Assembly (NCBI RefSeq): GCF_030684315.1
Contig: NC_081365.1
Location: forward strand, 45,865,205 to 45,929,204
Direction of reading: 5' to 3'
DNA: 64,000 bases
From: Stegostoma tigrinum
Taxonomy: Eukaryota
In this document: piece by piece, positions 1 through 64,000 of the stretch
How the letters are laid out: each line of letters opens with the position of its first letter
Position numbering within the stretch: the stretch's first letter is position 1
Notes under the pieces: model-generated
The model's database searches: none
The model's input: the letters and a program-made list of their open reading frames with translations, nothing else
Told to the model about the DNA's origin: nothing
Made by a program: the position numbers and the translations under genes

Positions 1-720
1 AGACTGAGTCGGAGTACAATTCTGCTGCTACCGAAGCCACAGCACCTCATGGATGCCCAGTCTTGAGTTGCTGGATCTGTTTGCAGTCTGTTTCATTTAG
101 CACAGTGATAGCCTCACACAACATGAGAGGGTATCTTCTATGTTAAGGTGGGACTTCATCTCCAGAAGACAATATGATGGCTAGTCCCACCGATACCATT
201 ATGGACAGATGCATGTGTGGCAGACAGACTGTTGGGGATGAGGTCAAGTATGTTTTTCCCTCGTGTTGGTTCCCTCAGACCCAGTCTAGCAGCTATGTCC
301 TTTAGATTGTGATCAGCTCGAACAGTAGTGCTGCTGCCAAACCACTCTTGATGGTGAACTTGAAGTCCCCCACACAGAGTACACATTGCACCTTCGGTAC
401 GCCTCAAGTGTTGTTCAACATGAAAGTATACTGATTCATCAGCTGAGGGAGGACAGTACATGGTAATGGGCAAGAAATTTCCTTGACCATGTTGAACCCG
501 AAGCCATGAGACTTCACGGAGTCCAGAGTCAATGATGAAGACTCCAAGGACAGCTCCCTCTTGACTGTATACCACTCTGCTGCCACTCCTGCTGGTCTGT
601 CCTGTTGGTGCGACACAAAATGTCCTGGGATGGTGATGGTGATGTCTGGAACATTGCCTGTAAGGCATGATTCTGGGATATGATTATGTCAGGCTGTTGC
701 TTGAATAGTCCATGAGACAG
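1..720 (-). mobile_element. Degenerate LINE (CR1/L2 group), APE endonuclease region
   Basis: Minus-strand translation gives HHQEWFGSSTT...EPTRGKNILDLI...SHHIV, typical APE C-terminal motifs; frameshifted. Confidence 0.75.
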
Positions 721-2170
721 CTTCCCAGGAAGAAGTCTGGAATTTAAATAAAAATAAGCCGAACATAGCCACTTGACCTTGGAGCTGTAAGACTAAAACA
801 TTTGTCTATTGTCTCAACTGTGTTCAGAATCTTACAGTGCATTTCTTTGTCAAGTGAAGCTAAGCAGAGTCACATGTTATTAAAGGACTAATGTCTACAT
901 CGGTTACAGATAAGCAGAATCATCAAATCAATTAATATATTTTGATTGTGTGAATATTAACGAAACCAGGTCAACCACGAAATGTTAGTTTGCATAATAA
1001 TGCTACAGGGTATATTGCTTATCATCTGGCATCCACCCTTGTACCATCTGAAGTTCTTTGAAAGAGGCTGGCATCTGTAAGTACAGCAGCTTATGGCAGT
1101 TGTAAGTTTTGCTCTCTCATCGGTTTTTGATGGCAGCTTACTTCAAGCTGCAGAACACAAGAATGAAGATAAGGTTGATCTGTGCCCTGGTCCTTACAAA
1201 AGATCTCTGAAAATGGTAACATCGAGCACAGAGTCCTATTGCAGGGATACTTTTCACCTGGCATCCTCTCCCATGGAGCTCCAGGGTGTGTTTTCATAGA
1301 GGGTGGTTTCACTCCTGGCCATGTCCACAACCAGCATGCCCTCTGTGTGATTGCTGCCTGGCTTGAGAGGACAGCACCTGCCACCAACATTACATCATGC
1401 CTGAAGGTATCTATGACAGCTGGATTTCCCAATCTAGCCTGGCAACACCCCTTCCCATACACCTCAGTCATCCTGGCTTCAGTGTCCAAATAAATGCCAA
1501 TGTGACCTTAGCATGAAGTAGTTGCCAGAAGTTGCCTGACCAATCTTACCACACAAGGCAACTGCACACACCTTTTGTCATGTGTGAGGATATAGCAAGT
1601 GCAACCTCATAGCTCACGGTCCCAGTGCCAGTCTGCCAGCACCAATGGGGAAGATGGGACATTGGGTGGAAGTGCTTTACACTTGCTGAACTGAGAGTTC
1701 TTAAGATGTCAATCAGGCCGGTGCTTCATGAAATCAGATCACATTGAATGGTGTATTTTTAAATGACCTGTCAAGACCATAAAACATAGGAGCAGATGTA
1801 TTCCATTCTTTTCATCAAGTCTGCTCTGCCATTCATTATGATCATATACTTTTGGATACTATAAGCAACGTTGATGTTCTGTTTAAGTGGAGTAGTACCT
1901 TAGCTGGCCACTCATTCCAGCCATTCCCTATTCCTCTATCAGAAACAATGTTACCTAGTTCACTTTTGGCGCTGCCTTTCTGTTACTGAATGTACATTGT
2001 GGGTGATTGTGGCTCAACATGGTGAGCTTTAGAAATTGCATATACTGCAGTAATTTTTAGGCTCCTCTGTGACCCATGGTATGCTTCAATCTTTTCCCTC
2101 AATCTCTGTTTCTTGATGACCTTCATGCCTCACTTTATTTCTGCTTTATCCCGTTATGTTACGATCAGTG

Positions 2171-3669
2171 ATAATGGGAACTGCAGATGCTGGAGAATTC
2201 CAAGATAATAAAATGTGAGGCTGGATGAACACAGCAGGCCAAGCAGCATCTCAGGAGCACAAAAGCTGACTTTTTGGGCCTAAACCCTTCATCAGAGAGG
2301 GGGATGGGGAGAGGGAACTGGAATAAATAGGGAGAGAGGGGGAGGCGGACCGAAGATGGAGAGTAAAGAAGATAGGTGGAGAGAGTGTAGGTGGGGAGGT
2401 AGGGAGGGGATAGGTCAGTCCAGGGAAGACGGACAGGTCAAGGAGGTGGGATGAGGTTAGTAGGTAGCTGGGGGTGCGGCTTGGGGTGGGAGGAAGGGAT
2501 GGGTGAGAGGAAGAAACGGTTAGGGAGGCAGAGACAGGTTGGACTGGTTTTGGGATGCAGTGAGTGGAGGGGAAGAGCTGGGCTGGTTGTGTGGTGCAGT
2601 GGGGGGAGGGGACGAACTGGGCTGGTTTAGGGATGCAGTAGGGGAAGGGGAGATTTTGAAACTGGTGAAGTCCACATTGATACCATATGACTGCAGGGTT
2701 CCCAGGCGGAATATGAGTTGCTGTTCCTGCAACCTTCGGGTGGCATCATTGTGGCACTGCAGGAGGCCCATGATGGACATGTCATCTAGAGAATGGGAGG
2801 GGGGGGTGGAAATGGTTTGCGACTGGGAGGTGCAGTAGTTTGTTGCGAACTGAGCGGAGGTGTTCTGCAAAGCGGTCCCCAAGCCTCCGCTTGGTTTCCC
2901 CAATGTAGAGGAAGCCGCACCAGGTACAGTGGATGCAGTATACCACATTGGCAGATGTGCAGGTGAACCTCTGCTTAATGTGGAATGTCATCTTGGGGCC
3001 TGGGATGGGGGTGAGGGAGGAGGTGTGGGGACAAGTGTAGCATTTTCTGCGGTTGCAGGGGAAGGTGCCGGGTGTGGTGGGGTTGGAGGGCAGTGTGGAG
3101 CGAACAAGGGAGTCACGGAGAGAGTGGTCTCTCCGGAAAGCTGACAGGGGAGGGGATGGAAAAATGTCTTGGGTGGTGGGGTCGGATTGTAAATGGCGGA
3201 AGTGACGGAGGATAATGCGTTGTATCCGGAGGTTGGTAGGGTGGTGTGTGAGAACGAGGGGGATCCTCTTGGGGCGGTTGTGGCGGGGGCGGGGTGTGAG
3301 GGATGTGTTGCGGGAAATACGGGAGACGCGGTCAAGGGCGTTGTCGATCACTGTGGGGGGATAGTTGCGGTCCTTAAAGAACTTGGACATCTGGGATGTG
3401 CAGGAGTGGAATGTCTTATCGTGGGAGCAGATGCGGCGGAGGCGGAGGAATTGGGAATAGGGGATGGAATTTTTGCAGGAGGGTGGGTGGGAGGAGGTGT
3501 ATTCTAGGTAGCTGTGGGAGTCGGTGGGCTTGAAATGGACATCAGTTACAAGCTGGTTGCCTGAGATGGAGACTGAGAGGCCCAGGAAGGTGAGGGATGT
3601 GCTGGAGATGGCCCAGGTGAACTGAAGGTTGGGATGGAAGGTGTTGGTGAAGTGGATGAACTGTTCCAC
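2171..3669 (-). mobile_element. Penelope-like retroelement (Neptune-type), 5'-truncated: RT C-terminus, Zn-finger linker, GIY-YIG endonuclease and terminal repeat
   Basis: ORF 2782-3669: FHPNLQFTW..HFKPTDSHSYL..SSHP..CNRRKCYTC..VVYCIHC..LYIGETKRRLGDRFAEH; terminus contains a decayed hammerhead motif at 2266-2295. Confidence 0.92.
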
Positions 3670-5232
3670 ATTTTGAACCTGGAGCCCCTCACTATTCAGA
3701 TGTTTCTGTCCTTGCCTTCACACTCCCTAGATTGAAAAAGCTTAACTTGTCTTGAGCCCCTTTGAGAACTCTCCAAGCCAATCAAATGCCGTTCTACTGC
3801 GTTCAATTCCCCCCTATGCCAGTAACTGTTCCTTCAGCTAGTCAATACAATCAGATTAATTCCCAGTTGTGAGTTGCCTATGACCCCAATGACACTAGGG
3901 ACAGACCAGAAAGCCCCCTGTTATTGTACAACACATGGGTTTGAATGATCATGGCACATATAGCCTGTCCCCATCTGATTGTGTCCCATCCCCCTGGACT
4001 GAATTTACAAGATGTACTCAATTGACTGGCCAGCAGGGTCAAGAGGACTGATTTTGTTTGACCACGTTTAGGACTGATTATGGCCCAATACGTAGACTGA
4101 AATAGCAGCACCTATCCCTGGGGTTGAATTGGTCCATCCTGAATGACCACAATCAACTCCCCAGGGTAGAAAGTGTAGTCTTTGGTCTGACTCTGGTAGT
4201 ACCCTTTGACTGGCAGGTGCCTATCCATGTCTGAGCAGGCATGCCTCCCTTTTTTGTTCAAATATCACCTTGCTGTTCCTGCACATACAGATTGTTTTCC
4301 ATTTATACTGCAGGCACATACCCCTCACATACTGATGCTGAACTGTGCCCTTCAGTGATATAGACCATTGTTTCCCCATTAACACTGCATTGTTCTCTAG
4401 AGACATTGTTCCTGCTTTGACGTCTGCACTAAAGTATTGATTTGATCCAACTGCAACATTTACAGCACCTAATATTTGTGTCAAGTCATTCTGGAAAGTT
4501 TTCTTCAATAATGACGCTGACATTTAGGTTCATTATCATGTGTCTATTTTGGTCAAATTGTGATTGGACTTTTCCTAGCACAGTAATAATGACATGGCCT
4601 GCTTTGGTCATCCAAAGCAACCACTCTGAGCAGCGGCAACATTTTGGTTATTGCAGAATTTATTCCCCAGTATCCCTTAATTTCAGGTCAAGCTAGAGCT
4701 TCTACCCAGAATGAAAGCTATTTAATTTGAAAACATTCAGAATTTTATACATCATTTTATACATCACCATACATTGCAACACTGATGTCAGCACCTCAAT
4801 AAGCAACTCCTTCCCAGCTGCCTATTTCTTTATTTTCTCTCTCCAGTAATGCACCCAGTAGTCCATCAACATATTTTGCTGTCTATTTCAAATGCTTTGC
4901 CTATTTGGTTAATCTATAATTCTTCACTCAATATCTATCAATTCTGTAATCTATATTCTCGAGACGAAACCATTTTTTGTGATCTCACTTACATTTGTGA
5001 GATAAAATGCCAGGCTTGAAGACTGCACATTTTACAAGTGGAGAAGTTTGATATTTTTCTCATTCAGGTCACAGTGCTGCGTGATGTCAATTCCGTGTGG
5101 TTCAAAACATTCAGAGAACGTTGATACATTGAATATGAAAGTGAGCCATTCAGTTTAATTTCAAGTACGAAGGGTCTGTACAATAGCTCCTTCTGTTGAT
5201 GCGAGATGCAACGTCCAACTGTTTAAAACTTT

Positions 5233-5388
5233 CTCAGAGACGGTAAGAACTGCCGATGCTGGAGTCAGAGATAACACTATGTGGAGCTGGATGATCACAG
5301 CAGGCCGGGCAGCATCAGAGGAGCAGGAAAGTTGACGTTTTGGTTTGGGACCCTTTCTGAAGATCAGCATCGGCAGTTCTTACTATCT
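5233..5388. mobile_element. Mini Penelope-terminus insertion with internal inversion and 14-bp target-site duplication
   Basis: CTGTTTAAAACTTT at 5219-5232 and 5389-5402; the ends are reverse complements (GTAAGAACTGCCGATGCTG / CAGCATCGGCAGTTCTTAC). Confidence 0.85.
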
Positions 5389-5479
5389 CTGTTTAAAACT
5401 TTATTTGCCTAAGAACAGTTTTGTAAAGTTTGCCTCTAAATTCAAATTGCTGGAGAATTTGAATTTTTACTGTAATAAT

Positions 5480-5955
5480 TCAGGAGTGTGTGGGAATCAA
5501 ACCCACCTGCCTGGATGAATCCAGACCAGCTTCAACAAACTAAAGAAGCTTGACACTTTCAGAATAGCTTGATTGACATCCCACCTGGTGACTTCAGCCT
5601 TCACTCCTTCCACAACTGACACACAGTGATAGTAGTGTGTGCAATCTACAAGATGTACTGCAACAACTCAAAAAGGTTCCTATAGCAATATCTTCCAAAA
5701 CTGTGACCACTATCTCTTGGAGGGACAAGGGATGCATATATCTGGGACATACACACCCTGACTTGGAACTACATAGCCACTCATTTAGGATGTTACAGGA
5801 TCAAAATGCTGGAATTCCCTCCCTGGCAGCATCGTAGCTGTATGTAGATGTGACAGATTGCAGCAGTTCAAGAAGACTGCTCACCATAACCTTCTCAAGG
5901 GCAAGTAGTGAAGGTCAGTGCTGGTGTAGCCAGGCACTTTCATATACGTATTAAT
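5480..5955 (+). mobile_element. LINE 3' end (L2/CR1 group), tail shared with the local tRNA-SINE
   Basis: Tail ...TTCAAGAAGACTGCTCACCATAACCTTCTCAAGGGCAA... matches the SINE tails at 18620-18730, 29760-29830 and 35900-35960. Confidence 0.6.
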
Positions 5956-5964
5956 CAATTAAAG

Positions 5965-6202
5965 CCTTTTAACTGATTAAAGACTTAACAGTATCTAGCT
6001 TTGTTTAGTACGTCCTCATCAATGGTGTGAACCTTTGATGTTTTACTTATAAATTCTGTGTCTGATACCACCTCACTAACACCTGAAGAAGGAGTGAGAC
6101 TTCAAAACCTTGTGTTTTCAAAATAAACCTGTTGGACTATAACCTGGTGTCGTGTGATTTCTGACCTTGTCAACCCCTGTCCAACAGCGGCACCTCCACA
6201 CC
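5965..6202 (+). mobile_element. Terminal repeat of a second Penelope-like family
   Basis: cac-CTGAAGA-aggag..cttc-AAAACCTT-gtg (decayed hammerhead, 6080-6114) followed by AAATAAACCTGTTGGACTATAACCTGGTG. Confidence 0.65.
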
Positions 6203-6214
6203 ATAGATTACTTC

Positions 6215-7301
6215 CAAGGAAACAAGGTGTAGAGCTGGATGAACACAGCAGGCCAAGCAGCATCAGAGGAACAGGAAAGCTGATGTTTCAGGTCTAGACC
6301 CTTCTTCAGAAATGGGGGAGGGGAAGGGGATTCTGAAATAAATAGGAAGGGGGAGGGAGGCGCATAGAAGATGGAGAAAAGAGAAGATAGGTGGAGAGGA
6401 GACAGACAGGTCAAGGAGGCAGTGAGACAATGTTAGAGGTAAGCAATGGTATTAAATTATTGGAATTACATTGCCAGTGTAATATGTTAAAATCAAATGA
6501 TGTTAATGAGGCAATTTAAACCAAGAAATTGGTGTTCTTAAAAAGGTAAATCTAAATACAGTTTTGGTGCAAAGAGAGCTAAGAATAAAACATAAGCCTA
6601 AGTCACTATATCAGTGATTTGTGTGTCAGGCTATGGTTAAAAGAGATTCTAAGTATCATGACAAATGACTGCACCTCCCAGTAATGAATCATTTCAACAC
6701 CCCCTCCCACTCCTTGGATGACATGTCCACCCTGGGCCTCCTACAGTGCCACAATGATGCCACCCGAAGATTGCAGGAACAGCAACTCATACTTTGCTTG
6801 GGAACCCTGCAGCCCAATGGTATCAATGTGGATTTCACAAGCTTCGAAATCCCTCTCCTCCCACTGCATCCCAAAACCAGCCCAGCTCGTCCCCACCTCC
6901 CCCACCTGTCCTTCCTCCCACCTATCCCCTCCTCCCACCTCAAGCCCCATCCCAATCTCCAACCTACCAGCCTCATCCCACCCCCTTGACCTGATGGTCC
7001 TCCCTGGACTGACCTATCCCCTGCCCAGCTCCCCCCTACACTCACCTTTACTGGCTCCATTCCTGCTTCTTTGACCAGTCTGTCCTCTCTCCACCTATCT
7101 TCTCCTTTCTCCATCTTCTATGCGCCTCCCCCCTCTTCCTATTTATTTCGGAATCCCCTTCCCCTCCCCCATTTCTGAGGATGGGTCTAACCCGAAACGT
7201 CAGCCTTCCTGCTCCTCTGATGCTGCTGGGCCTGCTGTGTTCATCCAGCTCCACACCTTGTTATCTCAGATTCTCCAGCATTGGCAATTCCTACTATCTC
7301 T
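6215..7301. mobile_element. Composite Penelope-like insertion: inverted terminus (6215-6420), unrelated spacer, forward GIY-YIG C-terminus and terminus (6666-7301)
   Basis: ATRRLQEQQLILCLGTLQPNGINVDF is shared with the other copies; ATAGATTACTTC occurs on both sides (6203-6214, 7308-7319). Confidence 0.8.
7175..7203 (+). ncRNA. Minimal type I hammerhead ribozyme motif
   Basis: CTGAGGA-t-gggt(cta)accc-GAAACGTC-ag. Confidence 0.6.
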
Positions 7302-8019
7302 GTAACAATAGATTACTTCTGGCACTTTTTGTTCTATTGTCTATGTTATTGTGGTGTTTGGTTAACTTAGGCTTATATAGAACTGTAAACACATGTCTCT
7401 TGACACTACACACATGCGCACTATGCACTACTTCAATATGCACACGCACATTTAATCTGTTTCACCAGTAAATTTGGTGTGGCCATGAGTGGAGATGTGG
7501 GTTTGGATTTAACCTCCCAACTAAGGACATTATCTCTGCCAGTGTGATACTCCTGCAGTCCTGCACTAGATGATAAATTGAAATCCTAATCTTGGGATCC
7601 AGTTTCAAAAGTAATTTGAAGTGAGTCAGTGATCCTTGACTAGTAATTGTCAAGAGCTCTCACATAGAACAGTGACAGCTGCGTACTATGTTTTTCTCTT
7701 CTATCTTCCGGAATGCACTGACTTTGTTTTGAAATCAGATGCCCTCCATTGGTCATTCAAGTGACCTTTCTGCATACGTAACCTTACCAAATACAGCCCT
7801 GAAATTCATCTGTCAGAGGACCATGAATGTCATCCTGTCTGAAATATGAATTTGGTGCTCAACCTAGTTCCCTCATTAGTTGGCTTTTTATATAAGCTGC
7901 CAAATTCTGCTTTAGGGGATGGCTATAAGGACATTGCTGGATGAAGTACAACTGCTTCATTCGAATTTTCACCAGTTGTCTTAAGTTGGCACAAACATTA
8001 ATATGTATGCATGTAACAT

Positions 8020-9565
8020 CTATACGTGGAAGATGTCACCGTTTCCTGCGTGGATCTGCAGTCAGTGAGCGGACTCTTGAGCATCTGCGACCAGTTTGAA
8101 CTGGCCTCGGGTGCCAACATTAATGGGGCAAGAGTGAGGCCATGTTCTTTGGGAACTGGGCCAACAGATTCTTCATTCCTTTCACCATCACGACAGACTA
8201 CCTGAAGGTGCTGGGTATTTGGTTCAGAGGGGCTAGGGTGTGTGCCAAAACTTGGGAGAAGCATGTCACCAAAGTGAGGCAGAAACTAGGCATGGGAGGA
8301 TGGGTACCTCTCCATTGCAGGTAAAAACCTAGTCATCAGGAGTGAGGTACTCTCAGTGTTGCTGTATGTGGCACAGGTCTGGCCTATTCCCCAAACCTGT
8401 GCCGTTGCAGTCACCTGGGTCATCTTTCAATTAATTTGATGTTGAAGGTGGACTGAGTTTGAAGGGACATGATGTATAAAGAACTGGACAAAAGGGAGAA
8501 AATCATTCCTAATGCTACCCTTACCCTGATGGCTACCTTTGTGTGTGACTGCATCAAGCTGTGCAAAGATCCTCAGTGCCAAACACCAAGTGTCACTACT
8601 TACTGAGGTTCTACCTGTCCCTGTGTTGTAAGTGATAGGCCTGGCCTTGTTACCATTGAACGCTCCAAGTAGTTGGACTGTCTCGTACCACCTGTACTTC
8701 GTGGAGAAATTTGTGAAAAAAAAACCTTTGACCACAAGTCCATCAGGCAGTGGTCAGCATGTAATATCCTTAGGACCTGCCAGGAAAAGGAGAGGGTGGA
8801 CCTTGTTGAGTGGTTCCTTGTACAGACAGCCAAAGCTATTTGGCGGAATGCCTCATCACCAGAGTTTTCCAACAAGCACCAGGACATTGCTTGGCTGGTA
8901 GTGAGAAGGGCTCTGCCTGTGAGATCCTTAATGCATGCCCGGACTCCCTGTGCCAACGCACGCTGCCCTCGAAGTGGCTGCCATGGGGACGAGACTGTCA
9001 CACCTCCTTCTGGAATGCGCCTATGCAAAGGATGTCTGGGGGGAAAATGCAGTGGTTTTGATTAGGTCTGTCCTGAAGAACTCCATGATGTGGGACTCTG
9101 TTCTCTCCAGTCTGTTTCCCAGAATGCACACCAGACCAACATCACCTGTGCCTGCAGGACCATCAATGCGGTGAAAGATGTGCTTTGGTCTGCCAGAAAC
9201 TTGTCGGTCTTTCAGTTGAAAGATTTGACCCTGACCGAGTACTGCAGACTGGCACATTCCAAGGTCCAGGACTATGTGCTGGGGGTGCAATAAAGCTTGG
9301 GGAAGCTGCTGCCAAGGTGCAGTGGGGAAATAAACCACTGTGTAAGGTCCTTCTGCCAAAGCAAAACAGGGGGTCCCTTCAATAACCAGACCATGCTAAT
9401 GCCTCAGCTAAATGTCAACAGATTATTTCTAAATGTAGAGAAAGATGAACACCAATGTTTATTTCATTCTTGATGACAGCATGGATCGGAATGGCTACAT
9501 TAGCTGTGTATGTACATGAAGATTTCCTTCAATGAATAAAGTATATTTTTGCAACTAAAAAAAAT
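8020..9565 (+). mobile_element. Degenerate Tx1/L1-clade LINE, 3' part of ORF2
   Basis: YVEDVTV (YADD-like), GKNLVIRSEVLSVLLYVAQVW, zf-RVT CPRSGCHGDETV-HLLLECAYAKDVW, AATAAA and A-rich tail at ~9535-9564; multiple frameshifts. Confidence 0.82.
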
Positions 9566-9619
9566 CTGTACAGCTGTGGAAGGTCTTGATTCTAGGTTAC
9601 ATGAAGCTTAAGGTTAATT

Positions 9620-10525
9620 AAGAGGACAAAAGTGGTGCCATTGTTGCTTCTCATGCTAACTTATACCTTGCTGAAACTGAGAACCAATTATTCGACTCTT
9701 CCTCCTATCTCCCCAGGACCACGATGGAATATCATGCTGTTGTTTCCAGAACTATTACTGGCCTCATCTACTTTTTAGATCTCCTCTCCACATCTTTCCA
9801 CCTCACAGTTCTCCAACCCCACATAGCCTACTTTTGTCATCTTCCCAAAATCCACATCCTTGGCAGACACATCATTTCAGCCTGTTCCTGTTCCATTTCA
9901 CTTCTTTTTTTACTATCATGACTGTTTTCTCTTCCCCAAACTAATTTCTTCCCACATACATTCATGATTCTTCTGATGCTTTATGTCTTTTCCAGTTTCC
10001 TGGTGCCTAACATCTCCTGTTCACTATGAACATGCAGCTGTTCTACAGCTGCATCCCCCATCAGAATAGTCTAAAGGATCTCTACTTCTTCTCAGAATTA
10101 AGTCTGAACAATCACTATTTCCACCCTCCTTCAGTTAGCTGACTTTGTTCTCACTTTCAACAATTTCTCCTTTAACTTGTCCCATTTTCTCCAAGTGAAA
10201 TTGTAGCTATGGGTACCCACACGGGTCCCAGTTATGTCATTATGCCTGTCTCTGTGCGTGGTGAAAGTGTTTTACTTGTACTTCTATCAATGTAGTCTAC
10301 TGTGCTCACTGCTCACCACCTGTCCCACTTATCCTTCCTCTCCCTTTGTCAACAGCATAAAAGGCATCATTTTACAGCTCCCTTCAGTTTTGCAAAGGAT
10401 GTCATATTGGACTCAAAACATAAATTTTGATACCCTGTCCACACATACGACCAGACCTCCAGAGTTTCTCCATTACTTTCTCTCAGTTCAGACCTCTAAT
10501 ATCCTCAATACTTTGCTTTTATTTA
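9620..10525 (+). mobile_element. Old Penelope-like RT remnant with decayed terminus
   Basis: LPKIH, FNNFSFN..HFLQV, VAMGTHTGPSY motifs readable in broken frames; terminus resembles the 14790-14935 family. Confidence 0.65.
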
Positions 10526-10794
10526 AAAAGTAATATTTTTCCTATAATTCCTCAACCAGCTCATCCAGGCACATCACACCTATAAACCAAATAGAAGTTC
10601 AGATTTGCCTCCAGGAGGCCAAAGTAAAAGTTACAGAACTTCAGTATCAGTGCCTATTTCAGTATTCATTGCATCCCTGCAGTGCTAATTCTGTCTCAAC
10701 TGTCATCCAAATGTGCACTTCCAACAAACATGACTAAATAGCAATCACCATCACCCTGATAGCGGTTAGGTTGTGAGTTCAATCTGACCTAGAT

Positions 10795-11104
10795 CATTGA
10801 ATCCCTAAAGTGTGGAAACAGGCCCTTCAGCCCACCAAGTCCACACTGACTCTCAGAGCATCCTACCCAGACCCATCCCCCTCATCTACACATCCATGAA
10901 CACTACGGATAATTTAGCATGGCCAATCCACCTCGTCTGCACATTTTTGGACTTTGGGAGAAAACTGGAGCACCTGGAGGAAACCCATGCAGACACAGGG
11001 AGAATGTGCAAACTCCACACAGACAGTCACCCAAGGGTGGAGTCAAATCCAGGTTCCTGGCGCTGTGAGGCAGCAGTGCTAACCGCTGAGCCAAGGTGCT
11101 GCCC
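10795..11104 (-). mobile_element. HE1-type tRNA-derived V-SINE
   Basis: Reverse strand TGGCTCAGCGGTTAGCACTGCTGCCTCACAGCGCC head, V-domain GGGTTTCCTCCAGGTGCTCCAGTTTTCTCCC, CR1-like tail. Confidence 0.85.
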
Positions 11105-11569
11105 TTATCACATTGTTATTTGCCAGGTCTGCTTACAGTAGGACAACAACTACACATAAAGGAATTAAATGCTATGTTGGTTCAAAAGTACTCCTAGACA
11201 TTCATTCTTTCCTTCCATCTCTCTCTTGGCACCTGCTTTTGTCTTATCCCTGACCATTTCCTTCCCCCCCTTCACTCTCTTGGTGCCCTCATTTCCTTCC
11301 TCTCCCCTTCCTCATTCTTTTTTCCCTTCCTTCCTTTTGAAATTCATAAATTTATTTTCAAATCATGACATTGAAATGTTACTCGACAAAGATGATTCTG
11401 GAATTAATTAAAATTATTTATCACTGTCATAGCAATGACTTAAAGATTCATATTAGTATTTTAAAGCAAAGACTGATTCCCAAAATGACTTTGTTGTGAT
11501 GTAGTGAACAATGTCAGAACAGGAAATGAATAGACTACTAGTAGAGAATTGGAATATTGCTGAGAAGGA

Positions 11570-11970
11570 AAGGTATTGCTGAAAGAGGGGTGCTACTGAT
11601 GCTTTTTGTTTTACACTCATCAGGACAAACACAAGAATGCCAAATGTCAGACAATCACAATATTTTGTAATACAGGAAAAATGGATGATAATTAGCAGGC
11701 AGGTTGACTTTAATTGGCCAAAACATTGTCATGGAAAAAACAAAAGGGATCTCTAGCGATTCTGACAAGTGAAAGGAAAGGCGCAGGTATTAAATGTATT
11801 CTGTTTGTTTGCAGAAAATGGGTTCCTGCACAAGAATGTGTGTCATTCCTAGCAAATGTAAATTCACCATGTTAGCTGCTTGATGGATTAATATACTTTC
11901 TTGTTCGTATAGCTAATAGTACACTCAGGATTGTTTGGCATCTAATATCCAATCATAGAGTGCATCTAAC
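11570..11970 (-). mobile_element. Third Penelope-like family: decayed GIY-YIG C-terminus and terminus
   Basis: Minus strand reads ..NNPECT..HLL..QEPIFCKQTEYI, followed by gtcCTGATGAgtgtaaaacAAAAAGCATC (decayed hammerhead, 11596-11626). Confidence 0.55.
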
Positions 11971-14457
11971 AGTAAGTGTTTTGAAAACAACGAATGCTGG
12001 AGATGACAGCGGGTCAGACAGAGTCCATGGAGAGAGAGCTAGCTAACATTTCAAGTCGAGATTACTGTTTCGGGTTTTCATTGTACCGCACATACTGTTC
12101 TGCTGAGATAGAAGGACAGGTGCTTGCTAAATATTCTGAATGGATATTGTCTCCTGGGAGGAACTGTGCTCCTCCTTCGTCTCTCCCCTCTTCCTGAAGC
12201 TTGTTTTACTCAGTGTTTCCTCTGCTCATTCACCGTGCGTCAGGTCAGGGTGGAATAGAAACTGCAGCAACCACAACAAATGGTCCAAGCAGATCTCCTG
12301 AATCCCTTCACAACTTGTCATTTCATGTAGACTTCAGCAACTTCAGCGGGAGTACAAGTATTCAAACACTTCTACTGTCTTAAAGTTAAACTGAAGTCAG
12401 TCAACAAGTATCTTGAATTATATCAAGTTTTTTATCCTGAGGAAGGCGTGTTTATCTGTGTTAAGTAAAGAGAAGACATTTACTGGTGTGTTCAGGTCAA
12501 AATCACACAAACAGAGCCAAATTTCATGATTTGTCCACTCTGCAGATGTCCACCCCTTACTCCGAACGCTGCATTATCAACCTACTCAAGATGGTATCCA
12601 GCGCAGTCGGCACTAAAATAATGCACTTGTAGAACTATAGGCTTAAAACAGCTGAACATACAAGCCATACCTAACCAACGTTAGTGACAGCAGAGTTGTA
12701 AGAACATAGAAAAGTTCTGTTCTGGCTGTTTGAATCAGCTGTACTATCACTCCCGCTCGCATGGGCTTTCTCCATATGGGGCATTGTGGTTTTTTTAAAG
12801 GATATACCCAATTCCCTTTTGAAAAATATTGAATAATCTTCCATCACTCTCTCGGACAGTGCATTCCGGACCATATCAAACTGACCGCTTTTAAAATCTC
12901 CTAATATCTCCTCTGGTATAGTTTTTGTGGGTGTTTTCTCCCATGTACAAACACTTAGATGAATAAAAAAGCAAAAACAATAAAATTTAGGAGATTTGAT
13001 TCCAAGATGTCTGTTCAAAAGAATCAAAAAAATACGAGCAACAGGTAAATTACAGAGTAATTTTGTGCAGCGTTTGTAACGTTTTATTTAATCTGAATTT
13101 CTGACATTTATAATGATACTTGGTTGCTTCTTTTTACATATTTATACCTTTCTATGTTCCTCGTTTCTTAAAATTGATTCTACCCTAGTATTTGATCCAA
13201 TAAGTTCACTCTGAGTCTCTCTTTCTCTCCCTGTAATGCTTTCCTAGTTCCCTACTTCTCTCTTACTGATTATTTCTACTTTTGACAGATGAAATACGCC
13301 ACGCAGGGGATTTGCTGCACAGAAATGTTTACGTAGACAGCTATCTCTATCAATAGAGTCCAGAATTCCGTATTTAGTAAGTAATTAATCTGTAGGAACC
13401 GATTCTACCCCAGAAACGCTTAGTAGGAACAGTTCTCTCTGTGCGGAGGTCTGAGAATGAAGTCAGTTTGCTCAATGCTTGGTCGTCTGATGGAACCTTT
13501 CACCTTTAATTAATCAGAACTCCGATTTTAACAACCCACACCATTTCCAGTATTGTTCCAATTCTGCAGATTTCAAAATCTTCCAAATCCACGATTATTT
13601 AGAGCAATTGCAACACTCCAGCTTTAGTCATGAAGATTAATGCTGCTGGTAAGTGCATCAATTGATATATCTGTCAAACGTTATTGTATTTGACTTTTTA
13701 AAAATAGTACAGTTATTATGTATAAAACCCCTCTGGACATTCTATCTGATAGTGTCACAAGAAAACTTAAGATGCCTTCTATGCAAAATTGATAATTTTT
13801 ATACAAAATAATTCATTTTAGAGCAGTGACAGGCGATTACGTGCATCAGACTAACCCTTTGATGTTTGATGGAACAGTTAGCAGTTCTTTGTGATGCATT
13901 TACCTCGCCTCTCCCCTCCCCTCCCCCTTTCCGTTTCGACAGAAAACATTAAGTATCCTGTGGTTTCCAACAGAGTGGGAAAGACTGGTTGAGCTTTCAT
14001 CAGATTTTAATGTTATTGGACTATTTTTGGCCTCTGGTCTGTGTGGTTATAAAGAGGATTAAAATGATTGGCGTCACTCCTTTTCCCCTAATTCTCGGAA
14101 GTGCATCTTGCACGTATTTGTTATTTTCCAGTTCTGGAGCCATTTGGTTTGAATGTGACATCCACCTTTAAATATTGAAAATAAATAATAAAACTGGGCC
14201 CATTCCAGTCAGGCATTAATGGATTTTAGTCCTGACTGTAATTCAATGTATTTTAAGTCTTAAGTTTTTTTTCGTCAAAATAAAACTGGATTCCAGAATC
14301 GAGAGAAAAATAGAAAGTGAGCTGCTGAAATGTGAGGCATATTCAGTGAAACTGATACTTTTCTTATTGGTGTCTTAGGTCGCCCGTTTAAAATGACATG
14401 CCGCCTTGAGTTGTCTTGACTTGTCTCCATGTATAAGAAACTTGTGAATTAAAAGCC

Positions 14458-14579
14458 ATGCTGTTCTTCTGGGGGCTGCTGTTTCTCTCCTTGTTTCCGG
14501 TTGCAATGGAGAAGGGCAGTGCCAATCATAGCAAAACACACCACCACCAGCCCAAATCTGAGGACATCAAACAGAAAAG
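14458..14579 (+). CDS. GABRR3: GABA rho subunit coding exon 1 (signal peptide)
   Basis: GCCATG Kozak-like start; MLFFWGLLFLSLFPVAMEKGSANHSKTHHHQPKSEDIKQK; donor AG|GTAAGC; phase 2 matches the next exon. Confidence 0.82.
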
Positions 14580-17500
14580 GTAAGCTGCTTTGTGGCAATC
14601 TGAATAATAACTTGGTCAAAATGAACACATTAGATTGCACAACAAAAATAGTTTTGATATTTACATTTTCCACTTCAGCTAATCTCTTGCGTCCAGGCAT
14701 CAAGGGTATTTGTTATTTTTAGCTGTGACCAACAATCCGCTCTCCTCACTTTTAATAACATTTCAGGTTGAGTCACCCTTCCTCTGAAGATGCTGAGTTC
14801 TGAGGAAGGGTCACTTGACCCAAAACGTTTACTCTGATTTCTCTCCACAGATGCCGCCAAGCCCATTGAGCTTTTCCAGAAATCTATGTTCTTGTTTCTG
14901 ATTTACAGCATCTGCAATTCTTTAGGTTTTTAATGATCAGTCTTACAGCTAACACTGCTAGTAAGGTGCAAATCAAACAGCAACTTCCAGCAATTGCACG
15001 TGCTGTAGCCAAATTTGCAAGTGATACAAAAGTACGTGGAAAGGCAGGTTGAGAGAGGAATACAAACACTTTACACAGTGATATTGATAGGTTAAGTGTC
15101 AAAAAGTTGGCAAATGGTGCGTAATGTGGAGTAATTTGAAGTTGTTCATTTTAGAAGGGAGAACAAAAGAATGATTATATGAATGGAGAAAAATTGCAGA
15201 AAGCTGCAACGCAAAGGGACTTGGTGGTACTTGAGCATGAAACACAGAAAGCTAGCACAAGAGTTGCAGCAGGTAATAGAAGATGAATGGAATGGGGGCC
15301 CTTATTTCAAGGGATTGGAGTACAAGAGTAAGGAAGTCTTATGGCAATTGTGCAAGGTGCTGGTGAGACCATATCTGCAGTCTGTGAGCAGTTTTTGTTC
15401 ACTTATTCAAGGAAAGATATTACTGCATTGGAGGCAGTTCAGAGAAGATTCTCTCGGGTGATTCTTGATGTGGAAGGATCATCTTATCAGCAAAGACTAA
15501 ACAGGTTGGATCTGTACTTATTAGAGATTGGAAGAATGAGAGGCGATCTCTTGGAAACAGATAAAGTTCTTAAGGGGCTTGACAGGGTAAATGCTGAGAG
15601 AATGTTTTCTCTCATGGGAGAGTCGAGGACTAGAGGGCATAGTCTTAGAATTGAGGGTGCCAATTTAAGACTGAGATGAGGAGATTTCTTCTCTCACAGA
15701 GTTGTGAGTCTTTCAAACTCCTTGCCACAGGGAGCTGTGCGAGCAGAGCCTTTGTGTATACTTAAGGCTGAGACAGATAAGTTCTCAATCAGTAGGGGAA
15801 TCAAGGGATATGGGGAAAGAGCAGGAAAATCGACGTGAGGAATGTTACATCTGCCATGATCCTATTGAATGGTGGAGCCATCTCCAGGGCCCGAGTGGTC
15901 TACTCCTGTTCCCATTTCCTATGATCTTACGGTCTTATAAATATGAAAATCAGGAAATTGCTATTGAGGAGCTCTGCTCCTCCAGAAACCTCCTTCTAAC
16001 TGAGGGACTCAACATTGGAATCTATGGAATAGTATGAAGTTGCTGTGCTTACTTGATATATACCAAGTAATTTATCCAGAAAAAGATGTAACTTTTTATT
16101 TAAGCACAACAGAATATTTATTTCTGTGGTAAGTCTTAATTTCTGCCAAAAAACCTCTCTGCGGTGAAAATAGTAATGTGGAGTTCAATACCATCAGATT
16201 TTATTTATTGCGCATTTAAAAAGATCAAACAATTTTATAATATGTAAATTTTCTTTGTGTCTATTTTATCTCTTTCAATTCTACCTTCCTCTGTCCTTAT
16301 TTTACAATTTTAATGATTTGACATTGAATTGAATGTTCTAACTGACACTTCCTGGTTCAATACCTACATTCCACATTTAGAATTCTTCAATCTGAAAAAG
16401 AGATGTGAAAATGCTTGCCTCATTTACACAGGGTCCAGATACCATGCAAGGAGTGATGCATTCAAATGATGTTCTAATTTTAAAAGCCTTCATTAGAAAA
16501 TCATGTAGAAAGTTTATGGGCAAGTGACAATGTATAGAATATCTACTGCTTTCTGTTTGTTGCTGAGAGGAAGGCTCAGGTCCATGAGTAACCGATGCAA
16601 AATAAGTGTGGATTTCCTTTCAATGTGAGAAATTCAAAAGTCAACACTTGCCATTTCCTCATACCACATGTTATTTCTCTAATTCAAATACCGTTTTTTG
16701 GAGCAGTCTGAGAGCTAAGGGGAGTTATTTGCCCGTTCCTTGGTCATGACACTAGGGTAGATCATTTCACCTGACAACTGCTTTTGGCTATGTCTCATTC
16801 TTCATGGGCAACTTGTTAATGCCTGCCCTACTAGGTCCCTCATTTTATGCGATTAACCCTGTGACATGTCTTCACTGATATCATCTGAAACAGTCTGTGT
16901 GATAGTTGATGTATAGAATTGTGGAAGAAACAGCTATAACACTGCAGCTGTAAAGGCTCTATCCCCTAACCTGGTGGGATCCATTCATGAACTCAACAAT
17001 ATGTGGGTGTTGTTTTGACTTCCTATTTTCGCTGTGTTTTTTTTAGCACATGATATTAAATATTGTTTGATTCAACTAATCTTGCAAATACTGATATCTG
17101 ATGTTTTTAAAAGCAGTGATGCATCTATGCTCTTCTGTTACAATTTTGAAAGAAATCTTATATTTTGCTTCAGTAGACCAGAAAGTAAAAGATCTGATTC
17201 AACTAAAACACACCTGACAAAATCTGAACAACTTCTTAGAATAGAGGACCATGATTTTGCAATGAGACCTGGATTTGGAGGTAAAGGTTTTCTGCCAATT
17301 TCACTACGCTATTCAATGGTTTAAATATTCTTCTTAGTTCTGAAAAGTATAACTCTTATTATAGATTTTCTGTAGCTCTTATATTTTCATGTGAAAACAG
17401 TTCAAACAGCATAATTGGATAGTCAAAATCTGAGTCTCTCAGAACCTGAAGTAATATAAAAAGATTTGTGAGCATTTGGCTACTATAAACATAAAATTTA

Positions 17501-20500
17501 CACAATGTAATTGTCTTGATATTGTAAATGAACTTTAAACAGGGGAAATTATCCTTTATGGTGTGGGTTCAAAGACATTCAATTAGCTAATATCTGCTCA
17601 GGTTATCAGGTGTGCCTGGGAACAGACCTAGAAAACATTCCCTTTCTAATATTCCTCTCGGTGGTAATTTTCATATGCCGTTGTTCCCACCGAATATGTA
17701 CATAGAAAAAATACTAAAATAATGTACTACCTAAAGAATGTGTTAATGCAAAGCATTTTAGTGTTAAATCAACAGTTCCTCTTCAATGGCCAAGAATTTT
17801 CAAACTAGTGAAGGTGATAGTTATAGTACTTGTAATTAATATTGTGAAAAATTGACAGTAAATTTTAGTGCCAACACAAGTGCAATTAAAAATGAAATTT
17901 CATAAGTTCCTATTTGTGAGGCAGGCTCAACGCCTCCACAGGATGTGCTGCTGCCTTTTCAACCTAAGATCAAGGAATTGATATGCACATAAACTAGTTA
18001 CATGCTTTTCTCACTGTAAAAATCATTGAAAATGCTATACTTTGTTGAATGAGTTGTAAATTATTTTTAGCAGCATACTGAGTCAAATTAATTTTGAATA
18101 TTGTGGTTCTGTAAAGCAAATTTTATGGAGTATTATTCTGACCATTCTATAATAAATATTATGCCATTTTTGAAATAGTCAAAACATGAATTTCTAATAG
18201 TCCATCTTGTAATTATTTAAAATCTTGTAAAATCAATAAGAAATTAACTATAATCCATGCTTTTTATTTCCTGGCTTGATGTCTGTAAGATTTCTTCAAT
18301 CTGATTGGCCTCCTTGGCCTCATCAAGGAGGCCAATCATGAACAAACAATAATTGTTCATGATTACTACAGATTCTGTACCGATGGTGCCAAGTTTGAAA
18401 GGGCAAATTAAATGCTCTAAATCTGCAAAATTATGAGGGCATCTTTTTTTAAATGTCAGTATTGAGTATAGTCCCTTTGCCGCTGACAGTAAAAAGGCCA
18501 ATATAACTGATACCAAATTTGGGCCTAAGCAAAGATTTTGTTTTGCTATCAACAATACAAATCTTATTTTAACTCCGTATGGTAAATAGAAAGTGTTTTA
18601 AAATCATCATTATGTCAAGGATGGCACCAGTTCAAGAAGGCATCTCATCACCATCTTCTCCAGGGCAATTAGAATGGGCAATAAAAGCTAACCCATTAGC
18701 GTTGTTCACATGCCATGAAGGAATAAGGAGCAAAAAGTAGGTAAAGTCAAATAATGTAGATAAAAAATGTGGCATTATGAATGAAGTGGTAATAAACCTT
18801 TCAAGTAGTGGATTTCTTTTACATTTATTTTTCTGTCCATTACTGGCAAAGGTTTCTCTACTTTACAAACTATAATGTTGGGTTGCTTGTTAAAATGCTT
18901 CCTTTACTTTTAGGTGAAAGTACAGTGTGATTAAGCCTTTTTTTAACTTGTTCTCTGTAGGATGTATTCAAATTAAAATTATTATGGGATTGATTGCAGG
19001 AGACAGAGCCAATGTTAAATATTTGCCTCTGAAAATTTTTTTGATCTTCATGCTAATTGTATTTCCACTGTGAAGCTAGTGAATATAATTAATTAAAGGT
19101 TGCTCATCCAGTTAATTTTCCATAAGAAGAAATTATTCATTTTAAGATTGTGTGTTGTTATATCCATTCATTCTGTGCATGAGAACTTATAGTTTTAGAC
19201 ATTAAATTGGCAGGTACTTACAGCGGTTATTTTTCATTTGATTGCTATCACTCAACATTGCAATCCCAATTTCAGTTAGTACAATGCTGTTTAAATCTTA
19301 ATTTATAGAAACTAATTTGTAATCCCAGGCCAGGAGCCACAAGGCCTATAGTGAATAGCCCCAAGATTACACTGGAAGCTAATGGCTCGATCTTGGATTT
19401 TCCACAGCTATCTTTTAAAACTCTTTGCAGCACACTCCAAATATGAGTTTGAAGAGCTTGGAGAGAATAAGATCAAGATAAGACAAGTGCAATTTCTAGA
19501 TGCTGTGGTTTACAAAGGATTTGACTTAAATTAACTTTTGAAGCTCATAGAGATAGAGAAAGTGAAACCATGGCAGAATTCTCTATTTCATGAAGTTTGT
19601 GCAGCAAGAAATCGAGGGAAGCCTCCTTGGTCTCTCATTGTCCAGGAAGCATTGGATGTGGTGGCTGACAAAGTGGATACAATTTTCATTGTTTTCAGAA
19701 TAGATGAAAATACTAGGTTCTAGTTTAGGAAGATTGCAAATTTAATAAATGCAGCCCATGCATACTGTAAATATTCTCAGCATACAGGTCATCCTTAAAG
19801 AAAATCCTAACCAGTTGCTGCATTAGCAGCACTTGACACAACCTCTTAGCTCCACATAAGCACTTGCACACCCATGAACCTTCAGAGACCAGTGTCAATG
19901 GAGATATTTCAGGCTGGAGCAAGGTTTGTAGTGAAATTCCTGAAGGGTCAGTATTGGGATCCATGAACTTCCTGAACAATATTTATAATCTCGGCTTTGG
20001 TGTACAGGGCACAACTTCAAAGTTTGCAGACATCTGATATGTGGGAATCTTTGAAAGGCCAGTTGATCAGTATTCATGACTAGTATGTTCCCGTGAGGAT
20101 GAAAGATAAGGATAGCAAGATTTGGGAAACTTACGTGACTAGAGATATTGAAAATTTAGTTAAAAAGTAAAAGGCAGCATATGTAACATTTATAAAGGTA
20201 TATAAAGGAAACAGAAAATAACTTAAACAAGAAATTAGAAGATGTAGAATGAGCCAAGAAATATCCTTGGTAAGTAGGACAATGGAGAATCCCAAGGCAT
20301 TTTATGCATATATTAAGAGTAAAATGGTAACTAGGCAAAGGATAAGTCCACTGAAGGATAAAGGGAGGAAATTGCGTGTGGAGTCAGAGGAATTGGGTGA
20401 GGTCCTTTGTGAATACTTAACACCAGTATTTACAAAGGAGAGGTTCATGGATGATTGAAAGATTAGGGAGGAGTATGTTTATATTCTGGGACATGTCAGC

Positions 20501-23500
20501 ATTTAGAAGGAGGAGCTGTTGTGTGCCTTGATAACATTCAGGTAGATAAATCCCCAGGGCCTGAGGGGATCTATCCCAGGATACTGAGGGAGGCTAAGGT
20601 GGAGATTCCTGGGGCCTTGACAAAGACCTTTGTATCCTCTTTAGCCCTAGGGCGAGGATCCAGAAGACTGGAGAACAATGTTTTCTTTTGTTTAAAATAG
20701 TTGATAAAGATAATCCAGGAAATAATAGGCCAGTGAACCTTACATCAGTGGTAGAGAAGGTGTTACAAAAGATTCTCAGAGAAAGAATTTGCTTGCATTT
20801 ACAGAAGAATGGACCTAATAGGCATGGTTAGCATGTCTTTATGTGTGGAGGTTTTGTCTCACAAATTTGATCGAGTTTTTTGAGGAAGAGATGAAGATGA
20901 CAGATGAGGTAAAACAGTGCATGTTATCAACATGGACTTTACTGAAGCATTTGACAAGGTCCCTCTTGGTAGACTGGTCTAGAGGATTAAGTCATATTTG
21001 ATCCATGATAAATTGGCAAATTGCACACAAAATTGGCTGGGTGATAGAAGACAGAGGGTAGTTACGGAGGGGTGTTTTTCTAACTGGAGGTCTGTAATAA
21101 GTTGCATTCTGCAATGATCAATGCTGGGATCTCTGTCGTTTGTAATATATATATGATTTGGATGAAAATGTAAGTGGTCTGATTAGTAACTTTGCAGATG
21201 AAATGCAGAGTTGTAATGCTCTTCGGAGGGGCAGTTTTGACTTGATTGGCTGAATGGCCTGTTTACACACTGTTCTATGATTCAATGATTGTGAAAATTG
21301 GTGGAGTTGTGGATACTGAGGAAGAATGGGATATGGCTCAGTCGGAAAATTGAGTGGAAAAAGGAAGATGGAGTTTAATCTGGACAAATGTGAGGTGATG
21401 CATTTTGGGAAGTCAAACGCAAAAAGTTAAGAGTACAGTATATGATAGGACTCTTAGGAGCATTGATATATGGAGTGATCTTGGGGTGTAAGTCCATAGC
21501 TCCCTGAAAGTGGCAACACAAATAGATAAAGTGGTAAAGAAGCATATGGCATCCTTGCCTTCATTAGTTTGGGCATTGAGTTTAAATGTTGGCAAGCCAT
21601 ATTGCAACTGTAATAAATCTTTAGTTAGGCTATATTTGAAGTATTGTGGGAAGTTCTGGCCCCCATACTATAGGAAGTTTGTGGAGGTTTTGGAGAGGGT
21701 GCAAAAGAGGTTTATAAAGATGTTATCTGGATTGGATTGTGTTAGGTTTAAGGAGAGGTTGGACAAACTTGGATTGTTTGCACTTGAGTGTAGGTAGCTG
21801 AGGGCTGACCTGATAGATCTATATAAAATTGTGAAAGGCAACGGATAGGGTGGATAGTTAGTCTTTTTCCTGGGGTGACAATGTTACATACTAGGCGGCA
21901 AAGGTTTAAGTGAGCCAGAGAAAGTTTAAAGGAAATGTGCAAGGTAAGTTTTTTTATGCAGCCTAGGTTGTACTGCCAGGGCAAATGGCAGAAGCAGATA
22001 CATTGGCAAGATTTAAGAGGCATTTAGACAGACAGGAACAGGCAGGGAATAGAGGGATACAGGCTATGTGCAGGCAGATAGGACTAGGTTAGAATGGCAT
22101 AATGGTCGACACAAACATGGTGGTTTGAAGGGCCTGTTTCTGTGCTGTACAGTTCTACATTCAACGTTCTATAATACAACATTGGAAACATTGTAAGCTG
22201 TGAGGAGGACAGTATAGAACTTCAAAGGATTTTGACAAGTTAATGAAGTGGGCAAATAAGAAGCAAATGAAGTTCTAAGTGGTGAAGTGAGATGTGATAC
22301 ATTTTACTGTTAAGAACATGGAGAGACAATAACATGAAGGATACTTTATGAATGGATTTGAAGAAAAAAAGAGACCTGGGTGTACACACATTTTGGTGGA
22401 GAAGCAGATACTTTTGTTTCTTCTTTAACCATTGAACTCTCCCTTTTTTACTACCCTTGTTTTGGTTTCAAGCTGTTTATTCCTGTCAGCTGCTGTTAAG
22501 ATAATTTCAGCGAGCTAAACATCTCTTTCTGTATATATCCATGATTTTTCCAAAGTCCTCCATCACTTTAAACTTTTCCAAATTTCTAGCTCTAAATGTC
22601 TCCTTTCCAACATCGACGGTCAATTCCTCTGCACCTCCAATAGGATAGTTTACACTTCTTCATTAAACAGAGGCTCAGTTAGTCCCCAACTACCATACTT
22701 TCCTCCATCTGGATAAATGTATTCTTATATTGAATCTACTCTCTTCCTTCAAGCATAAAGTGGAAATCCATGCCAGTCTAAGCTAAGCCTGCTTTTTCAT
22801 GGACCATGTAGAATAATCTTTGTTCTAGTTGTATTTACTCCCGTTCATTATCTTCCTGACATAGCTGGCTGCGACACTGCTAATTCCTGCTCCTGCTGTG
22901 AATCCAAAATCCTTTCTCTAACTTCAACTTTTCTCTTTATGCTTACTGCTTTGGGTCACCACCATTTCTATTTTGATTTCAGATTTGCAGCATTTGCTAC
23001 AATTTTGCTTTTTATTTATGTTATTAAGAATGCCCAAGTTACTGTAGGATGACTGCTGCTTTTGGAACTGCAAGAAGTTAAAACATAAATAAGGTAAAAT
23101 TAAAGTCACATGTTTCCTACTTGCCTTTTAAGGAGCAGCAGTATCTGTTGGTATAGATGTCCAGATTGAAAGCATTGACAGCATTTCTGAAGTTGATATG
23201 GTAAGTCTGAACTTTTGTTACTGATGGACAGAAATTTACCTACAGCAAAAATGCACTACATAACTGTGCCATAAGCACATTGCATATAATTGTATTTATT
23301 ATCATTTTATTTGAATTTGAATGTGATTTGCTGAAGTAAGAGGATCCTGACTTTTGTCTGTTTGATTGGCTCATGTCAAAAAACAAGCAATATTTGTACT
23401 TTTGATGTAATAAAGTAAACAAAAACATCAGAAACTCACAGGAATGTTTTAAAATAAAATTAAGCACTGAGCTGAATAGGGATGAGTTGAGTTAGACAAG

Positions 23501-26500
23501 CACATCTTGGTTACAAGGTTTAGTTCTATGTCTTGTCTTAAAGGAGGAAAGCAAGTTGTAAGAAAGGGATTCTTGGCAAATGGAGACACAATCAACAATG
23601 GCGCAATGAATAAAAACAGTGTTCACAAGATGCCAGAAATAAATTAATGAAGACATCTTGGAGGGTTGTGTGACTGTAGGAGAATGCAGAGACTGGGAGG
23701 CACGAGACTTGACTGGGAGCCAATATAATTTAGTTCACAATGGGGTGACATGTGAACAGGATTTGATGCAGCTTAAGACTTGAACAGCAGAGTTTTGGAT
23801 GAACTCAGGGAGTTTAGAATATGGGACATGAGCCAGGAATGCATTCAAGGTAACAAGGCATGAGGAAGGGTTTCAGTAGGAGATGAAAGATCATGGAAAT
23901 AAGCAATCTCACTGATGGTGTGAATATATAGTCTCAACTGATCTTGGAATCAAATATGGCGCTAACGTGACCACCATGCCAGCAGTAGTAATCGAGCTAG
24001 TATCTAGGAAATTGGGTTGGAACAAGGACTGAAAATAATGATTTGTTGTGTAAATAATTACCAGCTTTAACACTCCATATTTTTACAATCATCCCTCTTT
24101 TGATTCTGAATCCATTTACCGCTGATGTTTTGTATCCATAGGACTTTACAATGACTTTGTATCTAAGACACTACTGGAAAGATAGCAGACTCGCTTTCCC
24201 AAGTTCCAACAACAGAAGTATGACATTTGATGGAAGATTAGTCAAGAAAATTTGGGTGCCAGATGTGTTTTTTGTTCACTCCAAAAGATCTTTCATACAT
24301 GACACAACCATGGAGAACATCATGCTAAGGGTATATCCAGATGGCAACATCCTATACAGTTTAAGGTGAATCATTGCTAATTGAATATCTTTAGTATTGC
24401 TGAGTTTAGTTTTTTCGGTATTAATCTTCTGGTGGGGTTTCCTTCCATAAATCCTTTTAAAGTTGATAATACTTGATATCAATGGAAATACAAGATTTAT
24501 TTTCCATTATATGCACTATGTTCTCTCACACTGTATTACAGCTAGATGACAGATCAACTATTCCCACATTTCAAAATACTATCTCATCAAAATGGTAAAC
24601 ATGATTCTTATTATTATTCAAATCCTTCAGGCTCCTGCACAATATAAGTAATATTGATACAAAATGTTTTTATTTGTACTTAATTATCATTTACATTGCA
24701 AAGCTTTAAATAATCCATGAAATGAGTTTACATAAGGCCAAGCTGAATTTATGTGAGAGAATTGCATTTTTGGGTCAAGTTTTAGAAAATGCAAAAGTTT
24801 CTATGTTCAATTCCAGCAAAAAAAATGCTCACCTTATTCCAAAAACATAACTCTGTAGCTTACCGTGTGTGTTGCATTAGATTTTGTAGTGCAAGCTCCA
24901 CTCTCTCATTTGATTAGGTTACAAGGAAAAGGAAAGCTTTCCCAGAGACCTTAATCTGCAATACTGTTGATAAGGGTTTGCAAAGCTACATGTGGGAAAA
25001 GCTCTTAAAGATCTACAAGTCTTCATAAATGAGGAAATTTTGGTGCATGGATGGGAGTGAGCCAATAGCTCTTAATGATACATTAGGGACATGTGGGCAA
25101 CTTGTTTAAAATGGCAGCCACATTGCAAGATGAATTCCCACAGAACTGAATGACTTCCTGAAGTAAATAACAGGTTGAGTAGGGAGGTGTGCATGCGTGG
25201 ATGAGCACAGTCACTTAAATGTATTCTTCCATTTATACAATATTTCTTACTCAGTTTGTCAAGCATGTCACACAGTGAAAATGGCAACTCATTTACCTAT
25301 GAGTACAAGCAATCTTTGTGCAATTGTATTAATTTGTATGCAAAGTCTCAAACTTTGAAGTAATTTTAGTGATGTTGTAACAGTTATAGCTGTAAGAGTT
25401 CTGAGGTAGTGTCACACAGCATTGGACAGCATAAATATGAATCTATTGAGAATTATGCTATAAACTTATCAATAGTGAGATGGAAATTGCAATGATTACA
25501 CAATTAATCTTTGTTTCATTTTAAATTCTGCACTTTCATTTTGTATTTGTTTGAGCAAAGTGACTCCTTAAATTTCTTGTGCAACTTGAAGCCAATTCTC
25601 CTAACAGTCTGAATCTAATGTGTGATAACAAGGTGTAGAGCTACTGAACACAGCAGGCCATGCAGCATCACAGGAGCAGGAAAGCTGACATTTCGGGCCT
25701 AGACCCAGATTCTCCAGCATCTGCAGTTCCTACTATCTCTGAATCTAATATGTGCCATTTTAAATGCGATTTAAGTATGAAAGTTAGAACAAATTTTGTG
25801 TGTTGCTTCTATTACTACCCATTATAGTCAAAATTTGAATGATATTCATGTTTTGTTGCATGTGTTCACAAATGCTTGAGTGACTGAGGAGCTGTGAATA
25901 TTGTTCAATTATCAGCTAGCATCCTCATTTCTGACCTTATGTTGAACGGATGAACATTGATGAAGCAGTTGAATATGTTTGGGTCTAGTACACTGCCCCG
26001 GTGTGCCACCAGTGATGTTAGGGATTCCTTTAGGTTAAACATAACCACATTCACATTGACTTCAATTTTGACATGACCCCTGGATATCGTACTCAACCAA
26101 AAGCTGCCTTGATGTCAAGGGTAGAGACCTTCATGTCACCTCTAAAATTCAGCTCTTTGGTTCATGTTTGTACAAATGTTGCAATGTCGCTTCAAGTTCA
26201 GTGACCTTGGTGGAACCTAATCTGTTTCAATGAACAGGTTGTTGCTAAATAAATGCAAATTGATTGCACTGTTATTTACACCTCTTATTTCCTTCCAGAT
26301 GATTGAAAATAAACTGATGGGACTATGATTACCTGGATTGGACCTAACCAGCTTATTTTATTCAGGATATACCTGGACAATACTCCATATTATTGGGTAG
26401 AAGACAGTGTAGTAGCTGCAATGAGCTATACTAAGGGTACAGTGGCTCTGGGGCACCTGTTCAGTTCTACATTCAGGGTGTTGTCAGGGCACAAAGACTT

Positions 26501-29500
26501 TGCTGAATCTAGAACCTTCAACTAGTTCTTAATATCTCATGGAATTAACCAAATTGGGTAAAGACTGGTGTTGGGGGGACTTCAGTATCAGGTCAAGATT
26601 AATCAATCACGAGGTAGTTCATATTAACATATGAAATAGGAAGCCACAGGACAGGTAGACCGTTCAGCGCTTTGGGCCTTCTCCTATCAGTAGGCTCACA
26701 GCCCATTTGTTTGTGCTTCAAAATCTACATTCCCACCTAATCCTGATAACCTTTGATTGCCTTATCTTCTAGATGAAAGTAACTGAAAATGTTTCAGCTT
26801 TGTTGTTTGCACTGATGTTCTGCATGAGATGCACATCTTTTATAGAATGCCTACAGTATGGAAACAAACCCTTCAGCTCAACAAGTCTACATTAACCCTC
26901 AAAGCATCCCATCCAGACCCATCCCCCTAATCTACACATCCCTGAACACTTTGGGTTATTTAGCATGGCCAATCCACCTAGCCTGCACATGTTTGGACTG
27001 TGGGAGGAAACCAGAGAAAACCCATGCAGATACAGAGAGAACGTGCAAATTGCATGCAGACAGTCGCACAAGGATGAAATTGAACCCAGGCCCCTGGCAC
27101 TGTGAGGCAGTACTGCTAACCACTAAGCCACCGTAATCTTGATCACTAAGCTGTATTTATAGCATGCTGTTTCCAGTTTCTGACTTATATTACTGTTGTT
27201 CTGGTTTTACTAGATTGCCATCTCATTTTTTATTCTGAATGGTACTGATCCTGTCTGTTTCTTCTACATCCCTCATGAAACCAGGATTTGGCCCTAGGTT
27301 AGATGGTAATGGTAGACTGGGAAAAGTGTTGAATTATGTGTCTACAGATTGTGGCCTGGTTTTATTCTATTGCAACATTTCCATAGCAGATTTATAAAAT
27401 TGAGGGTTTAGTGGGATATTTAGGGGCATTAAGAGTCATTGAAGTTGCTGTAGTCACATAAAGGCTAGACTAAGTAGGAAGGCAGATTTCCTTTCCTAAA
27501 AATCCTTAAAGAACCAAATAGGCACTTATGGTTATCCAGCAGTTTAATGGATATCTTTGAAACTAGCACTTTATTCCAGATTTACTAATTGCCAGCTGCA
27601 TAACATATATTGGGAGCATTTTATTCCAGGCATCTGGATTAGTCCAGTAACATTCCCACCATACGACAATTACTGTAGTGTCTATCGTTAAATAAGCCTA
27701 TTGTAAAAAAAATACTTTGGTGCTTACGTGGCTTAAAGTAGAGCATATTTTATAGCTTGTTTTGAATACTTTTTGTAGAACTACAGTTACTGCCATGTGT
27801 TCAATGGATTTTAGCAGCTTTCCCCTTGATACTCAGAACTGCTCACTGGAGCTTGAAAGTTGTAAGTATCTAATACTTGGTTTGCTAAGTTTGAGTGGTA
27901 ATACTTGTTTATTCTTCAATGCATTTAAAAGTCTGGTGTGATACAAGTATCATAGGTTGAAATTTTCTTTGTTTCCAGAGTTATCTAAAACATTATTTTA
28001 ATTTTTTTTTAATTAACTGACTGATAAGAATTAGTCAACTAGAGCCTAGGATAATATAGTCAGATGCTGGCATGTTTGATAAATTTGTAAAATTATTTTA
28101 CCAACCTAATTATAGTAATGTAAGTCGTCAGTTTGTAATCTTGGTTTGACCCGTAATAATGCCTTTATGTTTTCCTATAGATGCTTACAATGAAAAAGAT
28201 CTAATGCTCCATTGGAAGAATGAAAAGGAACCACTGAAGACAGATGAACAGATTTTACTTGCTCAGTTTTTCATACAAGAATTTCGTGCATCAAGTGGAC
28301 TTGCATTTTATAGCAGCACTGGTATGTTTCTCTCACCATGATAGGTATCTGAATGATGAAAAGCTGAAAGTTTGTAATCCTACAGAGAGAGGTTCAATTG
28401 CTATTATACAATTTGATGGCAAATTATCATAAATATGCCCATTGAGAACAGCATGACTTGTTGGATACTCACAGTACATAGCAATCAGCGTTTTGATACT
28501 GCTCCAACTAATGGGTAATGCAGATGATGGTGCAGAAAGAGTTATTGTCCATAAACCAGGTTTTTGTCATTATAATTTCAACGGATTCATTCCTAATAAA
28601 ATAATAGAAGCTTAGGCTTTGTGAAAAATCAAAAATTCTGGATCATTGTAAAACTTGGGGAGGTTAATTATGTTAGTTATTTGGGTGGTGAGATGAGATA
28701 GCACACATTAGAGCAATGGTGAGGAGCCCTTTAAGGTCGACTCCTGGAGAATGACTCAGCATGATGGATAGTGAGAGACAATGGGAAACTTAGGGTGTTA
28801 CTAGAGGTCTACAGATGCAATTGGAGAGTCCCAAGGAATATGCAGAGATGAGCCATGGGGTCAGATGATCGATGTAGTATATTTCGATCTTCTAAGAAGG
28901 CATTCAATAAAATGGCACACACAGGTTTAGCACTCAAGATTGTGGATATGAGCCAATTCCCACTGAATTCAGGACTGGTTAACAGAGAAAACAGACAGCC
29001 AATATGAGGGCCATTGTAGGAATGCCAGGGTGTTACTTGTGCAGTGACACCAGGATATGTACTTGGCACCGGTGATTTAAAATGTACTACAATGACTTAG
29101 GTGAGAAGATTATGTGACTCTGATTCGCTGATGATACAAAACTGGGTGGGAGGGAAAGCTGTTGGTAGAGGAGACTGGTTTGGTGGCTGGGCAAGAGGTT
29201 GGTAGATGCAACATAACGGAAAATGTATGGAATTATTCACTTTTGTCAGAAGAATTGAAAGCAGAATGCTTTTTAAAAGATGAGTGGCTAGTAAATGCTG
29301 GTATTTAGGGATATTTGAAGACCTAGTACAAAAATCAGGGAAAGGTAACATGCAGTCCAACAAGCAGTTAGGAAGGCCTTATTCCAATGGGATGAGAGTA
29401 CAGAAACAATGTTGCAATTATATTGGGTTTTGATTTTAAAAATTACATTGGAAGTACGCTGTACAGCTTTGGTCTCCTGACATAGGGAAGAAAAGGGAGT

Positions 29501-32500
29501 GGGTAATTTCAGTGGTTTGGTAATCCAGAAAACCACAATAGCGCCTGTGGCTGTGGGTTTGAATCTTGCATGGCAAATGTTGACATTTTAATTCAATTAA
29601 ACTGGACTTAAAACACACCTAACAGTGACAATGTAACCACTGTTGATTGTTGTAAAATATCCACCTCATTTACTAATGCCTATTAGGGAAGGAAATTTGC
29701 TATCTTTATCCAGTCTGGTCTACACATGTCTGCAGACCCACAGCAATATGGTTGGCTCTTAACTGCCCCTTTGCAATTAGGGACGAGCAATAAGTGTCAA
29801 CCCAATGACATCCAGATCCCACGAACAAATTTGATTTTAGAACGAAAATGTTTGACTAAGAGAAATGCAGTAAAGATTTGGGTATAATGGAAAGATTGGG
29901 TATAATGGCCACATAGTTTTTGAAATTCAGAGGATTCTTCTATTTGAGAGGACTTAACAGCTAGATGCTGAAAAGCTGTTTCCCTTGGCTGTAGAGTCTG
30001 AACTGGGGATCTCAGGATAGAGGCAATTTGGAACAAGGGGAAATGCCTTCATTCAAAGGATAGTGAGTTTTTTTAATTCTCTACTCCAGAGGCCGAAGAC
30101 TGCTCAGTTATTGGGCATATTGAAGGCTGATATCAATAGATTTTTAGGCACGGAGAGGATGAAGAAATATGAGGATAAATGCAGTTGAGGTAGAAACTTG
30201 GCCATGCAAAGAATATTTACCAAAATTGTAACTTTTCTTTTCTCCTCAGGTTGGTACAACAGATTGTTCATTAATTTCATCCTGAGGAGACACATTTTCT
30301 TTTTTCTTTTACAAACCTACTTTCCAACCATGTTAATGGTCATGTTATCTTGGGTTTCCTTTTGGATTGACAGAAGAGCAGTCCCGGCTCGGGTTTCACT
30401 GGGTAATTTATTATAATTTTCTTTATGTTTCTTCTTGTCTTTATCAAAGTGGGGGATAAAAGAGCCCAATGACAGCATGAAAGCTCTTAAATTAAATCAA
30501 AATGATAACATTGTGCATAAATTTAAAACCTTACAAGAGGATTTCCCTTAGCTCTGATAACAATTTTTCCATTTATTACATTGAATGAGATGGACAACTT
30601 AGTGCCAGCCAGCCCGTTCCCCAAAGTGAGAAGTTTTGAGATGTGTGTCGGTGTATGCCAGAAATTAACTTGAAAATGCTTGTTATAGCGGGCTAATTTC
30701 AAATTGTTACAATTGCTTCTCCTCATATCCCTATGTCTTTAGAGGAACAATCGCTCTAGTATTATTACTAGACAATTAATCAGGCAACCTGGTAATGTTC
30801 TGGAGACCCAGGTTCAAATCCTGCCATGGTAGATCGTGACGTTTGCATTAAATTTCGAAACAAAATCTGGCATTAAAAGTCTAAAGATGACCATGAAACC
30901 ATTGCTGATTGTCAGGAGAAACCCATCTGGTTCACTAATGTCCTTTAGGGAAGGAATCTCCCATCCTATTCTGGTCTTGTGTACATGTGACACTAGACCC
31001 ATAGCAATGTGGTTGACTCTGAACTGCCCTCTGGGACAATAAATTCTGCCCTAGCTAGCGACACCCACGCCCCACGAACAAAACAAAACACTAGTGCAAG
31101 AATAACAATATGGAAACCTGTTAAAGGTTTGTGGCTAGTGCAGCATGATAGTACATTGAGGAAGTATTAGAAATAAAGAGACATTTGTGACCTCCCTCAC
31201 AAATTTGCTGCTGTGACACATTGCTTGAAATTCAGCCTCTCATTATTTAGCTCTGTCCCATTCCGTTCACATCAGTTTCCAGCATTTCCACAACTATTGA
31301 GTTATTGTAGATTTACACCTCTATGTTTTGGTACAGAATGTCCAGAGTCACTATATATTTATTTGTGATTTAACTTTGTTTGACTGAGATCTGCATCTGG
31401 CTCAAAGTATACACTGCCGGTCTCAGTGGACAAAGAATTGCTGACTTGTGCTGCATCCCAAAGCTGAGAAGGTTCAATTTCTGGAATGGCTTTCCCAAAG
31501 CCATGCCCCTTTACTGCATAATAATGGAATATGAAGAGGAACAGTAGAAGCAAGAGCTCTGTGAAAGTGAGGCCTAAAGCAGAAGTAAGCAACATATTTG
31601 ATTACACTGAACTCGTATCAATTATTCTGTTACATACTATTGCAGGAAATCTGGTGCAAATTCCCATTCATAACAGTGACATAAACTGGTACCAATTTTG
31701 GCATATGTGACATTGAGGAAATTGAATACTTTTGCATCCAACATGATGAATGTAACTTTTGATTTGAGCATAACTGAAAGATAAGCATTTACGAATTAAG
31801 TTTGCATGAAATTTAGCTTGACTCAGTTTATGCCTCATGAAAGCACACTTTAACATACTAGCTAAAATGTTGGTGCTTGATGTTAATCCCTGTACTTGTT
31901 GAGATCTTATCTTTCAAATAGCACAACTAAAAGTGCTGGTTAGACACAATTCAATGCTGCATCACTTCTAAGCTGCTGTTAGTGGAAATGGTTGGAATTG
32001 TTTTATTGCCTCCATTATGGATTGTTCAAAAAGATGGAGAAAAATCCCCCAAAAAATTGGAGATGCTGGCTGGAGACAGGTGATCAACCCACTCTCTATT
32101 CTTGACCCAGATTAGAATATAGGTCCAGGTTTTTTCTTTAACTACTGTCTACCTCACACCATCAACATTTCTTACATATTTTTCTTCTCTACTGCAAGGA
32201 ATAACGATTGTTTTAACAATGTCAACAATTATAACTGGAGTGAATGCGTCAATGCCTCGAGTCTCATACGTTAAAGCTGTGGATATCTACCTCTGGGTCA
32301 GCTTCCTCTTTGTCTTCCTTTCTATAATTGAATATGCAGCTGTAAACTATCTAACCACTATTGAAGAAAGGAAAAGAATGAAACAGAGAGAGAAGGTAAG
32401 ATAACTAAAATTGTTCATTTTTTTTTAAAAAGTATACAAAATAGAAATTGAGGGAATTTTTTAAAGGCTCATCTGATAAATTATATATGGAGTTTTTCTT

Positions 32501-35500
32501 TATGTGACATCTGCATTTGAACATGCTGAAATCGCAATTATGATGATTTTGAACATAATTTAATGCTATGGTTCTCAAAGTTTGGGCTTGCATTTAAAAT
32601 GACTGAGTGTTTCTAAGGCACATGTGATCTTTTCTAAAAGCTGTCTGGGAAAAGGAAGTGGGACCCAGTTTATATGTAATGGGCTATTAGATTTTCTGAT
32701 TAATGGCAAACATATTCAGATAAATTTGCTGCTTTTGTTTTACATGAAGACTCCCAGAAATTCCAGGAGGCCAGGTAAGTAGAGTATCAGGTGGTTTGGG
32801 GATTGTTGCAGGGCGCCAGGTAAGTAGGACTCCAAATGGGTACAGTACCAGTGCATAAAATGTGAAAGGGGTCAGGTTAGTGATGGTAATGTTTAGAATA
32901 GGTCAGGGTGGGCAGAGGATGTTAGGATTTGTGGGAACATGGGTGGTTGATGTCAGGTTCTGGGGAGACAAGGGGCATGCCAGGCTCCAACAGTCAGAGT
33001 GGAAGGAGGTGATTAGTGCTGGGAGGGTGCATGAGGAGTCGGGTCCCTGGGGAGAAGGGAATTTTGGATACTAGATGGATGTTTTTGGATTCTGAGATGA
33101 GACAGGGTTATCACATCACAGATGGAGAGGGTGCATGTCTGGTTTCCACGGGAGTGGGTATTTGGGGCCTCGGATGAGGGGGCATTTTGTGTCCCTAGGG
33201 AATGTAGAGTTGTTGAGTTCTGAGAGAGGAGATTTTCAGGTACTCTTGGTTGCAACAAGAGTTCGGGTGGGTGCGCAGAGTGTTTGCTTCCAGGGAAATG
33301 AAGGAATCTCAGGTTCAATGGTGGGGGAAGGGTATAAAGTCTAGGTGGAAAGGGGGATTCTGGATCAGTGGATATGCAGTTGGGGGGAGTCTATGGTAAA
33401 TTGGTCATGTTTAAAAGTTAGCCAAACTTTAGACCAGATTTTTAAAAGGCTAACTTTTCCTGAGTGACTAGACACTTAACTGCAGTGAAATCATCCACAT
33501 TCTCCAGTTAACACAGATACTTTTGGAGGGTTCCAGGTTTTGGAAATGGCCTATCAGAATTTTCAATTTCCTGGTTAATTTCCTCAGAGTCTGGTTCATC
33601 AGAGATTTCACAGCTTTCTGATGTGCAACTTCCATTTACACAGCAGAATCGACAACAGGGAAAATCTAGGCCAAGAGGTTTCCCATTAAAGTAAAGATGA
33701 GGAAAAATATCTTGTCTCAGTGGGTCAGTGGTCTTCTGAATTCTCTTCCCCAGTGTGCATTGGAGCTGGGCCATTAAATATGTTGAAAGTTGAGTAGAAT
33801 TTTAATGGGGGATGCACAGGTAAATGAAGTGAAGAGCACAATCGATCAGCCTCAATCTTATTAAATGGCAGAGCAAGCTAAATGAAGCATGTATGTCAAA
33901 AAGTCCACCTTCATGATGTATGATTATTTAATCATATGCAGGATTAGGTGGAACAGGTTCATGGGCAAGATACAACCATGCGCTTCCTTGCCAAAATTTG
34001 CAAGCTTGAAGACAGCCACATACATCCTGATGGATACAGCAATGAATTTATAGGATAAGCATTATCTGGGTCAGAGGGAACAAGTGAGGAGAAGCAGCCA
34101 TGCAGGAGTGTATTTTTCTGCCATCAGAAATATCTTCAGTGTTCAGTTCAACTGGATAGCCACATTACAATCCTACTGTTGGTCAAGTTAGGTATTTTTC
34201 ACTTGAAGTTGGGGATCTATTCATGAAAATACTACTTTAAACAAAACAACGTTAGGTAAATCATGGATTACAAAGTGTGGGGCTGGATGAACACAGCAGG
34301 CCAAGCAGCATCTCAGGAGCACAAAAGCTGACGTTTCGGGCCTAGACCCTTCATCAGAAAAGGGGGATGGGGAGAGGATTCTGAAATAAATAGGGAGAGA
34401 GGGAGATGCGGACTGAAGATGGATAGAGGAGAAGATAGGTGGACAGGAGAGTATGGGTGGGAAGGTAGGGAGGGGATAGGTCAGCCCGGGGAGGACAGAC
34501 AGGTCAAGGGGGCAGGATGAGGTTGGTAGGTAGGAAATAGAGGTGCGGCTTGAGATGGGGGGAAGGGATAGGTGAGAGGAAGAACAGGTTAGGGAGGCAG
34601 GACGAGCTGGGCTGGTTTTGGGATGCAGTGGGGGAAGGGGAGATTTTGAAGCCAGTGAAATCCACATTGATACCATTAGGGTGCAGGGTTCCCAAGTGGA
34701 ATATGAGTTGCTGTTCCTGCAACCTACGGGTGGCATCGTTTTGGCACTGCAGGAGGCCCAGGATGGACCTATCATCTAAGGAATGGGAGGGGGAGTTGAA
34801 ATGGTTCGTGACTGGGAGGTGCAGTTGTTTACTGCGAACCGAGCGTAGATGTTCTGCAAAGCAGTCCCCAAGCCTCCGCTTGGTTTCTCCACTGTAGAGG
34901 AAGACACACCGGGTACAGCGGATGCAGTATACCACATTGGCGGATGTGCAGGTGAACATCTGCTTGATGTGGAAAGTCATCTTGGGGCCTGGGATGGGGG
35001 TGAGGGAGGAGGTGTGGGGGCAAGTGTAGCACTTCCTGCGGTTGCAGGGGAAAGTGGTGGGGAGTGTGGAGCGGACAAGGGAGTCGCGGAGAGGGTGGTC
35101 TCTATGGAAGGCAGACAAGGGTGGGGTTGGAAAAATGTCTTTAGTGGCGGGGTCGGATTGTAGATGGCGGAAGTGTCGGAGGATGATGTGTTGTATCCGG
35201 AGGTTGGTGGGGTGGTATGTGAGGACTCGGTGGATTCTCTTTTGGTGGTTATTGCGGGGCGGGGTGTGAGGGATAAGGTGCGGGAAATGCGGGAGACACG
35301 GTTGAGGGTGCTCTGAGTTGAGTGAATCATGGGTTTGTGTAGGAGTCTTCTTGAGGTTAGTATGGGGGTGATGTGCAGTGGATTAGCAGAAGCTGGACCA
35401 GGAGACAAGTCTGTGGGGAGAGGAAATACTGGGAGACAAGGTAGGGTTAGAGCTTAATGATGTTAAAACCAGAAGTGCCAATGTAATTCGAAGAAAAAGC

Positions 35501-37148
35501 CCTAAAGATGAAAATAGGTTCAAAGAAAATAATGTTAAACAGGACAATGGAAACAAGAAATATCAATTACTGAGTAAACTTACCAAGAGAGTACGTCATA
35601 TAGTGATGTTGTGGTGATCTGGTGAAACACCTCTCGTAATCCTGACACCAAGCCTAATGCTGTGGGAACATGAGTTCATATCCTACCATGGTAGCTGATG
35701 GTATTGAAAATTAATTAAGAAATCTGGAATATAAAAACTAGTTTCAATAATGGTGAAAACTACCATGAATACAAATTCCCTCGAGGGAAGAAAATGTATC
35801 ATTCTATTCTAATCTAGTCTACATGTGACTCCAGATCCACAGCAATGTATTTGATTCTTGGTTCCTGTCTGAAATGGCCAACAAACTAGTTAGTTTGAGA
35901 TCAGCTAGGGATGGGCAATTAATGTTAGCCTTGCCAATGACACCCACAGTCCATGAAAGAAGAGTTGATGCATAGCTTAATCTTAGTATCATTGGTGGTG
36001 CCAAACCTGTATTATAATTTAGTTGTAGATAATACAACTTACCCACTGATTTTCAATTGGCTCAACGTGTTTAGAGTCAGTTCCACAGTCATTGGTAGAA
36101 AGGAATGCCAAAATGTTAAGATATAATTGGTTTGACATGATGGTTATGGCCAAATAAACCATAAGATTTCTGGTCTCCCTATTCTGACTCAATATCTCAA
36201 TGGCCCACTCTACCACAACAAATGGTAAATTAATAATTATTTAACCAAAGTTTCCAAGTGGATGCAGTGGCGTACGTGTGTGATCACTGGTGTATTGCAA
36301 ACAGCTGTGTAGATCCTATTTTCTTTGGAAAACTTGGAAAGAGCAGTTCTTTTACATTTCTCAATCAGTTTGTCATTTCTAGTGAAATTGTCACTTGTCA
36401 TTAAAATTAGCACTTCCTTCATGAACAACAAATAATCAACAGTAACTATGTCTATGATCAACTATATATTTTGAGGACCAGTTCTCAAGCAAACACCTGG
36501 TCCCATTGCTGTTGTGAGCACCCATAATCTTAGAAGAAAATAAACCCTGTTATTACACAGAAAGGAAGAAAAGAGCTGATTTTAAATAAGACTGAAGTAA
36601 TTTGAAATTATATTAACTTGCAGTTGATTTTACAGATCTGAAGGTGACTTAGTAAATTATGATACAGTGAACAGATTTATAAATCAAAATGCTGCTTTCA
36701 ACAATTATCAAATTTTATGAATGTTGGGCTCAATTTTAACTCATTTAAAACCCACTTACTTGCATTGAGTTAACATTAGGCCCTAACAGTCAATTTAATG
36801 CAGATGTCAGTAACAGTGATAATCACAAAAGTACTTATTTTTCAGTTTTCAGATTCCTTTAGGTTGAATCAGACGCAAACTATGGCTTTTGATGGCTGCT
36901 ACCATGATAGTCAGCTGGATCTGTCAGACTACGCTGAAGCCCGTTTAAGTGTAGCAAACACTGAAGCCAGAGAACGTGTATCCTGTTCAAATCCGGATGG
37001 TCAACAGTTGAGAAGAAAGAGATCTATTAAGGGGAATGTCACTGCAGTTATGATAAAAAATAATCATGTTATTGATACTTACTCAAGGGTTTTATTTCCT
37101 ACAGCATTTATTCTTTTTAATTTTATTTATTGGTGCTTATTTTCATAA
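14458..37148 (+). CDS. GABRR3: GABA-A receptor rho subunit (rho-3-like), full gene: join(14458-14579,17174-17280,23133-23200,24142-24365,27779-27861,28181-28321,30250-30402,32199-32395,36846-37148), 1398 nt, 465 aa
   Basis: All nine exons have GT..AG boundaries with consistent phases and join into one open frame. It encodes a signal peptide, the Cys-loop (CSMDFSSFPLDTQNC), loops A/B/C (FFVHSKRS, ESYAY, FYSSTGWY) and M1-M4. The intracellular QTMAFDGCYHDS and NNHVIDTYSR segments resemble vertebrate rho-3 rather than rho-1/2. Paralog assignment is from memory, not a tree. Confidence 0.9.
14790..14935 (+). mobile_element. Penelope-like terminal fragment (fourth variant) in rho-subunit intron 1
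   Basis: gagttCTGAGGAagggtcacttgacccAAAACGTTtactc followed by TCTCTCCACAGATGC..ATTTACAGCATCTGCA. Confidence 0.7.
15000..15940 (+). mobile_element. CR1 LINE 3' fragment
   Basis: RT C-terminus KDITALEAVQRRF..RMRGDLLE..ESRTRGHSLRI, plus 3'UTR. Confidence 0.88.
17174..17280 (+). CDS. GABRR3: GABA rho subunit exon 2
   Basis: RPESKRSDSTKTHLTKSEQLLRIEDHDFAMRPGFG; acceptor ttcag|, donor G|GTAAAG. Confidence 0.93.
19560..22390 (+). mobile_element. Nested CR1 LINEs: old copy (19560-20030 and 22172-22390) interrupted by a younger copy (~20035-22170), itself interrupted by a CR1 tail (~21202-21288)
   Basis: ENPKAFYAYIKSK, DKSPGPEGIYPRIL, DFTEAFDKVP, FADD, LERVQKRF motifs; the reading of the older RT resumes after the younger element. 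Confidence 0.85.
23133..23200 (+). CDS. GABRR3: GABA rho subunit exon 3
   Basis: GAAVSVGIDVQIESIDSISEVDM; 68 nt; donor GTAAGT. Confidence 0.93.
23510..24050 (-). mobile_element. Old L2 LINE remnant
   Basis: Minus strand shows ETLPHA-VT and EFIQNSA, matching the L2 RT C-terminal ETLIHAFVTSRLDY..LQLIQNSAA pattern. Confidence 0.55.
24142..24365 (+). CDS. GABRR3: GABA rho subunit exon 4
   Basis: DFTMTLYLRHYWKDSRLAFPS...KIWVPDVFFVHSKRSFIHDTTMENIMLRVYPDGNILYSLR. Confidence 0.96.
25625..25737. mobile_element. Mini Penelope-terminus insertion with inversion and 17-bp TSD
   Basis: TCTGAATCTAATRTGTG at 25608-25624 and 25738-25754. Confidence 0.85.
25905..26620 (-). mobile_element. Degenerate LINE RT fragment (CR1/L2 group)
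   Basis: GSVLDPNIFNCFIN..SEMRMLADN; LDIKAAFG. Confidence 0.7.
26840..27134 (-). mobile_element. HE1-type V-SINE
   Basis: Same head, body and tail as 10795-11104. Confidence 0.85.
27779..27861 (+). CDS. GABRR3: GABA rho subunit exon 5 (Cys-loop)
   Basis: TTVTAMCSMDFSSFPLDTQNCSLELES; tgtag| acceptor, GTAAGT donor. Confidence 0.95.
28181..28321 (+). CDS. GABRR3: GABA rho subunit exon 6
   Basis: AYNEKDLMLHWKNEKEPLKTDEQILLAQFFIQEFRASSGLAFYSST. Confidence 0.95.
28620..30200 (+). mobile_element. Degenerate CR1 LINE interrupted by a SINE (~29510-29835)
   Basis: DVVY.D.KKAFNK, FADDTKLGG, and 3'UTR TTGAAGGCTGATATCAATAGATTTTT. Confidence 0.7.
30250..30402 (+). CDS. GABRR3: GABA rho subunit exon 7 (M1 and start of M2)
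   Basis: GWYNRLFINFILRRHIFFFLLQTYFPTMLMVMLSWVSFWIDRRAVPARVSL. Confidence 0.96.
30748..31090 (+). mobile_element. tRNA-derived SINE, second family (possibly DeuSINE/SacSINE1-like); related copies at 27430-27665(-), 29510-29835, 35610-35960, 37198-37625, 62665-63020(-)
   Basis: B-box GGTTCAAATCC, body CCATCTGGTTCACTAATGTCCTTTAGGGAAGGA, LINE-like tail. Confidence 0.75.
32199..32395 (+). CDS. GABRR3: GABA rho subunit exon 8 (M2-M3)
   Basis: GITIVLTMSTIITGVNASMPRVSYVKAVDIYLWVSFLFVFLSIIEYAAVNYLTTIEERKRMKQREK; donor GTAAGA. Confidence 0.96.
34267..35310 (-). mobile_element. Penelope-like element fragment (GIY-YIG and terminus) in rho-subunit intron 8
   Basis: CNRRKCYTC..YSGETKRRLGDCFAEH..GINVDF; intact hammerhead core at 34328-34357. 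Confidence 0.9.
34328..34357 (-). ncRNA. Minimal type I hammerhead ribozyme motif
   Basis: Reverse complement CTGATGAAGGGTCTAGGCCCGAAACGTCAG. Confidence 0.65.
36846..37148 (+). CDS. GABRR3: GABA rho subunit exon 9 (intracellular loop, M4, stop)
   Basis: FSDSFRLNQTQTMAFDGCYHDSQLD...NNHVIDTYSRVLFPTAFILFNFIYWCLFS*; the phase-0 acceptor at 36845 keeps the frame. Confidence 0.93.
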   Translation, partial: FSDSFRLNQTQTMAFDGCYHDSQLDLSDYAEARLSVANTEARERVSCSNPDGQQLRRKRSIKGNVTAVMIKNNHVIDTYSRVLFPTAFILFNFIYWCLFS

Positions 37149-37197
37149 ATGTTGCTCATTTTCAACCTTTCCAACCTTTCTAATTTTTCTTAATTTA

Positions 37198-37625
37198 GGG
37201 GAGATGGTGGTTTAGTGGTAATATCACTGGACTAGGGATCAAGCAAAGCCTAGGCTAACACCCAGGACCATGGGTTCAAATCCCATCACAGTAGTTGGTG
37301 GAATTTCAATTCAATCAATAAAAACATATTGGATGTTAAGCTAATCTCAGTAATGTTGTCTATGACAGCTATCATAAATTATTATTTAATATAAAATTAA
37401 ATATAATATAAATTATTGTTTAAAAACCTGTCTGGTTCTGTGACACCCTTTAGCAAAGGAAATCTGCTGTCCTTACCCTGTCTGGTCTGCAGTAAATTTG
37501 ATTAACTTTTAACTGGCCTCTGAAATGGTCAACAAGATATTTCCATTCAAGGATAATTAGGGATGGAAAAAAAATGCTGGCCTTATCAGAGAGAGCCACT
37601 TCCAGTGAAAGAATATGGAAAAAAA
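37198..37625 (+). mobile_element. tRNA-SINE 50 nt downstream of the rho-subunit stop codon
   Basis: A-box-like GGTGGTTTAGTGGTAA, B-box GGTTCAAATCC, shared body and tail. Confidence 0.75.
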
Positions 37626-39634
37626 ACAGTGAGCCTAAAATTTGGGTCATGTAGTGCCCATTTTTCACATGCTACACTAGTCTCTTAAGGCTGGGCAGCC
37701 ATTGAATGTTAACTTGAACTAACGATGGATTTCATTGAAAGGAAGTAACAGTTGATTTACAGGTGATGTGGAGTTTAAGGACATTTCATAGTTTATTGGA
37801 TACTGCCACAATTTTACTTTTTTCGTAAGATCTGAGCTTGAATATTACAGAACACATTGAAAATAAAGTATCAACAAATATATAAAACTTGAATGTAGCT
37901 TGGAGTACAAGTGAAACAAATAATTACTAATTTTTAAATCTAACAAACAAAATGCTGACATCCTCATACTGGGGAAATAAAACTGAATCTAATTTCAGCC
38001 TGAACTGTATTGTACTGCATATATTCTGAACATCATACCAAATGTTCTGAAAATTATCTTAAATTACAGAATATATAAATTAATTTGTGTAGAGTGTAGA
38101 CTCCTTGCTGTCTGTCCGGTTATGTTTTAACAATGGTTTTATTCATTTTAGTAATGGATATGAATTTATAAAGCATTGAATCACAGAAATTCCAAAGCTG
38201 TTCAAAGAGCAGATCAGCTGAAAGACCAATTAATCTGCTTTTGGTGCTGTGGTGGGAGACCTGCCAGGTGGTATACAAGGAGAACTCAACAATCGTCTTT
38301 GCAAGGTGTCATAGTGCTTTCCACTGACACATGAACAGGGGAACAGACGTTGCAAAAATGTCCTGTGTTGGAGAATTATTCACAGGAACAAAATAATGTA
38401 TACATAAAGGCATAGATATGAAAGTGCAATGGAGATTTTTTTTGAAAAAGGCATGCAGAACACAAGTCATTGTACGCACATTGCAACCCATTAAGACGTT
38501 ATTAATAATGCTATTTTCCATTCAAAAATCCCATTTAAAGTTTAGCCTTTTTTTTCAATATTAGGTGTCTCTTAGCAGCTTATAGTTATATAGATAGCAC
38601 TGTCAACAGAGTAAAGTATCCAAGGTGCTTCACTGAAGCAAAAACAGCATTCCCTTCAGGATGGTTGCACCATTGATTTTTTTTCCTAATGGAAGCAGAG
38701 AGAGAAAGGGAGCACTTTGCAGTTATACATGTTTGTTGGGAGCAATAAATGGAAATCATCTGCATCTCAAAGCCCCATTTGAAATTTTTTTTGTTTTATG
38801 AACAGAAAATGCTTCTTTCTATCAGTCTACGTTTGGCATACAGTGTCAATGATTTGATCTTGCATATATAAAAAAATCATGTAATTTTCACCATGCCATA
38901 ATTCACCATTCCAGCCATGTTGACTCAAGCCCAGGAATCAGCGTGATGAATTAGTGGCCAGAATGAGTGCTTCAACTGGTTGTTGATGACTCCAATGAGG
39001 CTTCCACAGAGATGAAAACACATGTAAGAAGGAATACAGAATCATCACTAGTAAAATAGAGCAAGTATAAAAAAATTCTGCAGTTTTGCTTTAGTTGCCT
39101 GTACAATTTCAGATGAGTACTGCATTATGGTGGAAAACTCCATAATCATATGGCAAATTGCATGATTTTGACGATTTTTGTCCAAAATATATTTTATTAC
39201 TTCTATTTTTAACAATATATTACATGAAATACAAATTTACAGTTACATACAGGCAACATGTACAGTTTCAGGCAACATGGATAATATTGTTTCAATGCAG
39301 TATATCTGGAACCCCACTGCACACGCCATCATATTCTTTAATAATTTATTATGGGATGAAAATATTGCTAGCTAAGCCAGCCTTCGTCACCAATCTCCAA
39401 TGTCGTTGAGAAAGCAGGAGCCAGTGAGGGATGGAGTGGGGAGGAGGGGAGTGGACAGAAATGAAGCATCTCGGAGGACGAGCAATAGGAAGATAAAGGG
39501 ATCAGGGAGAAGAGGAAGTGAGAGTTGGGGCAGGGGTGTGCAAGTCTTTTAAATGTTGTAACTGGACCCACATCCACCACTTCCTTTGGGAGTTTCTTTC
39601 TCCTCACACCTCAAAAATATGCCCACTCGTCTTC

Positions 39635-42600
39635 AGGGATGGAGGGTTGAGGGGAGGTGGGGGATGGGGGTAAAGCGATGGATGGGGGGGAGAAGAGGTG
39701 GTGGGGGATGGGGTAAAGAGATGGTGGGGTTGAGGGTAAAGAGATGGATGGGGGGTGAAGAGGTGACGGTGGCAAAGAGGTGGTGGGGGCTGGGGGAGAG
39801 GTGGGAGATGGAAGAGAGATGGAGGAATGGAGGGGGATGGGGTAGAGAGGCAGAAGGAAAGAGGTAGGGGAATGGGGAGAAGTGTGCTGGGGAAGAGATG
39901 TGGAAGAAATAGGGGCATGGTCGGGGAGAGATGTGGAGAGGAAGAGATGGGGGTATGGTGGGGGAGAAATGTGGAGGGTGAGAGATGGGGGCGCGGTGGG
40001 GGAGAGATGTGGAGGGGGAGAGATGGGGGAGCGGTGGGGGAGAGAAGTGGAGAGGGAGAGATGGGGGCGTGGAGGGGGAGGGATGGGTGCGTGGGGGGGA
40101 CAGATATGGTGTTGGAGCGATGTGGAGGGGGAGAGATGGGGGTGTGGTGGGGGAAGAGATGTGGAGGGGGAGAGATGGGGGCGTGGTGGGGGACAGAAGT
40201 GAGGGACAGATGGGGGCGTGGAGGAGGAGAGATGGGGGCGTGATGGTGGTGTGGTGGTGGAGTGATGTGGAGGAGGAGAGATGGGGGCGTGGAGGGGAAG
40301 AGATGTGGAGGGGGAGAGATGTGGAGGGGGAGAGATGGGGACGTGGAGGGGGAGAGATGTGGAGGGGGAGAGATGGGGGCGTGGTGGGGAAGAGATGTGG
40401 AGGAGGAGAGACGGGGGCGTGGAGGGGGAGAGATGGGAGCGCGGTGGGGGAGAGCTGTGGAGGGGGAGAGATGTGGAGGGGGAGAGAAGTGGAGGGGAGA
40501 GATGGGGGTGCAGTGGGGGAGAGAAGTGGAGAGGGAGAGATGGGGCGTGGAGGGGGAGAGATGGAGGCATGATGGGGGAGAGATGGGGGCATGGTGGCGG
40601 AGTGATATGGAGGGGGAGAGATGGGGATTTGGTGGGGGAGAGATGTGGAGGGGGAGAGATGTGTGCGTGGGGGGGACAGATGTGGTGGGGGAGCGATGTG
40701 GAGGGGGAGAGATGGGGGTGTGGTAGGGGAAGAGATGTGGAGGGGGAGAGATGGGGGCGTGGTGGGGGAGAGATGGGGGCATAGTAGCGGAGCGATATAG
40801 AGGGGGAGAGATGTGGTGGGGAGAGATGGGGGCGTGGTGGCGGAGTGATGTGGAGGAGGAGAGATGTGGAGGGGGAGAGATGTGGGGGAGAGATGTGGAG
40901 GGGGAGAGATGGGGGCGTGGTGGCGGAGTGATGTGGAGGAGGAGAGATGGGGGCGTGGTGGGGGAGAGGCGTGGGGGGGAGAGATGGGAGCGCGGTGGGG
41001 GAGAGCTGTGGAGGGGGAGAGAACTGGAGGAGAGAAATGAGGGTAGTGGGGGGTGAGATGTGGAGGGGGAGAGATGGGGCCGTGGAGGGGGAGTTGTGGA
41101 CGGGGAGAAATGGGGGCGCGGTGGCGGAGAGATGTGGAGGGGGAGAGATGGAGGCGCGGTGGTGGAGAGATGTGGAGGGGGAGAGATGTGGATGGGGAGA
41201 GATGGGGGTGCGGTGGGGGAGAGATGGGGGTGTGGAGGGGGAGAGATGTGGAGGGAGAGATGGGGGCATGGTGGTGGAGAGATGTGGAGGGAGAGATGGG
41301 GGCATGGTGGTGGAGAGATGTGGAGGGGGAGAGATGTGGATGGGGAGAGATGGGGGCGCGGTGGGGGAGAGATGTGGAGGGGGAGAGATGTGGAGGGGGA
41401 GAGATGGGGAGGGGGAGAGATGGGGCATGGAGGGGGAGTTGTGGACGGGGAGAGATGGGGGCGCGGTAGCGGAGAGATGTGGAGGGGGAGAGATGGAGGC
41501 GCGGTGGTGGAGAGATGGGGGTGTGGAGGGGGAGAGATGTGGAGGGGGAGAGATGTGGATGGGGAGAGATGGGGGAGAGATGTGGAGGGGGAGAGATGTG
41601 GAGGGGGAGAGATGTGTGCGTGGGGGGGACAGATGTGGTGGGGGAGCGATGTGGAGGGGGAGAGATGGGGGTGTGGTAGGGGAAGAGATGTGGAGGGGGA
41701 GAGATGGGGGCGTGGTGGGGGAGAGATGGGGGCATAGTAGCGGAGCGATATAGAGGGGGAGAGATGTGGTGGGGAGAGATGGGGGCGTGGTGGCGGAGTG
41801 ATGTGGAGGAGGAGAGATGTGGAGGGGGAGAGATGTGGGGGAGAGATGTGGAGGGGGAGAGATGGGGGCGTGGTGGCGGAGTGATGTGGAGGAGGAGAGA
41901 TGGGGGCGTGGTGGGGGAGAGGCGTGGGGGGGAGAGATGGGAGCGCGGTGGGGGAGAGCTGTGGAGGGGGAGAGAACTGGAGGAGAGAAATGAGGGATGT
42001 GGGGGGTGAGATGTGGAGGGGGAGAGATGGGGCCGTGGAGGGGGAGTTGTGGACGGGGAGAAATGGGGGCGCGGTGGCGGAGAGATGTGGAGGGGGAGAG
42101 ATGGAGGCGCGGTGGTGGAGAGATGTGGAGGGGGAGAGATGTGGATGGGGAGAGATGGGGGTGCGGTGGGGGAGAGATGGGGGTGTGGAGGGGGAGAGAT
42201 GTGGAGGGAGAGATGGGGGCATGGTGGTGGAGAGATGTGGAGGGAGAGATGGGGGCATGGTGGTGGAGAGATGTGGAGGGGGAGAGATGTGGATGGGGAG
42301 AGATGGGGGCGCGGTGGGGGAGAGATGTGGAGGGGGAGAGATGTGGAGGGGGAGAGATGGGGAGGGGGAGAGATGGGGCATGGAGGGGGAGTTGTGGACG
42401 GGGAGAGATGGGGGCGCGGTAGCGGAGAGATGTGGAGGGGGAGAGATGGAGGCGCGGTGGTGGAGAGATGGGGGTGTGGAGGGGGAGAGATGTGGAGGGG
42501 GAGAGATGTGGATGGGGAGAGATGGGGGAGAGATGTGGAGGGGGAGAGATGTGGAGGGGGAGAGATAGGGGCGCAGTGGGGGAGAGATGTGGAGGGGGAG

Positions 42601-43410
42601 AGATGGGTGTGCAGTGAGGGAGAGATGTGGAGGGGGAGAGATGTGGAGGGGGAGAGATGTGGATGGGGAGAGATGGGGGTGCGGTGGGGGAGAGATGGGG
42701 GTGTGGAGGAGGAGAGATGTGGATGGGGAGAGATGGGGGTGCGGTGGGGGAGAGATGGGGGTGTGGAGGGGGAGAGATGTGGAGGGGGAGAGATGGGGCG
42801 TGGAGGGGGAGTTGTGGACGGGGAGAGATGGGGGCGCGGTGGCGGAGAGATGTGGAGGGGGAGAGATGGAGGCGCGGTGGTGGAGAGATGTGGAGGGGGA
42901 GAGAAGTGGATGGGGAGAGATGGGAGTGCGGTGGGGGAGAGATGGGGGTGTGGAGGGGGAGAGATGTGGAGGGAGAGATGGGGGCATGGTGGTGGAGAGA
43001 TGTGGAGGGGGAGAGATGTGGATGGGGAGAGATGGGGCACGGTGGGGGAGAGATGTGGAGGGGGAGAGATGTGGAGGGGGAGAGATAGGGGCGCAGTGGG
43101 GGAGAGATGTGGAGGGGGAGAGATGGGTGTGCAGTGAGGGAGAGATGTGGAGGGGGAGAGATGGGGGTGCGGTGGGGGAGAGATGGGGGTGTGGAGGAGG
43201 AGAGATGTGGATGGGGAGAGATGGGGGTGCGGTGGGGGAGAGATGGGGGTGTGGAGGAGGAGAGATTTGGATGGGGAGAGATGGGGGTGTGCAGGGGGAG
43301 AGATGTGGAGGGGGAGAGATGTGGAGGGGAAGCGGTTGGTGAGGAGATAGGTGGAGGGGATGGGTACGAGATGGGGTGGTAGGGAGTGAGGGTTGGGGGC
43401 GGAAGGGTGA
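39635..43410. repeat. Complex polypurine (G/A-rich) satellite; core 16-mer GGAGGGGGAGAGATGT with ~22-mer variants and a 953-bp higher-order duplication
   Basis: Directly visible. Near-identical ORFs recur at a constant 953-nt offset (40751/41704, 40947/41900, 41060/42013, 41479/42432). Confidence 0.97.
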
Positions 43411-43439
43411 ATCTGAGGAGTAGCTGTTGCTTGATCTTC

Positions 43440-43785
43440 CTAAGTCGGGCTCCCGGGGCACTTTTTTTGCAGGATGTTGTGAAATGACAGTCTGGGTTCG
43501 CTCACAAAGTGTACACAGGCCAAAGGAGGGGGCGGGGCTGCTGTTTGAAAGGTCCCCTCCCCTCTCTCCCCGTGTGGGAGGAAAAGCTGTATCCCCTAGT
43601 CAGTGGGACCTTTCAGCTCGGAACGATTGGCGGGTGCCGGCGATGTGGGACTGGATTAGCGGCGGACCGGGGCCTAGGAAATCACCGGCAGCGGCGGATC
43701 GTGGGGCTGGAGTCACCAGCGGGAGGCAGGTGAGCCGGACGGGAGATCGGTGTGGGGTGGGTGTAGTGATGGAGCAAAGTAAGTA
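43440..43785 (+). promoter_or_regulatory. Probable TIPRL promoter and non-coding first exon (donor at 43730, alternative GTAAGT at 43779)
   Basis: CpG-rich unique stretch; GC box GGGGCGGGGC at ~43529-43538; CAG|GTGAGC donor; the ATG exon is preceded by an acceptor, so an upstream exon is expected. Confidence 0.6.
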
Positions 43786-44559
43786 CCTGCACATCTGCCA
43801 ATGTGGTATACTGCATCCACTGTACCCGGTGCGGCTCCCTCTACATTGGGGAAACCAAGCGGAGGCTTGGGGACCGCTTTGCAGAACACCTCCGCTCAGT
43901 TCGCAACAAACAACTGCACCTCCCAGTCGCAAACCATTTCCACTCCCCCTCCCATTCTCTAGATGACATGTCCATCATGGGCCTCCTGCACTGCCACAAT
44001 GATGCCACCCGAAGGTTGCAGGAACAGGAACTCATATTCCGCCTGGGAACCCTGCAGCCATATGGTATCAATGTGGACTTCACCAGTTTCAAAATCTCCC
44101 CTTCCCCTACTGCATCCCTAAACCAGCCCAGTTTGTCCCCTCCCCCCACTGCACCACACAACCGGCCCAGCTCTTCCCCCCCACCCACTGCATCCCAAAA
44201 CCAGTCCCAACCTGTCTCTGCCTCCCTAACCCGTTCTTCCTCTCACCCATCCCTTCCTCCCACCCCAAGCCGCACCCCCATCTACCTACTAACCTCATCC
44301 CACCTCCTTGACCTGTCCGTCTTTCCTGGACTGACCTATCCCCTCCCTACCTCCCCACCTACACTCTCTCCACCTATCTTCTTTACTCTCCATCTTCCGT
44401 CCGCCTCCCCCCCTCTCCCCATCCCCCTCTCTGATGAAGGGTCTGGGCCCGAAACGTCAGCTTTTGTGCTCCTGAGATGCTGCTTGGCCTGCTGTGTTCA
44501 TCCAGCCTCACATTTTATTATCTTGGAATTCTCCAGCATCTGCAGTTCCCATTATCTCT
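43786..44559 (+). mobile_element. Young Penelope-like fragment (GIY-YIG domain and terminus) just inside the presumed TIPRL first intron
   Basis: VYCIHCTRCGSLYIGETKRRLGDRFAEHLRSV..GINVDFTSF, open; very similar to 2171-2965; intact hammerhead core at 44431-44460. Confidence 0.92.
44431..44460 (+). ncRNA. Minimal type I hammerhead ribozyme motif (Penelope terminal repeat)
   Basis: CUGAUGA-a-gggu(cugg)gccc-GAA-ACGU-C|ag: both conserved core boxes, stem II, palindromic ACGU in place of stem III, GUC cleavage triplet; stem I is short. Confidence 0.65.
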
Positions 44560-45609
44560 ATCAAACCGTACGAGAGGGGTTGATTAGAGTGAGAGTGGGG
44601 GTCGGGGCTCGGGGGGAACTGTAGCAATCAATTACAGATTCTTGTGCGGAGCTTGGAGATGCAAATAACTGAGAGTAGCATAGAACCATAGCCTGAGTGC
44701 GCTGGGGTTTTTCTCTGTTTTAATTTAATTCTTCGGCCTTCAAAGTTGATGATTAAAAGTTGTATATTTTGCCCTCGTGCCCCCCCCCGAAAAAAAAGTG
44801 GTGGGGAGCTGCTTTCCGGGAGTTCTTGAGGAGTAGGGCCACCCATCATCCTGTTAAACGAGTTCTGGATTTTAACCTAACAACAACCACAACAATGAAT
44901 GAATGGTCATATAGTTCCGAGTCAGGACGGTGTGGAAAGAAATTTGGAGATGATGGTGTTCCCATGCACCTGCTACCTATTTTTCTAGATGATAGAGATC
45001 ATGATTTCAACGTAGCAATTACCCAGGAATTTCACCGAACTTCTCTGATCATATTGTTTATTCCAAGATAGTGAACTTAATGTCTTGCAGATGTCCCTTG
45101 TTTTGATCTCGCTGAAAAACGTAATGGTACTTTATTGGAAGTAGAAAGAGGTCAGCCTTCAGGTACATGCTACGAGTCGTCGTGCAGAGTGTTTACTAAG
45201 AGCAACAGCAGTGTAGTGTTGTTTGATTAATCTTCTTTATTTAGCTGACCGTATAGCAGCTCTGGAAAGACCAATAATGTTAATTATATGATGTAACTGT
45301 AAATGTTTAATGCATCATTAATTTTACAGCCTTCAAAGTTATATTTTCATTATTTACAGAAATGCCCTCTGGTCACCTCTAGCATGGAGTCAAGTCTCTT
45401 AACAATAAACAGATTGGTTAAGTCTAAGCCTGATAAAATAATAAACAGTATATAAAAGTGATTTCTATAATACACTGTATGCTTATAGTCTTCAATCTCT
45501 AGTATTTATGCGATCAAAGATATGCTTGCACAGCCACTATACATACACTATAACCGAGATGATTTATTGAATTAACTGAATATTTTCTTTTAGGTGACAT
45601 TCAACCGCT

Positions 45610-45713
45610 ATGACAACACATAGTTTCAAAAACAGCAAGCAAGAATTTAACTTTGGACCATGGAAACTAACTGCCAACAAAAGCCATATTATGAAATCAA
45701 AGGACATTGAAAA
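45610..45713 (+). CDS. TIPRL: TIPRL coding exon 1 (exon begins at acceptor 45594)
   Basis: [35 protein letters not shown]; preceded by ttttcttttag| acceptor. Confidence 0.93.
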
Positions 45714-48700
45714 GTATGAAAATAACTTTGATTTCTAAACTAATTTACTGTCTAGTAATATCTCCATTTGCAAAAAGTAGAAATAATAACTTACTGATCC
45801 TGCATCAGGATAAGTCAAACATTTATAAGTGCAGTGCCTCATCTGTTATAGTAAAAAAAATTGTCTCCTGGGGGCAGGTCCAGCAAGAGCGGACCATTTT
45901 ATCTACTCATCATTTAATTATAATAGGTTTTTAGCAAAAAGGATGTGGCTACCAAAAGCATCAGTGAGTGTTAAACTGTTTGTGTGCTGTGACAGTAAAG
46001 GATAAGGATGTAAATATCCTTGATTTTTGCTTTTGAAAGGAAGAAAGGATTAATGTATATTGTACTTGTTCTCTGAAACTGATGAAAATCCCTCCAACAA
46101 TCACATATACAAACAGTTGACAGTTCGGGAGGATAGATGACACAATTTTAGTTGAGCAAGGTGAAAGGGATTGGACTCTTAACATTTGATGACTTTGAAG
46201 GCTTCAAGTTGAGCGTGGTAATTTTCCTGAGTTCCTTGTTGAGGATGTTTAAAGATAGATTATTTATCTGTCCTTATGAAGATAGCTGCTATGTTAAGTT
46301 TTTTTTTAACAAAATCTCAGTGCTACATGGAGCGGAAGAAACTGCAGACAGGGTTCGAAACTTGCAAGTTGTTGAGATAGAGATCCATATGAGATTGCTA
46401 ATGTTTCAGCACTGAAAGTGCTTGTCCTGATTTGCAGACAAAGCAGGTGCTGAAACATACAATGGGTTAGCTGGTTTGTCACATGATTCTGTTTCTTCAA
46501 TTGTCCAGTTACCCCAAATATTTTTGGGTTATTGTGGATTCCATGTGTAAAACTTACATGATCAGATGACTTGTTTTCTGAGCCAGAGCCTTATTGTTTA
46601 GGTGGTTAAGTCTAAGCTTGTCTGTAACACAGCAAAATGGTCATATGGTATGGTTGTTGGCTCTTCAGTCTGCCAAAAGCTGAATTCATGTTCAAGGTGA
46701 CTGAACCTTTTCAACTCCTGTATGTATGACCTGTATGTACATACACTTCCTGATGGGCAAAAACTAGAATTTGAAGTTGACTTGTTGTAAGCTGGAATCA
46801 GAATTGCACAAACTTGACTTTTCCTCTGTTTTGTAATGGAATGGTAGGAGCTTGAATACAATGTGAAAAACTATTTTCCAAAAGTTTAGCTACAATTCTT
46901 GAAGAATTTAATAGAACGTATCCTCAAGAAATGAGACTTATATTGAATAAATTGGATCCATAATTTTGTTTTAGTTTATACTTGAATGTAAACCTAGATC
47001 TTTAGTCCTTCTGTGGAGCAATGGTAGGGTCCTCACCTCTAGACTAGGAAGCTTCAACTGATGAATCTCCTGCAGGGCAGGTGGGACATTGAGGTGTGTA
47101 ACAACATCTATGAACGAGTTTATTAGAAAATATTTAAACCTAGATCTTACAGCTGTTTGGTGACATTGTTGATAATGTGTAATTTAGGTAAAAGTACTGT
47201 AATGGTTGCTGTCTATTCTAATGTTTTCAACTTTACTCTGACTGATACAGGTTAGCTCAGGAAATGAAAATGCATTCCCTTCCCGAGATGTTGTTTGGTG
47301 ATAATGTCTTAAAAGTCCAACATGCAGGAGGATTTGGAATTTCATTTAATGCTACAGATGCCTTAAGGACAGTGGATAACGGCCATGGCACAGTGAAAGT
47401 TGCTTGTGCGGAGGCGTGGCAAGAAAGCAGGTGAGGTCAGATACCTTAAGTCCAAAAATATTATTTAGTTTAGCAGATAATATCTTAAATAAGACCCAGT
47501 GGTTTTAATCGTTGCTAATACAGTGCCAGTTTGATTATTTATATCTTGTATTTGAAGTTTTTTTCACAGGTGATTCAGATTAATTTTCAGGTATTGGAAT
47601 TAGTGTCTTACTATATTTTACAATTTCATAGTTAAAAGTGCATTATGCTGGGATTATCTTAATTTGGAGGTGTGTTTTGCCTGATTGCAGAATGAATTAG
47701 AGTAGGTTTTGTGTAATAAATTTAAGATAATTATTTGTTTTAATCTTAGGGCTGATTCCGAACACTCTAAAGAAGTTGTTAAACCCTACGATTGGACTTT
47801 TACTACAGATTATAAAGGAACATTACTTGGTGACGAGTTAAAGCTAAAGGTAATTTGTGACAACGTTGACTTTACTCCACCAATTTGTTATATTAGTATT
47901 CGTGCTTAAGAATATTCCATAGATACATGGTTATATGTAATGGCTGGAAATTTGGTCTAATGAAGTGAATCTTCAAAATGTTATCAAATTTATGAACTCT
48001 TTGTCTTTTTATTAGTGTTATTGTAATGTCCAAGGATAATTTTATCCGTGTAATAACTTTGTTATTAGATAGTATTGTGTAGCCATTCTTTAGTTGGTTG
48101 AGTGATATGCATTCATCTCGTTTCTAGGTTACTCCTACAACTGAACGTATTGATTTGGAAAAATTGAAAACAAGAGAGCAGATCATGTATTTTGAAGAAG
48201 TTTTGTTGTTTGAAGATGAACTTCATGACCATGGTGTCTCCATGCTCAGTGTGAAAGTGGTAAGATGTATGATCTTGCAGGTCTCATTACAAAAGTTGTT
48301 AATGACACCATCCTGTAAGCAGTGAAAGCTGAAAATAAAATATATATAGTGAATTCTCTGGTAAGTACTAGGATCATTGCCTTTTCTTATCAATATTAAT
48401 GACCTGAATTTGGATATACATCATGCAATTTCAAAATGTGCAGGTGTCCTGTGTGTTGAAAGTATTGAGAACTATAAACTGTGAAAAGTTACAGACTTTG
48501 ATAGGCTGATGAAAATATGTGGGAGATGAAATATAATACAGAGAAAGGTGGTGAGATATTTTTGCCTGGAGTGAGGGAAAGGTAACATAAAACAAAGATT
48601 ACAATTCTAAATGGGTGCCAGACAGAAGGAAGGGAAAGTGGGAGCATAATGCAAAAGTGTTTGAACGGCTTACAATTGTTAATTAACATTCTGTGGTACA

Positions 48701-51700
48701 AGACACTGTTTATACCAGCATGTTGTCCCCTTGGTGATAGAGCTTTTGATTTGAAAATACAAATTAGGAGTAGGATTAGATCCTTTGGCTGTTTTGTGAT
48801 TCAGTGAGTAACTACACAATTCCGCCCACTCCATTTTTTTTCAGGTTTTAATTTTAACTAATTTTATAATAGCAAAATAAAGATTGGAAAATCCACTTTA
48901 TTCAGGTAAAAGTTAAAATATCAAAAAGACTTTTTAAACATTTTAAAACCTATTCATTTATGACAATGAAGAAACTTGACATTCTATAAATGTAAAATTT
49001 GTTTTTCAAAGAGGTTGCTGAACAGTAATAATGCACAATTATAGTGAAAAATAATGACCAATACAGACAAAATGCAGTTTTTCAGATAAAGTTGTTCATT
49101 CAACAAAGCCTATTTCAACAGTTTCAATATCATGACTACATTCACAGCAGTTCTGGTGCCACACTATTGGAAGATTGTGATTGCACTGGAGAGGGCGCCA
49201 ACAAGATTTACCAGGATATTACCTGGGATGAAAAAACTCACTTATGAGGAAAGACTGAATAGGCTGGCTTTGTTTACCTCGGCGTAGAAGAGGCTGAGGG
49301 GGAATCTGTTCAAAGTGTACAAAATTATGACAGTTATAGACAGTGTAGATTGCGACAGTCTCTTCTCCATGGCAGATGTGTCTTAGACCAGCGGGCATAG
49401 GTTTAAGGTGAGGAGCAAATGCTTTAGAGGAGACCTGAGAAATTTGTTACCCGGGGGTAGTAGAAATATGGAAGATGCTGCCCAAGAGGGCAGTGGAGGC
49501 AGAAACTCAGCAACATTTAAGAAGCGTCTGGATGAGTACTTAAATGCCAAGACGTAATAGGATATTATCCAAGTACAGGTAAGTGGGAATATTGGAGTTA
49601 TGATGTTTGTTGATTGACAAATGTGGTGGGCCAAAAGGCCCGTTTGTGTTGTATGAGCCTGTTACGACCTTTTGTTATGTGCATTGATTGGTGAAACTTG
49701 GGCTGTTTTCCTTGGAGAGGAAATTTGAGAGACTTGCTCAAAATCTTGAAGGGTCTGCGAATAGGGAGAAACTGTTGAATAAGTAGAAGCATGGAGATCA
49801 GAGGATACGGGTTTAAATGGATGGTAAAATAACCAAAGCTGACAGAGGATAAACACCTAGTGTATAGTTAAAATCTGGAATGTACTATCTAAGAGTGGAA
49901 TGCAGGCACAATTAATCATGAGTTTCATAAGGATAATTATTTAAAGAGAAAAGAGTTTGCAGAATTACCAGAAAAAATTGGAGGAGTCGTACCAGCTGAG
50001 TTGTTTGTGCACAGAGCCATCTGCATTGGAACATTCTGTGATTCAATGAGCGGTCGCCTTTTCTTTTTACTGTGTAACAACTGTGGCTTTGTTTTGTTTT
50101 TGTTTTTAATCCCAATATCCTACTTTAAACATTAAAGGAATGCCAGTGAAATCATTGTTCTGTTAAATTTTTGTTTGGACTAAATCATGTTGGATCAGGC
50201 CAATGAAATAAATCATGCAGTGCATGTATTAAATCATTTCTGTAATAGTCTTAATTTAATTTTCAACAGTTTTTCCAACAGTTTTTATTCTTCTCTGTGC
50301 ATTGCTGATCAGTTTCCGTTATAATGCCAGTCAGATTTTAAAATGAAGCTGGGGGTAGCGCGCATGAAGAGAAACAAATACAATAACTTTTACTGGAGAA
50401 GAAGGTACTTAGCAAACTCATGGGACTAAAGGATGATGTGTCCACTGCACCTAATGAGTTACATCCTTAAATTTTAAAGGAAGCAGCTACAGAGATAGTG
50501 GATTGCAATGGCGGTAATCTGAGAATACGTAGTTGCTTGGACAATTCCAGAGGATTGGACGACTGTCTATGGTGACACCTTTATTCAAAAAGGGAGGGAG
50601 ACAAAATACTGGTAACCGTAGGCCTGTTATCTTAACATCTACCATTGGGAAAACATTGAGACTATTATAAAGAAGACAGCAGCAGAACATGTAGAAATGC
50701 ATAATGTAATCAAGCAGAGTCAGCGTGGCTTCAAGAAGTGGAAATCATGCCTGAAAAATTTATTAGAATTTTTTGAGGTGGTAACAAGTGGGGCATAAAT
50801 AGGGGAGCCAGTGAATGTAATGTATTTAATGTACAGCATTTGAGGCTGCTTAATAATATGAGGCCATGCTGTTGGGGATAGTATATTAGTACGGTTAGTG
50901 GTTAGCTAATCAATTGAAGGCAGAGAATTTAGGATAAAAGGGACAATTTCAGGATGGTAATCTGCAAGTAGTAGAGTGACAGGGATTGGTGCTGGGGCAT
51001 TATATATTAGTGACTTGGATGATGGAAGTGAATGGACTATTATGTTTCTGAATGACGCAAAAATGGAAGAAATGATGATACAAAGAGTCAACAGATGGTT
51101 ATAGACAAGGCAAGTGACTGGGCAGAAACTTGGTAGATGGAATATAAGATGGAAAAATGCAAGTTTATATAGTTTGGCAGGAAGAATAAAAGAACTGAAT
51201 ATTATTGAAATGGTCAGTGATTTAAAAAATCTTCAGCACAGATGGATTTGGGCATCCTCATGCATAAGTTATGAAACGCCAGCATCCATGCTCAGTGGAT
51301 AATAGGGCAGACAAATGGACTTTTGGCTTTCATATTAAAGGTACTGAAATATATAAAGAGAGCAGTCTTGTTAAACTATACAAGGCACTCATCAGATCAC
51401 ACGTGAAATATTGATCTCCTTGTCTAAGGAAAGATGTACTGATATTGGTGGCAGTCCTGAGAAGGTTAACTAGCTAGATTCTGGGTGTGAAGTGATTTTC
51501 TTACAGAGAGAGGTTGAGTAGGTTGGACCTGGCCTTTTGGAATGTCGAAGAATGTGAGGTGACCTAATTGAAACCTTTAGTAGGATAGCTGTGGAGAGGT
51601 GGTTTCACATAGAGAGGTAAATTGAGGATAAGAGGATATAATCTCAGAGCAAGAGGTTTACCTGGTCAGGACAGGATGAGAAGAAATTTTTTCTCTCCTA

Positions 51701-54700
51701 GGCTGATGAATCTGTGGAGATCTTTATTGCAGAGGGCTGTTGAGGCTGGTTCATTAAGAATATTTAAGGCTGAAATAAGAGAATTGAGGCTAATGGGAGG
51801 AAAGCCAATAAAGTGGAATTGAGCATTTTTTTCAGCCACTGTCTCATTGAATGGCAGAGAGACTTGATGGGCCAAATGGTATACTTCTGCCCATATGTGT
51901 GTGGTCTTTATAAAATCACCAAATACACTTTAATTGAAATACTGTGTCTATCTATGACTCCAATTCTGGCCACATACTTTAGGCAGAACGCCAAAGCCTT
52001 CGAGAAGGTTAAAGAGCTTTCTCAGAATGGTAATAGGATGAAGGACAAAGAAAGATAATGCGGATTCTGCAGATATGAATTAAGGACCAGAAAAATTCAT
52101 GAAACAAAGTTAATGCTTTAGACTGATCACTTGTTAGAAAAGGAAACACTTCGAGATGTGATTTGCCTAGTCTGATCAATTTGTCATTGGTCTCCTACAT
52201 TATTCCAATGATGTTTGCCGAAAGACTAAGGAACAGCATCTGTTTTTTTTTGATAGAGCCTTCCAGATTCAAATGGAGTTTAACTATTTCAGATCCTTTT
52301 TTTTATAAAGACTGTTTGTTTTTGTTCCAATGTTGGGTAGCTACTGTCATTGATACTAGGAACTGCCGATGCTGGAGAATCTGAGATAACAAGGTGTAGA
52401 GCTGGATGAACACAGCAGGCCAAGAAGCATCAGAGGATCCTTCTTCAGACTGTCAGCTTTCCTGCTCCTCTGATGCTGCTTGGCCTGCTGTGTTCATCCA
52501 GCTCTACACCTTGGTATCTCTATTGTCATTGATGTCGCTCTTCATACACATACATACACACACATATATCTCCACAGTTCATTAATCCATCTTTCCTCAC
52601 CTTACATATGTCCTTATATCTTCTTCTGCATTTCACAGTCGTCTTTTATATAAGTTAATATCTCCTGTCTTCCAGCTACCTTGTCACAGACTTTCCCTTT
52701 ACTATTTCCAATTTTTACAATACCAGGATTTATTATTACCATAAAATGTTGCTTGCTTAAAATATATTGTAGCTCTAAAGTTTGCCAGTTGTCATAAAAA
52801 GTAATTGACCCGAAAATGTTAGCTCTGCTTCTGTCTCCACAAAGATCTAAGTAGCGGACATGTTCAAAGGATTTTGATAAGATTAAGCTAATCAAAACTA
52901 TTCACCAGGAAGATGATGCGTTACCAAAGTGCACGGATTTAAGATGTTTGGTAAAGGAATCAGAGATACTTCCTTTCCTCAGTGAGTTGTGGTTTAGAAT
53001 GCACTGTGTGAAAGGGTGTTGGAAGCTGATAGAAGTAATTTTCAAAAGCAAACTTGATATATGTTGAAAAGAAAAGAAAATAAAGGAGAAGTAGAGGCTT
53101 GTGGCAGTGTATTTGAATAATTTATTCATCTGTTTTTCAAGAGAGTGATGCCATCTAGTTTCTTTGTGCTACTGCGGTTTTTCTTGAGAGTTGATGGAGT
53201 ACTCATTCGAACAAATGATACAAGAGTTTATCATGAGGTAAGGGTGGATAACAATTATCTACGTTTTCTATTGATACTTTAACTCAACTTATTTACAAAT
53301 ATTTTGACACACGTCTAGGACTTGAAAACAGACATTCTGGCCCAGAAGTAGGGACATAACCACGAGGCCATAAGTGCCCTTTACCTTATCTATATATTGT
53401 ATTCATATTGTGGTATTGAAACAAAATATGATGTAATTTAGTAACTATAATACATGCAGATGAACTGTAATTTTATGTCTGTACTGTGCAGAGTTATCAT
53501 TCGTTCTTATTTATTCTCCATGAACCTATTGGATTTTCCATTGGAAAAGAATAATTGGAACACAGGATCGAGTTCGATGATTATTTCCAATCCAATGCTG
53601 TATGAACGACATATTTGTTTTGCTATGTTTCCTCCTACTCGTTACAGGAAGTGTGTCCCTATTTCAACCTCAAATGCAATACTTCTTGTGTTGCTGACAC
53701 CAAGTCTCTGCAATAGCTCAGCTTTTTAATGATACAATGTTTATTGCTATTATCCACAAATTCAAATTAATATGAACGTCTGTTGTTGTAGTTAGACTTT
53801 GTTGTGGACACCCATTCCTCTCCCCATGCCCACATACAAAGTCAGTAATCTGCAAAATCATCAGATCTAGTGAGGACTTGCCCTTCTTCTGTTCTCCTAT
53901 CTCCCATAAGAAACTCATTAAAAGATTAAATCTTGTTCATTGGGTTTCATTGGCCATTTGGGAAAGAACTACAGCTGAATAACTGATTTGCCCCTGAGAA
54001 TATAATTTTGTATTTATGTAATGTTAAATGCCTCTTTTATGATTAATTACAGGATTTTTAAAAAAAGTTCTTATTTTATGTCAGCTGATGATACTTCAGC
54101 ATCGCTGCTTTTACTCTATTTGTATATGAGAATCATGATTTTTGCTGTCTGCAAATTTTTTAACATGTTATTTGATTAGTGCTTTTTATTTACTGGTTGG
54201 CTGTCTGAATTTTTTAATGTGGTAGGCTACTTGGATAGCCTGTCCAATTGCACATCAAGAAAGTTAAAGTTCTGGTCAAAAAGATCAACTCCCATGTGAA
54301 GCTTTCTGAGGGAATAAAAAATCTTGGCCGTTTTTTTTCTTGTCTTCATAGCAGTTTTGGAAATGCCACATAGTTAACCTTGTTCATGAAATCTCTACAT
54401 ACAAATAGATTTTGCCTTTCAAAACATTTTGTGACTGCCTTCCACTTTGCCTTCAGTCTTGTTTTGTGAAGGAATACATTTTCTTGGTAATTTTGCTCCA
54501 ATAACTCAGTGGCTTTCGGCTGAAATTTGCCAAATAAATAAAACTTCTATGATACCACCATATTCTTTTCGGTTTTTCTTTTGTCTTTCCACTTTTTATT
54601 TAATGTTTTCAACACTTGACAAAGACATGATTGAGCAATGAGGATGAAAACGATAAAATGATTTAAGAAACAATTAGATATGAAGGAACTCTACAATTAG

Positions 54701-56246
54701 AGTTTCATAGAATCCGTACAGTGCAGAAAGAGGCCATTCAGCCCACTGAGTTTGCACTGACCCTCCGAAGAGCATCTCACCCTTTCCCTATAACCCCATT
54801 TGGGGGTTTTTACCATGACTAACACATTTTAACATAAACAATCTTGAACACTACTGGGCAATTTGTTTCTTTTCCTGAATGGTTAAATAAAGATGGATTG
54901 CATACCTTCCTCATCTATAACTGTACAATTTTCAGAAATGAGGCTATATTATTTTTTACAAAAATGTATTTTGTAGTTTACAAAATTTAAAGCCCTTCTT
55001 TGTTCTTCTCTAAACCCAAAATAAGAAATAAAATATTGCTGATGCTGGAAATCTGGAACAAAACAGAAAATACTGAACGTGGCAAAAAATGAAGAAAGAA
55101 AATATGACGATGTTTTAAAACCCTTTAGCAGAACCCCATACCCAGGCCCTAATAGAAACTGAAAAGAATATGTTGAAGGAAAAAACATTGAACAGTGCCA
55201 AAACAGAAGTTGAAGCAGCAGTAATGTTTTCCCTTGAAGATCTAGACCGTACATTTTGGTCCTTTCCAAAGAGATCTGGGAAAATAGTATATGAACTTAA
55301 AAAGTGAAGAACAATGAAAGGTGAGATAAATTTTTAACAAAGAAAAATATTTCTTTCTCTTTCAAAGGCTGACAAAAACTACCTTCTGTCTGAATACAGC
55401 TCTCGGGAAAGTAGTATATCTGCTCTTCAGGTAAATTTTTTGAAGTGTCTGGAATTTGTAATTTAATTACTTAAAAATTAAAAGATTACCAGGCATTTTG
55501 GAAATGCAACACGTGAACAGTTGGCAAATGTAAATTGCATGTCAGATTTCCTCATAATTCCTGTCCTGTTTTGCCAAATCTGATGGAATGATGACCTTTC
55601 ATGCAAAGGAGTGTTCGTGGAAATTCTTTTTTTGTGTGCTCATTTTTGTGACCTAAGTTGGGAGGGCAATCCTTCTACAAAGGACGCATTTACAGATCAG
55701 CTGTAAAAACAACAGCACTTTAAGGACCACCATGGTTGAGTTCTGTATGTATAGTAAGGAACTGTCAGCGTATTTTATGATCCAAACATTTTACAGCATA
55801 TTTAAAGCTTAGGCTAGCTTTTGTCTAAAAATAAATGGGCCCTAAAATTATGCTGTCGCATAGTACGCAAAAATTTCTTTCTACCATTCTCCAGATTTTT
55901 TTTCTTTTGCCATTTTACTGCATGTGTTAATTAGTTTGAAATACATGGGTGAATGTGTTAAGTATAAGTATTGATGAGTTAGAATGTCATACTACATTTT
56001 CAGGACCCTGGATTGGTGGGAGGAGGTTAAAAAAACTTGCATGTAATTCCCTAAACCTAATCAGATTCACTTGTGTTTCAGAATGTTCCACAGTATCTTT
56101 TTACTGATCCGAATGAGATCTCAAAGTATTTACCGCTGAAAAAGCTAATCTGCGAGAAGTTGGAATTCCCAGATGGAGTGGATAACAACACTACATTTGA
56201 AAATATGCAGAATAGCGTTGCAGGCAGAGAATCAAGACAGACGTGA
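45610..56246 (+). CDS. TIPRL: TIP41-like protein (PP2A/PP4/PP6 regulator), full gene: join(45610-45713,47251-47430,47750-47849,48128-48259,53142-53237,55368-55430,56082-56246), 840 nt, 279 aa
   Basis: The spliced frame reads [55 protein letters not shown]...[15 protein letters not shown]...[16 protein letters not shown]...[23 protein letters not shown]..., a hallmark TIP41 domain. All introns are GT-AG with consistent phases, and there is an in-frame TGA just upstream of the ATG. Confidence 0.96.
47251..47430 (+). CDS. TIPRL: TIPRL coding exon 2
   Basis: [60 protein letters not shown]. Confidence 0.95.
47750..47849 (+). CDS. TIPRL: TIPRL coding exon 3
   Basis: [33 protein letters not shown]. 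Confidence 0.95.
48128..48259 (+). CDS. TIPRL: TIPRL coding exon 4
   Basis: [44 protein letters not shown]. Confidence 0.95.
49140..50045 (+). mobile_element. Two CR1 3' fragments
   Basis: [28 protein letters not shown] and CR1 3'UTR tails. Confidence 0.75.
50345..52040 (+). mobile_element. Degenerate CR1 LINE (RT and 3'UTR)
   Basis: [42 protein letters not shown]. Confidence 0.82.
52355..52520. mobile_element. Palindromic mini Penelope-terminus insertion with 14-bp TSD in TIPRL intron
   Basis: Arms 52383-52437 and 52466-52520 are near-perfect reverse complements; CTAYTGTCATTGAT at 52341-52354 and 52520-52533. Confidence 0.88.
52890..53140 (+). mobile_element. Old CR1 3'-end remnant abutting TIPRL exon 5
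   Basis: HGFKMFG.., CAGTGAGTTGTGGTTTAGAATGCACTG..GGGTGTTGGAAGC..TTTTCAAAAG..TTGAAAAGAAAAG, as in the CR1 3'UTRs at 49860-50040 and 12700-12870(-). Confidence 0.6.
53142..53237 (+). CDS. TIPRL: TIPRL coding exon 5
   Basis: [32 protein letters not shown]. Confidence 0.95.
54705..54865 (-). mobile_element. Partial HE1-type SINE (tail half)
   Basis: CATAGAATCCGTACAGTGCAGAAAGAGGCCATTCAGCCC..ACTACTGGGCAATTT. Confidence 0.65.
55368..55430 (+). CDS. TIPRL: TIPRL coding exon 6
   Basis: [21 protein letters not shown]; 63 nt, phase 0-0. Confidence 0.93.
56082..56246 (+). CDS. TIPRL: TIPRL coding exon 7 with stop
   Basis: [32 protein letters not shown]...SRQT*. Confidence 0.94.
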   Translation, partial: NVPQYLFTDPNEISKYLPLKKLICEKLEFPDGVDNNTTFENMQNSVAGRESRQT

Positions 56247-56898
56247 CATTCTGCTACAGAAAGAGAGGAGTTGTATGCTCTTTATGTAATAAACTAGTAT
56301 AATCCTATTTGATTTACTTTAGTAGCTGCCAGTATACTACTAAAAAACTACTGCAATGAATTTTGTGTTGTAAAGCTGCAGCTAACGTTCTGACAGCTGT
56401 AGTGGGACTATTTATCAAAAACAACATTTATTTTCTGGCTTGCTTTAAGAATTCAGGCTTAGTTGTAGAAGCCAAAATATTGTGAGCAGTGCAGCTTTCA
56501 GTCTGAATTTTATGTGCAAGTTATTGATGTTTCTACTTTTTCTGCCAATGAAATCTTGAATCTATTCAAGTTCTGTAAAGACAGATGGAATTTTTAACTG
56601 GTTATTTGTAATTAAGGTGAAAATTAGTTGATTTACAACAAGTTGATTGAAACAGCACCTTTCATTATGTGCTGTAGTATGGGAATATGCTTGAACTGTA
56701 CCACAGCATTTGTACTTGTTTGTCACTAACACAACCCCCTTGCATATGAGTAAATTTCAACAATTGTCCACATAGCCAATATCACAGGCAGTCATTTACT
56801 GCAAGTTATCTTTGTGCAGTTTTGTATTACTGATCAGTTAATGTAAGCCAATAATGGATATCATTAAAACAGTGGAACTGTATAAACCATAAAATCTA

Positions 56899-56904
56899 AA
56901 TAAA
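56899..56904 (+). terminator. Candidate TIPRL polyadenylation signal (a proximal AATAAA is at 56288-56293)
   Basis: AATAAA after ~650 nt of unique AT-rich 3'UTR-like sequence, just before repeats resume. Confidence 0.45.
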
Positions 56905-58879
56905 GATTGATTTCTGAATAGGTTCATTCGTGAAAAAAATCTGAAGTTGTTTGACTTATAGTCAAGATTGATAAATTTTTAGCAAAATTTACTTTAGATT
57001 GAAGCGTGTTAACTTTTTGGTAAATGAATCAAGTCATAAAAAATGCTGTAAATCTGAAATAAAAGCAGATCAGATCATCAATGGAGAGAGAAACAGGACA
57101 AGAGAATCTTATCTCTCTCTCTCAAAGATGTTACTTGGCCTTCCAGCATTTTCTGTGTTTATTTGATTTCCAGCATTCACAATAGTTTGCTTTTGATTAA
57201 GGAGAAACAGACAGTTTAATACACGTGCCATTTATAGAACAAGGTACAGAAATCTATTAAGACAGAAATTAGCACTTAACTTTTAGATCTTGCTTTGTAA
57301 CCTTTATAAATTCTAAGGAAATCTATGATGTATCTGGCTTCTGATTCCTGGACGAGGGCCTCCTGTTACAAACCTATTCAGGAATGTACGAGTTCAGCAG
57401 TAAAGGAGATCTTTGCAGAAATCAAGTCTCCATTTTTAGCAGTGTGCTGTGGTCTGAGACTTAAATGACCAGCAGCATATCCAGTCACTTGGACAGCTCC
57501 AGTGGAAGGGTAGAGTGTAGGTAAGTGTGGGGTTAGGCTGGCAGCTGTTTAGGGTGCCAGATTAGATGTGATTAGTGTGCTAACTGACCGGGTTGCCAGG
57601 TAAGTGAAGAAGTGTTTGGTTAGGTTAGGGGGTGCCTGGTCTGGCAGTGGGAGGAGAATGTTGCATTGAAGTTGGAAGGAAGTGAGGGCAAAGTGTTGAT
57701 TTCCTTTGGGATGATGTTTGTTGGATTTGGTAGAGAAACTGAGTAGAAATTTCAGGTTGGGCCAGGGTCTACTTGTGCGTAAAGTCATCAGGCCAGAGGG
57801 GGAGCGTGGGTGGGGATGATTGTCTAGGTTAAGAGTGCTGTAAAGAGTCGGATCAATTATCAGTCTGTGATTAAGGCTTTTGATTTAACTGTAATTCAGC
57901 AGTGAGTGCAGGTTTTTAATCCTCTACCCCTTTCTGGGTAACTATTAAACAGAATTGACTCAACCTCTGAAGTTTTTAATTTAGGGCTTTTCTGGTGGGT
58001 TCCAAATGCAAGGGAATTGACAATCAAAAGTTTAAATTTCTCGGGCAATTCTCATGGAGTCCGTTGCTTTGGAAATTACATATGGTCCTATCAAATAACT
58101 CTAATCACTCCTGTTCCAGTGACTCTCTGGCCAACAGAATATTTGGGCGAACATCTTCCAGAGTGCAAAGGAGATTTAGTGATGCTCAGATTCTCCACCT
58201 AGTTTAAGTACACGAGCGCCTGATAATATGGTAGCCTAAAGTGAAAAGATAGATCTAATTTGGATGAACTCATTTTTCATCTCTCATGGGATCTAATATT
58301 AGGCCAGAACTCTATGCAACTATAACAGCCACTACATCCTTGCAGCCTGCCATCTATCTAATTGATTTTGCTCTCTAGTTGAGTTAAATGAAACTCATGA
58401 ATATTTTTCCTCATTAATGTACTTCCATTATTAATATGTTTATGAGGACTTTTTTTTAAAAAAAAGACAAGTTTCTGGAAGGTCACTTTGGACTCTCAAA
58501 AACGTATATTGGAAGAAATAATAAACCAAGCAAGTAACTGGAGCCACTTAGACTATGGAACTACTTGGACTGGTTTGCAGATAAGTCACATGTCTGAATG
58601 TACTGCTGTCTGGAGCTTTGGGTTGTTGGATATTGTTTGGAAAAGTTGGGTGGGGTGTAGCTGGCCAAGAGAGAAGCTACCTAACTCATATCTACATTTT
58701 TGAGAAACCCCTTTAGAATCTAGTGTAAGAGCTGGAAAACTGATGCAGCAATTCTCCTGAGAAGCTTCTGGAAGATTGCTGAACATCACCTCAGTGAAAA
58801 CCTTATGAAAGGATCCCAGTGATGACTGCATTTACCAAGATGCCAGACCAAAAGAATTCCAGAATATTTCATATCCTCG

Positions 58880-60065
58880 TCAAGGTGGAGGCGGAGTAGG
58901 GCTCCTCACCAGAGCTTGTCTGCACTGATTGCATGCCTTGTTTTTTTTTCATTCTTTCCTCTTTCTTTCTTTTAGTTGTTTATTGTTTACAGCTTGCTTG
59001 TGGAGGCAGTGACGGCAGCAGCTGGGGGAGTTTGACAATTGGTCATGAGGCAGCTGGTCACGATTGGTGGCATTGTGGCTTCATTGATGTCTGGCACAGT
59101 AGAAGTGGGACTCTGCAACGAGGTGCCTAATGCAGCAACAGACAATGGCAGTGGCTGGGGCACAGCGCGAGCCTGGATGGTGGCAGCAATGCAATGGCGG
59201 CAACAGATGACGGTGGTGAGTGGTGAAAGATGGCAGCAGTGGCGGTCAGTTGCGAAGAATGATGGCAGTGGTAAAGCAGTTGTCAGGGCTGAAGCTTTGC
59301 CAGTGGCAGTGAAGTCTGGCATGCCCGATGACGATAGTGGCATCGGTGGCTGGTGAACACAGGTGGATTTCCAGCATGGGAAAGCATGCACAGCACAGGG
59401 AAGAGCGAACTCCATCAGGGAAAACGCAGCTTGGAACGTCTGTAAGCCCATGACTTAAGAAAGGACTGTAATCTTTGATACTTTAACTTTATTTCTTTAA
59501 TTTTCCACATTTATACTAAGATAGCAGTATCGAACTTTTTAAACTTGTGTCTTTGTTTTTCTACTTTTGTAACTGTGATTTTGTACCTATGTATTTTTTA
59601 CCTAAGATGGAGCTGTGTGTGGCGACATGGTATTCCTTTCACAGTACTCTTGTACCCCGTGCTTGAGTACATGTGACAATAAAACAGCCGCCGTCTGATG
59701 TGGCGTCTTCTCAGCCCAGCATGGCAGTCTTCTGGTGGTATGTGGCAGTTTCTTGGCCTCGTATGGCCTCAGTGTGGTTGCCCGGTCTCAACCTTATTCC
59801 AGAGCGATCTCCCAGCCTCATGAACCTCGAGGTGAAACCTGCATGGACTGGAGGTTAGGTGCCAGCACAGTCTGGGTTGCAAGACCATTGTTCTGAACTT
59901 TCTATTCCTGCAGTGCTGGACATTTTATTTCTCTGTTTTCTAAGATCTTGTAACTTAATAAGCGGTACCTAGGTATCTTTGTACCCAAGATGGTGCTGTA
60001 AGTGATGACTTACAAACTGTTCACTGTACACATCGGGTATGTGACAATAAAGCTAATTCAGTAAA
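58880..60065 (+). mobile_element. Two tandem non-coding repeat units ending in the same LINE-like tail (possibly Rex1-related)
   Basis: ..CCTAAGATGG..TTCACAGTACTC..GTACATGTGACAATAAA at ~59600-59683 and ..CCCAAGATGG..TTCACTGTAC..GTATGTGACAATAAA at ~59985-60050. Confidence 0.5.
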
Positions 60066-61799
60066 ACCTAAACCTAAATCTAAATTGTAGCTTATTCTTT
60101 GAGAATAAACTATTATTTAGCTGACGTGCATTTTTTTAAGACAAAAGTTGATCTCTGCAGAGAAGGTTCCATCATCTTTAATCAGTGTGTATAGTTTTAA
60201 AAAAAACAAGGATTGCTGAAGTATTAGTGCAGGTTTCAAAATAAAATAGCCTGATAATCATTGTAGGTACTATTTACACAAGTTTGTTCAAACAATAATT
60301 GAAGTGTAGTTTGCAGGTATGTTGGAGCTAAGGGATGTGTTAAGTGAATATTCAGCCAGCAACAGGTAGCTGATTTGGTCGGCGGTCGAGTAACTAGATA
60401 TTGATGGCAAAGGGCTTCTGCCTGCCAACATCTATGTGATCTTTTAGGTTGCAGAATGGCTTGAGGCTGTAAAAATCATAGAATCTTTCAGATCTCCATC
60501 GCTTAGGAGATCTCTCTGTTTACTCCAGGAAAAGTCAATTTAAGACTGAAGAAAACCAGTTTATTTTTCCTTTAGCAATTGATGTAAACTGTGAATTTTA
60601 ATTAATAACTTAGATAGCTTTTATAAATGTTAATCAGTGATTTTGTGCTTCCTGTATATCAGTGAAAGTATCCAGAGAAGCAAGACTGACGTGCAGTGTT
60701 CTGATAGCACAAAAACCACCTTAGCAGATCCTGTGGTCAGAGACCACTGAATTTTCCAGTTTTCTTTCTCTGTAATACCTATGTTTGTTTCTCCAGACTG
60801 TGTATTTGTATATAAGCAGGAGTTCATAAGGTGATTGGAGTTTTAACTGATAGAGTTATATGTGAATGTTCATAATTGTTTACCTGTAGCTGGAGTCTAC
60901 TTGCTTGTAGCAAGAAGTCAATCTTGTTAAGTTTAGAAATCTGATGCATGTTTTCTGTTCACCTTAGCCTAGAAGTCATACAGAGTGGAAAATTTTGCAT
61001 ACTTCTAAAAATCTTTAATTTTTGCGATGACTCAGGAAACAGTCGGGCTTGATTATCCACTATGTCTCCCCAGTCAGATATCACAAAATAAGCCTGGACT
61101 GGCAGATTTTTCTTCTTCTGAAACTAACGTAAAGTATATATCAGATCATATTGATACATGAGTAAGCATTTAAATATATGCTCTGACAAGGGACCACTGA
61201 AAGATACTGGCGTGTTTTCCCCTATCTTGGCCAGAACAACAGAATCATGTCTTTTTTTGCAAACATGGGCGTGGTTTTGCCTGTAAGAAGTCTCTGGCTA
61301 TTAAATCCCTTAATTCATCTAGAAAGACAAGGGTAATAGATCATAGAAATACCGCAAGCTGCAAGTTCACCTCTGAGTTACTCACGATCCTGATTTGGAA
61401 ATGCATTTCTATTCCTTCACTGTCACTGGATCAAATCCTGGAATTCGAATTGTGGATCTACTTCCAACACATGGGCTTCGTGTGAAAGAGTGATGCTCAC
61501 AGCTCTTGAGCTTTTATTTTAGAAGATCAGGTACACACTCTAATCAGAACTGGACATCATTAGACATTAATTTTTAAACAGTCTCCGAGTAATGAGTTGT
61601 GTTGAAGTTGGAGAAAGTTTTGAAAGGCACACGGGCTGCAAAAGGCTCAGCTATTCATGGCAATCCTGAATTCTAGAGTTTCGTAGTTGAATTAATTTCT
61701 TTAATTAATTAGATCAAATATAAATTTAAATCTCCAAATGCCATTGGTTATGACGCAGTTTTGTCCATATTTACGGGAGAGACTTAAAAGAAAACCGTA

Positions 61800-62330
61800 C
61801 AGAAATGTTTTGAGGTGTGACTGGCGCTCGAAAAGACTTAAAAAATGTTGTTAGGTGCTGTTCTAAGTAACACTCGAGCCAGAGCAATGTGGGAGCAGTC
61901 GGAACCTATTTCCAACGAGGCTGGTTTCAGTCGGAAGTTGCGAAGAGCGGCACTGGTCAGGAGGTCTGTTTGAGAAACGTTCGAATCTGTCTGGAACGTG
62001 GCGGCCCGGGCGCGAGTCTAACCGTTTCTAGGTAACGGCGGCCCCGGGCGCGAGCCTAACCGTGTCTGGGTAACGGCGGCCCCGGGCGCGAGCCTAACCG
62101 TCTCTGGGTAACGGCGGCCCCGGGCGCGAGCTTAACCGTGTCTGGGTAACGGTGGCCCCGGGCACGAGCTTAACCGTCTCTGGGTAACGGCGGCCCGTGC
62201 ACGGCGCGTGGAGATTGTGCCGTTTTCGCGCTGTAGGAGACTGAGTGATTCCGCTCTCGTCAGGGATGTGAGCCCCGTTCCGGGATCCACCACAGTCACT
62301 CGCTCCTGTATGTCGCCCTCTGAATCTAAT
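61800..62330. promoter_or_regulatory. CpG-rich promoter-like region of a further gene
   Basis: High CpG density against a CpG-poor background; ETS-type CGGAAGT at 61932-61938; X-box-like array; possible donor AT|GTGAGC at 62268. Confidence 0.55.
61988..62200. repeat. 38-bp GC-rich minisatellite, ~5.5 copies
   Basis: Unit GTAACGGCGGCCCCGGGCGCGAGCCTAACCGTGTCTGG; GTAAC recurs at 62032, 62070, 62108, 62146, 62184. Confidence 0.95.
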
Positions 62331-64000
62331 CTCATTTTCAAACCCTCTTTCAGAGCATCCTTCAAACTCCACCAAGTTTAGTTCATCTGTTCACTTCACA
62401 GCTCCTTCGCTTAGTTCAACGCCACAAAATAGTTCAATCCGTAGCTTTATGGGGAAAAAGATAGGAAAGTGGCGAGGAGGATTATTATATCGGCATTGAA
62501 CGGGCGAGCAGACTCATTGGTGTGAATGGCCTAATTCTGCTCCTTAGTGTTTTTGTTGGGCCTGTCAAGCGATCAACTGATGTGTAAAGGTGACATTGAG
62601 CATGTTCAATCAGCAGAATACAACGTGTCTCTTCCAGCTGAAGCATGTGTTCCCCTCGTCTGTCTTTATTTCCTAACTTTCTTCATTCTTTCACGGTATG
62701 TGGGTGTCACTTGAGACCAGCATTTGTATTCCAACAGTAAATGTTTTTGGAATGAGAGAGGTGCACAATGAACAATTAACCACATGGCAGTGAATCTGCA
62801 GTCGTACATAGGTAAGACCAGGTAAGAATGACAGATTCCCCTCTGTAAATTGTACTTGTGACCCAAATTAGTTTTTACGATAATTGTAATGATTTAATAG
62901 TCACCATGACAATAGCCCTTATCTTCCAGTTTATTTTGTTAGTTGGATTCAGGTTCTACTAGCTGCCTTGGTGGGATTGACTAGACTTCTGGATTACTAG
63001 TTCTGTGACATTACCAATATGCCACTATTTCTCTACTGTTCCATATCTTGCTTAATCTCTCTGCTGACAACCTTTCCTGTTAGATTGCTCCTGCTTCCTT
63101 TGATGACTTCTTTCCTGGATGTCCTCTGCCTAATATTTCACTCTCTCCACATTCGAGTTCTATCCCTCATCAGTGATCTTTCATTACTATTGCCTCCTCA
63201 TGCTCCCATTCTATTTCTTATATGTAGAAGATGAAGATAGAATTTGCTGTCAGTACGATGTGCTAAGTTGCTTTTGGCAATGCAGGATTTGCTTTTATTT
63301 ATTCATTTATTATTTTAATTATTTCATGTGGTTAGTGAGTACATTAAAATGTGGATTCAGAGTGTGGCTGCAATATGCATATAATAATAGATAATGATAT
63401 ACTTTCCATATACAGTCCAAGGTTTTATGATTTGGAGACTGTGAGTGGATTGATAACCTCTGTATGCGCTGTCATCCAGAAAATTCAGGATTATGTGTAA
63501 AAAGCCGACTAATATAACGTCTTCTATCAGTATCTATTTCGGGTTGTTGAAACAAATGGTTCTTTGTAAGACTACATTTTCTTGTTTTGTCTCTTTAGCT
63601 TTGGCCGCATCTGATTTAGAGTTTAAAAACTGTTGCTGCTTGACTGAGGAATTATGACCTTGATGTCTGTGAAATGGGATGGTTGTAGAGCGAATATAAC
63701 ATGAGTAATATAAATTTCCAAGGGAAACCTGAAACATTCCTTGATGCCCAGCACCAAATTCACAGAATTGGGATTGCATTTGTCTCTGATTAGCCTGGAG
63801 CTTATCCAACCAGTGTCTTGTTTGAGGTATTCTTGGTATACATCATAATGTGGTGGTGTCAACTATGTTAGTAGTGAGCCTAAAGGTTTTCCTGCATCCT
63901 AAAGGGGATTCATGGGTTATGCTTTAGAATTAAGCTGATATGTAATGTTTACATGTTTCACATTGCTTCCAGCTAATTTCAACTGCTGGAATTTTCCTCA

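Follow-up and report, generated by a model that had tools for sequence, protein, structure and literature searches.

Minimal hammerhead ribozymes of Penelope-like elements in Stegostoma tigrinum and genomic copy ends at a predicted cut site

Hammerhead motifs in the window and their families

The window, the whole stretch of 64,000 nt of Stegostoma tigrinum DNA that was analysed, carries eight hammerhead motifs that a sequence-only reading had placed in the termini of Penelope-like elements (PLEs). Re-reading of the sequence recovered all eight stretches as described, with three cores intact and five decayed. The sites at 7175-7203(+), 34328-34357(-) and 44431-44460(+) have the core, stem II and the ACGU palindrome all intact, and G12A decay was seen at 2266, 6080, 11596 and 14795, the first of these also lacking the palindrome. 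The 6280 site, previously listed with an altered core, keeps its core letters and instead carries C11.1U and a lost palindrome; it and the 7175 motif are both present, but as two arms of a single insertion with a 12-bp target duplication. The eight sites were sorted into families A (2266, 34328 and 44431), A′ (6280 and 7175; an older sister of A), B (6080), C (11596) and D (14795). Positions within motifs are numbered with core C3 as 0. The features, including three inverted mini-insertions absent from the earlier reading, are as follows.

2167..3717, minus strand: family A copy, 5′-truncated, with the C-terminal part of the reverse transcriptase (RT), Cys linker and GIY-YIG
2266..2295, minus strand: decayed hammerhead of family A, with G12A and without its stem III palindrome
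5219..5402, both arms: inverted A′-type mini-insertion with partial ribozyme and 14-bp target duplication
6080..6114, plus strand: decayed (G12A) hammerhead of family B; the family form has stem I CAC/GUG and palindrome AGCU
6203..7319, both arms: whole A′ insertion, two inverted arms with tails to ~+90 and ~+130, 12-bp target duplications at 6203-6214 and 7308-7319
6280..6309, minus strand: family A′ hammerhead on the inverted arm, with changes to the palindrome and to the closing pair of stem II; shares its insertion with 7175(+)
7140..7145, plus strand: TATA-like box (TATTTA), 31 nt upstream of an initiator-like A (7171), where transcription is predicted to start (-4)
7175..7203, plus strand: family A′ hammerhead with an intact core, UU/AG as stem I and predicted cut 7201/7202
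11596..11626, minus strand: decayed (G12A) hammerhead-like motif of family C; the family form has stem I GUC/GGC, a 2-bp stem II and AAGCUU
14795..14834, plus strand: decayed (G12A) hammerhead of family D, preceded by a short inverted arm; the family form has stem I AGUU/AACU
25608..25749, both arms: inverted A′-type mini-insertion with partial ribozyme and 12-bp target duplication
34266..35382, minus strand: family A copy, 5′-truncated, ending at the short (+91) tail site
34328..34357, minus strand: family A hammerhead, intact, predicted cut 34330/34329; source of the 30-mer counted genome-wide
43785..44559, plus strand: family A copy, 5′-truncated, with GIY-YIG end, 3′ UTR, ribozyme and tail to ~+128
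44431..44460, plus strand: intact minimal hammerhead of family A, with a 2-bp stem I (CU/AG) and predicted cut 44458/44459
52345..52533, both arms: inverted A′-type mini-insertion with 10-bp target duplication, most of the ribozyme missing where the arms join

The eight motifs belong to a kind already known, the minimal type I hammerhead of Penelope-like pseudo-LTRs (pLTRs). The CUGANGA ... GAAA ... UH core is intact in the majority of A, A′, C and D copies, and in family B G12 has mostly gone through CpG decay (intact in 5/20). Stem II, closed by G10.1-C11.1, is GGGU paired with GCCC or ACCC in A and A′, GGAG/CUCC in B, GU/AC in C, GGGUC/GACCC in D and longer in family E; the stem III remnant palindromes are ACGU (A, A′, D, E), AGCU (B) and AAGCUU (C), and helix I measures 2 bp in A and A′ and 3-5 bp in B, C, D and E. 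The covariation-like pattern noticed earlier, stems differing by family around a retained core, was seen across families when the stems were read by eye.

Using a strict descriptor, four matches were obtained in the window (the three intact sites and one chance-like) against 0-3 in 30 Markov shuffles, so that the window alone is weak evidence. The same descriptor found 36 matches in 104 random 10-kb loci and none in five shuffles or in reversed sequence, and the exact 30-mer of the 34328 site occurs 90,316 times in the genome, against 0 for a control. An Rfam scan gave no hammerhead model among seven matches at E≤5; its mir-3926 and MIR528 matches at 52405-52498 correspond to the inverted tail hairpin and were rejected as those miRNAs. 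Excess conservation of the core over its flanks, proposed as a check in the sequence-only reading, was not found when columns marking subfamilies were excluded: changes numbered 5/495 in the core and 44/2295 in the flank for family A (p=0.19), and 11/198 and 60/864 for A′ (p=0.64). A first conservation signal came from a core-anchored set with mixed subfamilies, and its significance disappeared in a less biased version. Because core and flank decay alike and G12 is part of a CpG, core conservation is a poor means of refuting the ribozyme assignment.

Host elements and the predicted capped 5′ end

The Penelope link held for families A, A′, B and D, which are associated with a GIY-YIG endonuclease, but was not seen for family C, an old family in which no GIY-YIG or RT remnant was found upstream in 40 loci and the longest common homology is ~390 bp. 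GIY-YIG remnants lie upstream of the motif on the same strand at three A′ loci and two D loci, the family B motif lies downstream of such a remnant on the same strand at two loci (30-35% identity), and family E motifs have an endonuclease upstream too. In family A, the RT, Cys linker and GIY-YIG share one frame, with an open stretch of 975 aa at one locus; the Pfam GIY-YIG match to this frame reached E=0.001-0.009, under the gathering score, and a PDB search with it gave no match. The linker between RT and endonuclease (EN) reads C-X4-C-X2-C, and by the CX2-5CxxC definition (PMC8557442) family A is an EN+ PLE of putative Neptune/Nematis type.

Full-length family A copies are ordered as start (-4), ribozyme, tail, ATG at +166 and the frame with RT, Cys linker and GIY-YIG. 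Among 203 sampled A/A′ copies, 89 tails end at +86..98 and 90 at +122..134 (sites at ~+92 and ~+130), and head-to-head copy pairs with one arm of each tail-end type are frequent. Tandem pLTRs were observed at several full-length loci; the copies within the window are single or inverted.

Several observations put the ribozyme at what is predicted to be the capped 5′ end of the element transcript. In A, A′, B, C and D, an initiator-like base follows a TATA-like box at a distance of 29-31 nt; 58 of the 203 sampled copies begin at -8..+1 and one at -35..-9; and three full-length copies begin at -4 to -2 with no pLTR upstream. A non-templated G was counted by hand at 22/43 tail-to-start junctions, an addition described in L1 as a mark of cap copying (PMC11702581). 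The pile-up of copy ends at -8..+1 together with the extra G therefore indicates that most copies derived from uncut RNA. A splice acceptor behind the -4 ends was rejected, as neither A nor A′ has an AG at that position and the extra G agrees with a cap. In family E, 11 copies revealed no pile-up of ends at the ribozyme edge.

Family A copy ends at the GUC|AG scissile bond

In family A, the youngest of the families, a minority of copies show a second sharp end, which lacks the extra G and lies at +28, exactly at GUC|AG. Junctions were tallied at 50-100 places among the matches listed, on contigs C1-C15. A perfect AGCT junction between head-to-head arms was found in 24/50 among the matches listed (of 1,859 head-to-head loci), whereas control palindromes formed the junction in 1/50 for ACGT, 1/50 for GGCC(+55) (of 1,563), and 1/50 for GGCC(+15) and 0/50 for CTAG (of 3,671), each likewise among the matches listed. 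Twenty AGCT-junction loci were independent insertions, each with its own flanks; 10-16-bp target duplications were present in 15/20, one short and one long arm in 19/20, and subfamily marks were common to both arms and different between loci. Their independence rules out a single amplified hairpin element as the source.

Direct restarts with 0-1 nt of homology fell at +28 in 81/100 junctions and 45/60 loci among the matches listed (hand count; p ~1e-51 against an even spread across 27 positions), and an extra G after TTGG or TTGGA was seen in 0/100 of the restart junctions listed. These restarts make arrays of ~68-nt units inside single insertions; locus L315, for example, comprises 10 units in one insertion that has a 12-bp duplication; nine of the units end at +28, and the junctions vary within the array. 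The +28 arrays hold no ribozyme core, so they lack the complete ribozyme per unit that characterizes retrozymes; a few short arrays beginning near the 5′ end contain whole ribozymes.

Starts at +28 are rare in the random sample (2/203 copies), and solo copies displayed no clear +28 excess over +29, either among inspected matches (5/21 and 8/21) or in a genome-wide estimate (~250-330 at +28 and ~280 at +29). In A′, AGCT junctions were 2/50 among the matches listed and restarts 1/9; in D, there were 0 restarts and 0/6 junctions with both arms at the cut, both being old families with few exact matches. The earlier suggestion that some copies may still cleave is supported indirectly, by genomic ends, in family A alone, the signal not being repeated in A′ and D. 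The +28 ends likely record in vivo cleavage and repeated re-priming.

The ViennaRNA results predicted inactive folds for the family A monomer and dimer, the lowest-energy dimer included, with an inactive hairpin at -11.4 and a hammerhead-like fold at -3.6 kcal/mol; these predictions, like the 2-bp stem I, speak against cleavage by the family A ribozyme. This predicted hairpin (CUGAUG/CGUCAG) spans 0..+29, with its 3′ foot at +29, and is weaker in A′ (~-8). An RT that stalls at the foot of this hairpin, or at a bound protein, might give +28 ends with no cutting at all; the position of the foot, the stronger hairpin in A, which agrees with the A-only signal, and the 9/100 restarts at +27 among the matches listed all speak for such a stall. 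However, a stall should place ends at +30 or scatter them, yet +29 is the rarest of three counted starts (746 against 3,676 and 967); moreover, almost every array pass stops at +28 while most copies read through, so that two template states would be needed. We regard this explanation as unlikely.

That the junctions are microhomology joins at AGCT, with arrays growing later by slippage or unequal exchange, appears very improbable. AGCT is indeed self-complementary, 60/100 of the +28 starts among the matches listed carry an AA prefix (44 of these being palindromic pairs), some arrays have mostly identical junctions (C5:1683551), and solo copies lack an excess. But four other nearby 4-bp palindromes reached only 0-1/50, and many A′ copies share AGCT and yet scarcely join there; restarts with 0-1 nt of homology still reach +28 at three-quarters of the loci listed, and junctions differ inside single arrays, which largely refutes this origin for the direct-restart class. 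A cut product ligated to a small circle (+28 to ~+96) and copied by rolling circle, as proposed for PLE hammerheads (PMC4209133), would account for the one junction repeated many times in some arrays; a single circle, however, should give a single junction, and junctions vary within C2:102329896 and L315. If +28 were instead a second transcription start, its capped end should carry the extra G that is missing from the restart junctions listed. Either of these two readings seems quite improbable.

Proposed role of the cut and comparison with known systems

We consider it probable that these minimal type I hammerheads of PLE pLTRs lie at the predicted capped 5′ end, and that the family A ribozyme cuts a small share of the RNA in the germ line. 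Reverse transcription would be primed within the tail by each of the two nicked target strands. If the RNA is uncut, the enzyme would pass through the ribozyme to the cap, leaving the extra G, or go on to the frame upstream; if the RNA has been cut, the enzyme would run off at +28, after which two cDNAs could anneal through their self-complementary AGCT ends, or the enzyme could re-prime at ~+96 and recopy the same 68 nt. Since copies from uncut RNA insert, cleavage is not required for insertion; as it would also detach the priming site from the upstream frame, we infer that it serves as an off-switch or end-processing step. Because the free RNA is predicted to form the inactive hairpin, family A cleavage probably needs the element's protein.

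We further lean, with some reserve, towards the reading that a germ-line cut ~32 nt from the cap sets the 5′ boundary of a ~68-nt template, which is recopied in telomerase-like manner onto one DNA end, in hundreds of insertions. Telomerase copies a bounded stretch of one RNA repeatedly onto a DNA end. The family A process would differ in its ~68-nt unit, its realignment homology of 0-1 nt, its rarity (~125 junctions) and its 5′ boundary at a predicted ribozyme cut, and the likeness is a resemblance, not membership. The PLE RTs are described as the sister group of telomerase reverse transcriptase (PMC8557442); should the base-exact predictions given below hold, a PLE RT would be able to recopy a bounded template, which bears on the origin of telomerase-like reiteration, and the ribozyme would be active yet dispensable for insertion.

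In the text available to us, Cervera and De la Pena (2014; PMC4209133) describe minimal hammerheads of metazoan PLEs that share with the present motifs the type I core, G10.1-C11.1, an extra base after A9, palindromic 15.2/16.2, several families per genome, and mostly single truncated copies with some opposite-strand pairs. The 2-bp helix I of A/A′ is found there in D. virilis; stem II differs from those motifs, its length being 4-5 bp in families A, A′, B and D and 2 bp in family C. That available text includes no cartilaginous fish among the hosts and no in vivo evidence, and its top counts are ~4,000 and ~9,000, compared with at least 90,316 here. Dimer cleavage of hammerheads is attributed to Lunse et al. 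in a review (PMC6765202).

The Poseidon element PAc of Anolis carolinensis, as presented in the portions available of Frangieh et al. (2024; PMC11167929), resembles family A in having its ribozyme close to where the ORF begins and two internal sites of RT initiation separated by 30-40 nt, and in extension of both target strands, uncut RNA as the main substrate and protein-dependent cleavage. Family A differs in its Neptune/Nematis-type Cys linker and an ATG 166 nt downstream; those portions report no reads beginning or ending at the cut, which genomic junctions mark here, and describe no repeated re-priming at it.

Neptune/Nematis-type EN+ PLEs and PLE insertion structure were treated by Craig et al. 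(2021; PMC8557442) and Arkhipova et al. (2013; PMC3846280), and the sections available have in common with the present elements the RT, CX2-5CxxC and C-terminal GIY-YIG, partial tandems, an inverted truncated copy, a one-sided, optional 30-40-bp tail and palindromes at inverted junctions. The Adineta pLTR in these papers has a predicted TATA plus TCACT initiator, resembling the start found here, unlike the TATA-less internal promoter of D. virilis Penelope (PMC2377424). In those sections the junction palindromes are explained via self-priming on an antisense template and the ribozyme's role is called unclear; the cap G and scissile-bond ends here indicate a sense template instead. Animal non-LTR retrozymes, tandem repeats from PLE pLTRs with one cartilaginous fish among their hosts in the part available (bioRxiv 10.64898/2026.07.22.740005), have a whole ribozyme in each unit, whereas the 68-nt arrays, which begin at the cut, contain no ribozyme.

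The literature searches, which covered open-access main texts, turned up neither shark PLE hammerheads nor ends at the cut. In vivo cutting and the purpose of Penelope hammerheads are an open question in the available text of PMC4209133 and PMC8557442, on which the genome yields predictions exact to the base: capped RNA should begin at -4/-2 and uncapped RNA at +28, and re-priming should occur at ~+96. The ~100,000 intact motifs form a natural sample far above the sizes given in the available text of the papers cited.

Hammerhead motifs and their host elements

All eight hammerhead stretches claimed in the sequence-only reading were found in the sequence as described. The core, stem II and the ACGU palindrome are all present at 7175, 34328 and 44431, G12A is carried at 2266, 6080, 11596 and 14795 (four of the five decayed sites), and 6280 retains the core letters but lacks both the palindrome and the pair that closes stem II. 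The descriptor search gave 4 matches in the window alone, against 0–3 in 30 shuffles. Applied to 1.04 Mb of randomly sampled genome it gave 36, where every control gave 0; this latter rate extrapolates to ~110,000 motifs in the genome, which agrees with the 90,316 exact copies found for one 30-mer of the 34328 site. An Rfam search of the window did not detect the hammerhead motif. The motif class and its setting in Penelope-like elements (PLEs) are already known (PMC4209133), and the window hammerheads are new members of this class.

The sites were assigned to families A (2266, 34328 and 44431), A′ (an older sister of A; 6280 and 7175), B (6080), C (11596) and D (14795). Judged by its coding sequence, family A is a PLE, with a single frame that combines RT motifs, a C-X4-C-X2-C linker and GIY-YIG and ends ~230 nt before the ribozyme; a linker of this type is a mark of Neptune/Nematis (PMC8557442). 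With core C3 set as 0 and the predicted cut GUC|AG between +27 and +28, full-length family A copies run from ribozyme through tail to an ATG at +166, which is preceded by AUGs at +3 and +46. In the leaders at loci L215 and L228, the AUG at +3, within the core, opens a 13-codon frame, and the frame from +46 stops shortly before the main ATG. Endonuclease remnants were found upstream of A′, B, D and the motifs of a further family, E. The proposed location in Penelope termini thus held for A, A′, B and D by RT or endonuclease association. For family C, an associated ORF was found in 0 of 40 loci; it is a genuine multi-copy repeat carrying CCAAT and TATA boxes together with a hammerhead-like motif.

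Between families, stem I, stem II and the palindrome vary around a constant core, as had been noticed, with stem I reading CU/AG, UU/AG, CAC/GUG, GUC/GGC, AGUU/AACU or UCA/UGA. The last belongs to family E (L020, L036, L202 and random loci), which has a 6–7-bp stem II, lies ~200 nt downstream of its endonuclease remnant and does not use the ribozyme edge as a copy start. The expected excess of core over flank conservation inside a family disappeared once subfamily-marker columns were removed. Copies of one family decay neutrally, so selection is visible between source lineages and not among dead copies.

Copy ends and the predicted transcript start

Copy ends were collected from 203 A/A′ copies in 104 random loci, with 3 edge copies dropped; a few D copies cross-match. 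At the 3′ side, 89 copies end at +86..98 and 90 at +122..134, clusters that correspond to the already-known optional tail, and in head-to-head pairs the two arms almost always end at different tail sites. This pairing agrees with a scheme in which both target strands prime at two internal sites, by analogy with PAc, the Poseidon element of Anolis carolinensis, for which priming at two such sites was shown (PMC11167929).

At the 5′ side, 58 of the 203 copies start at −8..+1 with a sharp upstream edge (1 at −35..−9), and the remaining starts include 78 spread across +2..+50 and 2 at +28. The same pile-up was seen in family D, and none at the ribozyme edge among the family E copies inspected. In A, A′, B, C and D, a TATA-like box lies 29–31 nt upstream of an initiator-like base at this 5′ edge, and a non-templated G was counted by hand in 22 of 43 junctions joining a tail directly to the ribozyme front edge. 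In L1, such an extra G reflects the cap (PMC11702581). We infer a capped transcript start at −4/−2; the ribozyme would then occupy the opening 30 nt of the mRNA, and most copies would derive from uncut RNA. In the insertions at L212:2212 and L218:1740, an ORF piece is fused directly to the element's 5′ end, suggestive of run-off at the RNA start followed by a jump of the enzyme.

A second 5′ end at the scissile bond

Family A copy starts numbered 3,676 at +28, 967 at +27 and 746 at +29. Microhomology was checked because many +28 starts are palindromic over AGCT (perfect palindromes in 44 of the first 100 listed). AGCT junctions made up 24 of the 50 first-listed of 1,859 loci (~890 by extrapolation), and the control palindromes, among the first 50 listed each, gave 1 (ACGT), 1 (GGCC at +55), 1 (GGCC at +15) and 0 (CTAG); 20 AGCT loci are independent insertions. 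The palindrome-free class of direct tail-to-restart junctions (154 in total) gave the same outcome with 0–1 nt of homology: among 100 listed, the restart was at +28 in 81, at +27 in 9 and elsewhere in 10 (hand count), with +28 restarts covering 45 of the 60 loci among junctions listed. These junction counts cover the places listed first, a subset of all matches. TTGG or TTGGA was followed by an additional G in 0 of the 100 listed restarts. The absence of a comparable signal in A′ (AGCT junctions 2/50, restarts at the cut 1/9) also disfavours pure microhomology and places the +28 evidence in one family, A; the search in family D gave nothing usable, and solo family A copies showed no clear excess of +28 starts. 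The +28 restarts form arrays with a unit of ~68 nt, whose junctions differ inside one array. At L315, 12-bp duplications enclose a run of 10 units, and 9 of these units end at +28. No prior report of a genomic cleavage footprint or of reiterated units was found in the main texts of the openly accessible literature.

RT stalling at a hairpin foot, with no cleavage, may also give +28 ends, since ViennaRNA predicts that family A RNA folds as an inactive hairpin (−11.4 versus −3.6 kcal/mol) with its foot at +29, and its lowest-energy dimer is predicted to be inactive too. A possible two-base slip switch lies in family A between −4 and +29 (e.g. window 44427-44460): the AG that follows the cut has two potential partners, CU at −2/−1, which gives hammerhead stem I, and the core CU, which gives the inactive hairpin. 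Two template states are required, and cut, uncapped RNA is the simplest second state; we estimate that cut RNA lies behind ~1–2% of young copies.

The observed architecture, two tail ends, two 5′ ends and a G at one 5′ end only can be assembled into a mechanism in which an upstream pseudo-LTR would supply the TATA promoter, twin priming would take place within the tail, and the ribozyme would cleave occasionally, probably protein-assisted as for PAc (PMC11167929). The enzyme would run off at the cut, with end-to-end annealing or re-priming to follow. Because priming sits downstream of the ribozyme, a cut would leave the upstream frame without its priming site and the downstream frame without the cap. 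Cleavage would therefore serve as an off-switch or in end-processing and would not be a requirement, a role that is the weakest step of the mechanism.

Other features of the window

6423-6660: ~240 bp of non-element DNA between the paired A′ arms, within the insertion's target duplication
8673-9065 (+): LINE zf-RVT remnant
9607-10244 (+): remnant of another Penelope-type RT, 33–42% identity to family A
36780-37148 (+): final coding exon for a GABA-A receptor subunit, with rho-1 as its best match; the 34328 family A copy lies upstream on the opposite strand
39600-43500: 4-kb G-rich tandem array, units of 16, 22 and 38 nt
52405-52498: inverted tail pair forming a long hairpin that scores as a microRNA precursor below the gathering score
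61988-62196: GC-rich tandem repeat, 38-nt unit

Inverted-tail hairpins number thousands across the genome.
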